In this document: piece after piece, positions 1 to 64,000 of the stretch
Layout of the letters: each line of letters opens with the position of its first letter
How positions within the stretch are numbered: position 1 is the first letter of the stretch
Origin: a virus
Direction: 5' to 3' (one strand)
DNA length: 64,000 nucleotides
Virus record (IMG/VR): IMGVR_UViG_3300046361_000034
Coordinates: 19,006 to 83,005 of that record
The notes under the pieces: model-generated
What the model saw: only the letters and a program-made list of their open reading frames with translations
What the model was told of the DNA's origin: nothing
The model's database searches: none
Translations under genes and position numbers: made by a program

Positions 1-1084
1 AGCAGAAGATAAACTAGATAAAGACCTTCTATTATCTAGTTTTAAAGCAACTAAATTAGATGATAAAGGTAATTTACTAAATGATGCTAATGAAGTAGTT
101 TTAAATGCTACTAAAGTTAAAGCATTTTTAGATAATAATACTTTACCTTTAGATGATAAAGGTAATGTAATTAATGATAAGGGAGAAATTATTAAAACTA
201 AAGAACAAGTTTTAAAAGAAAACTCTGTTGTAGATTACGTACGAAATGCTATTGAAACAAATACTGGTCTTACATTACCTGCTGATTTAGAATTACCAGA
301 TGATGAAACAGGTATTGTTACAATAGTTACTGAATTACTTAAAAGTCAACGACAAACACTTATTCCTAATTTTTTAGATGCTAATCCCGAACTTAAAGGA
401 TTTGCTGAGCATTTAATGTTAGGAGGTACTGCTGAAAATTATTCTAGTTCTAATATAGATTATAAGGCTATTAAGCTAAAAGATTTAGATGATACATCTA
501 AGTTAGGTCTAGTTAGAAAATCTTTTGAAATTCAAGGTAGTCCAAATAGTGAAATGTTACTTGACTTAATCAAAACTGGTGGTGATGATAAAATAAATCA
601 AGCTACTGCTGATGCTATTAAATTTCTTGATGCTAAACAATCCGAAAATAATTCCTTACGTTCTCAACAAGTCGCACAAGCACAAAAAGTAGAGGAACAA
701 CGTGCTGAAATATATTGGGGTAAAGTTCAAGATATAGTTACAAAATCTGGTAAAGTTGGTAATATTGTTATTCCTGTTGTAGATAGAGAAAAATTCTTTG
801 ATTACTTATCTCATCCTATTGATGAGGAATATAATACTGCTGACTATATCAATTCTACTAAAGATTCTGTTGAGTTTAATCTATTAGTTTCATACTTACG
901 CTATAAAGGCGGTGATGTAGGAAAATTAGCTGCATTAGTTGCTCAACAACAACACGTTGAAAATTTACGTTCTCGATTTGATACTCTTAGAGGTCTTACA
1001 AATGGTAACGGTGTACCGCAAACAAGTAATACTAAAGCTAATTCTAAAGGTACTAATTTATCTTTAGAGAATTTAATGGGTTAA
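1..1084 (+). CDS. 5'-truncated conserved crAss-like protein directly upstream of the major capsid gene (putative scaffold/assembly protein)
   Basis: The frame of the listed 416..1084 ORF is open back to position 2 (AEDKLDKDLLLSSFKATKLDDKG...), so the true start lies outside the window. Acidic, helical sequence in the usual portal-to-MCP position. Confidence 0.6.
   Translation, partial: AEDKLDKDLLLSSFKATKLDDKGNLLNDANEVVLNATKVKAFLDNNTLPLDDKGNVINDKGEIIKTKEQVLKENSVVDYVRNAIETNTGLTLPADLELPDDETGIVTIVTELLKSQRQTLIPNFLDANPELKGFAEHLMLGGTAENYSSSNIDYKAIKLKDLDDTSKLGLVRKSFEIQGSPNSEMLLDLIKTGGDDKINQATADAIKFLDAKQSENNSLRSQQVAQAQKVEEQRAEIYWGKVQDIVTKSGKVGNIVIPVVDREKFFDYLSHPIDEEYNTADYINSTKDSVEFNLLVSYLRYKGGDVGKLAALVAQQQHVENLRSRFDTLRGLTNGNGVPQTSNTKANSKGTNLSLENLMG
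890..1030. other. CpG-rich, ~10-11 bp phased DNA patch A (candidate gyrase-type site)
   Basis: About 7 CpG in ~130 bp in a CpG-poor genome; GC clusters near 910, 920, 931, 942, 954. See findings. Confidence 0.3.
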
Positions 1085-1132
1085 AATCAACTAATATTAA
1101 TTTAATTACTAATCAATTTAATCTTAAACATT

Positions 1133-2644
1133 ATGGTAGGTACACCTAACAGCTCTTTTGCACTTCAAAATGGTAATTATGCTAGAATAGTGCAACATGA
1201 ATCTTTTGGAGATGAAGGATATACTAATAATCTTTCTCTTGCTAAAGCTCGTATGACTAATCCTGATAGTCTTAATCCAGTAATTACTCATTTAATGGGT
1301 AATGAATCTAAAAAGTTTCCTTTACTTTATCTTACTGAAGGACAAGTTGGAGGAAATAAGTTTGTTGAAATACAAGATGTTGAGTATGATTGGCCTGTAT
1401 TTGGTAGACTTCGTCGTACTGATGCTGTTGCAGGACATGATTATGCTCCTACAGATAAACCAGGATATGGTGGTCAAGACGTTTATGTTATCTTTAAAAC
1501 TCGTTGGTTAAAATATCAACATAATATTGTATCTCCTAATGGTGTATGGGCACGTATTGTATCACAACCTGAAAAAGTATCTACTGGTTTTAAATATAAA
1601 CTTGACCTTATTAGACAAAATAATGTTACATCTGTACCATTATCTGAATTAAAAACAGGAACTCTTTGGGCAATGTCTGCTGGAGCTAACGTTTCTGAAT
1701 CTTATTCTACTGGTAATGAAAGTAATAAACAATTTCCTGGAAAACTTAAAAACCAAATTGGTATTTTAAGAAAATCTTATGAAATTGGTGGTAATGTTTC
1801 TAATAGAATGACTACATTTCATTTCTCTGTTAATGGTAAAGAAGAGAATTATTATTTACCATTTGAAGAATGGCAACATGAGATGACATTCAAGCAAGAT
1901 TGTGAGGAGTCTTTATGGGAATCTAAATATAATAGAGATGCTCAAGGAAATATTATGAATATTGATCCAGATACTCAACTTCCTATTCCTTATGGTGCTG
2001 GTGTTAAAGATCAAATTCCTAATAGAGATTCTTATGGTGTTCTTACACTAAAGAAACTTAAAATGGTAATTAGTGAAGTTATGTATGGTGCTACTGATTC
2101 TGATAAAATGAATGTAGTTTTATTTACAGGACTTGGTGGTAAAGAAGAATTTTCTAATGCTATTATGAATGAGGCTAGTGGATGGTCTTTATTTCAAGGT
2201 GCTTTAAATAATACTATTACTGGTTCTCCAATGGGATTAGTATTTGGTAATGCATTTACACAATATCGTCATATTGATGGTCATATGGTAACTGTATCTC
2301 ATTTACCTTATCTTGATTTTGGTGGTACTGCACAAAATGCCCCTACTCACCCTATTAGTGGTAAACCAATGACTTCTTATGAAATGCACTTTGTTGATAT
2401 GTCTGTATATGATGGTGTAAATAACCTTCAATTAGTAACTCAAAAAGGTCGTTCTCTTATTAGAGGTATTGAACAAGGTATGACTTTGTTAAAAGGTCTT
2501 AACTATGGTGATTATTCTGGTAACACTATGGATATTAAATTGTCTACTTCTCAAGATAAAACAAGTATTCATTACATGAAAACTCTTGGTGTAGCTATTC
2601 GTAGAAATACACATTGTTTCTCTTTATATTGTACTGCTAGTTAA
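1133..2644 (+). CDS. Major capsid protein (HK97 fold, crAss-like)
   Basis: 503 aa with crAss-type MCP features (FPLLYLTEG, NQIGILRKSY, LFTGLGG, FTQYRHIDGH); followed by a strong terminator; synteny. Confidence 0.88.
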   Translation: MVGTPNSSFALQNGNYARIVQHESFGDEGYTNNLSLAKARMTNPDSLNPVITHLMGNESKKFPLLYLTEGQVGGNKFVEIQDVEYDWPVFGRLRRTDAVAGHDYAPTDKPGYGGQDVYVIFKTRWLKYQHNIVSPNGVWARIVSQPEKVSTGFKYKLDLIRQNNVTSVPLSELKTGTLWAMSAGANVSESYSTGNESNKQFPGKLKNQIGILRKSYEIGGNVSNRMTTFHFSVNGKEENYYLPFEEWQHEMTFKQDCEESLWESKYNRDAQGNIMNIDPDTQLPIPYGAGVKDQIPNRDSYGVLTLKKLKMVISEVMYGATDSDKMNVVLFTGLGGKEEFSNAIMNEASGWSLFQGALNNTITGSPMGLVFGNAFTQYRHIDGHMVTVSHLPYLDFGGTAQNAPTHPISGKPMTSYEMHFVDMSVYDGVNNLQLVTQKGRSLIRGIEQGMTLLKGLNYGDYSGNTMDIKLSTSQDKTSIHYMKTLGVAIRRNTHCFSLYCTAS

Positions 2645-2661
2645 TATAAAGAAACTTATTT

Positions 2662-2696
2662 AGAAAGACTACTTATTATAAGTAGTCTTTCTTTTT
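2662..2696 (+). terminator. Rho-independent terminator after the MCP gene
   Basis: Perfect 14-bp stem agaaagactactta / taagtagtctttct followed by a T-run. Confidence 0.85.
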
Positions 2697-2743
2697 ATTC
2701 TAACTGAAAAATTAATTATTCTTAATAAATATATTTATATAAT

Positions 2744-3868
2744 ATGGACACACTTAAAGATAATAGTACTCCTGATATTACAGGTACAACTAACGCTACT
2801 CCTATTCCTTCAACTCCACCAACATCTGATACTACTCTCATTGCTTCTACCCCATCTACAACTCCTGATGAATCTAAACATCAATGTTCCGTAGTTTGTT
2901 CTATTCGTCGTAAACCTAATAATACTGCATTACCTGGACAAGACCCTGCTGAAAGGACTTATAAAGTAGGAGCATCTTTAGATTTAAAAACTAGAGCTAA
3001 TCTTAAAGGAGTAACTGGGGATTTAGAAATGTTATTTATGCCTTCTTTAATTGGTATTAGTGATAATGACCCTTTGTTTAGAAGAAATGTAGATGATTAT
3101 TGGGCAAGTATTAGTAGACCTGTTCCACATGATGAAGTCTTTCTTAAAGACCATGAAAAAGGAATTGCTATTAATATTAAACTTACTGTTTTAGGTAAAG
3201 CAAGAAAAGAACGACTTGATTCTATTATAGGTATTGAAGATAAAGTTGCAAAAGTAAATGAATTAATTCAATTAGGTATAACTAAATCTACTAGAGAAAA
3301 TCCTGTAGTATATGTTAAAGTTGATGATGAAAGTGTTTCGGATTACTTACTTTTAAATTACTGTTTAAGATATTCTAAAGTAGCTAATAAATTTGAAGAT
3401 ATTGATAAATCTCCTAAAATAGACTTTTATATCTTCGAGAAAGCTGCATCTGTTAAAGCTCAACTTAATAAAATTGAACTTAGAAATACAGCTGTTGCAC
3501 TTATGCAAGACTTGGCTACTAATAGTAGAAGAATTGATGCAGTATTACTTATGTTCAGTCTTAATCCTAAAGACTTTGATACTGATACTGATAAATTACT
3601 TAAAATTGATGAACTTGCTTTCTCTGAGCCTGTTGAAAATATGGTTAACTTTGTTAACTATGCTAAAGATGAACAATGGGAAGATAAGTATTTAGTTTAT
3701 CAAGCAGTAAGATTAAATAAAGTTAGAAATGCTCCTAATACAACTTCATATTATTTTAATGATGACTTATTAGGATTAACTCTTTCTGATGCAGTTAACT
3801 TCTTAAACAATGAAGAAAAAGGTAAAAAATATAAAGAAACTTTATTAAGAGAAATACAACTTAAATAA
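2744..3868 (+). CDS. Conserved crAss-like protein downstream of MCP (gene-75-like), Thr/Pro-rich N-terminus
   Basis: 374-aa ORF in the conserved position; motifs DDYWASI and YCLRYSKVAN...KSPKIDFYIF. Confidence 0.6.
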   Translation: MDTLKDNSTPDITGTTNATPIPSTPPTSDTTLIASTPSTTPDESKHQCSVVCSIRRKPNNTALPGQDPAERTYKVGASLDLKTRANLKGVTGDLEMLFMPSLIGISDNDPLFRRNVDDYWASISRPVPHDEVFLKDHEKGIAINIKLTVLGKARKERLDSIIGIEDKVAKVNELIQLGITKSTRENPVVYVKVDDESVSDYLLLNYCLRYSKVANKFEDIDKSPKIDFYIFEKAASVKAQLNKIELRNTAVALMQDLATNSRRIDAVLLMFSLNPKDFDTDTDKLLKIDELAFSEPVENMVNFVNYAKDEQWEDKYLVYQAVRLNKVRNAPNTTSYYFNDDLLGLTLSDAVNFLNNEEKGKKYKETLLREIQLK

Positions 3869-4905
3869 TGACTACACAAGAGTTACATATTGCAATAGAT
3901 ATATTATTACAAAAGTCTAGTAGTAATTGGAATAAAAACTTCCTACCTCAAGAACTAGATTTTTTTCTTAATAGAGAAATTACTAAATTTATTAAAACTA
4001 GATTTAATCCTCGTTCTAATACTAAACAACTTGGTTCTTTTGATACTATAAAAAGAGTTCAAGACACTAATGTACTATACAATACTGTATCTCTACCAAT
4101 TTTAAGTCTTAATCAAAAGGAAGTTTATATCAAACTTCCTTTTGATTTTTTAGATTATATTAGTAGTGAAATAGATCTTATTCCTAATTGTAATCCTTCT
4201 TTAGTTCCTGACTCTCAAATAAGTTATAATTATAAAACTGTAACAATTCCTAATTTTATTAGTGCTAGTACATTAATTATTAGTACTGTTATAAATGGTC
4301 TTACTACTGTTCTTTTTGATTTAACTTCTTTACCTAATGAGTATTTTCCTCAAGATAGTATACAAGACTACCGAAAAGAATTTATATATAGTAATGCTAT
4401 TATAGGAGAGATTACAAGAAAGCTTCCAAAAGATTTAGAATTTAGATATAATAAATTAACTAAGAAGTTAGAGTTTAGAAGTACTAAATTATTCCTAATT
4501 AATGTTATTAGAAATGGTGTAGTTATTACCACTACTGATACTATTGAAGTAGATTTATATAAATTAATTACTACAACTTTAACATCTCCTGTTAGAATAG
4601 TTGATGAAGAATTTAAAAGTGATATTAATAATTCTTATTTATCTAAAAGTAAAGATGAAAATGTTGTAGCTTATCTTCGTGATGATGGTATCATTTTTCC
4701 GAAAGTTAAAAATGTGGTAATGAAAACCGTAAATTTAACATATAAAGTGAAACCATTAAAAATAGATTTACTTTTAGGATATAATTCTGAATTACCTGAT
4801 ACTGTATTAGAAGAAATTGTAGGAAATGTAGCTGAATCTATTAAAGCTGTAATTGCTTCTGATACTTATGAGAAATTTAAACAAGATAATTTATTAACTG
4901 AATAA
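3868..4905 (+). CDS. Putative tail ring / head-tail connector protein (crAss gene-74-like)
   Basis: N-terminus MTTQELH...FLPQELDFFLN and C-terminal SELPDTVLEEIV..VAE are typical of crAss ring proteins; TAATG coupling to the upstream gene. Confidence 0.6.
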   Translation: MTTQELHIAIDILLQKSSSNWNKNFLPQELDFFLNREITKFIKTRFNPRSNTKQLGSFDTIKRVQDTNVLYNTVSLPILSLNQKEVYIKLPFDFLDYISSEIDLIPNCNPSLVPDSQISYNYKTVTIPNFISASTLIISTVINGLTTVLFDLTSLPNEYFPQDSIQDYRKEFIYSNAIIGEITRKLPKDLEFRYNKLTKKLEFRSTKLFLINVIRNGVVITTTDTIEVDLYKLITTTLTSPVRIVDEEFKSDINNSYLSKSKDENVVAYLRDDGIIFPKVKNVVMKTVNLTYKVKPLKIDLLLGYNSELPDTVLEEIVGNVAESIKAVIASDTYEKFKQDNLLTE

Positions 4906-4915
4906 TTTAAATAAT

Positions 4916-5902
4916 ATGGAAAATTTACTAGTAGTAAAACAAATTGGTGCTATTGCAACTATTGCATCTATTGCCGAATTAGATGACATGATTGTTGGTG
5001 ATTTAATTGCTGTTGGGGATGGAAGAGAAATTATTGGAGTAGGTTCTGCTGCTGCTGATTTAACCTCTCTTAAAGAAATTAAATTTATTACTAAACTTGC
5101 TGATGGTAAGTTTAGAGTTTCTGCTCCTATTAATCGTTTTAATATTACTTCTTATAGTGAGCAATTATATTCTGCACCACAGAATAAGGTTGTTCGTATT
5201 GGTGGTATTACTGCATTATTGACTCTTAATATTCCTTCTACAGGCGAAGGTAATATTACAGTAAGAAATCTTAGTTATGATCATACTATTGCTACACAAC
5301 GTATTAATGCATCTGTAACAAAAAATGCTAATGAAACTCCAGAAGCTTATGTAGATAGAGTAATAGCACAATTAAATACAGCTATGACTAATACTGGAAA
5401 TGTATTTGCTACTGCTGCTAAAGTAATTGATGGTACTAATACTTTCTTAGGTATTACTTTTACTTGTGCAAATGAGCACGTAGATTTAGCTTTATCTTTA
5501 GATGGAATATTTGCTGGTGTTGTTCCAGTAACAACTACTGAAGCTAAATGTGGATTAGGTAAAGGAACTGATATTCTTGCTATGGAAAAAGACTATACTA
5601 AAAATCTTGGAAATAGTGGTTATGTAGAATTACCTGATTTATGGTATTCTGCTCCTAATCAAGTTGATAGTGCATTAAACTTTAATGTTATTACTCTTGG
5701 GTGGGATGGAATTGCGTCTACGGCTACTACTAATCGTCAAGTAGCTAGAAATACTATGACTTTTGCTGCTCCTACTGCAAGTACATTTGCAACTATTACT
5801 GCATTTTTTCAATTAATTCTTGGAAATACATATGCAATGGTAGGAGGGGCTGAACCTGGTGATGAGCCTGATACTAATGCCATAGATAATGCTGTATCTT
5901 AA
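4916..5902 (+). CDS. Putative auxiliary capsid (decoration) protein
   Basis: 328 aa, Ala/Thr/Gly-rich; G-x-G-x-D-I...EK motif; size and position match crAss auxiliary capsid proteins; followed by a terminator. Confidence 0.55.
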   Translation: MENLLVVKQIGAIATIASIAELDDMIVGDLIAVGDGREIIGVGSAAADLTSLKEIKFITKLADGKFRVSAPINRFNITSYSEQLYSAPQNKVVRIGGITALLTLNIPSTGEGNITVRNLSYDHTIATQRINASVTKNANETPEAYVDRVIAQLNTAMTNTGNVFATAAKVIDGTNTFLGITFTCANEHVDLALSLDGIFAGVVPVTTTEAKCGLGKGTDILAMEKDYTKNLGNSGYVELPDLWYSAPNQVDSALNFNVITLGWDGIASTATTNRQVARNTMTFAAPTASTFATITAFFQLILGNTYAMVGGAEPGDEPDTNAIDNAVS

Positions 5903-5923
5903 AGTCTTTTTACTTATGATTTT

Positions 5924-5962
5924 AAACCTACTAATACTAACTAAGTGTTAGTAGGTTTTTTA
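5924..5962 (+). terminator. Rho-independent terminator
   Basis: 15-bp stem aaacctactaatact / agtgttagtaggttt (one G-U pair) plus T-run. Confidence 0.8.
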
Positions 5963-5981
5963 TTTAACACCTAATGTACTT

Positions 5982-7109
5982 ATGATAACAATTCAAAATA
6001 ATATATTCCTATTAAAAAGATTTAAAGATGATTTTGTTCTTTATAATAGAACTATTAATCTAACTACTTATACTTTATCTTCTATAGATTGTACTGGTAT
6101 TGCTAAAACAATAGTAACTGCTACTTTAGTAGGAATTAATGATGTAGATTATATTACTAAAGGTAATATAGTTTTACCTATTCTTACTGATGGAAATTAT
6201 AGAGTATTTATGGGTGGCGTTAATGTATATTTTTCCTCTTGGAAAAATTATAGAACTAGACTTATTCCTTTAATAGAGAAAACTTTATGTTCAAAATGTA
6301 ATGATTGTGGTAATTGTAATGATTCTGATGAAAATTGTATTAGTAAAGAAGCTAAAGTTTGTTTAAGAAATCAAAGTCTTTTTAATTATATTCAAGTATA
6401 TAATAATTTAATTAAACCTTTTACTTTTAATGCTCCTACTAAATTTAATACTTTTTTAGATAATTTTAATTCAGAAGCTATTTATAATAACATTTGTTTT
6501 ATTAAAGAAGAATTATGTAAACAATTATTAGAAACTGATATTGATGGAAAAACTCACACAAATCAAGATTTATTTAATTATTTTATATCTATATACTATT
6601 TAGGTTTATATTTATATGATAAGAGTTTTATTCCTACTTCAATTTTTACAAATGATGAAGTAATTGAAGAACTAGAATATCTTAAAACTATTTATAAATA
6701 CGATACTATTAAAAAATGTATTCTTAATTTAGGAATAAATGTTGATTCTCTTATAGAAATAATTACTTCTACTGAAAATTTAGAAGTTTATTATTGGCAA
6801 GATAATAATATTGAAAATACTATAACAGAAATATATCCTTTAATTACTCAAGCTTACTTAAATGGTAAAAGTGTTAAACCATTTAATGAGTTTAATCAAG
6901 GTGTTTCTATTGTATTATCTAATATTGGTAGAATAGCTTTTGTAATAAAAGCTACACCATTAACTAATTTCATAATTGAGGACTCTTTAGGTAATAATAT
7001 AACTCATGAATTTGATGTAGACTATGTTACCTTATTATCTGCTGCTGTATTTGTAACTAAAGAATATCATTCTTATGGAACTGTAAACTTTAAATTTAAA
7101 ATCTTATAA
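5982..7109 (+). CDS. Putative tail hub/collar protein with a Cys-rich cluster
   Basis: 375 aa containing CSKCNDCGNC...C...C; lies after the auxiliary capsid gene and before the fibre genes. Confidence 0.4.
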   Translation: MITIQNNIFLLKRFKDDFVLYNRTINLTTYTLSSIDCTGIAKTIVTATLVGINDVDYITKGNIVLPILTDGNYRVFMGGVNVYFSSWKNYRTRLIPLIEKTLCSKCNDCGNCNDSDENCISKEAKVCLRNQSLFNYIQVYNNLIKPFTFNAPTKFNTFLDNFNSEAIYNNICFIKEELCKQLLETDIDGKTHTNQDLFNYFISIYYLGLYLYDKSFIPTSIFTNDEVIEELEYLKTIYKYDTIKKCILNLGINVDSLIEIITSTENLEVYYWQDNNIENTITEIYPLITQAYLNGKSVKPFNEFNQGVSIVLSNIGRIAFVIKATPLTNFIIEDSLGNNITHEFDVDYVTLLSAAVFVTKEYHSYGTVNFKFKIL

Positions 7110-7111
7110 CA

Positions 7112-9010
7112 ATGGAGAATAGAATAAATGGTTTTAGTGTAACTACTCAATTGCCTTTAGACGATAAAGTGGAAGTAAAAAATATTGCACAGATTTCTAC
7201 ATTAGGTCTTAATAATAATAAAGCTTTTACTTATTATAGAAATATGGTAATACGTTGTTTAGAAGAAGGAGTATCTTATAGATGGCAAGAAATTCTTAAT
7301 AGTGAGCAAGGACTACTTGCTTCTGATTATACTTATCCTGTTGGAAGTATTTGTATGGGTATAGATTATTCTAACAAAGTATATAATTTTGTATTAGTTC
7401 CTCCTATATTAAATATTGTATCTAATAGTTTAATTAGTACTATCGTTGGTGATACTCAAACATTAGAATTACCACAAACATCTTCTGTACCTAGTATATA
7501 TATTAATAATAGTTACTTTCCTACTTATGATGATTGGTTGAAAGCAAATAAACTTGCTAATAATAATATTCCTATTATTGCTTTTGATTATGTAGGAGAA
7601 GGTACTTTAGCTAAACCCTTTACTAATACAATTAGATTTGTTTTAAACTCTCCTTTAACTTTACCAACTATTACTTCTGATAGTGCTATGCAAAATGGTA
7701 TAGCTTATTTTATAGGTTCTGGTACTAGATTACTACCACAAAGAAGTGGACAAAAAATTCAAATACTTTCTAGTATATTTGGTTATACTTATGCTGGAGA
7801 TTTTAGTGTTAGTGATTTAGATTTAGAAATAGGAGGTTATATAATTTCTACTACTATTGGTAAATTAATTGATATGGATAACCCTGCTCATTTTAGTAAT
7901 AGTAATGTAGGGTATATTGCTGCAAAACTTACTATGTTAAAAGATAGTTTATTAGAAATACAAGGAAGTGGTTTTTGGAATAGTGGTAATTCTGTTAATT
8001 CAAGTACTTATATATCTGGTAAAACTCTTTATCTTTTTGGAGAAGGTGAAATTACTAGTTTACAAACTGATATTAATAAATATCTTATTAATAGTGGTAC
8101 TACTTTTTTAAATAATCAAAATGCAGGATTTTTAACTTTTGAAATTACTTGTAGATTAACAGCACCTCAACAAGGTATAGTAAAAAATGAAGGAAAATCT
8201 AAAATAGAGTTTAGAGAAAACGCTTCTATAGGAAGTGGTACATTAACTTCTCCTATTAATCCTTTATTAGAGGCTATTAAAATTACTGGAGGTTGGGTTA
8301 GAGTATTTAATTGTTTAATTTCTGTACAATCTTTTGTAGATGTATTAAATCCTGATAGAGAAAGAGCAATAACATTAGATGCAGCTACTATAGATTTAAT
8401 AGATGGTCCTTTATTTATTGCAAGAAATTGTGAATTTAGGGGTCATGCTAAAAGATTTTTTGATAGAAAAGGTATTGCTGGTCGTCTTGATATAAGTAAT
8501 TGTAATACCGTTTATTTTAGTACTGATTTATTAATAAATGGAGGAGGATTAATAACTTCTACTGGAAATTCTAATATATGGGGAATTAATAGTAATACTG
8601 AGGGAAGTGTAGTATTTAATTCTAATGTATTTGAGGGTTCAGAAATTGATACTGTTAAAATAGACTTAACATTAGGAGGGTATAGAAGTGCTTATAATAT
8701 TATTGGTAGAGATATTATAGAATCTTTAAGAATCTTTCCTGATAAACAGGCTGCTATTATTGCAGGTTTACCTATAGGTGCTGCTTTTATAGTTAGAAGA
8801 GATATTACTAGTAATATTACTTTTGCCTCTTATCCTATAGGTACTGCATTTAGAATTGCTACTCAGTCTAGTCCTATTAGAGATTTTAGTTCTGTAGGCG
8901 CACCTGATAATAATGTTAATACTCTTTTTATTAAGTCTGCAGTAAATTTAGCTGCTTGGAATCCTGCAGATGGTGCTGTTCTTCATTACGAATATCGAGA
9001 TACTATTTAA
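7112..9010 (+). CDS. Putative tail fibre/spike protein (possible beta-helix)
   Basis: 632 aa, G/N/S/I-rich beta-type sequence; G-x-G-T-x-x-K-P-F motif and PLDDK N-terminal adaptor-like motif. Confidence 0.55.
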   Translation: MENRINGFSVTTQLPLDDKVEVKNIAQISTLGLNNNKAFTYYRNMVIRCLEEGVSYRWQEILNSEQGLLASDYTYPVGSICMGIDYSNKVYNFVLVPPILNIVSNSLISTIVGDTQTLELPQTSSVPSIYINNSYFPTYDDWLKANKLANNNIPIIAFDYVGEGTLAKPFTNTIRFVLNSPLTLPTITSDSAMQNGIAYFIGSGTRLLPQRSGQKIQILSSIFGYTYAGDFSVSDLDLEIGGYIISTTIGKLIDMDNPAHFSNSNVGYIAAKLTMLKDSLLEIQGSGFWNSGNSVNSSTYISGKTLYLFGEGEITSLQTDINKYLINSGTTFLNNQNAGFLTFEITCRLTAPQQGIVKNEGKSKIEFRENASIGSGTLTSPINPLLEAIKITGGWVRVFNCLISVQSFVDVLNPDRERAITLDAATIDLIDGPLFIARNCEFRGHAKRFFDRKGIAGRLDISNCNTVYFSTDLLINGGGLITSTGNSNIWGINSNTEGSVVFNSNVFEGSEIDTVKIDLTLGGYRSAYNIIGRDIIESLRIFPDKQAAIIAGLPIGAAFIVRRDITSNITFASYPIGTAFRIATQSSPIRDFSSVGAPDNNVNTLFIKSAVNLAAWNPADGAVLHYEYRDTI

Positions 9011-9033
9011 TTTTTAATCTTTAATTTAAAATT

Positions 9034-10272
9034 ATGAAAAATATATTTAAAATCTTATTGTTGCTTTTTATAGCAACTGCTTCTGCACAAAATCCTATTA
9101 AATTTGACCAAAAATTACAATTTACTAATGTACCTACTTTTAATCCTTTAACCACTACTAAACCTGTAACAAGTTTAAGACAGTTATATATAGATGTACT
9201 TGGTAATGTTATTAATTTACCTTATGGTAGTGGAGGTGGTACATCTACAGTACCTACTATTGCACAAGTTTTAATTTCTGGGAATGTTAGTAATCTTGGT
9301 CAATATATACAACTTAGACCTACTAATAATTTATCGTTTTCTCGTTTAGGAGGGGACTATATTTCAGTAGAAGGAAATGGTGATATACAAGGTGTTTATA
9401 TATCTAAAACAGGAATAGATTTTAGAGGTACTCAATCTTTTGCTTCTACAATAAAATGTACAAATATAACACAAAGTTCTTTTTTAGAATTACCTAATAC
9501 TACTGGTACTCATTCTTTACCTATTTCAGTTAATAATGTTTTTGCAGATATTAATGGTAATATTACAATTGCTGCTAGTGGTGGTACTGTTACTAGTGTT
9601 AGTGGTACAACTAATGTAATTACTGTAGCTACTGGCACAACTACTCCTGTTATTGATATATCTTCAACATATACAACTACTAGAGATGCTTATGCGGATA
9701 CTAAAGTAGCAAATGACTTATCTTCTTCTACTACTGTTGCCCCTAGTAAAAGTGCTGTAAATATTGGATTAGGATTAAAAGCTGATATAAGTGGAAATCT
9801 TTCACAATTTTCTACTACTACATCAAGTGAATTAATAGGAGTATTATCTGATGAAACTGGTACTGGTACTGCCGTATTTAGTACCTCTCCTACTTTATCT
9901 AATCCTATTGTAGGTACACAAACTGTTAATGATAATTCTACTAAAGCCGCTAGTACCGCTTATGTGGACACTACTTATGCTCCTGTTACAGGACTTACAT
10001 TCAATGGTACTAATATATCTTTAGATAAAATAGGAGGAAGATCTTATCTAGCTTATACACAAACTGGTACAATAACTTTTGCTGTATCAGGTACACCAAC
10101 TATATTAGGATTTGCTGTTTTGACTATTACAGCTAATGGTAGCCCAATAAACCCAGTAGGTGCATGGAAAAACATAGGTAATGATACTATTGTAACTACA
10201 AATGGAACAGTTAATAGATTTATATTTACGCAAGTTGATGGAGAAATTTGGTATTCAGTAAAAGTTAATTAA
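9034..10272 (+). CDS. Tail-fibre-like protein with a predicted Sec signal peptide
   Basis: N-terminus MKNIFKILLLLFIATASA|Q; fibre-type motifs GGTVTSV, LSQFSTTTSSELIGVLSDETGTG and DNSTKAASTAYV. Confidence 0.6.
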   Translation: MKNIFKILLLLFIATASAQNPIKFDQKLQFTNVPTFNPLTTTKPVTSLRQLYIDVLGNVINLPYGSGGGTSTVPTIAQVLISGNVSNLGQYIQLRPTNNLSFSRLGGDYISVEGNGDIQGVYISKTGIDFRGTQSFASTIKCTNITQSSFLELPNTTGTHSLPISVNNVFADINGNITIAASGGTVTSVSGTTNVITVATGTTTPVIDISSTYTTTRDAYADTKVANDLSSSTTVAPSKSAVNIGLGLKADISGNLSQFSTTTSSELIGVLSDETGTGTAVFSTSPTLSNPIVGTQTVNDNSTKAASTAYVDTTYAPVTGLTFNGTNISLDKIGGRSYLAYTQTGTITFAVSGTPTILGFAVLTITANGSPINPVGAWKNIGNDTIVTTNGTVNRFIFTQVDGEIWYSVKVN

Positions 10273-10273
10273 T

Positions 10274-12136
10274 ATGAAACATATATATAAAATATTATTA
10301 TTATTTTCTATTATTAGTTATAGTCAAAAAGCTATAACTATTTCTAGTATGATGAATGGTTTTAATCCTAGTACACTATCTCCTACATTATTTATTAATC
10401 CTTATAAAGATGCTTTTGTATCTACGGTTGATAACAATGGAACTCGACAAAGAGGGAATATCATAAATAGTGCAACTGCAACAACGGGACAAGCACTAGC
10501 AACCGCTGGTACTTTAGGAAGTAAACCCATATATAATGGAGAAGGATGGTTTTTTGGTGATGGAGCTGAAATGATTACAGGTACTTCAGCAGATTATAAT
10601 TTTATACATACTGGTAGTGATTTTGATATTTGGGCTACTGTATTTATATGTCCTACAGCTACCTCTACATATAATAGAGTAATTCTTTGTAATAATGGAT
10701 TTTCTAATACTGATAAAGGAATTCTGTTTAGAGCATCTAATAGTGGTACTAATCGACTTGAATTTAGGGTAGGAAATGGTACAGCAGCTTTTATTAGTTT
10801 AAATGGCGCTAATAACTTAACTGTTAATACTACTAATATAATTAGAGTTACTCGTTCTGGTTCTACTGCAACTATGTTTGTTAATGGTACACAAGTTGCT
10901 ACACAAACTATTTCTTTAAGTCCTGGTGTAGGTAATGCTATCGGTGTAATGAATGTTTGTCAAAGTTTGGCTGCATCTGCTAATTTTTATTTAAAAGATA
11001 TAGTAGTATTTAATAGGACTTTAACAACATCAGAAGCAATATCTATGAATAGTAGACGATTTCAGTCCATTACTCCTAGTCCTATTAATGTGTATTTATT
11101 TGCTGGAGATTCTAATGCTGCTGGTAGAGGAGTTAATGCATCTATTGCTGGTGATTTAATAGGTAATATATCAGGAACATTTGCAGAATTATTTCCTAGT
11201 TATAATTATACTTCTTGGGCAGGTAAATTACTATTAGGCACAAATCAAACTATACCTACTGAAAATCCTTCTACACAACATGGTGCTGAAATGAGATTTG
11301 GTAAATCAATGGGGGCAGTACAAGATAATTTTATTATAAAATATGGAGTAGGTTCTAATACGGTATTTCAACGAAATGATGGAGGGTTTGCTGATTTTAA
11401 TACTAGTACAGCTATTTCGTCATATAATAGATTTACAACTGCTGTAATTCCTCAAGCACTATATGATCTAGTTCATAGTTATAGAAGAATTCCTGTATTT
11501 AGAGGATTTATTTGGATAGAGGGTGCTAATGATGCTTTATTTGGTTCACAAAGTGCTACTTGGGTTAGAGTTGGTACAACTGCTACTATAACATCAACTA
11601 ATCATGGTTTAGTTACTCAATGTAAACCTGGATTTTATAGTTCATCTGATACTACTCCTATCCCTTCAGGAGATTATCAAATAACTAAAATTGATAATAA
11701 TACCTTTACAATAACTGTTGTTAATTCCGGAGCAACTTCTGGCACTATATCTTGGACTGGTGGATATAATTATAAACAAAATACTTATAATCTTATAAAT
11801 AATACAATTGATTATATTCAAAATACAACTAAAAATCAATTAACAAATGGAAATGGTTATACTGTAAATAAATTAAGATTATTTTTTCCACAAACAACAC
11901 AAGGTATAGGAGCAGGTTTAAATGCGGATTCGTTTAATCAAGTTGTTGCTAGTCAAGTAGCGATGGGTACTGATTATTTAACTGATAATCCTAGTAGAAG
12001 TTCTAATGTTGTTGGTAGTACATCACAAAGTACAACTGGTTTTCCTATGCAAGATGGTGTACATTATGCTACTGCTGGTTATGATACTTTAGGAGGAAAT
12101 ATTGCTACTTATTTTATACCTTTTGTTAATGAATAA
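10274..12136 (+). CDS. Signal-peptide protein: LamG/ConA-like domain plus SGNH sialate-O-acetylesterase-like (SASA) domain
   Basis: MKHIYKILLLFSIISYS|Q; LamG motifs (TMFVNGTQV, KDIVVFNRTLT); SASA blocks LFAGDSNAAG, GAEMRFG, FIWIEGAND and DGVHY. Confidence 0.75.
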   Translation: MKHIYKILLLFSIISYSQKAITISSMMNGFNPSTLSPTLFINPYKDAFVSTVDNNGTRQRGNIINSATATTGQALATAGTLGSKPIYNGEGWFFGDGAEMITGTSADYNFIHTGSDFDIWATVFICPTATSTYNRVILCNNGFSNTDKGILFRASNSGTNRLEFRVGNGTAAFISLNGANNLTVNTTNIIRVTRSGSTATMFVNGTQVATQTISLSPGVGNAIGVMNVCQSLAASANFYLKDIVVFNRTLTTSEAISMNSRRFQSITPSPINVYLFAGDSNAAGRGVNASIAGDLIGNISGTFAELFPSYNYTSWAGKLLLGTNQTIPTENPSTQHGAEMRFGKSMGAVQDNFIIKYGVGSNTVFQRNDGGFADFNTSTAISSYNRFTTAVIPQALYDLVHSYRRIPVFRGFIWIEGANDALFGSQSATWVRVGTTATITSTNHGLVTQCKPGFYSSSDTTPIPSGDYQITKIDNNTFTITVVNSGATSGTISWTGGYNYKQNTYNLINNTIDYIQNTTKNQLTNGNGYTVNKLRLFFPQTTQGIGAGLNADSFNQVVASQVAMGTDYLTDNPSRSSNVVGSTSQSTTGFPMQDGVHYATAGYDTLGGNIATYFIPFVNE

Positions 12137-12160
12137 TATTATTAATCTAAATTAAATTTT

Positions 12161-12622
12161 ATGAAAAATTTATTCGTATTTATTTTGTTTTTATGTACTT
12201 TGATTAGTACAGCTCAATTACAAGGAACTATTACTAGAATTAAAGATGGTGATACTTATGTATTAACTGATAGTATTAAACATGGTACTACTATTAGACT
12301 AGCAGGAGTTGATTGTCCTGAGAAAAAACAAGAATATGGTGATAGTGCTGCAATTTTTAGTACTAGAGCTATACTTAATAAAGAAGTTTTAGTATATATA
12401 GATAGAATTGATATGTATGGTAGAACAGTTGGTTTTATAATTTATGGTAAAAATAAAAGTCTTTCAAGAGAATTACTTAAACAAGGTTTAGCATGGCATT
12501 ATAAAAAATATAATAAATCTAGTTATTTAGCTTCATTAGAAAGAACTGCTAAAAAAAATAAAAAAGGATTATGGAAATCTTCTAATCCTATAAATCCTGA
12601 AGTATTTAGAACTAAAAAATAA
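12161..12622 (+). CDS. Secreted thermonuclease (staphylococcal nuclease family)
   Basis: Motifs DGDT, IRLAGVDCPE, DMYGRT, GLAW and AK..KKGLW; signal peptide MKNLFVFILFLCTLISTA|Q. Confidence 0.92.
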   Translation: MKNLFVFILFLCTLISTAQLQGTITRIKDGDTYVLTDSIKHGTTIRLAGVDCPEKKQEYGDSAAIFSTRAILNKEVLVYIDRIDMYGRTVGFIIYGKNKSLSRELLKQGLAWHYKKYNKSSYLASLERTAKKNKKGLWKSSNPINPEVFRTKK

Positions 12623-12655
12623 CATTATTAATTAGTAACTTTAAATTTTATATAT

Positions 12656-12862
12656 ATGAAAAATGTTTTTAAAAATTGGAAAACTACTTCTGCTGGTCTT
12701 TTATTAATCTTAGGTAGTGGTTATTCTCTTGTTCATTCTGTTATGACAGGAACACTTACACAGGAAACTTTTACTTTACAAATAGGAGGAATTCTTGGAG
12801 GACTTGGTTTAATTGCTGGAGCAGATGCTACTACTCCACCTACTACTCCACCTACTACTTAA
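12656..12862 (+). CDS. Holin-like small membrane protein (2 TM)
   Basis: 68 aa, KNWKTT..G start, two hydrophobic segments, upstream of the endolysin. Confidence 0.55.
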   Translation: MKNVFKNWKTTSAGLLLILGSGYSLVHSVMTGTLTQETFTLQIGGILGGLGLIAGADATTPPTTPPTT

Positions 12863-12881
12863 AATTGATTAATTATTAATT

Positions 12882-12910
12882 TAAAGGGTAACTGTAATAG
12901 TTACCCTTTA
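12882..12910 (+). terminator. Hairpin / probable terminator
   Basis: Perfect 12-bp stem taaagggtaact / agttacccttta with AT-rich flanks. Confidence 0.7.
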
Positions 12911-12925
12911 TTAACTTATCTCCCT

Positions 12926-13264
12926 ATGGATTATATTGCTACACTTATACCATTAATAACTGCTATAGTAGGATTTTTAATGGCACGTTTATTTAAAAAA
13001 GATGATAAATCTGATGAAGAAACACAACAGACTTTAAAAGAAGTTAAAGATTTACTTGATACTGTAAATTTAAATCTTAATACTATTAAAATTAATTTAG
13101 AACATACTGTTCATGATACTAGAGAATTACAAAGAGAGAGTAAAACTAGTATTACTAAGGTAAATAATATTGAAAAAGAAGTAGCAATCCTTACTACTAT
13201 TAATAATAGCAGTGTTAAAAGATTGGATTTACTTCAAGATATAGTAACTAAAAGTTTAAAATAA
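12926..13264 (+). CDS. Single-TM coiled-coil lysis protein (holin/antiholin-like)
   Basis: N-terminal TM helix plus heptad-rich tail; directly before the endolysin. Confidence 0.45.
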   Translation: MDYIATLIPLITAIVGFLMARLFKKDDKSDEETQQTLKEVKDLLDTVNLNLNTIKINLEHTVHDTRELQRESKTSITKVNNIEKEVAILTTINNSSVKRLDLLQDIVTKSLK

Positions 13265-13282
13265 TAATTAAAAAATAAAGTT

Positions 13283-13777
13283 ATGACTCCAGAAGAATTT
13301 GTAAAAACATATCTTCCTTTTGCTAAAACAGTTGAGAAGAAAACAGGATTTAGTTATCTTATACCATTAACACAAGGTGCACAAGAAAGTGGTTGGGGTA
13401 AAAAAGCAGTAGGAAATAATTTCTTTGGTATTAAAGATACTGACGGAATAAATGACAATGAACAATTAATAATTACTACTGAATTTTCTAAAAATGGAAA
13501 TTTAAAATTTCCAATTATATTAAGTAAAGTTTTTAGTGGTAAATTATTCAAATACACTATTAAAGATTACTTTAGAAAATATGATTCTGCTGAAATTGCT
13601 TTTACAGATCATATTAATTTCTTTTTAAAAAATCCTAGATATAAAGAAGCAATAAAATATAAACAAGATCCTGATAGATTTTTTATAGAAATTGCTAAAG
13701 CTGGTTATGCAACTGACCCTAATTATGCTACTAATCTAATTGCTGTTAAGAAATCTGTATTAAGACGAATTAAATAA
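13283..13777 (+). CDS. Endolysin, GH73 glucosaminidase (FlgJ-like)
   Basis: QGAQESGWG, NNFFGIK, FRKYDS and GYATDPNYA motifs. Confidence 0.92.
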   Translation: MTPEEFVKTYLPFAKTVEKKTGFSYLIPLTQGAQESGWGKKAVGNNFFGIKDTDGINDNEQLIITTEFSKNGNLKFPIILSKVFSGKLFKYTIKDYFRKYDSAEIAFTDHINFFLKNPRYKEAIKYKQDPDRFFIEIAKAGYATDPNYATNLIAVKKSVLRRIK

Positions 13778-13784
13778 TAAAATT

Positions 13785-14534
13785 ATGATAAACACTAATA
13801 TAAAAAGAGTTATTCAAGTAATAGTAATACTTGTTATTCTAATTTTCTTTTTTCATGCTTGTAAAAATACTATTAAACCAGCAATTATTAATGGTTTAGG
13901 AGGATATACAGATACTGAGTATAAAATACATACTGATACTTTAAAATCTACATTTGATTCTATATACTTTAAGTATGATAGTTTACAAACTGTTATATAT
14001 AGATTAGGTAAACAAAAAGTAATTACTGATTTTAAAACTCAAATAGTATATAAGGATAGAAAAGACACTAACACTAAAGTTTCTTCTAAAGGCAATACAT
14101 CTGCTTTATCCACTTTTTTGACTTCAACCGACACCATTTATGCTAGTGTTTTCGAGCAAGTCAACGCATTTTCAGATACCTTAAACGAGGGAACAGTAAC
14201 AAGTTATGTTAACCCTAGCGACTGTAAAATTATCGCTCAAACCTTGTGTTATAAGCCAAAAAACCCTATACTTGTAAGAGAAACCAAAAATGTAATTACT
14301 ACTAAAGAAACTACATTAACAAATAAACCTAGAGGACTTATAGGATTTGGTGGAGCAATTGATAGTAATAAAAATTTAGGTATTTCTGGTGCATATATGT
14401 TTCCTAATAAGTTACAAATTCAAGGAAGTTATTTATGGAATACAGAAACAAAAAATCCTGTTACTAAAGCTTATCAAAATGAAGCTTTATTTAAAGATAA
14501 AGTTGTAGCAATATCAATCATTAAATTCTTTTAA
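13785..14534 (+). CDS. Putative spanin-like membrane protein
   Basis: N-terminal TM ending in FHAC (possible lipobox); C-terminal amphipathic beta strands ending in Phe; follows the endolysin. Confidence 0.45.
   Translation: MINTNIKRVIQVIVILVILIFFFHACKNTIKPAIINGLGGYTDTEYKIHTDTLKSTFDSIYFKYDSLQTVIYRLGKQKVITDFKTQIVYKDRKDTNTKVSSKGNTSALSTFLTSTDTIYASVFEQVNAFSDTLNEGTVTSYVNPSDCKIIAQTLCYKPKNPILVRETKNVITTKETTLTNKPRGLIGFGGAIDSNKNLGISGAYMFPNKLQIQGSYLWNTETKNPVTKAYQNEALFKDKVVAISIIKFF
14100..14270. other. CpG-rich phased DNA patch B
   Basis: 6 CpG; GC clusters near 14143, 14155, 14166, 14177, 14188 and 14235, 14245, 14256, 14265. Confidence 0.35.
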
Positions 14535-14535
14535 A

Positions 14536-15258
14536 ATGACTACATTAAATCAAATAGCTGAAAATATTGCATATAAATTAGGAGATCAATTTAATCTTAC
14601 TTTACGAGAAAGTATTAAAGATACTGTAATAATTTATAGAGCTAAATTTATTCGTGATGATTTAGATAAAAACTTTTTATCTGAATCACATTTTTCACAA
14701 GTGGGGACTATACAATTTGAAGTAGTTAATTTACTTGAAGAATTTAATGCTGACTTCAGTAATATTTCAGCTATTTGTGCAAATGTAACTAAACAAGATA
14801 AATATAAAATTCTTAGAAGTAAACAATTAATTCCTACTTCTGTAAGAACTAAAGTATCTAGTAGAAACCCTTTTCTATTTCTAGGTAAAGTAGATGGTAG
14901 TAAAAACTTTACATTTACTACATTAGATAAATATTATTATTATCAACATATTCCTTATCAAGAAAATAATATATTTTATATATATTTAAACAATAGAATA
15001 TATATTATTAATAATTTAAACCTTTGTGATATTAATGAATCTTTAAATATTAGTAATGTAATGATTAAAGGAATATTTGAAAATCCTAGAGAACTTTATA
15101 ATGCTTGTGTTAATAATGATACTTATATGGATGATATGCCTTTTCCTATTGGATTAGATATGTTAATGAGTATTACAAATAATATACTTAAAGGAGAATA
15201 TCCTATTAAAGTAAAAGATGGTGAACAAGTAAATATACATCCTGATGATAACGAATAA
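14536..15258 (+). CDS. Putative tail ring protein
   Basis: 240 aa; YIYLNNRIYI...IKGIFENP...D..FPI motifs resemble crAss ring proteins. Confidence 0.55.
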   Translation: MTTLNQIAENIAYKLGDQFNLTLRESIKDTVIIYRAKFIRDDLDKNFLSESHFSQVGTIQFEVVNLLEEFNADFSNISAICANVTKQDKYKILRSKQLIPTSVRTKVSSRNPFLFLGKVDGSKNFTFTTLDKYYYYQHIPYQENNIFYIYLNNRIYIINNLNLCDINESLNISNVMIKGIFENPRELYNACVNNDTYMDDMPFPIGLDMLMSITNNILKGEYPIKVKDGEQVNIHPDDNE

Positions 15259-16012
15259 TACAATGTATGAATTACATGAAGTTAAATTTAATATTGAGTT
15301 AGATATTATTAATAAAGAACTTAAACTTCTTGAAAGAAATAAAAAAAAGTTATTAAGTTATTTTAAACTAATTAGTTTACCTGATAATGTAAATTTTGAA
15401 AATATTGAGTTAGGTAAAGAAAAAGTAATTGATAATCCTACAAGTTCTTATGAAATATTTTATAATGCTAAACTTAAAGATTATAATTCCTCTTGTATTA
15501 TTTATAATAATAAAATAGAAGTTAAAAATTTAATATTACAACATAAAATTAAACCTGTAATATTTAATTATATACTTAATAGATTTAATGAATTACTTAG
15601 TGAAGAAATTATTTATTATAAGTATAAATTTAAAGATTTATTTCTTGGGGGTTTATTACTTATATCTAATAAAAGTCCTAGACCTAGTATTAATTGGAAA
15701 ATTAGTTTAGATAATAAAAAGAAACTTATTGAAGAAGGTAAAATACCTTATCTTAAAAATGATGCTGAAGTAGCTAAACAAAATAATCAAGAATATAATG
15801 GTATTAAATGGCTACATGAGTTTACTGGTTTTAGTTTATTTTTTCAATGGGAGTTAGAGAATAAACAATTTATAAGACTTCCTAATATTAAAAACTTTAC
15901 ATTTGAGCCATATAGAGGTTCTAATAGTCCTGTAAGTAAATTGACTGAATATAAAAATACTCTTACAGAAGCACAACTTACTAACTTTAATACAGAACAT
16001 TATGCTACTTAA
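15245..16012 (+). CDS. Conserved hypothetical protein of the crAss tail module
   Basis: 255-aa ORF overlapping both neighbours; INWK.S...KKKLIEEGK.PY motif. Confidence 0.45.
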   Translation: MITNNTMYELHEVKFNIELDIINKELKLLERNKKKLLSYFKLISLPDNVNFENIELGKEKVIDNPTSSYEIFYNAKLKDYNSSCIIYNNKIEVKNLILQHKIKPVIFNYILNRFNELLSEEIIYYKYKFKDLFLGGLLLISNKSPRPSINWKISLDNKKKLIEEGKIPYLKNDAEVAKQNNQEYNGIKWLHEFTGFSLFFQWELENKQFIRLPNIKNFTFEPYRGSNSPVSKLTEYKNTLTEAQLTNFNTEHYAT

Positions 16013-16679
16013 TCTAATATCCATTAAAGTTGTTATAGGTAGATTTCTTAAAGAGTATAATATAGATGATACTAATTATGTAGATGATCTTCCTCAATGG
16101 ACTCGTGATGCTATTGAAATTATAGGTATTCCTAATTATTTTATTCCTAAACATACTATTAAAAAAATTGAAAGTAATAGATGTTCGTTACCTTGTGATA
16201 TTGAGAACCTTTATGGTATCTGGGTAACTAATTCTACTGATAGAGCACAAACTATTACAGAGTTAGGTAAACTTGAAATTAGAAATAACCCATTAATTGG
16301 TGCAGGAATAAAAAGAGAAACTCCTGAAAGATTTATGTATGGTAATATAAGTGGTAATTTTCTAAATACAAGTTTTTCAAGTGGTTATGTTTATATTGCT
16401 TATAAAGGTTTACCAACAGATTGTGATGGTTATCCTATGGTTCCTAAAGATACTAAATTAAATAATGCTTTACAATATTATTTTATATGGCGTATGGCAT
16501 TATCAGGATATACTCATCCTGTAATATCTCCTAAAGATGCTTTAGCATTGTGGGAAAAAAATTATCCTGCTGCTGCTAACTCAGTTAATTGGATGGATAT
16601 ATCAGAATTACAAGAGTTTACTAATATGTGGACTAATCCAATATTAGGAGATTTACATACTAATAATTATATAGTATAA
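16002..16679 (+). CDS. Tail tubular / ring protein (P22 gp4-like as annotated in crAss phages)
   Basis: LPCD and G.VYIAYKGLPTD.DGYPMVP motifs; immediately upstream of the muzzle gene. Confidence 0.65.
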   Translation: MLLNLISIKVVIGRFLKEYNIDDTNYVDDLPQWTRDAIEIIGIPNYFIPKHTIKKIESNRCSLPCDIENLYGIWVTNSTDRAQTITELGKLEIRNNPLIGAGIKRETPERFMYGNISGNFLNTSFSSGYVYIAYKGLPTDCDGYPMVPKDTKLNNALQYYFIWRMALSGYTHPVISPKDALALWEKNYPAAANSVNWMDISELQEFTNMWTNPILGDLHTNNYIV

Positions 16680-16682
16680 GTT

Positions 16683-19600
16683 ATGGAAGAATTTAATGGA
16701 ATGCATAGAAATAATATTAAAAGTAAAATTCCCACAGGTATGTGGGAATTTGCTCGTAATATACTTATGACAAAAGGTTGGAAATCTATAATGGATGAAG
16801 ATGGGTTTGATCTTAAAGTAACTATTCCTGGACAAATTATTGGAAGAATTGATACAAATGAAGAAGTTATATGTTTTAGTGTTGATGGTATATATTCGTG
16901 TATTGGTATTTATACAGAAATATCAGGAATTGGTCAATATATTCCTAAAATAAGAAGTCTTTATTTAGGTTTTAAAGTTGATAGACCAATTGAAGGAGTA
17001 TTTTTTTATAATTTTAAAAAAGAATTAATTGTTGCTTTTTGTGATGGTGTTTTTGCTGATAGTAATGTACCACGTTTAATTAATCTTACTAATTTTCCTG
17101 TACCTTTAACAGGATTAGAATTAACTAATCCTACTGATGTAGTAAAATTAAATCTATTTTTAGATGCTTTAGATGCTGATATAGATGTAAAATATATAAA
17201 TAATGGTACATTAGAAGCTGATGTTATTTATATAAGTTATAGTTATGTAAGTAATGATTCTTTAACATCTACTGTATTTTTTCCTATTCATGTAGCTACT
17301 TATCCTACTTATAATTTTAGAGAATTAAATAAACGAAATATAGAAGTATTTTTAACTAATTTAGATGCAAGGTATTCTAAACTTAGATTAGGTTTATTAG
17401 TTGTAAAAGATTCTGGATTATTTGGATATCAAAGTGAAGTACTTACTTATTCAGGTACAAGTTATAATACCATTATATCTTCTTTAACAAATTATACTAC
17501 TATAGCTACAGATGAATTAGTTGTTCCTAAGGCTATTTATAGTAGAGTAGAAACTATGACTTTTAATAATAGTGAATTACTTATTGGTCATCTTGTAGGT
17601 ACAGAAGCATTTAAATTTCAAAAATATGCAAATCAATTAGAATTAGAATTAACTTATGATATTAAAAAAGCTAGTGATTTTACTACACCTATGTTATGTC
17701 CTGATGAAGTATATTCTATAACAATATGTCCTCAATTTCTTAATGGCACTTATGGAGAAGAGTATCATATTCCTGGTGTAAAACCTTATGGAGATAATTT
17801 AAATGTATTATCTTCTACAGATATTGATAATCTTGGTCTAAATAGTTTAAATCCTGAAGTGTTTAAAAAATTTAGAATATTTAATACTGGAGGATTTGTT
17901 AATAATACTATACCTATTAGTATTCCTTACAATCCTGCGGAATTTCTTCTTAGATGGGGTTATTGGGAAAACCAAGAAACTTATCCAAATGACAATGAGT
18001 ATAATAGTGGAGTAGATTATGATGGTTCTACTATAGTTGGTGGAGAAGATTTAAGAAGTACTAATATTAGATATCATCGTGTTCCTGGTCTTAATGCCCT
18101 AGTAACAAAATTTCCTTGTATTTTAGGATATGATAATAAGAATGAAGAAAATCCTTTTGGTGATCCCTTAAGTAAATTTAGAGGACTTATTCCTGCATTT
18201 GGAATAAATGTTACTAATTTTAATACTGTTGTTCCTCCTGCTATATTAAATCAAATTCAAGGATATAAATTATCAATAGTTAAAAGAAAAGCAGGAGATT
18301 ATTTAGTTGAAGATATTAATTTTATAAAACAAGCTTTAGCATACAATGCTAGTGGAGTAACAAATATTGATACTGGTGTATCTACTGTATTTGAATCCAC
18401 TATGTATACTAAAATGCCTTCACTTGCTCCTAGTACTCCCCCTTATAATTTATATGCTTGTCAATTTGGTTTTAGTAAAGTAAGAAGTAATACTTTATTT
18501 TCTTATACTCCTAAAATAACTCCTAGAATAATTAAAGCTAATTATGCACTTAGAGATGCTTATGGTCCTGTATCAGGTGTAGTTAGTGCTGAAAATCTAG
18601 ACTATACAAAAGAAGCGACTAGAGGAACTGTTGGAGGAGTATCTGAAGTATCTGCTACAGCTATTCCTAGTTTTTACTTAGTTCCTGATGCTCAAAGATT
18701 TGCTGTGGTTAATGATATTAAATATGTTCCTGAGAATAATCAAGCTGCATTTACTTTATATACTGAAACAGGTATTAATTTATTTTGTCATAATACTCTT
18801 GAGCCATTAATAGGGACACATAAATATCAAAATAATAGATGGAATCCTTTAGGAATAGTTGGTTTTTATGATGGGACAGATGATAGTGGAATACCTGGAA
18901 ACGTATCTATAGATGCTTACGATAGTACTTTAAAAAAATATGATTCTATTAATATATCTGGATTTAAAGTTTTTAGTATAGGACTTAACACTACACTTTT
19001 AAATTTACCTATTAATGTATATGCTGGGTTTAATCCTAAAGATTTTATTGTTTTAGGTAAAAAAACTATAAATAATCCTAATCCTTTTATAAATTGTGGA
19101 GATATATTTACTAATAATTTATATAATGTTGTTACTACTGTAATAATAGGTTTTCAAGTAGGAAATTATAATTTTGCTAGAGTTAAATTTTTTAAATTAG
19201 GTATTAAAGGAGGATTTAGTGTTTGTGCTAATTCTGAAATATATTTAGATAAAGGACAAAAGCAATTAGCCAATACTTATGAGTATCTTGATTCCCCACC
19301 TAATGATATTGATTTATTGAATACTTTTGATTATAAGTTAGAAGTTTTTAATAAAGAAACATTAAGAAGTTTAAATGATATTTTTGTTGGGGTAAGTTTT
19401 AGTATAACTAATATATTTGTAAGTTATTTCCCTTATCGAATACATCGTAGCTTAGTAGTAGCTGATGAAAATTTAACTACTACTGGTATTAGAACTTTTC
19501 TTGCTAATAGTTATAAAGAGATGCTTAATGATAGAGGAGCTATTACTGCATTAAGAGGAACAAATAAAATATTATTTATTCAGCAAAAGTATTCTCTATT

Positions 19601-20756
19601 TCTTGCAAGTATAAAAGACAAATTAACTCATGATAATACTGAAACTTATTTAGGAGTAGGAGATTTATTTGATAGACAACCTGATGAGATATTTTATAAT
19701 AGTAATAAAGGTTATATTGGTTGTACTAGTAAATTTGCTTCTATAGTATTTAAAGGAGGTTATGTTGTAGGAGATCAAGTTAAAGGTAAAATATTTATTA
19801 TATCAGAAGGAGGTAGTGAAATTTCTGAAGAAGATATGAGTATATGGTTTACAGAAAATTGGTCAACAGCTGAATTAGGTATTTATACTCTTGATAGATT
19901 TGGAAATCAACAAAATGTTGATAACCCTTTTACTCAAATTGGTCATATTATAGGCTATGATGAAAAATATCATAGATTATTATTTACTAAAAAGGCTTAT
20001 ATTATTGATATAGATGCAGTAGAAAATAGTGCTCCTGAAACAGGAGCAATAGGAGTATTTATGGATGGAGTACGAGATGCAAATACTTTAGAACTTATAC
20101 CTTTTACAAATACTGATTATTATAAAGAAATATCTAAAACTATATCATATGATTTAGATAAGAAAAAATGGATATGTGAGCATGATTATTTTCCATCTAC
20201 TTATTTTAATACAAATAAAAATCTCTATAATGCAGTAAATACTAATTCAGATGCTTTGTTATATCAACAAAATAGTTTAACTACCAAAAGATTATTTCAT
20301 TTTGGAATTAAAGCTAAAAGTTATATAGATTTAATCTTTAATAATCGTATAGATATTTCTAAACTATATCAAAATGTTACTTGGAATACAATAGTTACAG
20401 ATAAAAATGGAGAAAATTATTATTTTAAAACTATTGATGCTTTAATGCTTTATACAGATTTTCAATGTACTGGAGAATTAAGTATACCGAGTAATACAAT
20501 TAAGATAAGTAGAAATAATGAAGGTAATTGGGATTTTAATGGTTTTAGAGATTTTGTAGTTAATTCTAATTTGCCTATAGTGAATAACGTTGGTAGTATT
20601 AATGTAAGTAATATTAATATTAATAAAAGTTGGTTTGATAAATCAAATTTTATTCATACCTTTATAGTGGTTCGTATGATTATTAATAATGATACTAATA
20701 ATACTACTTATATTAATGTAGTGAATGTTAAGAGTAGAAATAGTGATAGAACTTAA
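16683..20756 (+). CDS. Tail stabilization / muzzle protein (P22 gp10-like)
   Basis: 1357 aa; N-terminal GM.R...FARN, IRYHRVP and TISYDLDKKKWICEHDYFP motifs; size and synteny match crAss muzzle proteins. Confidence 0.75.
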   Translation: MEEFNGMHRNNIKSKIPTGMWEFARNILMTKGWKSIMDEDGFDLKVTIPGQIIGRIDTNEEVICFSVDGIYSCIGIYTEISGIGQYIPKIRSLYLGFKVDRPIEGVFFYNFKKELIVAFCDGVFADSNVPRLINLTNFPVPLTGLELTNPTDVVKLNLFLDALDADIDVKYINNGTLEADVIYISYSYVSNDSLTSTVFFPIHVATYPTYNFRELNKRNIEVFLTNLDARYSKLRLGLLVVKDSGLFGYQSEVLTYSGTSYNTIISSLTNYTTIATDELVVPKAIYSRVETMTFNNSELLIGHLVGTEAFKFQKYANQLELELTYDIKKASDFTTPMLCPDEVYSITICPQFLNGTYGEEYHIPGVKPYGDNLNVLSSTDIDNLGLNSLNPEVFKKFRIFNTGGFVNNTIPISIPYNPAEFLLRWGYWENQETYPNDNEYNSGVDYDGSTIVGGEDLRSTNIRYHRVPGLNALVTKFPCILGYDNKNEENPFGDPLSKFRGLIPAFGINVTNFNTVVPPAILNQIQGYKLSIVKRKAGDYLVEDINFIKQALAYNASGVTNIDTGVSTVFESTMYTKMPSLAPSTPPYNLYACQFGFSKVRSNTLFSYTPKITPRIIKANYALRDAYGPVSGVVSAENLDYTKEATRGTVGGVSEVSATAIPSFYLVPDAQRFAVVNDIKYVPENNQAAFTLYTETGINLFCHNTLEPLIGTHKYQNNRWNPLGIVGFYDGTDDSGIPGNVSIDAYDSTLKKYDSINISGFKVFSIGLNTTLLNLPINVYAGFNPKDFIVLGKKTINNPNPFINCGDIFTNNLYNVVTTVIIGFQVGNYNFARVKFFKLGIKGGFSVCANSEIYLDKGQKQLANTYEYLDSPPNDIDLLNTFDYKLEVFNKETLRSLNDIFVGVSFSITNIFVSYFPYRIHRSLVVADENLTTTGIRTFLANSYKEMLNDRGAITALRGTNKILFIQQKYSLFLASIKDKLTHDNTETYLGVGDLFDRQPDEIFYNSNKGYIGCTSKFASIVFKGGYVVGDQVKGKIFIISEGGSEISEEDMSIWFTENWSTAELGIYTLDRFGNQQNVDNPFTQIGHIIGYDEKYHRLLFTKKAYIIDIDAVENSAPETGAIGVFMDGVRDANTLELIPFTNTDYYKEISKTISYDLDKKKWICEHDYFPSTYFNTNKNLYNAVNTNSDALLYQQNSLTTKRLFHFGIKAKSYIDLIFNNRIDISKLYQNVTWNTIVTDKNGENYYFKTIDALMLYTDFQCTGELSIPSNTIKISRNNEGNWDFNGFRDFVVNSNLPIVNNVGSINVSNININKSWFDKSNFIHTFIVVRMIINNDTNNTTYINVVNVKSRNSDRT
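20634..20664 (+). promoter_or_regulatory. Possible Bacteroidota sigma70-type promoter for the cargo genes
   Basis: TTTG-N19-TACCTTTA (one mismatch to TAnnTTTG), ~100 bp upstream of 20768 and inside the muzzle gene. Confidence 0.3.
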
Positions 20757-20767
20757 AATTATAGATT

Positions 20768-23092
20768 ATGATACAACCTAAGAAATCTAAACAAATTAAT
20801 GTTCCTAATAAAGAACATCCTAGATATAAAGCCTATGTAGATAGTCTATATCTTTATAATAGAAGTAGATATAATAATACTTTAGCTAAAGATGAAAATC
20901 TTAAATCTATTAATAAATATAATGAACTAAAAAAAATATATGAACCTGAATTAGCAGAAAATGTATTTAAAAGTAAAGCAGATGATTTTACTCCTACTAC
21001 TCCTAATGGTTCTAAAATAAAACCAATAAGTAATATTACTTATACAAGTAAAACAAAAAATTCTTTAATTCCTAAAAGTTTTGCAGGTACTTATAATAAA
21101 GTAAGTGGTAATGAAGGAGTTATTACTTTTAACTTTAAAGCTCCTGAAGAAAAAGTTAATTTAAAATCTAATAGTCCTACTAAACTAATACAAAATAAAA
21201 AACTAATAGGTATTAGTAAAGATAAAATTAATACTAATAAATCTGAAAATATAAATAATTTTAGTAAGAGTAATGATAAAGTAGAATTTATACAAAATAA
21301 TTTAAAACCTCAAGACGTAATAAAAATAAAAAATCCTACTATTAATCCAACAATAATTAGTCCTATAATAAAACCACCAAATAGTTATAAAATTCATGAA
21401 GAGCATGGCAATGGTAACACTACAGATTATGAGGTCAATGATTTAAATAATATTAATACAGATGTTAATAGAACTAGAACAATCACACCTAAGTTTGATT
21501 TAGGTGGTAAACTAAATACTATGAAAACAATTAAAAGATTACCTAAAACTAAAAACTATTATTTTGATGGTGGAGGAGCATTATCAGGAATAGCTGGTGT
21601 GGCAAGTACTGCTGGTCCTTGGGGTGCTGCAGTAGGTGCTGGTCTAGGATTAATACAATCAACAATGGCTGGACAAGATGTTGCTGATGCTAGACAAGAG
21701 CAAGTAGCTAGAATAATGGCAAATCAAGCTGTTGAGGATGCTGCATATTTAAAAACATATAATACTAAAGGTACTAATGATGTTAATTATTATGCTGGTG
21801 GAGGAAACTTAAGACAAGGTTTTCCTAAAGGCAAATATGCAACAATAGGTGGAGATTTAGAATCTTTAAGTTCTAATGCTGAAGTTGCAGAAGGTAATAC
21901 TCATGGAGAAAATAAAATTGATGGTCAATACGGAATTACTTTACATGATGCTCAAGGTAATCCTAAAGCAGAAATAGAAGATGATGAAGTTATTGTAGAT
22001 AACGAAAAAGTATTTAGTGATAGACTTAAATATAATTCTAAAAATACATTTGCTCAAATGGCTAAAAAGATTGCTACTAAAGCAGGTAAACTAGAAGAAA
22101 AATTAGAAGGTATTAAAGATACAAAAGATCGTAATGGTTTAGAAAGAAATCTTGCAGGAATGAAAATGGCACATGAAGTATTGTTTAATAAACAAGAAGA
22201 AGTTAAACAATCAGAAGGTCATAAAGAATTAAAAATGTTAGCTGCTGGTGGATATATTCCTAAAATGGGATATGGTGATTTAATTGATCCTCCTACATAT
22301 AGACCTAATTATAAAAGACGAGTAGGTAATGCAATGTTAGATGAATTATCTGGACCAGGTAGTTTAATTAAGGGTATGGGTAAAATTAAAGATGGTTTAC
22401 CTAATCCTCCTTCTGCATTTTCTGAAATGGCTCCTAGTCTTATTGATAATGCTGCTGGTTTAATTATGGCTAATAACTCTCCTAAAGTTCCTAAACCTAT
22501 TCTAAATAGATATATTCCTATGAAAACTTCCGTAGATGCTACCCCTCAATTAGCTGCTATTGCTAATACAACTAAGACCAATAGAGATGATATATTAGGA
22601 AATACATCTAATAGTTCTATTGCTAGAGCAAATATTGCTTCATCTAATTTAAGAGGTAATGAGCAGAAAATGGGAGTATTAGGTCAAAAAGAAAATATAG
22701 AAACTCAATTAAAAAATCAAGATACAGAAGCTAGAATGAAAAATGCTTCAGAAAATAATAAGTTATCTGATGAATATAATAAAGCTAATTATGAAAGAAG
22801 TACCTCTATTAATAGAGATATAATGAAGAATATTAGTAATATGTCTGCTGATTTTGCTGATTATAAAGAGAAAAAAGATTTAACTAAATTTTATGATGCT
22901 GATAATATGGCTGATTTACTTGATGACCCTACTGGAGAAAAATTAAAAGCTGCTCAAGCTAATCCTTATTTTAATAAATCACCTGAAATGATGGCTGCAT
23001 TAAAAAAAGAATATGCTAGACGTAATCTTCCTGCAAAAAGAAAATTTAATTATAATGGTTCTAACAGTTTTGTACCTTCAACAATTAATTAA
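20768..23092 (+). CDS. Internal virion (ejected cargo) protein 1
   Basis: 774 aa; glycine-zipper TM segment, G.THGE...GI and EIED.EVI...VFSD motifs; directly after the muzzle gene. Confidence 0.65.
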   Translation: MIQPKKSKQINVPNKEHPRYKAYVDSLYLYNRSRYNNTLAKDENLKSINKYNELKKIYEPELAENVFKSKADDFTPTTPNGSKIKPISNITYTSKTKNSLIPKSFAGTYNKVSGNEGVITFNFKAPEEKVNLKSNSPTKLIQNKKLIGISKDKINTNKSENINNFSKSNDKVEFIQNNLKPQDVIKIKNPTINPTIISPIIKPPNSYKIHEEHGNGNTTDYEVNDLNNINTDVNRTRTITPKFDLGGKLNTMKTIKRLPKTKNYYFDGGGALSGIAGVASTAGPWGAAVGAGLGLIQSTMAGQDVADARQEQVARIMANQAVEDAAYLKTYNTKGTNDVNYYAGGGNLRQGFPKGKYATIGGDLESLSSNAEVAEGNTHGENKIDGQYGITLHDAQGNPKAEIEDDEVIVDNEKVFSDRLKYNSKNTFAQMAKKIATKAGKLEEKLEGIKDTKDRNGLERNLAGMKMAHEVLFNKQEEVKQSEGHKELKMLAAGGYIPKMGYGDLIDPPTYRPNYKRRVGNAMLDELSGPGSLIKGMGKIKDGLPNPPSAFSEMAPSLIDNAAGLIMANNSPKVPKPILNRYIPMKTSVDATPQLAAIANTTKTNRDDILGNTSNSSIARANIASSNLRGNEQKMGVLGQKENIETQLKNQDTEARMKNASENNKLSDEYNKANYERSTSINRDIMKNISNMSADFADYKEKKDLTKFYDADNMADLLDDPTGEKLKAAQANPYFNKSPEMMAALKKEYARRNLPAKRKFNYNGSNSFVPSTIN

Positions 23093-23098
23093 AATATT

Positions 23099-26000
23099 AT
23101 GGGAAATTATGGAGATATAGGAGAATTTGTATATAATGAACAACGTTCTAGATTTGTTGCTCCTCCTAATGCTAAATTTCAAGCATTAGGTAAAAAACGA
23201 GAAGCTGATTATGTTCAAACTAAAAATGATGTTAATGCTTTGCAAACAATGATGAGAGCATTACCTAAAGATACTGATCCTGAATTATATAATGAAATAT
23301 TAGCTAAACAAAATCAAGTATTATCTGGAGTAAATGCTGATAATTATGCAGATAAAGTTTTAGATATAGATCAATATTCTTACGATTTTGTAAATAAAGA
23401 TGGTGCATCTGAATTAATGCAGAAACAAAAACAAATTGGTGATGCTTATAAAGTTTATGATGATGCTTATGAAAAGGGTGAAATAGAAGATCCTGCTAAA
23501 GCTGAGTGGCATAAGCAACGTATAATGGCAGAAGCTAAAGCTAATCCTTTAAAGCGTGATGTTAATGGATTTATATCTAAACCTAATATTAAGCCTCATG
23601 CTTTTGTACCTTATGTTAATGGTCAAGAATTAGTTGATAAAACATTAAAAGGATGGGAAGCAGATGGAAGTGTTGTTTTAGATCCTAAAACTGGCAAATA
23701 TAAAGTAAGTGATGAGGTTAGAGGTTACTTAGGTATAACAGATAGAGAAAGTATATCAGAAGCTGAGTTACTTCAAGCTGGTATTAAAACTTTACAAAAT
23801 GATGGTAAATACCAAAGTTATTTAAAAGAAGATGCTCAGTTTAAAACTAGAAATATTGAGCCTAATGCTGAAAATGTAAATGCTATATTAAGTGTTAATG
23901 TTAAAAAAGGATTATTTGGTACAGATAAACCTACTAATGAACAAATTCAAGAATCTATTAATAATGGTAGTTTAAATCCAGTATATGCTATTCAAGAGGC
24001 TTTTAAGAATGAAGAAATGATTAGTAAATCTGTTGTTCCTGCTGCTAAATATGGTTACACTAAAGATAAACTTACTTTATATAAAGATGAGTTATTATTA
24101 GGTGCATTAAAAGCACAACAAGAAACTTATAAAGCACAAGCTAAACAACAAGCTGAATCTAATGTAGTTGTTACAGTAGAGCCTTTTACTTCTCAACAAA
24201 TTATTAATCCTACAAATATTAAAGCACTTGAAACTAATAAACAAAATTTAATAGAGCAACGTAAAAATCTTCAAATTACATTAAGAGCTAATCAACAAGC
24301 ATATAATAAAGGTAATTCTAATATTACTTTAGAAAAATTAGAAGATAATAATAAACAAGTAACTTTATTAGATAGACAGATTGAAGAACATGAACAACAA
24401 CAGAAATCTTTATCTAAAGCTTTACCTGACAGTGCTAAAAAATTAGGTATTAATTTAATTGATGGAAAAGATAGTGTTTATGATAAAAGTTATAAACCTA
24501 GTTATGATATTGTTAAAAAGAAGAATCTTGAGACTTTAAAATCAATGGATTTTGAGGTAGATTTAACTGCTGACATAAAAACTGATAAAAATGGAGTAAA
24601 ATATATAGATGATCCTGAATATACTTCTGGAAAAAGAATTGTTTATGACCCCTCTGTAAAAACTAATCCTGCATATTCTTCTACTGATACTGGTTTACAA
24701 AGAGTAGGAGATAAGTATATTTTAAAAGTTAAAGGTTCTAGTGGTACAATACCTACATTAATGACCTCTTATTTTTTAAAAAATGATGGAACTTTGAAAA
24801 ATAATGTTACATTAAATAATCAAGATGATAAATCTAGATTATATAAAGTTCCTGATAGAGAAGAATTTGGTAAAATGGCTTTACAAGGTTATATTGATGA
24901 TGAAACAAGTAGTAGTTTTGATGTTCCTTACACATATGAGAATACAGGTAAAAATTATAAACTTATGCATACTTCTGCTTTTCTTGATGATATTCAAAAA
25001 GTAAAAGATAGTCAAGGTACAATAGGTTTACCTCTTGTTCAAAGTCTTTCAGATATTATGGTTACTGGTGCAACAGTTAAAGATGCTGAGATGTCTTATG
25101 TTAACTTTGAAAAATCTAAAAATAAATCTTTTAGAGATACACCAAGTCAATATAGTATAGAAACAGTAGATGGTGTTACACCATTAGGAGATTATCTTAA
25201 AGATAAATTTGGTATACCTGCTATAGATGGAAGATACATTGATTGGAAGGCTAGTGATATTAAAACGTTAATACAGACTTCTAGAGAATATGGTCAAAAA
25301 AATGGTATTAATATTGTTTTAACTCCTTACGGTAAAACATTTTTAGATAAGGAAACTGGTGCTGATGAAACTTATGCTAGAGAAAGACAAATTAAATTAG
25401 TAGGTGTCAATACAATTAAAGATACTAGAGAAGAACAAAATGCACTTAAAAATATACTATTTAAATCATATGCTGGTCAAGCAGGAGATGGTTCTGACCA
25501 TGCTACCGATATGAAGAAACAAATGGGTATTATTTATGCTAATAATTCTCCTGAGGGACAAGATTTAAATAGTAAGAATTTATATACTATGAGTGCTGGA
25601 GATGTTAAGCATTGGGATGTTAGAGGAACAGATTATCAAATTACTACTACTTCTAGAGATGCACAACAATCTGATATAATGAATGTAGATTTTCATTTAG
25701 CTACTGTACAAAATGGACAACAAGTTACTTTAGCTAAATCTGAAAGTACAGGAATTACATCATGGGTTCCTACTAAAGATTTAGATGCAAATAAAGATAT
25801 GGCAAGAGTAATATTTGAAAGTCCTGAAGATATTAAAGCTGTTGTTGGTGCTAAGTTACTAGATGAAGATTTTAAAGTTAATAAAGCAACAGTTACTAGA
25901 AATGCTTTTGCTGAGTACTTACAAGTTAACACTGGTTATAAGTCTACTAATAGTGGTTCAGTAATTGAAACATATCAATCTATTCTTACTAGAAATAAAT

Positions 26001-26422
26001 CTTATTATGATGCTGAAAATACAATTAGTATATTAAATAATAAAGGAGAAAAGAAAACATTTGTTTCTAGAGTACCACAAGAAGATTTAGTTGATTTAAG
26101 ACAAACTGCTCCTGGAAATATCGATACAAATGTTCAATATCCTTATGTAAATAAAGATGTAGCACCAAATGTTAATAAGTTTATAGAAGATACTAATGCT
26201 AAGGTTACTGGTGGTTTTAGAGGAAACTCTACCCATAATTTAGCTAAAGCAGGTGAGAATAGTTTACATAAATATGGTTATAGTTTAGATTTTGGTTATA
26301 CTGATGAATTGTTTACAAATGTTAATAATCCTGAATTTTTAAAAGAACATGGTATTGTTAAATTTGAAAAGCATGAAAATCCGTTACATTTACATATAGA
26401 ATTTGCACCTAATAATCCTTAA
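23099..26422 (+). CDS. Internal virion cargo protein 2 with C-terminal M15-like Zn peptidase domain
   Basis: 1107 aa upstream of the vRNAP; C-terminal GGFR...SLHKYGYSLD...HLHIE. Confidence 0.65.
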   Translation: MGNYGDIGEFVYNEQRSRFVAPPNAKFQALGKKREADYVQTKNDVNALQTMMRALPKDTDPELYNEILAKQNQVLSGVNADNYADKVLDIDQYSYDFVNKDGASELMQKQKQIGDAYKVYDDAYEKGEIEDPAKAEWHKQRIMAEAKANPLKRDVNGFISKPNIKPHAFVPYVNGQELVDKTLKGWEADGSVVLDPKTGKYKVSDEVRGYLGITDRESISEAELLQAGIKTLQNDGKYQSYLKEDAQFKTRNIEPNAENVNAILSVNVKKGLFGTDKPTNEQIQESINNGSLNPVYAIQEAFKNEEMISKSVVPAAKYGYTKDKLTLYKDELLLGALKAQQETYKAQAKQQAESNVVVTVEPFTSQQIINPTNIKALETNKQNLIEQRKNLQITLRANQQAYNKGNSNITLEKLEDNNKQVTLLDRQIEEHEQQQKSLSKALPDSAKKLGINLIDGKDSVYDKSYKPSYDIVKKKNLETLKSMDFEVDLTADIKTDKNGVKYIDDPEYTSGKRIVYDPSVKTNPAYSSTDTGLQRVGDKYILKVKGSSGTIPTLMTSYFLKNDGTLKNNVTLNNQDDKSRLYKVPDREEFGKMALQGYIDDETSSSFDVPYTYENTGKNYKLMHTSAFLDDIQKVKDSQGTIGLPLVQSLSDIMVTGATVKDAEMSYVNFEKSKNKSFRDTPSQYSIETVDGVTPLGDYLKDKFGIPAIDGRYIDWKASDIKTLIQTSREYGQKNGINIVLTPYGKTFLDKETGADETYARERQIKLVGVNTIKDTREEQNALKNILFKSYAGQAGDGSDHATDMKKQMGIIYANNSPEGQDLNSKNLYTMSAGDVKHWDVRGTDYQITTTSRDAQQSDIMNVDFHLATVQNGQQVTLAKSESTGITSWVPTKDLDANKDMARVIFESPEDIKAVVGAKLLDEDFKVNKATVTRNAFAEYLQVNTGYKSTNSGSVIETYQSILTRNKSYYDAENTISILNNKGEKKTFVSRVPQEDLVDLRQTAPGNIDTNVQYPYVNKDVAPNVNKFIEDTNAKVTGGFRGNSTHNLAKAGENSLHKYGYSLDFGYTDELFTNVNNPEFLKEHGIVKFEKHENPLHLHIEFAPNNP

Positions 26423-26431
26423 ATAATAAAT

Positions 26432-29400
26432 ATGGCATTAAATCCTAACTTTAGAAAAACTGTATCTAGTAAAGATATAGTTTTACCTCCAGATGCATCA
26501 TCTGAAAATCCTCAACAAACTGTTGGGGATTTAGGCGTTCAAATTGGTTCACCTGTTTCAAGTACTTCTCATCCCTTAGAGGACTTAGGAAGTTTAGTAC
26601 AAGGATATGTAGAAACTGGTAAAGAAAAATTACTTAATCTTAACTTAGATGAGTATGCTCCTTATTTTGGTAATAATATCGGAGCCTTTGGTAGCAAAGA
26701 AGACCTTGATAAAAGTAGAGCTTTTAGACAAGGAAGTGGGGAACAATTTCTTAATGCTGCTGGTAGAGTAGCTATTAACGTTGTTCCTGAAATGGTATCA
26801 CAGCTAGCTAATGCTGCTGACTTTGAAGATTACTTTAATTCAGACCAAGAAGTTGGTAACTGGGTTAGTAATGCTATTAATAAATTTGAAGTAGGAGTAG
26901 ATAAAGCTTTACCTATATACAGAGAAAATCCTGATAAACCTTTAGATATAGGTGATAATGCTTGGTGGTTTGAAAATGGTAGTAGTTTAGTTAAATCTGC
27001 TGCTGCATTTGTTGGTGCAGGTTATCTTACTGGTGCTGCTGCAGGCTCACTATTTACTAAAGGCGGAGAAGCTCTTAAATGGCTTAGTACAATGGGTAAA
27101 GAAAGTCAGTTAGCAGATACAGGTAAACAAATTGCTAATGCTGGTGCAACTCTTGCTAATGCAATGATGTTAAATCAGGCTGAAGGTGTTGGTATAGCAA
27201 CCGATCAATTTCAAAAGAGTTATACTAGGGCATCTAATGACCTTAAAGCATCTGAAGAAGGTAAATCTTTAAGTGATGAAGAAATAGATAATCAAGCTAG
27301 AAAGATTGCTGCACAAGAAGCTACATCTGCACTTAACTTTAATAAGATTAATATTCTGTTAAATTTAACTTCTGCTAATATGTTTATGAAAACTTCTTTA
27401 GGTACTAGAAGTTTATTAAATGCTCCTAGTCTTAAACATGGGTTAATAGAACTCGGTAGAGAAGGTGCTCAAGAATATGGAGAAGAAGTTATTAATGATA
27501 TTTCTCAAAATCAAGCTACTGATAAAGATTATAGTTTTCAGAAAGCTATGGAGTACTCAATGACCGCACAAGGTATCGAAAGCGGGTTACTAGGCTTCAT
27601 TGGAGGTGTCGGACAGACCGCCTTAACCAAAGCTGGAAAGTACCTACCTATATATAGCAATCGTGCCTACAATCAAGCGTATGCAAGTCATTATCAAAGT
27701 ATGAAAAACACAGACTTGACTGATATTGAAAAAGATGCTAAAGCTAAAGAACTTGCATTAAGAGATGTAGGTACTAATAAATCTAGAGTTTCTGATAAGT
27801 TTAATGAATCTAGTAGATATACTCAACAACAAAATGCTCTTAACAGGTGGCAGAATTTAGAAAATTCTGATAAAATTGGAGATATATCTAATGCTTTTTC
27901 TACTACTGATGAAATACTAGCTTTACATAAACAAATTGCTGATGCTCATGCTTCAGGAGATGTTGCTAAAGCTAAATCTTTAGAAGAAAGAACATTTGGT
28001 TTACAAGCTAAACAAGCATTTCAAACTGGAACTACTGATGCATTTGAAAAAACATATAAATCTTTTGCTGCTTTAACACATGAAGAAGCTGAAAAGAAAG
28101 ATATATATACAGAAGGAGATGAAAATACACCTAATTATTATAAAACTAGAGCTAATGAAGCAGTTAAAGATATTCAATCTCTAGAAACTATTTATAATAA
28201 TAGTCAAGCATATTTAAATAGTAATGATGTTTATGATATGGAAGAACATAAACATTATACTAATAAAGCTATTAAGTTAAATTTAGAAAATGTAACTAAA
28301 GAATTTAATAATGCTTTAGAATTATATAAAAATAGACCTGAAACTTTACCTAGTAAAACTAATAGTTTTGTAGATTTAAATAGTCCATCTGGTTATGATT
28401 TAAATAAAACTCAACCTAATTTTAAAAAGACTCCTAGCTATAGAAAGATTAAAGCTATGCTAGAAGCTGATAAAATTTATAGAGATAATATAGGAAATAT
28501 ACAAGAAGTTATAGATTTAACAACTTCTAGTAGTTACCAAGAAAAATTAAAAAATGCTATTAATAATAGTAGAAAAGCAGTAGTTAAAGAAAATAAGTTA
28601 AAACAAGTATTTAAGAAAAGATCTGAAAAGAAAAAAGAAATTAATACTTTAGTTAACACCTTAGCTAAACAAGCAAAAACAGAAGTAAATACTAATAGTG
28701 TAGTAGAAGATGTTAATACTATTAATGATGTTATAGAACCTGGAAAAACTTTGCCTGTAGAGAATATTGAAGAAGAATCTGTTGTTACTCCTAAACAAGA
28801 TGAGGTTAAAAAGTCTTTTCCTAGTAAACCTGTATTTGTTAATGTTCCTTCATTTAATGATGCTACTATAAATAACAAATTTATAGAACTTAAAGGTATA
28901 GCTGAGAATCCTGATATATATTTAGAAGATAGTATTGATTATTTAGAAAAATCTATTGATGCTGTTAGAGTAGCAAAAGACTCTAACGCAATCCCTTCTC
29001 TAGAGGCAAACAATGTAGAGATTGGTTTAAATAGTCTTACAGAAGCTCTTAATGATTTAAAAGCACAAAAAGCACAAGAAGTTGTTAAGGCAGATGTACT
29101 TAAAAGTATAGGGCGTCAATTATTAAATTCTATTAATGGAGAAGAAGATATTGATACAAATAATACCGATTCCCCTTCTAAGCAATTTGATAAAGCAAAA
29201 CAACAAAGAGAAATTAATTTATTAATGGATTATCTTAATGTATTAGATAATACAGGAGTAGATATTACAGATTTCAAACAAGTTGTTAATTCATTTGAAA
29301 ACAGTACTTCTAAAGCAGAAGTTATAAAAGCTTTTACTAAACTTAAAGGTCTTTTTATGGCTTATACTGGTCAAGAAGTTGAGGGTAGTTATGCTGAAAT

Positions 29401-32400
29401 AATGTATGATTCTGTTGAGAAACAAAAATTATCTGATAGGTATAAAGGTATCAATAAGTATAATGTTATTGGTGATTTTTATACTGCTCCTAAAGATGAT
29501 ATCTCTACAGATGCTTTAAATTCTATTGCTGATTTAGCTAAGTTAAATGGTTTAGATGTAAATGGTTCTGGTGTATCTACACAAATTTATAATGATACTG
29601 CTGCTAATTTATTGGCATACTTATCTAAAAAATATAAAACTACATTTACTAGTAAAAAATCTGATAGTGGTCATAGATATATTGAGGTAACAAAATCAGA
29701 TTTAAATAATTTACTTAATGAGGCATTAAACCAAAGAGTATTAGATCCTGACTTTTTATCTGTTGGTAAAGAAATTACTTTTGTTCCTTTAGATTCAGTT
29801 ACTTTAGAAAATGGTGATTTGTTATATGCTAAAGATGTGGATGTAAATGAAAAACCTATTGGTATTGCAGTAGATGGAGAATTAATTGATGGTTTATATT
29901 TACACGATACTGGTTGGATAAATATAAATAATATAGATAATACTTCTGCAAATATTGTTAATGACCAAAATACTCTTAGAAATTTAAGAGCACATATATT
30001 AAATAGTAAAATACCTGTTACTACAGTTGTACAAGAAAGAAGTGCTGGTGTACCTATTTTAGATGAAAGTGGTGAATTAAGTACTGTATTAGAAAATACA
30101 CCTGATGTTGAAATAGGAATTATAAAAGAAGGTTCTGTATTTACTGGTAGAGAATCTATTGTACAAACAGTTAATATTTCTAGAATAGATGAAGGTAAAG
30201 GAGTTATTATTATTCCTTTTAATAATGAAAAATTAGCATTATCGGTAAAAAGAGCTAAATTAGATACTGGTGTAATTGATTCAATTATTACTGCTACAGA
30301 ATTGTATTTAAATGGTACTAAAACTGAGTTAACAGATGAATTAGATAAAACTTATCAAATTAATATATTAACTTCTAGAGGATTAGAACAGTATATTAAT
30401 CAATTTATTGGTTATTCGTCTTTAGATATTAAAGATAAACAATCTTTTTCTGATAAATTAATCAATATTGCTGATAATATTTCTTTAATACAATTTAATA
30501 ATGGTAGGTTATATTATGGACAAGGACAAGAAATAGGAGTAAATGATATTTATCCTAGTAAAAATAATGGAGAAGAAAGACAAAAAGATTTAAAACATTT
30601 TAGACAACATTTGAAAAAAATGTATCATCATATAAATTTAGATTTATTAGGTACAGATACTGGAATTAAACTTATGCAAAATAATAAAGTATTAATACCT
30701 TATAATACTTATAATGAGTATGCTAAATCTGTTATGTTATCTCCTTATCTTTCTATGAAATTAGATAATGGTAAAACTATTTATACTTTACAAAGTAGAA
30801 TTAAGTTTGATTTAGAAAAAGCATTTAGTAGTAATAATAAAGCTAAAAATGTTATTAAATCTTTATCAGAGCCTTTAGATAATACAAATGTAGAAAATAC
30901 TGTTCAGCCTTTATCAGAACCTAAAAGTAATGATATAAGTTTACCTAATGGTAAAACTTTTAGTTTTAATGATGTAACAGAAGATACTTTAAGTCCTGCT
31001 AAAGAAAATAATAATTTACCAAATGTATTACTACCTATAGGAACATCAGGTAGTGGTAAATCTACATTTATAAAATCTTTACCACAAGAAAATTTAGTAA
31101 TTATAGAACCTGATGCTATGAGAGTAGAATTTACAGGAGATATAAATAATAAAACTAAAGATAAAGAAATATATGAAGAAGCTACTAAAAGAGCTATCAT
31201 TGCTATTAAACAAGGCAAACAAGTAGTATTTGATACTACTAATTTAACTAAAGATAAAAGACTTCCTTTTATTGAAGCTATTAAAAAAGAAATACCTAAT
31301 GCTAATATTCAATATAAGTTAATGGAATTAAATCCAGAACTTGCTAAACAAAGAATAAAAGCGCAAATTGAAAAAGGAGAAAATAGAGCTAATGTTTCAG
31401 ATGAAACAATAAATAGACATGCGCAAGCTTATCAACAAATGTTAGAAGATATTAAAGAAGAACCTTTAACAGAATTTAATGATAGTCCTAATTTAATTGG
31501 AAATGAAAATTATGATGATTTAATTAATTCATCTTCTTTAATTCCAGGATTATCTGTTACTACTCAAACATCATTAGTTAGAAGTATTGTAAATGATATT
31601 TATAACGAAGCTTCTGATAGTGCTGAACCTGTTAAACTTAATAAACAACTTAAATTAGCAGTTGAAAGTCTAGAAATGATTAGAGATAAAGCTGTTGAAA
31701 TTAATCATTCTAAAGCTGGTGAAATTAATAAAGTTGTAGAAGCTGTTAAAGCTAATGTTAAAAAATTAACTAAGGCTGTTAATCTTGAGTACAAGAAAAG
31801 AAACAGTGTTGTAGGAGTTATTAATTTAGATAACTATAATGAATTATCTATAGATGAAGAACAAAGTATTAAAGATGGTGGTAACGATAAATTACAACTA
31901 ACTGAATATACTATTGACCCTAAAACTACTTTAACAGGTAGAGCTAAACAAATGTTAGAAGGTATTACTGATAAGAAAGTAACTATTACTGAAGATGGTA
32001 AAGAATTTACTACTAAAACTACTTTATTAAATTTAAATATATTTATTCCTTTTGATATTGTTTATAATAACTTAATTAGTATATTAGGTAAATCTAATAC
32101 TAATGCTAATATGGTTCAAGTAGATTCTAAATTGATTGAAAAACATGGTAAACATCCTGATTATGTAGTTCATGCTTTAGAAGAACTTTCTAAACATATT
32201 GAAACTAAACCATATTTAATTGATGTTATGGAGAAACTTAAAACTGCAGAACCTGATGTTCAAAACTCATTTATATCTGCATTGAATAAAGTTTCTACTA
32301 ATCATATATATGTTCATGCATTATATGATAAACCTAATAACAAATATAGTTTAAGAATTAACAAAGCTGCTAGTAAAAATATTACAAATCTTGTACTATC

Positions 32401-35400
32401 TGAATGGCAAAATAATCTTAATTATAGTAAATTACTTAGTTTAGACAATGATAGAATTATTTATAATTTTAGAGCCATAGATGCATTTAATAAACAATTT
32501 AAAGAAATTGCTGATAAAAATGTCAATCCTAATTATAAAGAACTTAGTGATTTATTAAAATTAGTAGGAATAGAAATTCCTATTCAACTTTATAATACTT
32601 GGAATAAATATGGAATTAAAGTAAAAGGAACTAATCAAACATTATTAGATTCTTTTAAATTTTCTACTGGTATATTTAAGAATATAGGTAAAAGACTTAA
32701 TTCTTATAATACTAATAATGCAGAATGGTTAAATCTATCTGAAAATAATTTATATGACGATAGTTCTTTTACAAGTTTAGCAAATTTAGTATCATATTAT
32801 AGAGTAGACTTATTTAATGACTCTTTTAAAAATGCTAATGGTGATACTATTTTTGGTTATACAAATGATAGATATGCTATTACTAGAGCATTAAAATTAA
32901 AAACAGATGTTAAATTATTATCTGATTTAAAGTCTGATGTATTTGCTCAAGATTCAGTTTGGTTAAACCAATTACTTAAAAAAGGAGATACTATAGCTAT
33001 TAATGAAGAAAGTACTTTCTATAAATACTTTCAATATGGTACAGCTGAAAGCCTTAAAACTAAAAATGCTCTATTAGGTAAAACTATTGATACTCTTAAA
33101 CCTGCTGAGTTAGCTAAATTTCATTTTAGTTTGTTTCAAAATGGTGGACTTAAAATAGGTAAAGATTCAGATCCTACTCCTATTATGCAAGTTATTTATC
33201 CTACTATGGAAGAAAAAGCTAATGCTTTTATATTTCAAGTTCCTGGAGAATATTATAAACTTACTGCAGAAGGTAAAATGCATCCATCAGATAAACAAAA
33301 ACTTGTTGAAATTTTGATATATCCTGAAATTCAAAGAATATTAAAACATCAAGCTGATCCTAATGCTGTACAAATTGATGGGTATAAAGAAGGTGCTGGA
33401 AAATTTTTATTATTTCCTAAACTAAATGATGATGCTAGATTATTTGATAAAACAGGTCAATTATTAGATGAAGTTCTTTTACCTGAATTTAATGGTATAG
33501 ATTTTCAAAATATACTACAAGAGCATTTATATAATCATTTAATGCAAATATTTAAAGATACTAGAGAAAATTGGAAAAAATTTGGTATTATTACTACTGA
33601 TAAAAATAGTAAACAAGATCAGTTTCAATATATAGATGCTAGTTATAAAGCTGCTTTTGCTGTACAAGGTATTAATACTACTCTTTTAAATTATGTAATT
33701 AATACTACTGTTGCTAATATGAATATACAACAGCTATTTATAGGAGATCCTGCTTTATATTATAAAGGAAGTTCTGATGCTATGACTACTGGTCAACTTA
33801 CAGCAGATAATCAAGGTAAACGCTTATCAGCTGATAATGCAGGTGCTATTCAATTATTATTCCCACAAGGAAGTACATTTAATACTTTAGTTATTAAAGA
33901 TAATTATGTATCTAGTAAAAGAGCTGATTATATTGAAAAATTATATAAAGGTTTTCCTGATATTTATGGACAATATAAAAAAGGAACATTAATGTCAAAT
34001 GGTAAACAATCTAAAGGTATAAACTCTACTGATGCTCAAGGTTATCATACTTTAGAAGAACATCTTGATATTATGCATTCATTAGGTACACTTAGTTTAA
34101 AAGATAAAACTAAAATTTTAGATACTTATAATAAAACTGGCAAAATTAATAAAAGTGATAAAGCATTAGTTTTACAACCTTTTAAACCTAGATATGTAAA
34201 TAACTTTAACAGATTTGGTGTTAATGCTAGGCTTTATTTTAAGTACTCTACTCTACCATTAATTAAACAATTTACTCAAGGTACTGATTTAGATGTATTA
34301 AGAGAACATATGGAGAAAAACAAAATACAACTTGTATTACATGAATCTGCTGTAAAAGTTGGAGGATCTGCTAATATTATTGATGTTTATGACTCTAAAG
34401 GTAATATTGTTATACCTGTTAAATGGAAAAGTAGTTTAATTACTAATATTCCTAGAGAAGGATTAGGTATACAACAAGATGTACCATACAATTCTAAACA
34501 AAAAACTGTTAATGATGGTACTCAACAAGCTAAAGAGTTGTTTACAAATATTATGGATATTGATGGATTTATTGATCCTGAAACTGGTAAAGCCGTAACT
34601 GGTAGAGAGTTATCTAAAACCTATTTAGTTAAATACAAAAAATCATTTTTATCTAAATATAATAAATTAATTCAAGAATTAGATTTTGATACTAAAACAC
34701 ATACTATAGGAAATTATGATAAATTATATAAACTTTTAGAAGATGAGGGTTATAATAGAAATTATAGTTCAAATGATATTCAAGGCTTAGAAACAGTTAA
34801 GATAGGTAATAAATCTGTTAAATTTACTGTACCATTATGGTTAAATACTGCTGATAGTAAAATCGTAGCATTACTAAATTCTATTGTAGATAATAAAGTT
34901 AGAAAAAGAAGTTTTAGAGGTAAGTCTTTTGTACTAGCTTCTGAAAGCGGTACTCAACTTAAAACTATTAAAGATGTTAATTTATCTGAAGTAGTAAAAG
35001 TAGGAGATTGGGATGGTACATTAAAAGGTGCTTGGGAAGATAATGAAAATAAAGGACAAATGTCTTATGCTGAAGTACTTGTTCCTTTTAAATTTTGGGA
35101 TAATAAAGGAGAACTTCTTAAGTTAGATGAATTTATGAATGATGGAGTAATAGATTTAACTAGATTACCTGAAGAATTATTAGAAATATTTGGTTATCGT
35201 ATTCCTACATCTGGTTTAAATCTTATATCTAATATTAAAATAGTAGGATTTTTACCTGCTAGTTATGGCGATATAGTCATTGCTCCTGCTGATTTTATTG
35301 TACAAATGGGTTCTGACTTTGATGTTGATAAATTATATACTCATATGTATAATACTCATTATAATGATGTTACTAAATCTTTACATATTGTTAATAAAGA

Positions 35401-38400
35401 TATTAGTAGTCAACATAATAACATTACTCAAAGTATTAAAGTAATGGAAGATAGAGTTAAAGAACTTTCTAGGAATGGAGTAGCATCTGCTAAGGATAAT
35501 AATTTAATAGTTGCTTTACAACAACAAATAAATTTATTAAAAGAAAGTGATTTAATGCAATTAAAAGATATTGATGAACAAGTTATACAAAATGATTTAT
35601 TAGATATTCATAAAGCTGTTTTAAATAACCCTAATGTAGAAGTTCAAAAAGCTAGAACTAATCCATTAAGTTTTGGAGAATTACCTGCATTAGCTAAAGA
35701 AATTTATAAAGAATCTAATAGATTTTTTACACCTTTAGCTAATACTTATCAACAAAATAAATATTTAAGTGCTAGAGCAAGTAAAACTGCTGTAGGTGTA
35801 TTTTCACTTGATACTGTTTTTAATAGTGTACTACAATATATAGAAAAACCTATGTATTTTACTAAAGTTGTTAAAGAGGGTGAAAATATGGTAACAAAAG
35901 ATATTAGATATACTATTGGTGGTTATACAACTAATGCTTTAAATAATCCTAAAAGATTAGATGGTAAATGGAAATCTGATAGTTTTATTGCTTTTATGGC
36001 TACTGCTCTTGATAATGGTAAAGAACAATTATTAGGTAAATTAAATATTAATAGTGATACATTTGATTTTATTAGAGCAGCAAATCAATTAGGACTACCT
36101 GAGAATTTAGTTATCTTAATGATTAATCAACCTGCTATTAAAGCATATCAATTATCTAAACAATTTTTTGAGGATGTTGAAATTAAGCCTTTTAATGAAG
36201 ATATTGAAAATATATTATCTACAACATCTATAGAAAATTTATTAAAAACTGTTAAAGGTGATGATATAACTTCTGATAGACAACAAGCCTATTTAAGCTT
36301 CTTCAAAGAACTATCTTCTAAAGGCAGACAATTAAAAATACTACAATCTGCTATCAATTCTGATAGTAGTGGTATAGGTAAAAATATATTTTATAGTATT
36401 AAAAAAGCTGAACAAATATTAAATTTACCTAAATCTACAGAAATTTCTAATGTAGATAATTTAATTGGTAATTATATATATCTAAATGAAAGTCCTGCTT
36501 ATAATAAATTATCTGTTGAAGAGCAAGAGGGGTATATTAATACTAAAAAAGAAGATGGTTATATTTTATATAATAATGTATTAATTCAACCTACATCTTT
36601 AGGAGGTATGGCTGGAGTTTATGCTACAATGTTAAATAATCAATTATGGAGTAAATTATATCCTTACACTGATAAGAATTATTATAGTATAATTACTAGT
36701 ATTATCCCTGCTGATTCTGATAATAGTACTATTCAAGGTAGTGCAGATGCTTTACAAAATTCTGTAACTAATTATAAGTCTTTTTTAATTTCTAATACAT
36801 TTAATTTGTTTACATCTAAATATACAAGTATAACTGAAGCAAGAAAAGATTTGTTATTTGATAGAGAAAATCATTTAAGTCTAGGTAGTTTTATTAGTCA
36901 AATTAAAAATACTAAAGCTTATTCTAATGCAATGTTAGATAGATTACAAATTGGTAGAAGTAATCAAATTGTTGATATTACTGGAAGTATTCCTACTGTT
37001 ATTACATATCAAAATGCAGGAAGTGTTGAAATGGATGAAGAAGTTATTATTAATAGTTTTATTGATATGATTGTAAATCCTCAAGACTTAGGACAATTTA
37101 ATGGTGAAAGTATTAATACTAAACAATTAGCAGATTTGTTAATTACTCATCAAATGATTAATGGTGGTATTCAAAAATCAAATCAATTTATTAAATATAT
37201 ACCATTTAAGTACTTACAAAAAAGAGGATTTTATAAAGCTGTAGAATCTACTAATGTTGTTACAAATGTAGATACTGTTAATCAAATTCGTAATACGTAT
37301 TATACTCAATATTTACAACATAATCCAGAAGAATTTTATAATGAATTTTATGATATAGAGTCCCCTAAATTTGTAAATGACTATAAAAATATTGTTAATG
37401 GTAAATTAGTAGGAGTAGATCCTCAATTATCTGAAAAAACTAATTTTGTTATTACTAATAAAGCTAATTCTGAAATTTATAGAATTTTTAAACATGATGA
37501 TATGTCAGGAGATTTTATAGAGATAGATAACTTAGGATGGAAGGGTAACAATGAGTATGACATTAATGCAACTTTTGCTGCTAGAAGTTCTATTTATATA
37601 AATCAAGTAGATAACTATTCTAATTTTGATAAATTAAATGGTATAGATACTAGTAATTTTGAAGAAATCAATGATGATGTTATTGAAAATGCTGAAGAGC
37701 ATCTTCCTAATCCTACAGAAACGTCAAATTTTTTACGTTTGGATAGAGATACAAAGTCAGATAATTCTCCTGCTATTTATAATGAAAATAAGTATGATTT
37801 GGTTAAAAAGTATTATTTAGATGATAATAATTTATCTATTGAAGATAAGTATAGATTGATATTAAAAGAAGTTGAGGCTAATAGTACTAATCCTATTGTA
37901 CAATATTTTAGTAAAAAATTGGTTGATATTATTCCCTATCTTGCAGAAACACCATTGTATGTAAATACTAAACTTCCTGTTCAAGGTAGAGCTACTACAA
38001 CTAAGTTATTAGGAGAACCTGTCAGAATTGAAATTAATCCTAATCTTATTAGTAGTGATGAAGAAATGGCAGAAGTTTTGATGGAGGAAATGATACATGG
38101 TTTACTTAAAACTGAAATAAGTAAAGGTAGTTCTGAATTTGTAAAAAGTCTTAATAGTATTAAGAATGAAGTAAGAAGTATATTAATAGAAAAGTATGGT
38201 AAAGAAGCTTTTGATACTGTAGATAAAAAGATTGTTGGAAAATTGCCTTTAAAAGAAGGTGTGGAGCGAAACCTTATCTATAATGTATATAATCTTGATG
38301 AATTTGTTGCTGCTGCTATTAAAGATAAAACATTTCAAGCTTTTCTTAATAGTACTGAAAGTTTAGATTCTACTAAATCTATATTTTCTAGATTTGTTGA

Positions 38401-41400
38401 TTACATTAAAAATCTTTTAGTTAAGTTAGGTGTAGTACCTGATAAAAACTTAAGTGCTGTTTTACATGAAATTATCAATGTTGTAGAATCTCCTAATTTT
38501 CAAGTAGGTAGAGAATTGGTTACTCCTAAATATGTTAGAACTGTTGGTTATCTTAATAATAAGTTTAACTTAACAAACAACACTAACGAATTACGTTCTA
38601 AAGGTAATGCTGAAGAAATAGCAGATTTTATTAATAGAAATATAGTTAATGTAGAGGCTGTTGTTAAAGATAATTTTGTAATACTTACTTCTAAAAAATT
38701 ATATGAAGTAAATGAGGATAACTCTTTTGGTACAGAAGATATACAAGATGAGGGATTTGGTTCTAATCTTGTTAATTACTATCAATCTTTAACTCTTAGA
38801 GTAGCCAAATTAAAAGCTAATATTAAAAAAGCTGTTGAATTAAAAGATTTTGTTAGGGTAGCTGATTTAACAGAAAGATATAATGTAGAAAAAGATAAAT
38901 TAGTTGGTGTTAAAAAAATTACAGCTGCTGTAGATTTAGCTGATAAGGGTGAAGAAGATTTACAAATGATAGAAACTATTTTAAATCGTAAGATGACTTC
39001 TGAAGATATTGTATATGCTAGAGGAGTACTTAACTTTTGGAAAGATGCTAAACGTTTAGTATTTAATGAAAGATTAAATAGTTCTAAGCCTTTAACTAGA
39101 ATTTATGGTGCTATTGAGGGTAGTGCAGAAGCTCTATCAGATAAGTTATTTAAAATTGAGAAAACTTATATGGAAGAGTACATTAAAAAATATACTGACC
39201 AAGATATTAATCTCGATCAACAGTTTAAAGATTATAAAGATATTAATATTATTCAAGCAAATGTTAGAGATATCTCATCTTATGATAATATTTTATTATC
39301 TTCTATTTGGTCATCTGTAAAACATGCTAATATAGCTGCTACTAATGAAGGTAATGAGAAGTTAGAAAGTATAAACAATCAATTAACTAAAGTAGTTCCT
39401 GTATTAAAGTCTTTAGGAAATGCTGAATTATTTGAGGTGTTTAGACAGAAAAATTCTAATGGTAAGTTAACTGGTCATATTATTAATCCTTATACTGATA
39501 TATTTTATAAAGATAGAGCAAAAGTTCTTAAAAAATTAAATAAAGACAATACTCAAACTAATTTTATTAAATATCTTAATTGGATTAATCAATCTGCTTT
39601 TGATGTAGATTTAGAGTCTATTTTTCCTACTACTGGTGAAACAGATGCTACAACAATAGTTAGAGAAGAATTAAAACAAAAGTTAGGAGCAGGTGTTTAT
39701 AGTTTTTGGTTTAAAAATCAAAAGAATAAAATAGATTCTTATAATGACCATAAGTTTGGACAAACTCAATCATTATTAGCTAAGTATAAATTAGCATCTG
39801 AACAAGATATTCTTAATAGTGATGAGGCTAATAGAGAATATAAATTTTGGATAGAAAAAAATAGCCCATACAGATTAGCTAAATATGCTTTCCAAGATAA
39901 TATTAAATTATCTTCTGAATTTGGTTATACCTCACAAAAATATTATGAAGTTATTCCTAAGGATTCTGAGTACTTAGATAGTAATTATGATACTATTTCT
40001 AATAATCCTGAATTGTTAGAGTTTTATAATACTATAACAGATTTGTTTAAAGATTTAAAGAAATATGTACCTGAAAGTCAACAAAAAACTTTAGCTTATG
40101 GTGGTGTTCCTTCTCTTGAGAAATCTATTGTAGAATTATATACTGAACATGGTATGCAATTAGGAGTATTACCTATTCAAGATATATGGACTAAATCAAT
40201 GCAAAGTAGTTTTGGTGATAATACCTCAACTATTATTGACCCTGTTACTAATAGACCTATAAATGAAATGCGTATTCCTATTATTAAAGATAACTATAAA
40301 GAAGTTCAAAAATATATTAAACAAAAATCTGCTGAGTATTTAATAGAAAATAATAAAGCACCTAGTGCTGACATTATTAAAGGATTTGAAGAAGATATTA
40401 TTAATGAAATATCAGAAGGTAAATCATTTGATTTAGGTAAAATTGCTAAAGTTTATACTGCATTAGTATTAGCCCATAAACATAAATCTAAAATAGAAGA
40501 TAGTGTTAAAATTGCAAATACTGTTTTAAACAAATATGAGGAAACTAGATTAAGACCTGATGGTACTCCAGAAACAGATGCCATGACTGGTGCTATTCAA
40601 AGAAAAGGAGCTGATCAATCATTTGGTAATATTAAATCTGCTTATGAGTCTTACATAAATAATGTATTTTATGGGGATATTCATGAAGAAGAAGGTAAAG
40701 GTAAAAAATCTTTAACTAAATCTGAAAAATTAGAAAAAGCTAAATTATTAGGTTTACTTAATCAATTAGAAGTTCAACATGATAATAAACTTATAGAGGA
40801 TGAATTATATAAAAGTACTAAAGATAACTTAACTGAACAACTTGGTAATCTTGGTAAAACATTTATATATTCTAAAGCTGGAGATAATGTTCTTAAATAT
40901 GTACAATTAAAGTTAATGGGTTGGAATGTATTAGGCGGTATTAGTAATATGGGTTTTGGTTGGCTCTCGAATCAAATAGAAGCCGCAGGTGGACAGTTTT
41001 TTAATAAAGCTGATTTAGCCTATGCCTACAAATTATCGTTGCACTCAATCACTAAAAATGCGTCATTTAATAAACTAGAAACTGATACTGCTAGAAAGAT
41101 ACGAGAAGGTATGGATAAATGGGACATATTAAAAGATGCATCACATGAGCTTTATACCTCTAGCACTCCTAGTAGTTTTGATAGTAAATTAAAGTTTCTT
41201 AAACCCTTTAATGTAAATCAACGTACAGAATATTTGAATCAAGCACCATTATTTATTGCATTATCTCGTAATACTATGGTAGATACAACTAAAGGAAAAA
41301 TTTCTTTATGGGATGGTTTTGATAAAGATTGGAATTGGAATGAAGCTGAATATGGTGCAGAACCTACAGAAGTTATTAATAAAATGAGAATTAAATTAGA

Positions 41401-42136
41401 TGTACTTATTAAAAGAACTCATGGTAATTATGATAACTTATCCCCTTTAAAAGTTAAACGTACTTTTACTGGTAGAGCTGCTAGTCAATTTAGAACTTGG
41501 TTATATGAGTCTATTGCTACTCGTATAGAAGATGAAAGATTTGATGCTAATTTAGGAGAAACTGTCAAAGGTAGATATAGAAGTGTAGGAAGTTTAGCTA
41601 ATATAACAGATAAAAATAATGCTGGAAATATTGCTTTTACTTTACTTAAAGGTTTCTTACAACAATTTAGTTTTGGAACTTTACCTATAAATGGTAACTT
41701 TGAAGAACTAATTGATGGGGAGAAATTTAAAGAAATTGATGCGGTAAATATGAGAAAAGTTTGTATGGAAATTGCATTAGCATTAGATTTGTATTTATTC
41801 TTACTATTAGTATCTGCATTTGCTGGAGATGATGATGAAGCTTATACTAATATATTATTAAATCAAGGTGCTAGACTTAAAACAGATTTATTATTGTATG
41901 TAAATCCTATTGAAGCTAGAAATATTGTTAAAGATATTATTCCTGCTATGAGTATTGTTAAAGATACAGGAGATTGGATGAATAGTGTTGGAAGGTTTGC
42001 TATAGGAGAAGATGAAATAGAAAGTGGAGTTCATGATGGAGATAGTAGAGTACTTAGTAATACTATTAAAATGTTACCATTTGGTAGTAAAGCATATAGT
42101 ATTTATAATTCAGGTTCACAACAATATTCTAAATAA
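26432..42136 (+). CDS. Giant virion polyprotein containing the crAss-type virion RNA polymerase, a P-loop kinase domain and a zincin-like domain
   Basis: 5234-aa uninterrupted ORF. Catalytic GSDFDVDK (DFDVD 35315-35329), GYRIPT and STDAQ motifs; Walker A GTSGSGKST (31040-31066); EEMIH...EFVA (38084-38098 onward). Confidence 0.9.
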   Translation: MALNPNFRKTVSSKDIVLPPDASSENPQQTVGDLGVQIGSPVSSTSHPLEDLGSLVQGYVETGKEKLLNLNLDEYAPYFGNNIGAFGSKEDLDKSRAFRQGSGEQFLNAAGRVAINVVPEMVSQLANAADFEDYFNSDQEVGNWVSNAINKFEVGVDKALPIYRENPDKPLDIGDNAWWFENGSSLVKSAAAFVGAGYLTGAAAGSLFTKGGEALKWLSTMGKESQLADTGKQIANAGATLANAMMLNQAEGVGIATDQFQKSYTRASNDLKASEEGKSLSDEEIDNQARKIAAQEATSALNFNKINILLNLTSANMFMKTSLGTRSLLNAPSLKHGLIELGREGAQEYGEEVINDISQNQATDKDYSFQKAMEYSMTAQGIESGLLGFIGGVGQTALTKAGKYLPIYSNRAYNQAYASHYQSMKNTDLTDIEKDAKAKELALRDVGTNKSRVSDKFNESSRYTQQQNALNRWQNLENSDKIGDISNAFSTTDEILALHKQIADAHASGDVAKAKSLEERTFGLQAKQAFQTGTTDAFEKTYKSFAALTHEEAEKKDIYTEGDENTPNYYKTRANEAVKDIQSLETIYNNSQAYLNSNDVYDMEEHKHYTNKAIKLNLENVTKEFNNALELYKNRPETLPSKTNSFVDLNSPSGYDLNKTQPNFKKTPSYRKIKAMLEADKIYRDNIGNIQEVIDLTTSSSYQEKLKNAINNSRKAVVKENKLKQVFKKRSEKKKEINTLVNTLAKQAKTEVNTNSVVEDVNTINDVIEPGKTLPVENIEEESVVTPKQDEVKKSFPSKPVFVNVPSFNDATINNKFIELKGIAENPDIYLEDSIDYLEKSIDAVRVAKDSNAIPSLEANNVEIGLNSLTEALNDLKAQKAQEVVKADVLKSIGRQLLNSINGEEDIDTNNTDSPSKQFDKAKQQREINLLMDYLNVLDNTGVDITDFKQVVNSFENSTSKAEVIKAFTKLKGLFMAYTGQEVEGSYAEIMYDSVEKQKLSDRYKGINKYNVIGDFYTAPKDDISTDALNSIADLAKLNGLDVNGSGVSTQIYNDTAANLLAYLSKKYKTTFTSKKSDSGHRYIEVTKSDLNNLLNEALNQRVLDPDFLSVGKEITFVPLDSVTLENGDLLYAKDVDVNEKPIGIAVDGELIDGLYLHDTGWININNIDNTSANIVNDQNTLRNLRAHILNSKIPVTTVVQERSAGVPILDESGELSTVLENTPDVEIGIIKEGSVFTGRESIVQTVNISRIDEGKGVIIIPFNNEKLALSVKRAKLDTGVIDSIITATELYLNGTKTELTDELDKTYQINILTSRGLEQYINQFIGYSSLDIKDKQSFSDKLINIADNISLIQFNNGRLYYGQGQEIGVNDIYPSKNNGEERQKDLKHFRQHLKKMYHHINLDLLGTDTGIKLMQNNKVLIPYNTYNEYAKSVMLSPYLSMKLDNGKTIYTLQSRIKFDLEKAFSSNNKAKNVIKSLSEPLDNTNVENTVQPLSEPKSNDISLPNGKTFSFNDVTEDTLSPAKENNNLPNVLLPIGTSGSGKSTFIKSLPQENLVIIEPDAMRVEFTGDINNKTKDKEIYEEATKRAIIAIKQGKQVVFDTTNLTKDKRLPFIEAIKKEIPNANIQYKLMELNPELAKQRIKAQIEKGENRANVSDETINRHAQAYQQMLEDIKEEPLTEFNDSPNLIGNENYDDLINSSSLIPGLSVTTQTSLVRSIVNDIYNEASDSAEPVKLNKQLKLAVESLEMIRDKAVEINHSKAGEINKVVEAVKANVKKLTKAVNLEYKKRNSVVGVINLDNYNELSIDEEQSIKDGGNDKLQLTEYTIDPKTTLTGRAKQMLEGITDKKVTITEDGKEFTTKTTLLNLNIFIPFDIVYNNLISILGKSNTNANMVQVDSKLIEKHGKHPDYVVHALEELSKHIETKPYLIDVMEKLKTAEPDVQNSFISALNKVSTNHIYVHALYDKPNNKYSLRINKAASKNITNLVLSEWQNNLNYSKLLSLDNDRIIYNFRAIDAFNKQFKEIADKNVNPNYKELSDLLKLVGIEIPIQLYNTWNKYGIKVKGTNQTLLDSFKFSTGIFKNIGKRLNSYNTNNAEWLNLSENNLYDDSSFTSLANLVSYYRVDLFNDSFKNANGDTIFGYTNDRYAITRALKLKTDVKLLSDLKSDVFAQDSVWLNQLLKKGDTIAINEESTFYKYFQYGTAESLKTKNALLGKTIDTLKPAELAKFHFSLFQNGGLKIGKDSDPTPIMQVIYPTMEEKANAFIFQVPGEYYKLTAEGKMHPSDKQKLVEILIYPEIQRILKHQADPNAVQIDGYKEGAGKFLLFPKLNDDARLFDKTGQLLDEVLLPEFNGIDFQNILQEHLYNHLMQIFKDTRENWKKFGIITTDKNSKQDQFQYIDASYKAAFAVQGINTTLLNYVINTTVANMNIQQLFIGDPALYYKGSSDAMTTGQLTADNQGKRLSADNAGAIQLLFPQGSTFNTLVIKDNYVSSKRADYIEKLYKGFPDIYGQYKKGTLMSNGKQSKGINSTDAQGYHTLEEHLDIMHSLGTLSLKDKTKILDTYNKTGKINKSDKALVLQPFKPRYVNNFNRFGVNARLYFKYSTLPLIKQFTQGTDLDVLREHMEKNKIQLVLHESAVKVGGSANIIDVYDSKGNIVIPVKWKSSLITNIPREGLGIQQDVPYNSKQKTVNDGTQQAKELFTNIMDIDGFIDPETGKAVTGRELSKTYLVKYKKSFLSKYNKLIQELDFDTKTHTIGNYDKLYKLLEDEGYNRNYSSNDIQGLETVKIGNKSVKFTVPLWLNTADSKIVALLNSIVDNKVRKRSFRGKSFVLASESGTQLKTIKDVNLSEVVKVGDWDGTLKGAWEDNENKGQMSYAEVLVPFKFWDNKGELLKLDEFMNDGVIDLTRLPEELLEIFGYRIPTSGLNLISNIKIVGFLPASYGDIVIAPADFIVQMGSDFDVDKLYTHMYNTHYNDVTKSLHIVNKDISSQHNNITQSIKVMEDRVKELSRNGVASAKDNNLIVALQQQINLLKESDLMQLKDIDEQVIQNDLLDIHKAVLNNPNVEVQKARTNPLSFGELPALAKEIYKESNRFFTPLANTYQQNKYLSARASKTAVGVFSLDTVFNSVLQYIEKPMYFTKVVKEGENMVTKDIRYTIGGYTTNALNNPKRLDGKWKSDSFIAFMATALDNGKEQLLGKLNINSDTFDFIRAANQLGLPENLVILMINQPAIKAYQLSKQFFEDVEIKPFNEDIENILSTTSIENLLKTVKGDDITSDRQQAYLSFFKELSSKGRQLKILQSAINSDSSGIGKNIFYSIKKAEQILNLPKSTEISNVDNLIGNYIYLNESPAYNKLSVEEQEGYINTKKEDGYILYNNVLIQPTSLGGMAGVYATMLNNQLWSKLYPYTDKNYYSIITSIIPADSDNSTIQGSADALQNSVTNYKSFLISNTFNLFTSKYTSITEARKDLLFDRENHLSLGSFISQIKNTKAYSNAMLDRLQIGRSNQIVDITGSIPTVITYQNAGSVEMDEEVIINSFIDMIVNPQDLGQFNGESINTKQLADLLITHQMINGGIQKSNQFIKYIPFKYLQKRGFYKAVESTNVVTNVDTVNQIRNTYYTQYLQHNPEEFYNEFYDIESPKFVNDYKNIVNGKLVGVDPQLSEKTNFVITNKANSEIYRIFKHDDMSGDFIEIDNLGWKGNNEYDINATFAARSSIYINQVDNYSNFDKLNGIDTSNFEEINDDVIENAEEHLPNPTETSNFLRLDRDTKSDNSPAIYNENKYDLVKKYYLDDNNLSIEDKYRLILKEVEANSTNPIVQYFSKKLVDIIPYLAETPLYVNTKLPVQGRATTTKLLGEPVRIEINPNLISSDEEMAEVLMEEMIHGLLKTEISKGSSEFVKSLNSIKNEVRSILIEKYGKEAFDTVDKKIVGKLPLKEGVERNLIYNVYNLDEFVAAAIKDKTFQAFLNSTESLDSTKSIFSRFVDYIKNLLVKLGVVPDKNLSAVLHEIINVVESPNFQVGRELVTPKYVRTVGYLNNKFNLTNNTNELRSKGNAEEIADFINRNIVNVEAVVKDNFVILTSKKLYEVNEDNSFGTEDIQDEGFGSNLVNYYQSLTLRVAKLKANIKKAVELKDFVRVADLTERYNVEKDKLVGVKKITAAVDLADKGEEDLQMIETILNRKMTSEDIVYARGVLNFWKDAKRLVFNERLNSSKPLTRIYGAIEGSAEALSDKLFKIEKTYMEEYIKKYTDQDINLDQQFKDYKDINIIQANVRDISSYDNILLSSIWSSVKHANIAATNEGNEKLESINNQLTKVVPVLKSLGNAELFEVFRQKNSNGKLTGHIINPYTDIFYKDRAKVLKKLNKDNTQTNFIKYLNWINQSAFDVDLESIFPTTGETDATTIVREELKQKLGAGVYSFWFKNQKNKIDSYNDHKFGQTQSLLAKYKLASEQDILNSDEANREYKFWIEKNSPYRLAKYAFQDNIKLSSEFGYTSQKYYEVIPKDSEYLDSNYDTISNNPELLEFYNTITDLFKDLKKYVPESQQKTLAYGGVPSLEKSIVELYTEHGMQLGVLPIQDIWTKSMQSSFGDNTSTIIDPVTNRPINEMRIPIIKDNYKEVQKYIKQKSAEYLIENNKAPSADIIKGFEEDIINEISEGKSFDLGKIAKVYTALVLAHKHKSKIEDSVKIANTVLNKYEETRLRPDGTPETDAMTGAIQRKGADQSFGNIKSAYESYINNVFYGDIHEEEGKGKKSLTKSEKLEKAKLLGLLNQLEVQHDNKLIEDELYKSTKDNLTEQLGNLGKTFIYSKAGDNVLKYVQLKLMGWNVLGGISNMGFGWLSNQIEAAGGQFFNKADLAYAYKLSLHSITKNASFNKLETDTARKIREGMDKWDILKDASHELYTSSTPSSFDSKLKFLKPFNVNQRTEYLNQAPLFIALSRNTMVDTTKGKISLWDGFDKDWNWNEAEYGAEPTEVINKMRIKLDVLIKRTHGNYDNLSPLKVKRTFTGRAASQFRTWLYESIATRIEDERFDANLGETVKGRYRSVGSLANITDKNNAGNIAFTLLKGFLQQFSFGTLPINGNFEELIDGEKFKEIDAVNMRKVCMEIALALDLYLFLLLVSAFAGDDDEAYTNILLNQGARLKTDLLLYVNPIEARNIVKDIIPAMSIVKDTGDWMNSVGRFAIGEDEIESGVHDGDSRVLSNTIKMLPFGSKAYSIYNSGSQQYSK
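27555..27695. other. CpG-rich phased DNA patch C
   Basis: 7 CpG and a run of codons rare in this gene (ACC, ATC, AGC, GGG, GTC, GCC, GCG); core aagtacctacct at 27638-27649. Confidence 0.35.
40930..41070. other. CpG-rich phased DNA patch D
   Basis: 5 CpG and rare codons (CTC, TCG, GCC, GCG); core gcctacaaa at 41024. Confidence 0.3.
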
Positions 42137-42189
42137 GTTTCATTATCTAGTTCACTAGAAACGTTAAATTTTTTATTAGGATTAAAATT

Positions 42190-42221
42190 AAAAGGGATAA
42201 CAGTATATGTTATCCCTTTTT
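42190..42221. terminator. Bidirectional Rho-independent terminator between the convergent arms
   Basis: 13-bp stem aaaagggataaca / tgttatccctttt with A- and T-runs on both sides. Confidence 0.88.
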
Positions 42222-42223
42222 AT

Positions 42224-42703
42224 TTATTTCTGTTTAAGAGAATTAGTAATAGTTTCTAATTTATTACTAAGTTGAGTAATACTAAGATTTTTTAATTTCT
42301 TTAAATCATCGACTAATACATAAACATCTTTATGATAAAGATAAATTAATTTTCCATCTTTAATAACTCTTTTATCTGTTCCATTTGGTCCTTTACTTCT
42401 AAGTCTACATCTAGCAATAATACTTCCAGACATTTTAACCTCAAATGATTTTTTAATATCATTATCAACTAGTGCAACAGGAGTTTCAGAATGAAGTTGT
42501 AAAAAGAAATTAACAATTTTTCGATAATCATTAAGAGTTTTTTCCTTAGTATTTGTATCATCGGCATAATACTTTTCACGTTTATCTAGACGATTAGTTA
42601 AAGTATTACATAGATTAAAATATTTTATATATTTTCCATAAGATATAAATGCAATAACAGCAAATAAAAAACAAAGTACACATAATATCAATATATTACT
42701 CAT
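42224..42703 (-). CDS. Hypothetical membrane-anchored protein
   Basis: 159 aa, N-terminal TM followed by a coiled coil. Confidence 0.6.
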   Translation of the reverse strand: MSNILILCVLCFLFAVIAFISYGKYIKYFNLCNTLTNRLDKREKYYADDTNTKEKTLNDYRKIVNFFLQLHSETPVALVDNDIKKSFEVKMSGSIIARCRLRSKGPNGTDKRVIKDGKLIYLYHKDVYVLVDDLKKLKNLSITQLSNKLETITNSLKQK

Positions 42704-42705
42704 AA

Positions 42706-43260
42706 TTAAGATTTTTTAATATTATTAATATTGGTTATTAGAGTAGATAAATTAGGTAATTTATTAGAAGTTGCACTAGCGTTTTGTAAACTTCCTAATA
42801 TATCTGATAGCATAATAAAATCATCACCTTTAGTATCTATTAAAAATTTAATTTTATCATTTATTACTTCTTGTTTTGAATAATTATATACATTATAATT
42901 TCCATTTGTGGCAGTAAGTCTTAAAGCAGGACAAGTTATACTTTCAGTATCAACAACTCTTAATCTATTAAACCACTCTTTATCTAATAGGTGTAATAAG
43001 TAAATAGCATAAAAGAATTTCCTATGTAAATCATTATAACTTGTTTCTTGATTTTGAATCATAGTTACTAATTTCTTTTCACTAGTTTCATAGCATAAAT
43101 TAATAAGATCTCTTTCTTTTTGAAAAGCATCTTTATCTTTAGATAAATCTTCTTCAAGTTCTTTAATTTTAATAGTTTTAATACTTCCAATAATAAATTG
43201 AATTACTACACATATTGCAAGTATTACAGCAATAGCAACGATAATGGCATGATTAATCAT
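42706..43260 (-). CDS. Hypothetical membrane-anchored protein (possible paralog of 42224..42703)
   Basis: 184 aa, N-terminal TM, coiled coil and a similar C-terminus. Confidence 0.6.
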   Translation of the reverse strand: MINHAIIVAIAVILAICVVIQFIIGSIKTIKIKELEEDLSKDKDAFQKERDLINLCYETSEKKLVTMIQNQETSYNDLHRKFFYAIYLLHLLDKEWFNRLRVVDTESITCPALRLTATNGNYNVYNYSKQEVINDKIKFLIDTKGDDFIMLSDILGSLQNASATSNKLPNLSTLITNINNIKKS

Positions 43261-43262
43261 AA

Positions 43263-43817
43263 TTAATTAGTTTTAAGTTTATAAATATAGTTATTAAAAT
43301 TAGTATGTGTATCAATAGTAGGAACAAATCTCCAATAATCCTCTACTCGTATAAAGTAATTGTTATGATTATAAGTTGTACCATTAGATAAATTAGTTTT
43401 AACTTCTAATTGAAGTTTATCAGTAGTTATAATAGGTAAAGAATAATAATAATCTTTAACTTCCTCTAACTGTTCAGTAATACCAGTTTTATAAGTATTA
43501 GTAAATTGAATCATAAGTAAAAAGATTAATAAAGCTAATTGTTCTTTATTACTCTCTCCATATAAAAATAGTTTAAATAATTCTTTAACCTCATGTATAT
43601 TAACTTGAGTTTGCTTTTCTTTAGGAATTACATCTAATACTCGTTTCTGAATATCTTGTATAATAAAATCAGGATAAAGAGGTAAACTTTGTAAAAGAAT
43701 ATTTACAATATCTGCTACTTCAAGTACGTGAAATCTATCATATATTGTATCGCCTTCTTGTGTTCGTGCTCTTTCTAATGCAGAAAATATTATAGCTTGT
43801 AATTTTTCATATTCCAT
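43263..43817 (-). CDS. Hypothetical protein
   Basis: 184-aa ORF tightly packed in the operon. Confidence 0.6.
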   Translation of the reverse strand: MEYEKLQAIIFSALERARTQEGDTIYDRFHVLEVADIVNILLQSLPLYPDFIIQDIQKRVLDVIPKEKQTQVNIHEVKELFKLFLYGESNKEQLALLIFLLMIQFTNTYKTGITEQLEEVKDYYYSLPIITTDKLQLEVKTNLSNGTTYNHNNYFIRVEDYWRFVPTIDTHTNFNNYIYKLKTN

Positions 43818-44842
43818 TATAGAGATATTATTTCTTTAAATATAAGTTCACGAGTTGTAGTATCCATAAGATTATTTTTAAATTTACTGTCAGCAGTTCT
43901 ATACTCTTTAGTGTTTTGTAGATAACCAGTAATACCATTAAATAATCCCCAACCTGTACCAATAAGTCCTTCTTGTCCTACACCTATATTATAATAAGTC
44001 CAAGCAGCCTCAAGAATATTTTTACCTTTAGTTGAAAGATTACCATATTTATCATCTGGTACTTTTAATACTTTTTGCATAATAGTTTTGGCTTCATCAT
44101 CTGTAACAGGTACTCTAGCAATATGAGAAAATGCTTCTTGATATGCAAGAGTTTGTTGGTCAACAATACCTAGTACTTTTTTAGATTGTTCTAGTTTATC
44201 ATTGGCAGAAGATGTGTGACGTATTACTACTCTATTACTTTTTGCCTGTAGAGCCATACTTAGTGTGTTGTTGCATACAACCCTAATTGGTGTAAACATT
44301 ACAACAATACTACTACTACCATCATGTGACATAGTAAGTAATAAGTATTTATCAATTTGGTCATTATTAATAACCATTTCGGCTTTTAGTTTACAAGTAA
44401 TAAATATAGTTTCACCGTTACCTAATGCACCTACTGTTTCATATTCAGCATATCTTTCTCCTACTATACTATCAATAAATTCAAATGCTTCGTGGTTTTG
44501 AATTACATGATACTTACTACCAACTATTCCTAAAGGCAAACCATTGTCAGTTCTCACAGTAGCAAACTTATCCTCAAACAACTCAATTCCTCTATATGTA
44601 GGTTTATTATCAATAAACTCTCTTGATATATGAGTCCGTTGTTTAGCTTCTTCAAAATCAAAAGTTTTAGTTCCTTGTACATATAAAGGCTGTTTATCAA
44701 CAATAAAATTTAATCCCCCAAGTTCAATAGCCTCTTTAGAAGTCATAGCTTCAACTACTGTACCTAATCCATGCCAAGCAGGTTCTTTACGGGTTACAAA
44801 TGATGCTATTCCGTTACGTCTAATGTTTAAAGTATGTGCCAT
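43817..44842 (-). CDS. DUF932 family phage/plasmid protein
   Basis: PAWHGLG, LGIVGSKY.VIQN.EAF.F, SHDGS, TPIRVVCNNTL and IRHT motifs. Confidence 0.9.
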   Translation of the reverse strand: MAHTLNIRRNGIASFVTRKEPAWHGLGTVVEAMTSKEAIELGGLNFIVDKQPLYVQGTKTFDFEEAKQRTHISREFIDNKPTYRGIELFEDKFATVRTDNGLPLGIVGSKYHVIQNHEAFEFIDSIVGERYAEYETVGALGNGETIFITCKLKAEMVINNDQIDKYLLLTMSHDGSSSIVVMFTPIRVVCNNTLSMALQAKSNRVVIRHTSSANDKLEQSKKVLGIVDQQTLAYQEAFSHIARVPVTDDEAKTIMQKVLKVPDDKYGNLSTKGKNILEAAWTYYNIGVGQEGLIGTGWGLFNGITGYLQNTKEYRTADSKFKNNLMDTTTRELIFKEIISL

Positions 44843-44846
44843 ATAG

Positions 44847-45089
44847 TTAATTTAATTTGATTACTTTATATTCTCCTTTAGGAAAAAAATCTTTTCTTTC
44901 GTTAAATTCTTCTTCTGTATACTGATTATGGAAATCATAATTATCTTTCATATTTTTAGACATAAATCTATTAATAAAAGCTTCTTTAGCTTGACCCATA
45001 GTACCTCCTTTAACTTTTACATAATGATCTCGCATAAGATAACCAGTTATAGTAGTATGAGTTTGTCCAAATGTAAAATACCAATCCAT
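44847..45089 (-). CDS. Hypothetical protein (YFTFG motif)
   Basis: Start placed at ATG 45089 (MDWYFTFGQ), 1 nt after the upstream stop. Confidence 0.6.
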   Translation of the reverse strand: MDWYFTFGQTHTTITGYLMRDHYVKVKGGTMGQAKEAFINRFMSKNMKDNYDFHNQYTEEEFNERKDFFPKGEYKVIKLN

Positions 45090-45090
45090 A

Positions 45091-45309
45091 TTATTTAAGA
45101 TTAAATTTATTTGCAAAATATTTAACTACTTCAGGAATAGACTTTTTATAATAAGGTTGATTATCCATACACCATAATTTAAGTTCTTCTTTATTTTCAA
45201 ACTTTTTAGTAATAGATTGTCCTTGCATTATAATATTAACTTGATATTCAAGTTCATCAATAAATGCTTGTACAGTCCATCCTTCCCAAACGTGTCTATT
45301 TAAATCCAT
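45091..45309 (-). CDS. Hypothetical phage protein
   Basis: 72 aa (WEGWTV..FI...WCMDNQPYYKK), tightly packed. Confidence 0.65.
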   Translation of the reverse strand: MDLNRHVWEGWTVQAFIDELEYQVNIIMQGQSITKKFENKEELKLWCMDNQPYYKKSIPEVVKYFANKFNLK

Positions 45310-45310
45310 A

Positions 45311-46147
45311 TTATATAATATTTTCTTTAATTACTATCTCTTTTACTTTTTCAATCAATTCTTCAATAGTACCAGTGTTATCAATAGTATAATCAAATTC
45401 TGCATTATCTAATGCTGTTTCTGATAGATGAAATGCTCCTTGCTTATTATTAAATTCTTGTTGTTTATTTGCTAAATTCTCAGCATAACTTAAAGCACTG
45501 TTATCATAAGATAAAGGTCTATTAACACGAATACTAATTCCTTCTCTATCTTTAATAGCTTGAAGTTCATTAGGAAATCTCATATCTGTGATAATCCAAT
45601 TAGAATAACTTTCTACCTCTTTAATATTTTCAGGAGTACTTCCTTTATATACCATTATAGGTTTATATCCACTAAACAAAGCATTAACCCATCCATTAAT
45701 ATGAATAGTATTTCTCATACATTCAGTACCAAGTAATTGAAGTAACATTCTGTATGTTAATGGTTGCTTATAAGCAGTTTGCCAATTAATACGTTTCTGT
45801 TCTTCATATTCTTCTTCAGTACAAGTCATACTCCACATAACAGTTTCTCCATTACGATTACCATGACCAATAGCATAAGCATATCTAATCCAATCTTCAC
45901 CAATTTCAGTATCTTTGAATTTAGCATCTTCTAATTGTTCTCTAGTACAACCAGTCCATAAACATACAGTATCTTTAAGAGTATCAGCAAACTTTTTAAT
46001 ATAAGTATTAGATGCTCTTTGTAAGGCTTCTTCATTAAAAGTTTCAAAACCAATATATTCTCCTTTATTAGGTATAAGAAGATATTGTATAATCTTACCA
46101 ACAGTATCTTTACCACTTCCTATTTTACCACTAATTCCTATAAGCAT
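45311..46147 (-). CDS. Deoxynucleoside monophosphate kinase (T4 gp1-like)
   Basis: IGISGKIGSGKDT, FAD.LK, R.LLQ.LGTE..R, ITDMRFPNE and H.SE motifs. Confidence 0.88.
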   Translation of the reverse strand: MLIGISGKIGSGKDTVGKIIQYLLIPNKGEYIGFETFNEEALQRASNTYIKKFADTLKDTVCLWTGCTREQLEDAKFKDTEIGEDWIRYAYAIGHGNRNGETVMWSMTCTEEEYEEQKRINWQTAYKQPLTYRMLLQLLGTECMRNTIHINGWVNALFSGYKPIMVYKGSTPENIKEVESYSNWIITDMRFPNELQAIKDREGISIRVNRPLSYDNSALSYAENLANKQQEFNNKQGAFHLSETALDNAEFDYTIDNTGTIEELIEKVKEIVIKENII

Positions 46148-46224
46148 ATATCATATTTTAAATTAATTTCTTCTTCTGTAAATTTACCTAATCTTCCATT
46201 TCACATTCTTTGGTATATAAATAC

Positions 46225-46479
46225 TCATCTTTTTAATTTATTTAACTTATCTTTAAAATCTTTAATTATTAAATTCAGTTCTTCTAATTTAGTTAATTGA
46301 ATAGTAACTGACATTTCTTTATCATCAAAATCTCTATCTACTATACTAATAGTGGGTGTAGTACATTCTCCTGTACCATCTGATAATTGTACTAATTGAC
46401 CATACATTGAATACATTACAACAAGGTCTATTGAGTATATATGAATATCAGTATTTTTAGTATCTTGTTGTATATTCAT
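46225..46479 (-). CDS. Hypothetical protein
   Basis: 84-aa ORF in the operon. Confidence 0.5.
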   Translation of the reverse strand: MNIQQDTKNTDIHIYSIDLVVMYSMYGQLVQLSDGTGECTTPTISIVDRDFDDKEMSVTIQLTKLEELNLIIKDFKDKLNKLKR

Positions 46480-46944
46480 TTAGTCTATTATTATTAGTTC
46501 GTATTTATTATTTTCTCCACCATGAGGTTCACAGTTAAAACTAGTACCAAAGTATTCTAGTTCATGTATATTATTTCTAAAATATCTATCAATTTCCATG
46601 ATTTCATATATTCCTGGATTTCTACTATAAGTTCTTAAAGTATTAGTACTATCAAAATGTGCAGTAGAATTTATATGCTTATATACAGGCCTATTAAAAC
46701 TATCAATTCCTCTGAATTTAATTTTCATTTCTAGTTTAATACCTATATCAACAGTATGTTTAACTTCTACAGGTTTACCGCAATCATTGCAAGTATATAA
46801 AATTGCAAAATAATTTCCTTTATTAAAGAGTTTAGCATAGTCTTTAGATGGTTTTCTATAAGTACTAGGATATAAATAAGTTCTAATTACAGGCTTAGCA
46901 TGGTGACAAAAACAACATATATTTACTTCAACTTCTTCACTCAT
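46480..46944 (-). CDS. Hypothetical protein, N-terminal CxxC...CxxC Zn ribbon
   Basis: CCFC...CNDC; the C-terminal half (FRGIDSFNRPVYK...CEPHG) looks like a separate small domain. Confidence 0.55.
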   Translation of the reverse strand: MSEEVEVNICCFCHHAKPVIRTYLYPSTYRKPSKDYAKLFNKGNYFAILYTCNDCGKPVEVKHTVDIGIKLEMKIKFRGIDSFNRPVYKHINSTAHFDSTNTLRTYSRNPGIYEIMEIDRYFRNNIHELEYFGTSFNCEPHGGENNKYELIIID

Positions 46945-47167
46945 TTTTTCTTAGGTTTAGGTCATTTCTAGTTTCATATATACTTCTACCAACTTGTATA
47001 CATATTGCCCAACCAGGTACAGTTTCAGTAGCTAACATAATACCAACAAAATAATGGCTTTGAGCTTCTCTGTATTTTGCACTATCGGGTTTATATCCAA
47101 ATTCCTGCATACGTATCATGAACTGATGTTCTAATTCTTTCTGTTTTTTAATTGTGATTTTTGCCAT
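46937..47167 (-). CDS. Hypothetical protein
   Basis: 76-aa ORF overlapping the next gene by 8 nt. Confidence 0.55.
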   Translation of the reverse strand: MAKITIKKQKELEHQFMIRMQEFGYKPDSAKYREAQSHYFVGIMLATETVPGWAICIQVGRSIYETRNDLNLRKNE

Positions 47168-47183
47168 AGCTTGTTGTTTAGTT

Positions 47184-47216
47184 AATACCTGTTAATCTTT
47201 ATGACTAACAGGTATT
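47184..47216 (-). terminator. Intergenic stem-loop (terminator or processing site)
   Basis: Minus strand aatacctgttagtc-ataaa-gattaacaggtatt, 14-bp stem; weak U-tail. Confidence 0.5.
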
Positions 47217-47230
47217 TGTTATTTAATAAT

Positions 47231-47371
47231 CTACCTTTCTGCTTCTTTTAATCCTTTGTACCGATTATCAAATCTATTCATTTCAGTATTATTAAAAATT
47301 TCATTACAGACTTCTTTAATTCTTTCTAATGTTACTTCTCCATATTTTGGATTACTTTTATCATCTTCCAT
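47231..47371 (-). CDS. Small hypothetical protein (46 aa; not in the ORF track)
   Basis: MEDDKSNPKYGEVTLERIKEVCNEIFNNTEMNRFDNRYKGLKEAER; fills the gap with normal codon usage. Confidence 0.55.
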   Translation of the reverse strand: MEDDKSNPKYGEVTLERIKEVCNEIFNNTEMNRFDNRYKGLKEAER

Positions 47372-47373
47372 TA

Positions 47374-47406
47374 TCAATTATCCATTAATGCACGTTGTTG
47401 TATAAA
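47374..47406 (-). pseudogene. Orphaned original 3' end of thyX (FIQQRALMDN*)
   Basis: Aligns with the current ThyX C-terminus YLQYRELINL*; starts immediately after the HNH stop codon. Confidence 0.55.
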
Positions 47407-47910
47407 CTAACATTCAGTTCTACATTTATTATTTATAATGTCAGATACTAATCCTACAGAAATATTATATTCCTTAGCTAATTTTCTCATACTACCTTTA
47501 TTATTATTATAATCTTGTCTTAATTGTTTTACTTTTTCAAAACTTATTACTGATGTATTATGATTTTCTCCTTTTAAACTAGAATTTGTATGTAATCCTG
47601 TTATAACAGCGTGTTTCATATTTTCTGAATGAGTATTCCATTCTAAATTAGATTTAATATCATTATCTTTAATACCATCTTTATGATTTACTTGTGGTTT
47701 ATTTTCAGGATTAGGAATAAAAGCAGAAGCTACTAATCTACAAACACGTAAATTTCTTCTACTTTTATTACCTTTTAATCCTATGTAATTATAACCATCT
47801 TTATCTTTAGATTTATTTATTAAAGTTCCGTCTAATTTTGTAATAGTACTATCTTCATAAACAATAAATTTTACTTTAGTTCTTTTACATATAAACGTTT
47901 TATTTTTCAT
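47407..47910 (-). mobile_element. Free-standing HNH homing endonuclease gene (I-HmuI-like HNH plus C-terminal HTH)
   Basis: RLVASAFIPNPENKPQVNHKDGIK.N...NLEW.T..EN..HA; C-terminal RKLAKEYNIS...VSDIINNK; TAATG-coupled to thyX. Confidence 0.88.
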
Positions 47911-48938
47911 TATAAATTTATTAGTTCTCTATATTGTAAATACCCTTTAAAATTTCTAGACCAACCATATTCAATATTATCTCCTTCTTGTTTTATATGA
48001 TAATTTCTTTCTTCTTGTGTCATATTTCTTGCTATATGTTCAAAAGGACTTGCATGTTTACTATTAACTAATCTATCATATAATTCTAAATCAGCTTTAT
48101 AATCAATTGCTTGTTCTTTACCTGCTATGTGGTATGATACTCTAGCACATCTGACAATAGATATTTTTCTAATTGCTTCATTAATTACATCTTCTGTTAC
48201 TAATGAATCTTTATTATGGCTTAAAAACTCTTGTTTTAAATAATCTTTATCAATAACATCACCATAAGGTAAATGCCATTCTTCCTCTTTCAATAATTTA
48301 GGAGTTGATTCATTAATTGCATCATATATAGATTCAGCAGTAAACATCATATGGATATCAGCTTGACCTTGATTAATTTGTAACCATCCAAGTACATCAT
48401 TATAAGTAGGACATTGAAATTTATTACTATTAGGTAATTGTAAATTATTAATAGCTTTATTTCTAGTTTTAAATAGTCCATTAGGGGTATTATATTGAGG
48501 ACACCTTAATTCAAAGAAGTTTTCCCATTCAGTTGCAGTAACAAGTACTTTATGATACATAAATGGTTCAAGTAATCTATTACATAATTGTTTAGTTACT
48601 CCATCACTATTTAAACCTTTAGCAGCTGTTATAGCTTTAGTACTAGCCATTAACCAATTTCCTACTAAACTATTTTCACGTTCTTCTTCTATAGTAAAAT
48701 ACTCACTACCTTGCATACCACTATGATCTTTTTGCCAAGCATAAGGTATAAATGGATTTTCTTGAATACTTTTAACCATTGTTTCAAATCTAATAGCTCT
48801 ACTACTAGCACTATTACGACTAAACATTCTATGTGTATTAAATTCAGCAAGTATATATCTAGGCATAATAACTTCTAATGTAGTAAGTCTATTACCAAAT
48901 TTATTTATACTATCTGCAACAACTTTTGCACTAATCAT
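47910..48938 (-). CDS. thyX: Flavin-dependent thymidylate synthase
   Basis: AEFNTHRMFSRNSASSRAI (RHRxxSxxxxSxR variant), KQ..NRLLEPF, CARVSY and HASPFEH. Confidence 0.85.
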   Translation of the reverse strand: MISAKVVADSINKFGNRLTTLEVIMPRYILAEFNTHRMFSRNSASSRAIRFETMVKSIQENPFIPYAWQKDHSGMQGSEYFTIEEERENSLVGNWLMASTKAITAAKGLNSDGVTKQLCNRLLEPFMYHKVLVTATEWENFFELRCPQYNTPNGLFKTRNKAINNLQLPNSNKFQCPTYNDVLGWLQINQGQADIHMMFTAESIYDAINESTPKLLKEEEWHLPYGDVIDKDYLKQEFLSHNKDSLVTEDVINEAIRKISIVRCARVSYHIAGKEQAIDYKADLELYDRLVNSKHASPFEHIARNMTQEERNYHIKQEGDNIEYGWSRNFKGYLQYRELINL

Positions 48939-49404
48939 TATTTAGATATTTATCAATTATGCTTTTTAAATCAGGCTCTTCCCAACCGATAGCTTTCAAT
49001 ACTTTATTATTATCTTTACGATAAACTACCCAATATTGATTAACTTTTTTTACATAACAAGTAATATCATCACTTTGATAAGCTTCTATAGTCTCAGCAG
49101 CATGATTTTCGTCTTTACAAACTTTAGTCATATTACTTCTATGAACTTCTGCAAATAACTCATCTTTAATTACCCATAATCCGTGTTCAATTAATGTACC
49201 ATCAAGGAAATATTGTAAGTCTATTAATGCATCAGCAATTTCTACTATATCTTTACTAGAAGCTGCTACAGAATATTCATTAAGTTCTTCTAACATATAA
49301 CCAGTACGAGCGATAGTTCTTTCTAAAGGCAAACAATAAGGAACATTACTAACAGGATGCCCAAACACTTCATGAAATTCTTTAACTTGTTCTATACTTG
49401 TCAT
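48931..49404 (-). CDS. MazG-like NTP pyrophosphohydrolase (probable dUTPase)
   Basis: VKEFHEVF, EELNEY, EIADALID..Y, EVHRSNMTK and KVLK motifs. Confidence 0.85.
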   Translation of the reverse strand: MTSIEQVKEFHEVFGHPVSNVPYCLPLERTIARTGYMLEELNEYSVAASSKDIVEIADALIDLQYFLDGTLIEHGLWVIKDELFAEVHRSNMTKVCKDENHAAETIEAYQSDDITCYVKKVNQYWVVYRKDNNKVLKAIGWEEPDLKSIIDKYLNND

Positions 49405-49405
49405 A

Positions 49406-50074
49406 TTATTTTTTTTTAAATGTACATATTACACTTTCTCCACTTCTTTTAATAGGAGGATTAATATTCTCAATTATCTCATCTTCATTCCAAACTAAAG
49501 TAGGCATTTTATCATGAATTACTTTCTTAGTTCTAATACCTAATGTTTTATTATCTTCAGCAGGTAATTCAACTTTAATAGTATCTTCACGATTTTTAAT
49601 AGCTTCTTTAACTTCATCTTGTATAGCATATAAAGCCATTAAATAACTATCACCACATTCTGTAAAATCATAAGTAATACCAGTATTTTGTATTCTTAAG
49701 TCTGCTCCATAAATTTGTAATGTTTTACCACCATCTAAAGATTTTCTAACAGCACCTAAAATTAATTCTTTAAGTTCCTTATCTCCTTTTTGAGAATCTA
49801 AACATAATTCATTGATTTTACCTACACGTTTTAAAGCAATAAATGCTTGTATTGGGTCAATATTACCTTCTTTAACTTGCCATGCAAATTCTTTAGCAAC
49901 ATCTTCATGAGCTATTAAAGATATATTAAGGAATTTTTGTAGACCAGTAATTTGTTCTTCATCTGTATCATTAGGATTCCAAGTACTTTGAGGCTCTTGT
50001 TGTGGTTCTTCTTTAAATTCAGGTGGAGTTTGTTTTGCCCAATCTGTATTATTATCATTAGAATTTTCTTGCAT
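49406..50074 (-). CDS. Conserved hypothetical phage protein
   Basis: ATG at 50074 preferred over TTG at 50104; G..YDF..C.D motif. Confidence 0.6.
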   Translation of the reverse strand: MQENSNDNNTDWAKQTPPEFKEEPQQEPQSTWNPNDTDEEQITGLQKFLNISLIAHEDVAKEFAWQVKEGNIDPIQAFIALKRVGKINELCLDSQKGDKELKELILGAVRKSLDGGKTLQIYGADLRIQNTGITYDFTECGDSYLMALYAIQDEVKEAIKNREDTIKVELPAEDNKTLGIRTKKVIHDKMPTLVWNEDEIIENINPPIKRSGESVICTFKKK

Positions 50075-50185
50075 AATTTGACGTATTTTAAGGCGATTTG
50101 CCAAGTTAAAAATTGATTTTTGTAGGTAGATACCTTTGCCTATAAAAGATAGATTGTGGGAGTTTTATGTGCTTTATCGACTAGA
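50075..50185. other. Intergenic phased DNA patch E with palindromic core AGGTAGATACCT
   Basis: GC clusters every ~10.5 bp on both sides of core 50124-50135, separated by A/T tracts. Confidence 0.4.
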
Positions 50186-51257
50186 ATGGTAATATATCTT
50201 TGTTATCTGAAATACTATTTAACTTTATACCTAATCTATCTAATATAACATCAAATGCTTCACGAGCATCATCAGAATTACAATACTTTTGTCTAAACTC
50301 AATAAGTAAATCATTTACTCCTAATTTAGATATAAGAAATTGTTTGATTTTATCAACAGCAATTTTAAAATAAGACTGTGATTTAAGGTGTACTTTAATA
50401 TGTTCATTCTTTACAACAATCTCTTGTCCGTTTTCAGTAGCAATAAATTCAATATTGTTTCCTATAATCTTAGGTTTAATACTTTTAAGTTTTTCATGTG
50501 GTACAGTTGATACATATTTCATATCATCATAGTTCTGATCAACAAAGTTAAATTTACCTTCAGCTTCATTAAGCTTAGATGTAAAATATGATGATTCCCA
50601 AGCACCAGGAATTTTTCTATCTCTATCTAACTTAATAATACTAGGATTAAGATTATAAGATTTTTTAAAGTTTTTAATATTACAAACAAAAAGTTTACCT
50701 ACATAGAAATTACCAATAGATTTATTAACAATATCTCCATAATAATCAGAATGAAATAATATATCTTTTTGTTTAATAAGGTTATTATTAAAAGTATCAA
50801 ATTGAGATTTAGATATAAAAAATCTTATAGTAAAAGAGTTATTTACATCATTAACAATATTATCAACACTAATTGCTAAACTTTTACCTATAAAAGGTTG
50901 TTCATTCCATAAAGCCTCAATATTATGTTTATGTGTATTAATTTGAATTTTATAATTTTCTCTAAGAAATATAAGAAAAGCCATTTTAAGACCTTCTCCA
51001 TGTTGACCAATAGCTTCTTTATTATTCCCTTTTTCAGATTCTCCTATTTTAAGAAATTCTAAATTTTCAGGTAAATAATTATTAGATAAAATTACTTCAG
51101 TAAGAGATTCATTTGTATAAGTATCAATTAAATCAGTTACTTTATGTTGTTGGGTAAATTTACCATAATCCATAAAATTTTGATATACTTCACGTAACGC
51201 TTCTTGAATACCCCAATCTTTAAGATAATTTTCTCCTATACCATATTGTATAATCAT
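50181..51257 (-). CDS. GHKL (HATPase_c-like) ATPase domain protein
   Basis: W...EALREVYQNFMD (N box) and IGQHGEGLK (G2 box). Confidence 0.7.
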   Translation of the reverse strand: MIIQYGIGENYLKDWGIQEALREVYQNFMDYGKFTQQHKVTDLIDTYTNESLTEVILSNNYLPENLEFLKIGESEKGNNKEAIGQHGEGLKMAFLIFLRENYKIQINTHKHNIEALWNEQPFIGKSLAISVDNIVNDVNNSFTIRFFISKSQFDTFNNNLIKQKDILFHSDYYGDIVNKSIGNFYVGKLFVCNIKNFKKSYNLNPSIIKLDRDRKIPGAWESSYFTSKLNEAEGKFNFVDQNYDDMKYVSTVPHEKLKSIKPKIIGNNIEFIATENGQEIVVKNEHIKVHLKSQSYFKIAVDKIKQFLISKLGVNDLLIEFRQKYCNSDDAREAFDVILDRLGIKLNSISDNKDILPF

Positions 51258-51634
51258 TCTATAATTTTTATAGGTTTAACATCACTTGTTTTAAATAAAG
51301 TATTAATATCTTTAATTACTACATATAAGGTATTAGTAGTCGCTGCTCTATATATTTTACTATCTCTAATTAATCTTTTTCTACCAAGTTTTCCTTTAGA
51401 AAATTTAAAGATTTCTTCAAACATAGGACACCAATAGTATTTATTATTTTTTACAATAAGAATACTACAAGATTTGTTAAAAGGAATTCCTTTTAAATTA
51501 TTAAGTTTTAATTCATACGGAGTAAGTACATCATAATTTTTATAATATACATCTCTATTTGGATTAATTCTTATATATTCAAATTTAAAAGGTATCCTTT
51601 TAACAAATATTATTTCTATTAAGTTTTCAATCAT
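51254..51634 (-). CDS. Hypothetical protein
   Basis: 126-aa basic ORF; ATGA overlap with the next gene. Confidence 0.5.
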   Translation of the reverse strand: MIENLIEIIFVKRIPFKFEYIRINPNRDVYYKNYDVLTPYELKLNNLKGIPFNKSCSILIVKNNKYYWCPMFEEIFKFSKGKLGRKRLIRDSKIYRAATTNTLYVVIKDINTLFKTSDVKPIKIIE

Positions 51635-51989
51635 AAGTAAAAATTATAGAGGGTTCTCCAATAGTTGCATTAAAATAAGAAATGTTGTTAGTATCAAAAA
51701 GTTCAATAATATATTTTACTTTTGGTTCTAAACATTTTACAACAATAGTACTTTTAAATTTTAATTTTATAATATCTTCTAAAGTTTTAGAATATAAATA
51801 TAAATCATGTTCAGGTATTCTTACAAAATATTGAAAACGTGTTTTCAATTTATTATCTATTTTAATAAGATTAAAATCAAGAGTATAAGTTTTATTATAA
51901 TTAATATAAGTAGTTTTACCTATTTTAGTTTTATAACTTGTAATAAGTTGTCCTTTTACTTTAACTATTTTAAAATCTAAATTATTCAT
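51627..51989 (-). CDS. Hypothetical protein
   Basis: 120-aa ORF overlapping both neighbours. Confidence 0.5.
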   Translation of the reverse strand: MNNLDFKIVKVKGQLITSYKTKIGKTTYINYNKTYTLDFNLIKIDNKLKTRFQYFVRIPEHDLYLYSKTLEDIIKLKFKSTIVVKCLEPKVKYIIELFDTNNISYFNATIGEPSIIFTYD

Positions 51990-53289
51990 AATCTCTTACA
52001 GTATTATTAATAACATGTAATGGTTTACCATCTTCTGTATATTCATAAAAAGTACAAGTAAGTAATTTACCTATATAATTATGTTTCTGATAAAGTATAG
52101 AACTTTTAAATTCTTCATTACCAGTAGGATTAACTTCAAATTCTTTACCATCTTTAGTAATACATACAAATAAAGCTAAGCTAGGATTTACAGTTTGAGG
52201 CTTAACATCAATAATTTTAAATTCATCATCCATACAACGTTTAAGTTTAACCATAGTCATAGGTCTTTTACCAAAAGTATATATAGCTTCAGAATCTCTT
52301 AATATAGTCCCCTCATATCCATCTTTGATATAAGTATCTGTTTGTAATTGTACATTATAATCATCGACTATTCTTAAAGTCTTAACATATTCGATAGAAC
52401 TATCTAATCTTTCAATAGTATGTACTAATAAAGATTTCATTATTTTAATTCTATCAATGTTTTTAACATTAGGTATAGCTAAATCAAAACATACAAATTT
52501 AAGTCTAGGAGTATTAAGATTTGGCTTCTTAACAGCAGATGATATAGTTTGTAACAACTCGTTATGAATATATAACTCACCATCAAATACTATATCTATT
52601 AATTCTTCTCCTATAGTTGTAGTAAAAATTTCTTTATAGTTTTCAAACTCTTGTTCAATATGAGGAATACTATATTCTAAACCTTCTTTACTTAATAATT
52701 GTACTTTACCTAAATTATTAATACTGATAGTACATCTTACTCCATTAATCTTAGGTTGAATAAGACAAGGAAATTTTATAATAATAGCATTAGATTCTTT
52801 CTTAGCAAATGGACTCATCAAGTAATAATACTTTCTATCATCCCATACTTTACCAGTAGGATCAACCCATGTAGGTTTCTTAGCAGTTTTAGAGCTTCTA
52901 AAATACTGCTGTGCTTTCATTGGTTTAAGATTTCCATCTAAATCAGTTGTATTAAATCTTAAATTTTCTTTTAAAAATAAATGTATATTTTTATCAGCAG
53001 TAAAAGCAGCACTAGTATCATTAAAGTTTAAATCATCTAATGATTTATAACCTTCTCTACGTTTTTTATTATAAAGAGATTGTATATCATTTTCAGCTTG
53101 AGATAAAGGAGAAGTTTCATTAACTTTATTTATATTTTTTCCTTGAATGTTATCTCTCCTATTTTCAATTAATTTCCCTCCTAATTCTCCATAAGAAATA
53201 AGAATACTTATTCCTGATGTATTTTGAATAGTTTTGGCTTCCCATTGTAAAATAGTTCCTTTACTATCTTTTTTATATAAAGTTATCAT
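51982..53289 (-). CDS. ATP-dependent DNA ligase
   Basis: Motif I QPKINGVR, III FDGELY, IIIa FVCFDL, IV YEGTILR and V VKLK. Confidence 0.92.
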   Translation of the reverse strand: MITLYKKDSKGTILQWEAKTIQNTSGISILISYGELGGKLIENRRDNIQGKNINKVNETSPLSQAENDIQSLYNKKRREGYKSLDDLNFNDTSAAFTADKNIHLFLKENLRFNTTDLDGNLKPMKAQQYFRSSKTAKKPTWVDPTGKVWDDRKYYYLMSPFAKKESNAIIIKFPCLIQPKINGVRCTISINNLGKVQLLSKEGLEYSIPHIEQEFENYKEIFTTTIGEELIDIVFDGELYIHNELLQTISSAVKKPNLNTPRLKFVCFDLAIPNVKNIDRIKIMKSLLVHTIERLDSSIEYVKTLRIVDDYNVQLQTDTYIKDGYEGTILRDSEAIYTFGKRPMTMVKLKRCMDDEFKIIDVKPQTVNPSLALFVCITKDGKEFEVNPTGNEEFKSSILYQKHNYIGKLLTCTFYEYTEDGKPLHVINNTVRDYE

Positions 53290-53292
53290 AAA

Positions 53293-53529
53293 TTAAATTT
53301 TAAGTTTAAAGTATCTTTTTAACCAACTATGGTAATTAATTGCTTGTTTATTAATAAGTACTTTTCCATTATAAAATCGTACTTTAATTCCTTTATCTTG
53401 TTGTATATTAGTTTCGATACTTTCAATAGTACCAAATTCTCCATAATTAAATGATGTATCTTCATTAATACCTAATACATCACGTCTTAATTGTACAACA
53501 TTTCCTGTATAGGTAGTAATTTGTAACAT
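53293..53529 (-). CDS. Hypothetical protein
   Basis: 78-aa ORF in the operon. Confidence 0.55.
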   Translation of the reverse strand: MLQITTYTGNVVQLRRDVLGINEDTSFNYGEFGTIESIETNIQQDKGIKVRFYNGKVLINKQAINYHSWLKRYFKLKI

Positions 53530-53531
53530 AT

Positions 53532-54014
53532 TTAATTATTTTTAATTATTATTTTTAATATAAGTCCAGTATTACTACCAGCTTTTTCAATAACAGATTG
53601 CCAACTTTTTATTGCCGAATTACATAAGTTTACTAACCACATATTATCTCGTTGATATTGTAAACTTCTAGTATATAATCTAAATTGAGGCTCTTTACCT
53701 TCTTTTATATCAATTCGTCTATGAGGAAATTGATATACTAAATCATAATATTGTTTAAAATTATTAAAGTTACCACAATAAGTAACTTCTTTAACATCTG
53801 AATTTTTTGTTATAAATGATTGATTAACTAGTTGTTCATATATGAATGGTTGAAGTTCTTTACTAGCTACAATTTCTTTTAATTCTTGAGCAGTACAAGG
53901 TAAAACAAGATACTTAAGAGTTTGTAATTCACTTTTTTGTTGTTTAACTACAACACTTCCTTTTTCAAATAACTTTACTTCAAGTAAACGATTTTTTTCT
54001 TTTATTGTATCCAT
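53532..54014 (-). CDS. Hypothetical protein
   Basis: 160-aa ORF overlapping the primase stop. Confidence 0.55.
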   Translation of the reverse strand: MDTIKEKNRLLEVKLFEKGSVVVKQQKSELQTLKYLVLPCTAQELKEIVASKELQPFIYEQLVNQSFITKNSDVKEVTYCGNFNNFKQYYDLVYQFPHRRIDIKEGKEPQFRLYTRSLQYQRDNMWLVNLCNSAIKSWQSVIEKAGSNTGLILKIIIKNN

Positions 54015-55144
54015 TGTAGAGAGTTATAATTATATTTATTAATTGCTTGTAATTCTTCATAATATTGGTCTATAAGATTTTCTATAAGATTTTTAGTTTT
54101 TTCACGACCATAAGTATCTCTAAAATCAGTAAAATCTTTAGCACCAAAGTCTGGTTGATTATATTTGCCTTTAGTGAACATTAGTGGTTGACAATTATAT
54201 ACTCTTTTGTATTTATTTGCTAATACTACGCCAGTTGCATCATAATCGAAATTAGTTAATATTATATCACATTTAGATTTAATATTAATAAATTCATCAG
54301 TATTCATAAGATAAGTTTCTGAAGGAACTGCTACAGCTTGAATACCAAAAGTTTTATAACATAATACATCTTTATATGATTTAGTTATAATACCTACTCT
54401 AGCAGGTTGAAACATATGAAGTCCTTGTATAAAAGGATAATTAGAAAAGAATTTGTTACTACCACGTTTTCTTAAAGGCAAATATATCTTCCATAAAACA
54501 ATACCATCAATATTTCCACCATAATAAGCATAAGCAGGATCTCTTGAATTATATTTATATATCTTATGTAAATACCCATCTTTACCTTCAACTTCTAATT
54601 CATAAACAGGAATTACTTTACCTATTTTTAAAATCTCACCATTAATTCCATATCTGTCATTCCAGTATTTTTTATCATAATTATCCCAACTTCTTGGTAT
54701 TACTTTAAACACTTTTAATTCAGCTCTTTTAATATAAGATTCTATAAATATATTTAATTTCTTTCTTTCAAATAAAGCATCTTTAGATAGATTACTATAT
54801 TTATGTATTTTGAAATCATAAGCAATTTTATGTAATAGAAGTTTAAAACCTTGTCCAGTTTTACTACTAATTTTAGTAACTCTAGATGCTACATCAAATA
54901 CATCTCCATCAAATGAACCATTCCAATCTTTAAGTTTAAGTCTAACTTCCCCAAATTTATCTTCTTTATACCAATAATTACAAGTAGGATTTTTATCATC
55001 TCTAAATAGTGAAGTAAAGGAACTGCCTTCTAATGAATATTTATCTACAGTTATACCTGTATATAATTCCATTATTTCCTCTTGTGTAATTCTTTCTAGA
55101 ATATACTTCTTTGTTAACTCTGGTAAAATGTTTAGATTTTTCAA
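54002..55144 (-). CDS. DnaG-type primase (crAss-like)
   Basis: S.FR.DKNPTC, TOPRIM IITKSYKDV...VPSE and FDYD..G, KDFTD; TTG start. Confidence 0.85.
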   Translation of the reverse strand: MKNLNILPELTKKYILERITQEEIMELYTGITVDKYSLEGSSFTSLFRDDKNPTCNYWYKEDKFGEVRLKLKDWNGSFDGDVFDVASRVTKISSKTGQGFKLLLHKIAYDFKIHKYSNLSKDALFERKKLNIFIESYIKRAELKVFKVIPRSWDNYDKKYWNDRYGINGEILKIGKVIPVYELEVEGKDGYLHKIYKYNSRDPAYAYYGGNIDGIVLWKIYLPLRKRGSNKFFSNYPFIQGLHMFQPARVGIITKSYKDVLCYKTFGIQAVAVPSETYLMNTDEFINIKSKCDIILTNFDYDATGVVLANKYKRVYNCQPLMFTKGKYNQPDFGAKDFTDFRDTYGREKTKNLIENLIDQYYEELQAINKYNYNSLQWIQ

Positions 55145-55151
55145 TATATAT

Positions 55152-55182
55152 AAAAAAAGAGGTACTTATTAAGTACCTCTTT
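55152..55182 (-). terminator. Rho-independent terminator
   Basis: Stem aaagaggtactt / aagtacctcttt with a U-tract on the minus strand. Confidence 0.8.
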
Positions 55183-55206
55183 AATTTAAATTAAAATTAA
55201 ATATTA

Positions 55207-55971
55207 TTAAGGAATATCTGGATAATCATCATATCCTCCAGCCGCTCCTCCACCATATTCTGCATTTGTTCCTCCTGCATATGGTGCAGCAGGTTTAGCT
55301 TTTTCTTGTGCAACTAATTTATCATATTGTGGATTAATTTGTAATTCACAAGGAATTTGTTCTCCTTTACCATTAAAAGCTTTTTGAATAAAATTAGGAT
55401 ATAAAGGAACTTGAAGTCTTGTTTGATAATAAGTAATTTTCCAATACACTTCAGTTTTAGAATAAGTAGGAATACTTTTAGGAGTATCACTCTCTTTTAC
55501 AGCAACTGCTGTTTGGTCAGTATTAAAAGATTTTGCAACATTTGAAAAGAATTCAGCATAAGTACCTCCATTCATAGAACCTTCTATAAATTTACTTGCA
55601 CCAACTGTTTCATCAAAGATATGTTTAATCCGTTGTTGAATTTGCTCATGTTTTTTATCAAAATTTTCATCATCATCTTCTACTGGAAATTCTAAATGAG
55701 TAAATTGTTTTCCATCTTTAGTAATAAATACAAAAATTACTACAGGAGTTGGTGTAACAGTATCATTACGTTTAATTTCCTTTGCAGGATCAAAATGTAC
55801 TTTAACAAGTTTACAAATAGGAAATTCATAACCGTTAGGAAACATAGAATGACGAGCATCAAGTTTTCTAGGTGCAGGAATAGGAATACCTGCTTTAGCT
55901 TCTAAGTCTTTACTAATTCCTAATTGTCTTTTAGGTTGTCCACTAGGAACATCTTTAACTTCTTCTAACAT
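55207..55971 (-). CDS. Putative single-stranded DNA-binding protein
   Basis: 254 aa with a Gly/Ala-rich acidic tail ending YDDYPDIP; next to the primase. Confidence 0.5.
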   Translation of the reverse strand: MLEEVKDVPSGQPKRQLGISKDLEAKAGIPIPAPRKLDARHSMFPNGYEFPICKLVKVHFDPAKEIKRNDTVTPTPVVIFVFITKDGKQFTHLEFPVEDDDENFDKKHEQIQQRIKHIFDETVGASKFIEGSMNGGTYAEFFSNVAKSFNTDQTAVAVKESDTPKSIPTYSKTEVYWKITYYQTRLQVPLYPNFIQKAFNGKGEQIPCELQINPQYDKLVAQEKAKPAAPYAGGTNAEYGGGAAGGYDDYPDIP

Positions 55972-56023
55972 AATCGTTAAGATTTTTAAGGTTTAAATAA
56001 TAAATTTAATTAATATGCAAGGT

Positions 56024-56056
56024 AAAAAAAGAGGTATAGAATTAACTATACCTCTT
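56024..56056 (-). terminator. Rho-independent terminator
   Basis: Stem aagaggtatag / ctatacctctt with a U-tract on the minus strand. Confidence 0.8.
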
Positions 56057-56077
56057 ATATTATAAGACTAATAAATA

Positions 56078-56734
56078 TTATACTTCTTCTTCATCAAAAT
56101 CTACTTCATTTGTAGTTTCAGCCTCTGTTGATGGCTCTACGTCAGTAGCTACAGCAATATCAGAAGCTTGAGGAGCATCATCTTCATCTTCGTCATCTTC
56201 TTCAGTACCTTCTTCATTTCTAATCATTTTAGCTACATCTTTTTTCCATACTAGAGGATAAAAAGTAGTTTCAAATAACTCATCTGTACCATCCTCATTA
56301 GTTTCACCAGTAGGTACAGCAGCATCAACTCCTTCACCTAATGTAAAAAATCTATTGTGCTTTTCACTACCACCAGCCGCTTTCCATCCAATAGCAGCAG
56401 TTAATCTTAAATTAGAAGAACCTGCTGCAGCTTCACGTAAAACACCACCAAATCCAGGAACAAGAATAATATCTCTACCTCTTTCTCCTTTTACAGCTTG
56501 ACCGTTCTCATCTCTTTTAACTTGAGCAGTTTTACCTTTAGCAATATAAATTACTAATTTTCCATTTGCATCTTCTCCTTCAACTACAAGTCCAGAATCT
56601 CCACTTTTAACTCCTAACTTTTCTTGAATAAATGGAGTAAATTTAATTTCTCCCGGAGTTGGTCCTAATATAACAACTTCTTCATAAGCACCTTTTGATT
56701 CTTTTTTACCTGTAAGATTTTTAAATACTAACAT
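56078..56734 (-). CDS. Conserved hypothetical protein with a long acidic C-terminal tail
   Basis: 218 aa; the last ~45 residues are D/E-rich. Confidence 0.65.
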   Translation of the reverse strand: MLVFKNLTGKKESKGAYEEVVILGPTPGEIKFTPFIQEKLGVKSGDSGLVVEGEDANGKLVIYIAKGKTAQVKRDENGQAVKGERGRDIILVPGFGGVLREAAAGSSNLRLTAAIGWKAAGGSEKHNRFFTLGEGVDAAVPTGETNEDGTDELFETTFYPLVWKKDVAKMIRNEEGTEEDDEDEDDAPQASDIAVATDVEPSTEAETTNEVDFDEEEV

Positions 56735-56770
56735 AATATTTTAATGTTTAAGATTAATAAATGATTTAAA

Positions 56771-57688
56771 TTAATTTTTAATAATAGATTCTTCTAATGA
56801 ATCTGTAATTGTATATTTAATATTAGCTTCATCAGCTAATTCAGATACACTATATATACCAAAAAGTATATCTGCTGCAATTTCTTTACTACCAATTCCA
56901 TATGCTCTTGCATCACACATAGAATGAGGATATTTAATCCAATTATCTTTATCAGCAAGTCCAGCTTGAACTGCATCAGACATTTTAAATTCAGAGGTAA
57001 CTTTCATTTCTTTGTATGTACCATCCTCTTGTCTGAATTTTCTAATAAATTCATATTTAGTTATTCTATCAACAACTTTTAATTTTGCTACACTACCATT
57101 AATAACTTTAGGAGGAGTATCTTCTGTACCTAATCCTGCAATAGTAGGAACTTTTTTAATTTGCCCGTCAACTGATATTTCTTTAGTTATCCATGCACCA
57201 TCTTCTCCAACTTTACCCCATTCATATATAGGTTCGTAATTATAGATTTTATTAGATATTACACCTTTATTAAGAAGTAAACCTCTTTGTAAATGTATTG
57301 ACATTGTAGGTTTATTGTTAATAGGAAATATACAAGATATACTAGTCATAAAATGAAAACCAAATTGTTGCCCAGTAAGTATTGCTAAAGTAATATCAGC
57401 CTCTGTTTTTAAAGGAGATAGTTTACTAGTTTTAATATGTTTTGCTAAGTAAGTAATAGATTCTAATGCTCTAGCAGCTTGAATAACTTGTTCAAAACCG
57501 CTATTAGGAGTTTGTAGAACAGGAGTAGTAGGTATAAAAGATTGTAATTGGTTACTTTTTTCTACTACTCCTTGAGTTTCTAATTCTTCTGATATTACTG
57601 AAACATTCTCACTAGTTTCATTATTATCTTGTTCTACATTTTCTTCTGATACTTTATCAATAGTATCTTCTTTAAGTTCTTCTTGCAT
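56771..57688 (-). CDS. RecT/Redbeta-like single-strand annealing protein
   Basis: AILTG...G, I..INNKPT and F.M.DA..AGL..KDNW.KYP..M..ARA...DIL.G.YS..EL. Confidence 0.75.
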   Translation of the reverse strand: MQEELKEDTIDKVSEENVEQDNNETSENVSVISEELETQGVVEKSNQLQSFIPTTPVLQTPNSGFEQVIQAARALESITYLAKHIKTSKLSPLKTEADITLAILTGQQFGFHFMTSISCIFPINNKPTMSIHLQRGLLLNKGVISNKIYNYEPIYEWGKVGEDGAWITKEISVDGQIKKVPTIAGLGTEDTPPKVINGSVAKLKVVDRITKYEFIRKFRQEDGTYKEMKVTSEFKMSDAVQAGLADKDNWIKYPHSMCDARAYGIGSKEIAADILFGIYSVSELADEANIKYTITDSLEESIIKN

Positions 57689-57760
57689 AAGAATTAAAAG
57701 TATTTATTATTTGATACATCAATATAAATTGATTGCCTTGTATCTATCTTAATGATAGAG

Positions 57761-57792
57761 CAAAAGTAAAACAATATTTTGATATACACAAA
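57761..57792 (-). promoter_or_regulatory. Bacteroidota sigma70 promoter (-33/-7)
   Basis: Minus strand TTTG-N20-TACTTTTG, an exact consensus match, intergenic and ~70 bp upstream of the RecT-like gene. Confidence 0.8.
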
Positions 57793-57833
57793 CTTTTAGA
57801 TTAAAATTTACAATTTATACCTATATATATATG

Positions 57834-58859
57834 TTACTTTTTTACTAACTTACTTTCAGGTTCAAATTGTGTTAATTGTCCTCTATGAAACTCGTTTTTG
57901 AGCCATATAGAGCCTACTTTACCAAAACGTTGTTTTAGTATTTGTAGGTGTACTAAACCGCTGGTAATGAGCTTATTTAACCCGTATTCGAGGATTCCTA
58001 ATAATTCGGGTTGATGTATTGTTAATACAATATCACAAGCATTGTATAATTGACCTTGTGCATATATATCAGACTTAATAGGAAAATGTAATGTAGCATT
58101 TTTAATTCTTTCAGCTTTTTCAATTTCTCCATTAAATTGTCCAACTAATATAACCATATATCCTCGTTTTTTAAGATATATAGCATTTTTAGCAATTATT
58201 GTCATAACATCAATAACACTTTCACCTTTACCAGCATTAACTAATAGTGTATGATCTATTGCAATAACAAATTTAGGTTTAGGGTCAGTATCAGTTTTAT
58301 TATATTTTTTCTTATAATATTCATAAGATAGAGTAATATTATCAAATATACCAGCCATATTAGTAGGCTCATCAAAATAATAATGATCAATATCTTCATT
58401 TTCATCTAAAGCATCACTAATAGCTTGAAATTCTAAATCTGATATTTGATTATATTTACCTTGTTCAGAATTAAATTCAGCACTTAATAAATTAAGACTA
58501 GATTTTTGTACTTTAGTACTAATACTTCTCAATACTTCATCAACAGGAAGCATTTCAAAAGAATTATGTACTATAACAACATCTTCTTTAAAATCATGAT
58601 TAAGTCGTTTATTAGTAAAATCAGATAAAATCATATTAAGAATAGCAGATTTCCCATGACCAGATAATCCAGATATAAGAATAACTTTACCAAATCTAAA
58701 AAATTTACCTACTGCAATATTAAGTTTACTAAATCTTGTTATTAATCCTAATTGTTTTCTACTTCTTTCTTGATTAACAATTTCTTTAGCTTCAGTATTA
58801 ACATCTTTAATAGTTTTTAATATAGGTACATAATCTTTATCTTTTTTATTAGAACTCAT
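57834..58859 (-). CDS. DnaB-like (SF4) replicative helicase
   Basis: Walker A GLSGHGKS, SFEM, AIDH, QFNGEIE, SDIY....L...CD and LKQRFG. Confidence 0.88.
   Translation of the reverse strand: MSSNKKDKDYVPILKTIKDVNTEAKEIVNQERSRKQLGLITRFSKLNIAVGKFFRFGKVILISGLSGHGKSAILNMILSDFTNKRLNHDFKEDVVIVHNSFEMLPVDEVLRSISTKVQKSSLNLLSAEFNSEQGKYNQISDLEFQAISDALDENEDIDHYYFDEPTNMAGIFDNITLSYEYYKKKYNKTDTDPKPKFVIAIDHTLLVNAGKGESVIDVMTIIAKNAIYLKKRGYMVILVGQFNGEIEKAERIKNATLHFPIKSDIYAQGQLYNACDIVLTIHQPELLGILEYGLNKLITSGLVHLQILKQRFGKVGSIWLKNEFHRGQLTQFEPESKLVKK
57885..58020. other. CpG-rich phased DNA patch F
   Basis: 6 CpG in ~130 bp; core tttgtaggt at 57941 (acctacaaa on the minus strand, as in patch E). Confidence 0.3.
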
Positions 58860-59406
58860 TATCTCTTTGAGTTTTAGTTACTTTATTACCATCTTGTTCT
58901 AATCGTTTTTTTCTAATTGCTAACCAATATTGACTTTTAACAAATTTATCTAAACCTAAATTTAATAGATTTTGTTCTATACCAAATTTAATATCTTCTA
59001 CTATTTCAAGATGTTCTAATATAGAACTTTGAATAGCTTTATCATATAAATTAGCAAAAACATTTCTATCCATAGAAGTTAAAGGAATATTAACTCCATT
59101 TAGATTTGTATAAGTTGGATAAATATCATAAATTTCATCACAAGCAGTATGTTTATTAATAAAGATTTCTAGGAATTTTTTAGTAAGAACAAAACCATTA
59201 ATTTTATCTTCAATAAGAAAACCTTTAACTACTAAATCTTTAATAAAATACATACCAATCATTGTTCCATCATCAGATGGAAATTTTTCTTTATACTTTT
59301 TAATTAAATCACTTCGTTTTTTATGAATAAGGTGTAATAAAAGGTATTGACCTTGAGTAAGGTCATGTTCAATCAAGAACTCTACATAACTATCTTCTAA
59401 AAGCAT
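58849..59406 (-). CDS. Putative replication initiator / helicase loader
   Basis: wHTH-like N-terminus, DEIYDIYP motif; overlaps the DnaB-like gene. Confidence 0.45.
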   Translation of the reverse strand: MLLEDSYVEFLIEHDLTQGQYLLLHLIHKKRSDLIKKYKEKFPSDDGTMIGMYFIKDLVVKGFLIEDKINGFVLTKKFLEIFINKHTACDEIYDIYPTYTNLNGVNIPLTSMDRNVFANLYDKAIQSSILEHLEIVEDIKFGIEQNLLNLGLDKFVKSQYWLAIRKKRLEQDGNKVTKTQRDNEF

Positions 59407-59411
59407 ATTTA

Positions 59412-60818
59412 TTAGATATTATTAATTGTAAATTCTTTATTAGGTGCAGGAGTATATGAAATATCTTCTACAGAACTTACAACAATAGGTTCATGTTTAT
59501 TATTACTTTGACGATTTGCTAACCATTTTTCATCTTGACTATCTTTTACATAAATATTAACAAGAAGTACAGGAACATCAGCATATATACCTTTTTCTTT
59601 TCTACCGGTTCTTCCATTTCTTTGTTTATATTGTGTAGGGTTTTGACTTCCAGATGCAGTAATGGAAAATCTCAAATCTTCAATATCTAAACCCCTATCA
59701 AGAGATTTAGCAGTAGCTAATATTCGGGACTTTCCCGACTTAATGGATGCAAGTGCTTCATTTTTTAATCTTGTTTTACCTTGTTTAATTAATTTACCTG
59801 ATTTTTCAGATGTTACTATTCTTGTTTTTAGATTACTATGATATACAACAGTAGGATTTTTATTTTCATTAAGTATAATTCCAATCTTATCAGCAAAATC
59901 AGTACTTTCTGAAAATATAATAGTTTTTACTTTATTAAATTTAGTAACTAATTCTAATGTTGTAGTATATTTAGCATTTACATTACAAAGAAAGTCTTTT
60001 CTTCCTCTAATTGCATTCATTAATGCTCTAGCATATCCTATAATAACTCCAGGATTCCAAAGATCATCAATTTGTTTATGTGATTCAAAAGAAAGATTTA
60101 ACTCTCTATGCCATCCTTTTTTAATAGCCCAACCTAAAGCCCAACCAGCACCAGAATAATAAGTACCATTATCATGTTTTCCACCAACTAATATCTTTTG
60201 TGCCATTGATAAAGTATTATCAAATTTAGGCATATTTTTACTAATAGTTTCAGTTAGTTTATCATAAGTAATTTTTTCATTATCTGTTAAAGAAACTGCT
60301 AAATTATACTCAATAAATTCTGCTACATAGCCTTCAGCTTTAGCTTCTTCTGCTGTAATAACATCAATTATTGAGTAAAATTTAGTAATTTTTCTAAAGT
60401 TTTTATCATCACCTGATGCAGTTAAACCTAAAAATCTTTTACATTTAATTAATGTACTATCAATAAGTTTAAGTCTTTCTTCAGTAGTAAATTCATGAAG
60501 CTCATCAATAATTAAAGTTCCTACTTCATAAACAATATCTTCAGATAATAAAGTTTGAGCAGATTTTATAACAATACGATCTAATAAATGTTTAGGTAAA
60601 TGATTTAGTTTAGATTTCCATTGTAATTCTAAAGTAGCAGATGCTACAGTAATTACATATGTATCTCTTTCAATTTTCTCATTAGCTTTAATACATAATT
60701 CTGCACCAAATGTCTTACCTACTCCAGTATGCCAATCAAATATACCTTGTCTATTATTATTTAACCATTTTTCAACTCCTAGTTCTTGCCTAGCTAACTT
60801 TTTTTCATCAATTTGCAT
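59412..60818 (-). CDS. Superfamily 2 helicase
   Basis: TGVGKT, IIDELH, LGLTAS, LDRGLDI and QRNGRTGR. Confidence 0.9.
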   Translation of the reverse strand: MQIDEKKLARQELGVEKWLNNNRQGIFDWHTGVGKTFGAELCIKANEKIERDTYVITVASATLELQWKSKLNHLPKHLLDRIVIKSAQTLLSEDIVYEVGTLIIDELHEFTTEERLKLIDSTLIKCKRFLGLTASGDDKNFRKITKFYSIIDVITAEEAKAEGYVAEFIEYNLAVSLTDNEKITYDKLTETISKNMPKFDNTLSMAQKILVGGKHDNGTYYSGAGWALGWAIKKGWHRELNLSFESHKQIDDLWNPGVIIGYARALMNAIRGRKDFLCNVNAKYTTTLELVTKFNKVKTIIFSESTDFADKIGIILNENKNPTVVYHSNLKTRIVTSEKSGKLIKQGKTRLKNEALASIKSGKSRILATAKSLDRGLDIEDLRFSITASGSQNPTQYKQRNGRTGRKEKGIYADVPVLLVNIYVKDSQDEKWLANRQSNNKHEPIVVSSVEDISYTPAPNKEFTINNI

Positions 60819-60821
60819 TTT

Positions 60822-60962
60822 TTAAGTTATTACATATTGTTCATAATTAGGAATACATTTAATCATAGTAGGAATAGAATTAGCTTTGTTTGCTATATCT
60901 TCTCCTAATCTTGCTATAGCAGGAATTAAAGACTTTTGCATAGCAAGAATTGTTCTTTCCAT
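60822..60962 (-). CDS. Small hypothetical protein (46 aa; not in the ORF track)
   Basis: MERTILAMQKSLIPAIARLGEDIANKANSIPTMIKCIPNYEQYVIT; fills the gap almost exactly. Confidence 0.55.
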   Translation of the reverse strand: MERTILAMQKSLIPAIARLGEDIANKANSIPTMIKCIPNYEQYVIT

Positions 60963-60963
60963 A

Positions 60964-61449
60964 TTATTTTGGTTTATAGATTTCTAATCTATTCGTTAAA
61001 CAATAATCATTATCATTTAATATTGCAATAATTACTGTCATGTTATTTAAAGTCTTTAAATATAAATCTTTTACTTGTCTAGGAATATGACCACGATTAT
61101 CTTCATATTTTGCTTTAACAGTTACTAAATCATCTACTTTAACAAAAGTTTTTATTGATTTATTAAAAGTATCTACAAAATCTTTATATAATGGTGGTTC
61201 AAATCCAGCAATTAAATTAGGCTTTCTTAAATCCAAATTAATTAAGTCAAAAAGAGTATTAATTTTAGAATAATCTTCTTCTTCATCAGGTACTAATAGT
61301 ACAATAACATTATGTAATATTTTATGTTTAATATAATTAAAAGATTCTTTACCAACGTTCTTTCTAAAGGCAACTTTAACAGGAGATTCAGAAGTACTTT
61401 TATTTCCTAATATATTAAATATAGGTTTTTCTTTATTTTCATTTTCCAT
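60964..61449 (-). CDS. Hypothetical protein
   Basis: Start reassigned to ATG 61449 (MENENK), just after the polymerase stop. Confidence 0.55.
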   Translation of the reverse strand: MENENKEKPIFNILGNKSTSESPVKVAFRKNVGKESFNYIKHKILHNVIVLLVPDEEEDYSKINTLFDLINLDLRKPNLIAGFEPPLYKDFVDTFNKSIKTFVKVDDLVTVKAKYEDNRGHIPRQVKDLYLKTLNNMTVIIAILNDNDYCLTNRLEIYKPK

Positions 61450-61456
61450 TTTAATT

Positions 61457-63784
61457 TTATTTAGTCCAATAGTCATGAGTTTCAATTTCAACATCTATTG
61501 TTACATTTTTTAAATATCTATTAGCAACATTAATCATAATGTCTTTAATTAAATCTTGTGTATTGTTGTATTGTTTGCCTGTAAGTGAAGATGTTAGTGT
61601 TAGTTTTTGTTTATTAATATAATCATTATATTCATCACTTCTTCCATCTAAATATCTAGGAACTTTAAATACAATTTCATCATGTACCCAAGATAATATA
61701 GTAATATCTAATTTTAATTTTATAAAATGCTTAACTAATATAATGGTAGCTTCTTTTACAAAATCAGCTTGTGTTCCTTGTATTCTAATATTTCTTGCTT
61801 CTGATTGTTCTCCAGAAATTTTAATAAAATTATCATCTTCTTTAATTTTACCTTGTAATAATTGAATTAGTGTAGGAAACCAAGCTCTTGCATTAGTTCT
61901 ATCATTAAGAATAACAAATCCTTTAGCTTTAGCTTCAGCAGATGCTCTTTCAACCATTTCAAAAGTTAAAGGAATTTCTCCTTTAATGGTATCAATAACA
62001 ACTTTACCTTCTTCTTTAATTACATTTAAACTTGTTCCTGCTTTTTTAGGATACATACCATATATACAACCAAAAGTCATAGGTTTAAATTGAGTACGTA
62101 AATCTTTATTAGCTTTTGTAACTGTAAATTCTTTAGAAAGTGCTCTGTTTTTATCATATTCAGTAAGTAAAGTAGGAGTTTTATAAGTAGGACTTTTAGA
62201 AAATAATTTAAAAAGTTGTCCTACTCTATAATTATATATATTTCTCCAACATTTGGTTGCCATATGACTATGCATATCACTATTAGATAATTCAATAAGT
62301 CTAAAATCTTGAGCATGAGAAGCCATTACAATTAATTCTGCACCACTATAATCTGCTGTGGTAACACTATAATTTTCATCAACTGTAAATGCTTGTCTAT
62401 ATTCAGGATTTGAAGGTATATTTTGGAAATTTACTTTATCAGGTTCTCTCTTTCCACCACCAGATTGTAATCTACCTGTAGCAGCAAACGCTTGTCTAAA
62501 AGTAGTATGTATTTTTCCAGTAACTTTATTTAATTTATTGATAAAACTTTCTCCAAAAGTCCCAATAGCTGTAATTAGTTGTGCGTGTTCAATCTTTAAT
62601 TCTATAAATTCTTTCATTATAGAATCAGGTTTTAGTAGTAGATATTTTTCCAATAAATCGCCATTAAGAGTATATCTATTAACTCCTCCAATAATCTGTA
62701 ATTTTGTATTTAATTTAGGTACTTCAAAATTTTCTGTACCAGATACTATCAAAGGTTCTTCTAATCCCGCAAATATAAATATAACATCTTTAGAAGAATT
62801 ATAATTAATATTATTAGGAATAAAATTCACTTTTTTTTTAACACCAGTAATATCTTTATGAGAAGCTATTTCCCCAAATAAATTTATTTCTGTTGTAGTA
62901 CCATCAGCATTAAAAATATCATAATCAGGATTATGTTTTCTTGAATTATTATATTTACTTCCTCCTAATATAACTTTAGGATCGATATCTTTAAATAGTT
63001 TATGATGTGATTTAAAATCACGTAACTCTCTTACAATATCATCAAGTTTACATTCAATCTCAAGTTTTCTATCTTTCTCTTTTTGTAATCTATTTAACCA
63101 TTTTTCTTTATTTAAAACAAAACCTTCAAGTTCAGCAGTTGCAATTATACTAATAAGAGGAAACTCTATTCCATATATTAATAATTCCATTTTGAATTTT
63201 TTAATAAAAGCTCTTTGTTTTTTTCTAATATCAAATAAATTAACTAAATCCCCTTTAAGATAATATAAATGTGAAGGATTAATTTTAAATGTCTCAATAT
63301 TAACATCAATAAATTCATTTCTAATACTTTTAACTACTACAGTATTACAATATCTTCTCACAAGTTCTTCATAAGACCATCCATATCCAGATTTCATCCA
63401 AAGACGTTGGTCACATACCATAGTATCATAAAGTCTAGTTAAAAGAATATTTGTATTAGTTTTTATAAGTTTAATATCATATTTAATATTATGACCTAAT
63501 GTAATAATTTTATGTTTAGAAATATGTTCAATAATATCAGTAATATTTATTGTCCAATCAAACATGAATTGATGTTGTTTATTACCTAAACCATATAATA
63601 ATGGTTGAGCAATATAAGCATCTAAACCAGTAGCTTCTAAATCTAAAGCTTGTACTTTAATTTTTCCTAATATTTGATAATATAATTGTTTACCTTGTTT
63701 TTCAGGTAATATAATTATATCAGTAAAAACATTATTAAAAGATTTTTTATAATTTTCTACATTATTAGTTATAAAATATATCAT
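61457..63784 (-). CDS. polA: DNA polymerase family A with 3'-5' exonuclease
   Basis: Exo DLEATGL, GHNIKYD, YDTM; ATGRLQS, NFQNIP; motif A ADYSGAEL, motif B R...K...FG.IYG, motif C VHDE. Confidence 0.93.
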   Translation of the reverse strand: MIYFITNNVENYKKSFNNVFTDIIILPEKQGKQLYYQILGKIKVQALDLEATGLDAYIAQPLLYGLGNKQHQFMFDWTINITDIIEHISKHKIITLGHNIKYDIKLIKTNTNILLTRLYDTMVCDQRLWMKSGYGWSYEELVRRYCNTVVVKSIRNEFIDVNIETFKINPSHLYYLKGDLVNLFDIRKKQRAFIKKFKMELLIYGIEFPLISIIATAELEGFVLNKEKWLNRLQKEKDRKLEIECKLDDIVRELRDFKSHHKLFKDIDPKVILGGSKYNNSRKHNPDYDIFNADGTTTEINLFGEIASHKDITGVKKKVNFIPNNINYNSSKDVIFIFAGLEEPLIVSGTENFEVPKLNTKLQIIGGVNRYTLNGDLLEKYLLLKPDSIMKEFIELKIEHAQLITAIGTFGESFINKLNKVTGKIHTTFRQAFAATGRLQSGGGKREPDKVNFQNIPSNPEYRQAFTVDENYSVTTADYSGAELIVMASHAQDFRLIELSNSDMHSHMATKCWRNIYNYRVGQLFKLFSKSPTYKTPTLLTEYDKNRALSKEFTVTKANKDLRTQFKPMTFGCIYGMYPKKAGTSLNVIKEEGKVVIDTIKGEIPLTFEMVERASAEAKAKGFVILNDRTNARAWFPTLIQLLQGKIKEDDNFIKISGEQSEARNIRIQGTQADFVKEATIILVKHFIKLKLDITILSWVHDEIVFKVPRYLDGRSDEYNDYINKQKLTLTSSLTGKQYNNTQDLIKDIMINVANRYLKNVTIDVEIETHDYWTK

Positions 63785-63785
63785 A

Positions 63786-64000
63786 TTAAAATGATGTAAA
63801 AGTTACTTCTTTTTTTTCTAATTTTCTAAAAACATTAACAATACTTGCGTTTAATAAAGTATTAAAATCAGCATCAGGAATTTCATAATGAAAATGATTT
63901 AAGGCTTCAAGTATATTAATTCCTTTATATTCTAAAAATTTAATGTAATAAGGTACTCCTATTTCTATTCTAGTTTGTTCTTATTCAATTAGAACAAACT
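63786..64000 (-). pseudogene. 3' part of a gene upstream of polA with an in-frame TAA inside a near-palindrome
   Basis: The frame reads FVLIE*EQTRIEIGVPYY...VTFTSF*, has no Met after the internal stop, and ends 1 nt before the polA ATG. Confidence 0.4.

Follow-up and report, generated by a model that had tools for sequence, protein, structure and literature searches.

Short islands of silent G/C within the genes of a very A/T-rich crAss-like phage: possible DNA-level bend or wrap sites

The genome of this freshwater crAss-like phage is very A/T-rich, with G or C ending only 6.5-8.8% of codons genome-wide (GC3), but five in-frame stretches of 105-213 bp reach a GC3 of 32-49%, a pattern unmatched by any of 200 synonymous shuffles. 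These islands are genuine, and their unusual property is silent G/C rather than CpG. We tentatively read them as DNA-level bend or wrap sites, an explanation that we regard as possible, if still short of probable. If true, the genes of this phage and its relatives would carry, on top of the protein code, a further signal at the DNA level.

The window is the whole 64-kb stretch that was analysed, and positions refer to it unless they are called genome positions, which count along the entire 83-kb record (an 82.86-kb circle, G000). Relatives G001 to G005 were compared with it, together with the further relatives L008 (G005), L065 and L123. The null model consisted of 200 within-gene synonymous shuffles of G000, applied to CpG clusters and to GC3 runs alike, and a run was called an island at a score of at least 12. 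Third positions in G000 are C in 3.4% and G in 3.2% of codons, and its 47-codon windows hold on average 4.0 G/C-ending codons (sd 2.4). Five runs reached the threshold, against a shuffle mean of 0.48 and a maximum of 3 (n = 200), and the top score was 28.8, where the best shuffled run averages 11.8 with a ceiling of 18.8 (n = 200). The GC3 runs are therefore outliers in the comparison with synonymous shuffles that the first-pass annotation had proposed. Four of the islands (B to E) are intragenic patches which that annotation had picked out by eye, and the fifth (A) lies in the TerL gene (Table 1). Islands B and C are identical letter for letter in a separate assembly (Logan) of the probable source run, at a depth of 42, and part of island C (27596-27800) is covered by a 205-nt contig from another sample, X4, with nine differences.

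Table 1. Silent-G/C islands and the other stretches considered with them, in window coordinates.
Stretch	Position	Strand	Context	G/C-ending codons	CpG	Run score
CpG cluster	890..1030	+	near the 3' end of a 446-aa gene upstream of the major capsid gene		7	
Island A	upstream of window		GC3 run, TerL residues 625-669			
Island B	14052..14264	+	GC3-rich run, central part of a 249-aa protein encoded between endolysin and tail ring protein 2	24/71		23.1
Island C	27539..27718	+	GC3-rich run, codons 369-429 of a 5234-aa virion RNA-polymerase fusion protein	26/60	7	25-26
Island D	40910..41062	+	GC3-rich run, codons 4826-4877 of the same protein as island C	18/51	5	13.4
Intergenic stretch	50075..50185	-	between two minus-strand genes; weakly G/C-raised (GC 0.315)		3	
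Island E	57891..58010	-	GC3-rich run, codons ~283-322 of a 341-aa DnaB-like helicase, spanning the KQRFGKVGS motif	15/40	6	14.4

The patches had originally been described as islands of excess CpG and rare codons in unrelated coding contexts. The CpG counts of the six intervals are reproduced (7, 6, 7, 5, 3 and 6), and exactly five 140-bp windows with at least five CpG occur in the 64 kb, namely the five intragenic patches. As CpG clusters, however, they are no outliers: the whole genome has seven clusters with a maximum of 7 CpG, against shuffle means of 6.4 and 6.4. Rare codons are indeed concentrated in four of the five intragenic patches (18, 22, 17 and 15 G/C-ending codons per 47), but not in the CpG cluster upstream of the capsid gene, which has no GC3 run at threshold and does not belong to the GC3-island class. 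Its homologous codons are enriched in none of five relatives (0/47, 3/45, 7/47, 4/42 and 1/44), and its periodicity is not significant. Nor are the contexts all unrelated, with two islands lying within a single gene. Class membership of the intergenic stretch is doubtful; read in the direction of the flanking genes, it contains CCTACAA and GGTATC, and its periodicity is 11.1 bp (p 0.001 with phase shuffles as control), with fold z-scores of -0.34 and -1.20 on its two strands. Within the islands, both C-ending and G-ending codons are raised (NNC 37% vs 7.6%, NNG 31% vs 6.9%) and GC skew, between -0.25 and +0.36, does not favour either sign consistently; both strands of the duplex carry the signal alike, without strand skew. 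A hidden ORF, a strand bias, an RNA fold and a neighbouring intein or endonuclease were all looked for at the islands and none was found.

Relatives whose proteins are only 35-65% identical have counterparts of the three strongest islands at homologous codons. When the GC3 excess of five other genomes was mapped onto G000, the top three peaks fell on B (z 12.5), C (10.1) and A (8.5). The counterpart of island B holds 16/68 G/C-ending codons in G001 against 0.000 in the rest of the gene (p 2e-9), and 16/56 in G002 against 0.049 elsewhere (p 8e-6). Island C is overlapped by islands in G001 (score 35.9) and G002 (25.8) with differing G/C positions, and its codons in G001 show 13/59 against 0.023 (p 2e-9). 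The TerL island was found in five of 23 TerL genes (22/45, 18/45, 18/45, 17/44 and 13/40 codons), carried by the G000 clade (76% and 73% identical), G003 (55%) and L123 (44%), whereas intermediates at 60-65% identity are without it. Nucleotide identity inside it is not above the gene mean (0.733 vs 0.759; 0.741 vs 0.733), and the G/C positions within islands differ among carriers. Since the position of an island is kept while its letters turn over, its composition appears to be actively maintained. The weaker islands are less widely shared. The gene of island E matches Pfam DnaB_C (E 8e-10) and the same end of the helicase bears islands in L008/G005 (34/111 codons) and L065 (21/45); the homologous codons are enriched in G003 (9/38, p 0.02) and G005 (10/39, p 0.046) but not in G001, G002 or G004. 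Island D is largely specific to G000, as judged from its codons in relatives (G001 2/47, G002 1/46, G003 2/46, G004 9/46, the last with p 0.006). The cultured relative Flavobacterium phage Fpv20 has an equally low GC3 and no such islands, which counts against a DNA-level reading.

Helical phasing, claimed at ~10-11 bp with a Fourier analysis proposed as its check, emerges on pooling and is lost in most stretches taken singly. Pooled over 24 islands (six genomes, three loci), silent G/C shows power at 10-11.5 bp with z 4.3 and 0/1000 permutations as high, where G/C status was shuffled among codons with amino acids kept. The excess is z 2.8 in G000 alone, 3.4 in the other genomes and 1.9 when the B and E groups are left out; if each group contributes a single island it drops to 2.1, homologous islands being non-independent samples. 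By comparison, 358 control windows of coding sequence, similar in GC3 and taken from G/C-richer relatives, have a mean z of -0.60. The term for register between silent G/C and the G/C of fixed positions is positive in 19 of the 24 islands (combined z 4.2) and negative in controls (mean z -0.67). Tested one by one, three of seven G000 stretches are significant, and two of six with the amino-acid sequence fixed. Island B has a periodicity of ~11 bp (G000 p 0.005, G001 p 0.026, G002 p 0.13) and island E one of 9.7 bp (p 0.014), while island D alone has none. Two features count against a DNA-level reading: the pooled spectrum has its maxima at 9.75-10 and 11.25-11.5 bp, with a dip at 10.5-10.75 bp, and only 4/11 islands are individually significant, the strongest ones (A, C and D) not among them.

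The idea that DNA-level sites are written into synonymous positions thus finds support in kept positions, turnover of letters, symmetry and pooled phasing, although its extension to a regular array does not. Under this reading, a force on the double helix, and not on the protein or an RNA fold, would keep silent positions G/C-rich over 105-213 bp. Silent G/C recurring roughly every helical turn, aligned with the G/C that the amino acids dictate, would create alternating G/C-rich and A/T-rich faces, and DNA phased in this way would bend preferentially in one direction and could lie on a protein surface. The reader would most likely be a DNA-bending or DNA-wrapping protein, with host DNA gyrase or a weakly assigned HU/IHF-like protein of the phage itself (genome 11305-11742) as candidates. 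Protein binding, the identity of the protein and the purpose of binding, whether topology, compaction or packaging, we only infer, and gyrase, suggested by analogy, is one candidate reader among others, no feature of the islands pointing to it in particular. The HU/IHF-like assignment is weak (Pfam E 0.006, below the cut-off; PDB profile search E 0.0014; best Foldseek E 0.48). The lack of a topoisomerase among 57 protein queries against Pfam counts against the DNA-level reading, as does the absence of enrichment for CTA and CTT over TTA, a G/C-raising choice, in the islands (p 0.62).

Conserved clusters of rare codons that slow ribosomes at set points of a protein, for co-translational folding or assembly, could also account for the islands, with rarity kept rather than codon identity; we consider this somewhat unlikely, though likelier than the other rivals below. 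All G/C-ending codons are rare by the phage's own usage, which may differ from the tRNA pool of the host, and homologues keep the position of the cluster but not the identity of its codons, which is the pattern of PMC5438181 (in excerpt). A-ending codons, the rarer of the two A/T-ending kinds, are likewise in excess in islands (A-ending to T-ending 61:77 vs 9566:19445 in the background, p 0.006), and ATA tends to be favoured over ATT (p 0.07); the A-ending excess fits selection for codon rarity and counts against a DNA-level reading. The same can be said of the unchanged amino-acid composition of carriers, as the G/C share of the first two codon positions does not differ between TerL carriers and non-carriers (0.435 vs 0.429). 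However, codon rarity does not predict a 10-11.5-bp period of silent G/C in register with positions 1 and 2, for which the controls have the opposite sign, and the contexts are very unlike, from a conserved catalytic helicase motif to the poorly conserved, indel-rich middle of a 249-aa protein.

The islands could instead be footprints of local repair or recombination, such as co-conversion tracts, recoded targets of homing endonucleases or inteins, a recombination hot spot repaired with a G/C bias, or error-prone repair recurring at one fixed nick, in which silent sites would have been pushed off the A/T equilibrium of the genome. This is unlikely in our estimation. The patchy TerL island, missing from the intermediate lineages, would suit such an origin, as would island silent sites that are close to unbiased (GC3 32-49%, A3:T3 44:56 vs 33:67). 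The wider group is rich in homing endonucleases, five endonuclease genes are annotated in Fpv20, and MobE offers a precedent (PMC2790892, in excerpt). Against this, the two inteins found among TerL relatives are located near residues 208 (P0209) and 350 (cr53_1), not at 625-669, and G000 bears no island at these positions; none of the islands has an endonuclease gene next to it, and a search for helicase homologues of 598-2000 residues gave none, which is weak evidence. As identity inside the TerL island is not raised, no donor tract is visible. Island B, moreover, sits in a weakly conserved protein, and neither repair nor conversion predicts helical phasing.

That the spacing itself is functional, as an array that would partition the genome into topological or packaging domains of equal size, we hold to be very unlikely. 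The even ~13.3-kb spacing reported at first stands numerically: the CpG-cluster centres lie at 961, 14181, 27613, 40997 and 57959, with gaps of 13220, 13432, 13384 and 16962 bp, so that the gaps of four successive clusters agree within 212 bp. The nominal chance of this is 0.0005 for five random points in 64 kb or 0.001 for seven in 83 kb, and around the 82.86-kb circle the five GC3 islands are spaced more evenly than random points would be (p 0.0014 for the smallest gap, p 0.003 for the CV), but these spacing tests are post hoc, made after the pattern was seen. As a feature of the lineage the spacing fails, depending on one non-member, the CpG cluster upstream of the capsid gene, and on one unconserved island, D, enriched in one of four relatives. 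Two extra CpG clusters upstream of the window, centred at genome 9928 and 16114, interrupt the series. Strong islands occur only at C, B and gene 22 in G001, and at these and one more place in G002, and neither set is evenly spaced; thus the proposed comparison with relatives bears out silent-G/C islands at homologous codons (B, C and A) but not their spacing. The B-C distance is kept (13.4 to 14.1 kb) because gene order is conserved. The words quoted as a shared core (aagtacctacct, gcctacaaa and, twice, acctacaaa) are present as described, and the RCCTA/CCTACAA word occurs in four of the five G000 islands (p 0.003-0.013); it is missing from the homologous islands of G001-G003 and is therefore common to G000 islands only.

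A role in the mRNA, with locally stable or processing-resistant G/C-rich segments slowing RNases or marking cleavage points, has the lowest probability of all, for although absolute folding energies are much below those of the A/U-rich flanks (e.g., -30 kcal/mol per 135-150 nt) and the CpG cluster upstream of the capsid gene, like islands A and E, falls within the final fifth of a gene, ahead of the following gene, none of 16 folds (eight stretches, both strands) goes beyond z -1.95 against dinucleotide shuffles, consensus folding of A and B yields next to nothing (-0.6 to -5 kcal/mol) and that of C is equal on both strands, no Rfam or tRNA match was obtained and the sense strand has no purine or pyrimidine bias.

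Among known systems, nucleosome-positioning sequences are ~150 bp long, carry G/C and A/T dinucleotides phased at ~10 bp and are read by bendability rather than by base contacts. The islands resemble them in their ~150-bp length and helix-phased composition. We know of no histone-like wrapper for the present phage or its host, and the phage offers only its weak HU/IHF-like candidate. In T4, the free-standing endonuclease MobE drives intronless homing and co-conversion at nrdB (PMC2790892, in excerpt), a system that shares with the islands short altered tracts inside conserved phage genes, with endonuclease genes common in relatives; the islands differ in having no endonuclease, intein or intron at or beside them and no donor-like rise in identity. 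Rare-codon clusters conserved in position but not in codon identity among homologues (Chaney et al., 2017; PMC5438181, in excerpt) are like the islands in their rare synonymous codons, kept position and turnover of identity, and in lying within conserved regions rather than between them. The contrast is extreme in the islands, at 32-49% vs 6.5% G/C-ending codons, and their helical-repeat period in register with non-silent G/C is not predicted by the translational model. The E. coli gyrase motif from Topo-Seq spans 130 bp, has arms with a 10.75-bp period and is degenerate, set by phased G/C rather than by letters, which its authors read as DNA on a protein surface, also naming its resemblance to nucleosome positioning (PMC6379681, in excerpt). 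The pooled island spectrum dips at the published arm period and peaks on either side; Mu has one site whereas the present genome has several, and the motif belongs to E. coli, not to the host of this phage. Nonetheless, the gyrase sites of Mu, pSC101 and pBR322 are like the islands in their ~130-bp extent, degeneracy and phased G/C, and phage Mu provides a case of such a site within a phage genome (PMC6379681, in excerpt).

The silent codon positions of this genome carry a stronger signal than CpG, the property that the first-pass annotation had stressed. Log-odds segmentation delimits five in-frame runs rich in codons ending in G or C, designated islands A to E, which extend over 105-213 bp here and over 93-333 bp across all 24 islands pooled from this and other genomes. 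The share of G/C-ending codons (GC3) is 6.5% for the genome without ATG and TGG and 8.8% with both counted, and a 47-codon window holds a mean of 4.0 such codons (sd 2.4), a count that rises to 15-22 at five places. Within the islands C-ending codons (37% vs. 7.6%) and G-ending codons (31% vs. 6.9%) are raised about equally, and there is no consistent strand skew.

Location and content of the five GC3-rich islands
Island	Gene product	Coordinates	G/C-ending codons
A	TerL	genome 16014-16148 (2.9 kb upstream of the window)	22/45
B	249-aa protein	window 14052-14264	24/71
C	5234-aa protein	window 27539-27718	26/60
D	5234-aa protein	window 40910-41062	18/51
E	DnaB-like helicase	window 57891-58010	15/40

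The CpG-rich patches listed in the first-pass annotation were correctly placed, the five intragenic ones being the sole 140-bp windows with at least 5 CpG in the 64 kb, and its six intervals do contain 7, 6, 7, 5, 3, and 6 CpG. Islands B-E are among them; the patch at 890-1030 has 7 CpG but lacks a GC3 run and drops out of the class, and the intergenic patch (50075-50185) is weak. The annotation had also proposed a codon-shuffled control, which took the form of 200 within-gene synonymous shuffles. Judged by these, CpG clusters are not outliers (7 in the whole genome vs. a shuffle mean of 6.4, a mean inflated in part by shuffling itself, which takes total CpG from 419 to 503), whereas GC3 runs are, with five scoring at least 12 against a shuffle mean of 0.48 and maximum of 3, and a best score of 28.8 against a shuffled maximum of 18.8. 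The same shuffles identify the islands as local clusters of genome-rare codons. Logan assembled the probable source run separately and has islands B and C unchanged, its contigs over 13000-27090 and 27080-29000 showing no differences at a depth of ~42. Part of island C (27596-27800) is also covered, with 9 differences, by a 205-nt contig from another sample. We therefore reject the idea that the islands arose from polishing or from chimeras in the deposited assembly; the source run is not independent, and biologically independent sequence support is limited to the one 205-nt contig.

The genome belongs to a divergent crAss-like phage in which the Crassvirales signature structural genes are present. 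Two tail ring proteins match Pfam CrAss_Ring_1 (1e-28) and CrAss_Ring_2 (8e-19), TerL matches 151 records, mostly from crAss-like and Flavobacterium phages, the virion RNA polymerase is contained in one 5234-aa gene, and the major capsid protein has a best identity of 36.5% to a described crAss-like phage (cr271_1). The 249-aa protein that bears island B (window 13785-14534) follows the endolysin gene and has no Pfam or PHROGs match; its N-terminal segment is hydrophobic and ends in Cys in this genome, its conserved C-terminal part ends in Phe, and a lysis-associated or outer-membrane role is possible. Downstream of the helicase lies a gene (window 56771-57688) that matches RecT-like annealing protein families (PHROGs, 6e-7), and a 341-aa gene at window 43817-44842 contains DUF932 (8e-56). 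Among 57 Pfam queries with the phage proteins no topoisomerase was found and, as regards a diversity-generating retroelement, no reverse transcriptase either, the middle of the 5234-aa protein lying outside these queries. The record is a single contig of 83,005 bp (the window being bases 19006-83005) and is probably circularly closed or terminally repeated since its start recurs near its end: between 1-145 and 82861-83005 the first 100 bases are identical and the next 45 differ at 8 positions, as if the assembly of a circular or terminally repeated genome overlapped itself, one end being a variant. All 13 public runs that hold part of the genome are labeled freshwater metagenome; only one has all of it, and runs X5-X13 hold small shares only.

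The window has a G+C content of 27.0% and a CpG observed/expected ratio of 0.256, a shortage that is partly due to avoidance of short palindromes. From sequence composition, this strong avoidance, common to the genome and its five whole relatives (G001-G005), looks like restriction avoidance. The observed/expected ratio of TCGA is 0.12, and this word is depleted in all six genomes (0.10-0.18); the corresponding values for GATC, GGCC, CCGG, and GCGC are 0.27, 0.11, 0.14, and 0.18, CGCG is absent, and GATC is depleted in five genomes, the exception being G004 (0.93).

Megablast of 4 kb against a phage collection and IMG/VR locus searches with single proteins gave no match. Profile-based locus searches yielded 79 IMG/VR loci, 24 metagenome loci with TerL, and the whole genomes G001-G005; the relatives compared as DNA were these five genomes and another 17 TerL loci. 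In a large protein collection 155 homologues of the helicase were found (best 70% identical), many of them on 80-87-kb contigs. Among cultured phages, Flavobacterium phage Fpv20 (loci L138 and L139) is related through its TerL (26% identity) and has five annotated homing or HNH endonuclease genes, one of them splitting the DNA polymerase gene; with a GC3 of 8.1% and a CpG observed/expected ratio of 0.08, Fpv20 is without a comparable island.

Conservation extends to three genomes for islands B and C, and the TerL island is found in five. GC3 segmentation recovers runs at the homologous place of island C in G001 (score 35.9) and G002 (25.8), of island B in G001 (21.9) and G002 (16.7), and of island A in G003 (20.8), while strong islands lie over the C-terminal helicase region in G005/L008 and in locus L065. 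Pairwise protein alignments served to project silent G/C from the five other genomes onto the codons of this one, and of all resulting peaks the three highest fell on B, C, and A (z 12.5, 10.1, and 8.5); E ranked twelfth, and D and the 890-1030 cluster fell outside the top 25. Per-island Fisher tests give the same picture for B (p 2e-9 in G001, 8e-6 in G002), C (p 2e-9 in G001), and A (p 3e-6 in G003), with p 0.02 and 0.046 for E, p 0.006 in G004 only for D, and enrichment of the 890-1030 cluster in none of the five relatives. Among 23 TerL genes island A is enriched in five (this genome, L114, L119, G003, and L123) and not in the other 18, lineages of intermediate distance included. A GC3 island is also seen in an exonuclease-like gene upstream of TerL in G001 (61376-61414) and G002 (38264-38371); its orthologue here (genome 12710-13669) has none.

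What is conserved is the place and not the letters. In codon alignments the G/C-ending codons differ between genomes inside the same 45-70-codon span, such that position is kept and codon identity varies for A, B, and C, to some extent for E, but not for D. The TerL island is no more similar in nucleotides to its carriers than the gene is on average, ranking 535, 368, 622, and 751 of 857 windows against L114, L119, G003, and G001, and the G/C content of codon positions 1 and 2 (0.435 in TerL carriers vs. 0.429 in non-carriers) indicates no shift in amino-acid composition. The islands are the most conserved protein motifs for C and E, only moderately so for A and not for B. With 35-76% identity between the island-bearing proteins, and a background equilibrium of 3-10% GC3, a neutral patch would have decayed; something therefore keeps adding silent-site G/C in the island spans.

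The first-pass annotation had proposed helical phasing of these patches, a claim that stands for the pooled islands but for few of them singly. Permuting the G/C status of exchangeable codons with the amino-acid sequence fixed, phasing is significant in 4 of 11 islands (B and E of this genome, B of G001, and one G004 island), and A, C, and D are not significant alone. For the 24 whole islands pooled, homologous and hence non-independent ones included, power at 10-11.5 bp exceeds all 1000 of 1000 permutations (z 4.3-5.2), with z 2.8 for this genome alone, 3.4 for the other genomes alone, 1.9 without the B and E groups, and 2.1 with one island per homologous group. The neighboring bands at 7-8.5 and 13-16 bp show much less or no excess, and relatives richer in G/C provided 358 coding windows with comparable GC3, for which the mean z was -0.60. 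Splitting the power, silent G/C is periodic by itself (z 3.1) and in register with the G/C at codon positions 1 and 2 (z 4.2, positive in 19 of 24 islands), a cross term that is negative in the control windows. The phased silent G/C thus looks like a periodic G/C wave on the duplex. It should be noted that the pooled spectrum is two-peaked (9.75-10 and 11.25-11.5 bp) and falls off between the peaks, at 10.5-10.75 bp (z -0.4 to 1.7).

Shared words add less. CCTACAA occurs in four of the five islands in coding sense, two each in two reading frames (p 0.003 against phase shuffles and 0.013 when codon order is shuffled), so the sharing is real within this genome, but the homologous islands of G001-G003 lack the word. 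Nor is CCTACAA over-represented across the whole window (12 matches vs. 7.5 expected, 12 being reached by 7 of 100 shuffles), and as a shared motif it is suggestive only. ACCGCC, with four of its five genome copies inside islands, and GGTATC probably just follow from the enrichment in G/C and CpG. We rejected TCGA as an island marker, as there is one copy in each of six stretches but 19 others are scattered, and no two islands have a word of 9 or more bases in common. The even spacing in the first-pass annotation is numerically right, with centers 13220, 13432, and 13384 bp apart and then 16962 bp. Nominal probabilities, computed after the pattern was seen, are 0.0005-0.001 for the even run of four CpG clusters and, where the five GC3 islands are concerned, 0.0014 for their smallest gap. 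The even series includes one stretch outside the class and one island missing from relatives, and G001 and G002 have different, unevenly placed island sets; a functional 13.3-kb spacing seems very unlikely.

The main rival to a DNA-level signal is that the islands are conserved rare-codon clusters, for which there is a published precedent (PMC5438181). The enrichment of rarer A-ending codons in the islands too (p 0.006) favors it; however, codon rarity alone does not predict helical phasing or a periodic G/C wave. If it is right, the islands would be unusually clean natural cases for tests of translational pausing. Third comes a footprint of repair or conversion, favored by the scattered occurrence of the TerL island and by the numerous endonuclease genes of related phages.

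Target sites of inteins or endonucleases found no support. The two inteins found in TerL relatives lie at ~residue 208 (P0209) and ~residue 350 (cr53_1) and island A at 625-669, one TerL homologue among 120 listed exceeds 800 residues, no long DnaB-like helicase homologue (598-2000 residues) was found, and no endonuclease genes adjoin the islands. In relatives, neither the site nor its surroundings held an intein, intron, or endonuclease gene, and no tract was closer to a donor than its flanks. P0209 is a freshwater TerL relative of 1087 aa with a LAGLIDADG-family insert at the KGY|SYKNGW motif, and the cr53_1 TerL (L140, NC_055889.1) has 13 in-frame TAG codons, read through as Gln, and an intein-sized insert after a GTGG motif. 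Recent foreign DNA was rejected, given the homologous positions in distant relatives and the turnover of letters. Structured RNA, tRNA, or a known RNA family was likewise rejected: 16 single-sequence island folds gave z -1.95 to +1.25 against shuffles, consensus folds were near zero for A and B and equal on both strands for C, and Rfam and tRNA searches gave 0 matches. Hidden overlapping genes (off-frame open stretches of 20-65 codons, inconsistent and none spanning an island) and Rho-binding type C-rich RNA or R-loop G-skew (inconsistent skew) were also rejected.

We rank first, and hold tentatively, the reading of the islands as DNA-level bend or wrap sites. Silent positions are almost fixed as A/T in this lineage, so signals that need G/C stand out, and the upkeep of any second signal requiring G/C can be read straight from sequence. 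A full-text literature search did not find such islands described in phages. If the DNA-level reading is right, a structural signal of the bendability type is conserved within coding phage genes while its letters turn over, and the islands offer concrete targets for tests of topology and packing in crAss-like genomes. An unlikely extension is that they are silent-site docking sites for a DNA-wrapping machine, host gyrase or the HU/IHF-like protein typical of crAss-like phages, partitioning the 83-kb genome into ~13-22 kb domains for supercoiling, compaction, or ordered packaging; were it true, a conserved structural DNA code would be overlaid on the protein code of phage genes.

A phage protein is the second candidate reader, after gyrase. 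CrAss-like phages are said to have in common an IHF-like gene with a proposed role in DNA compaction (PMC7886860). Upstream of the window, a 145-aa gene (genome 11305-11742; 37 representatives in its family) has weak HU/IHF-like similarity in its N-terminal half, with a Pfam E of 0.006, below the cut-off, and a profile match against PDB at E 0.0014. Its top Foldseek matches are all HU (E 0.5-1), and the model (pLDDT 87) has long helices in place of the HU beta arms; the protein may be a diverged form of the crAss-like IHF-like signature gene. With regard to gyrase, nothing in this analysis singles it out. The published gyrase motif spans 130 bp and is degenerate, with G/C content phased at 10.75 bp in two arms (PMC6379681), whereas the pooled spectrum of the islands dips at 10.5-10.75 bp. 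The islands do match the ~130 bp extent of that motif, and because this motif is long, degenerate, and phased in G/C, the gyrase idea of the first-pass annotation is a fair candidate.
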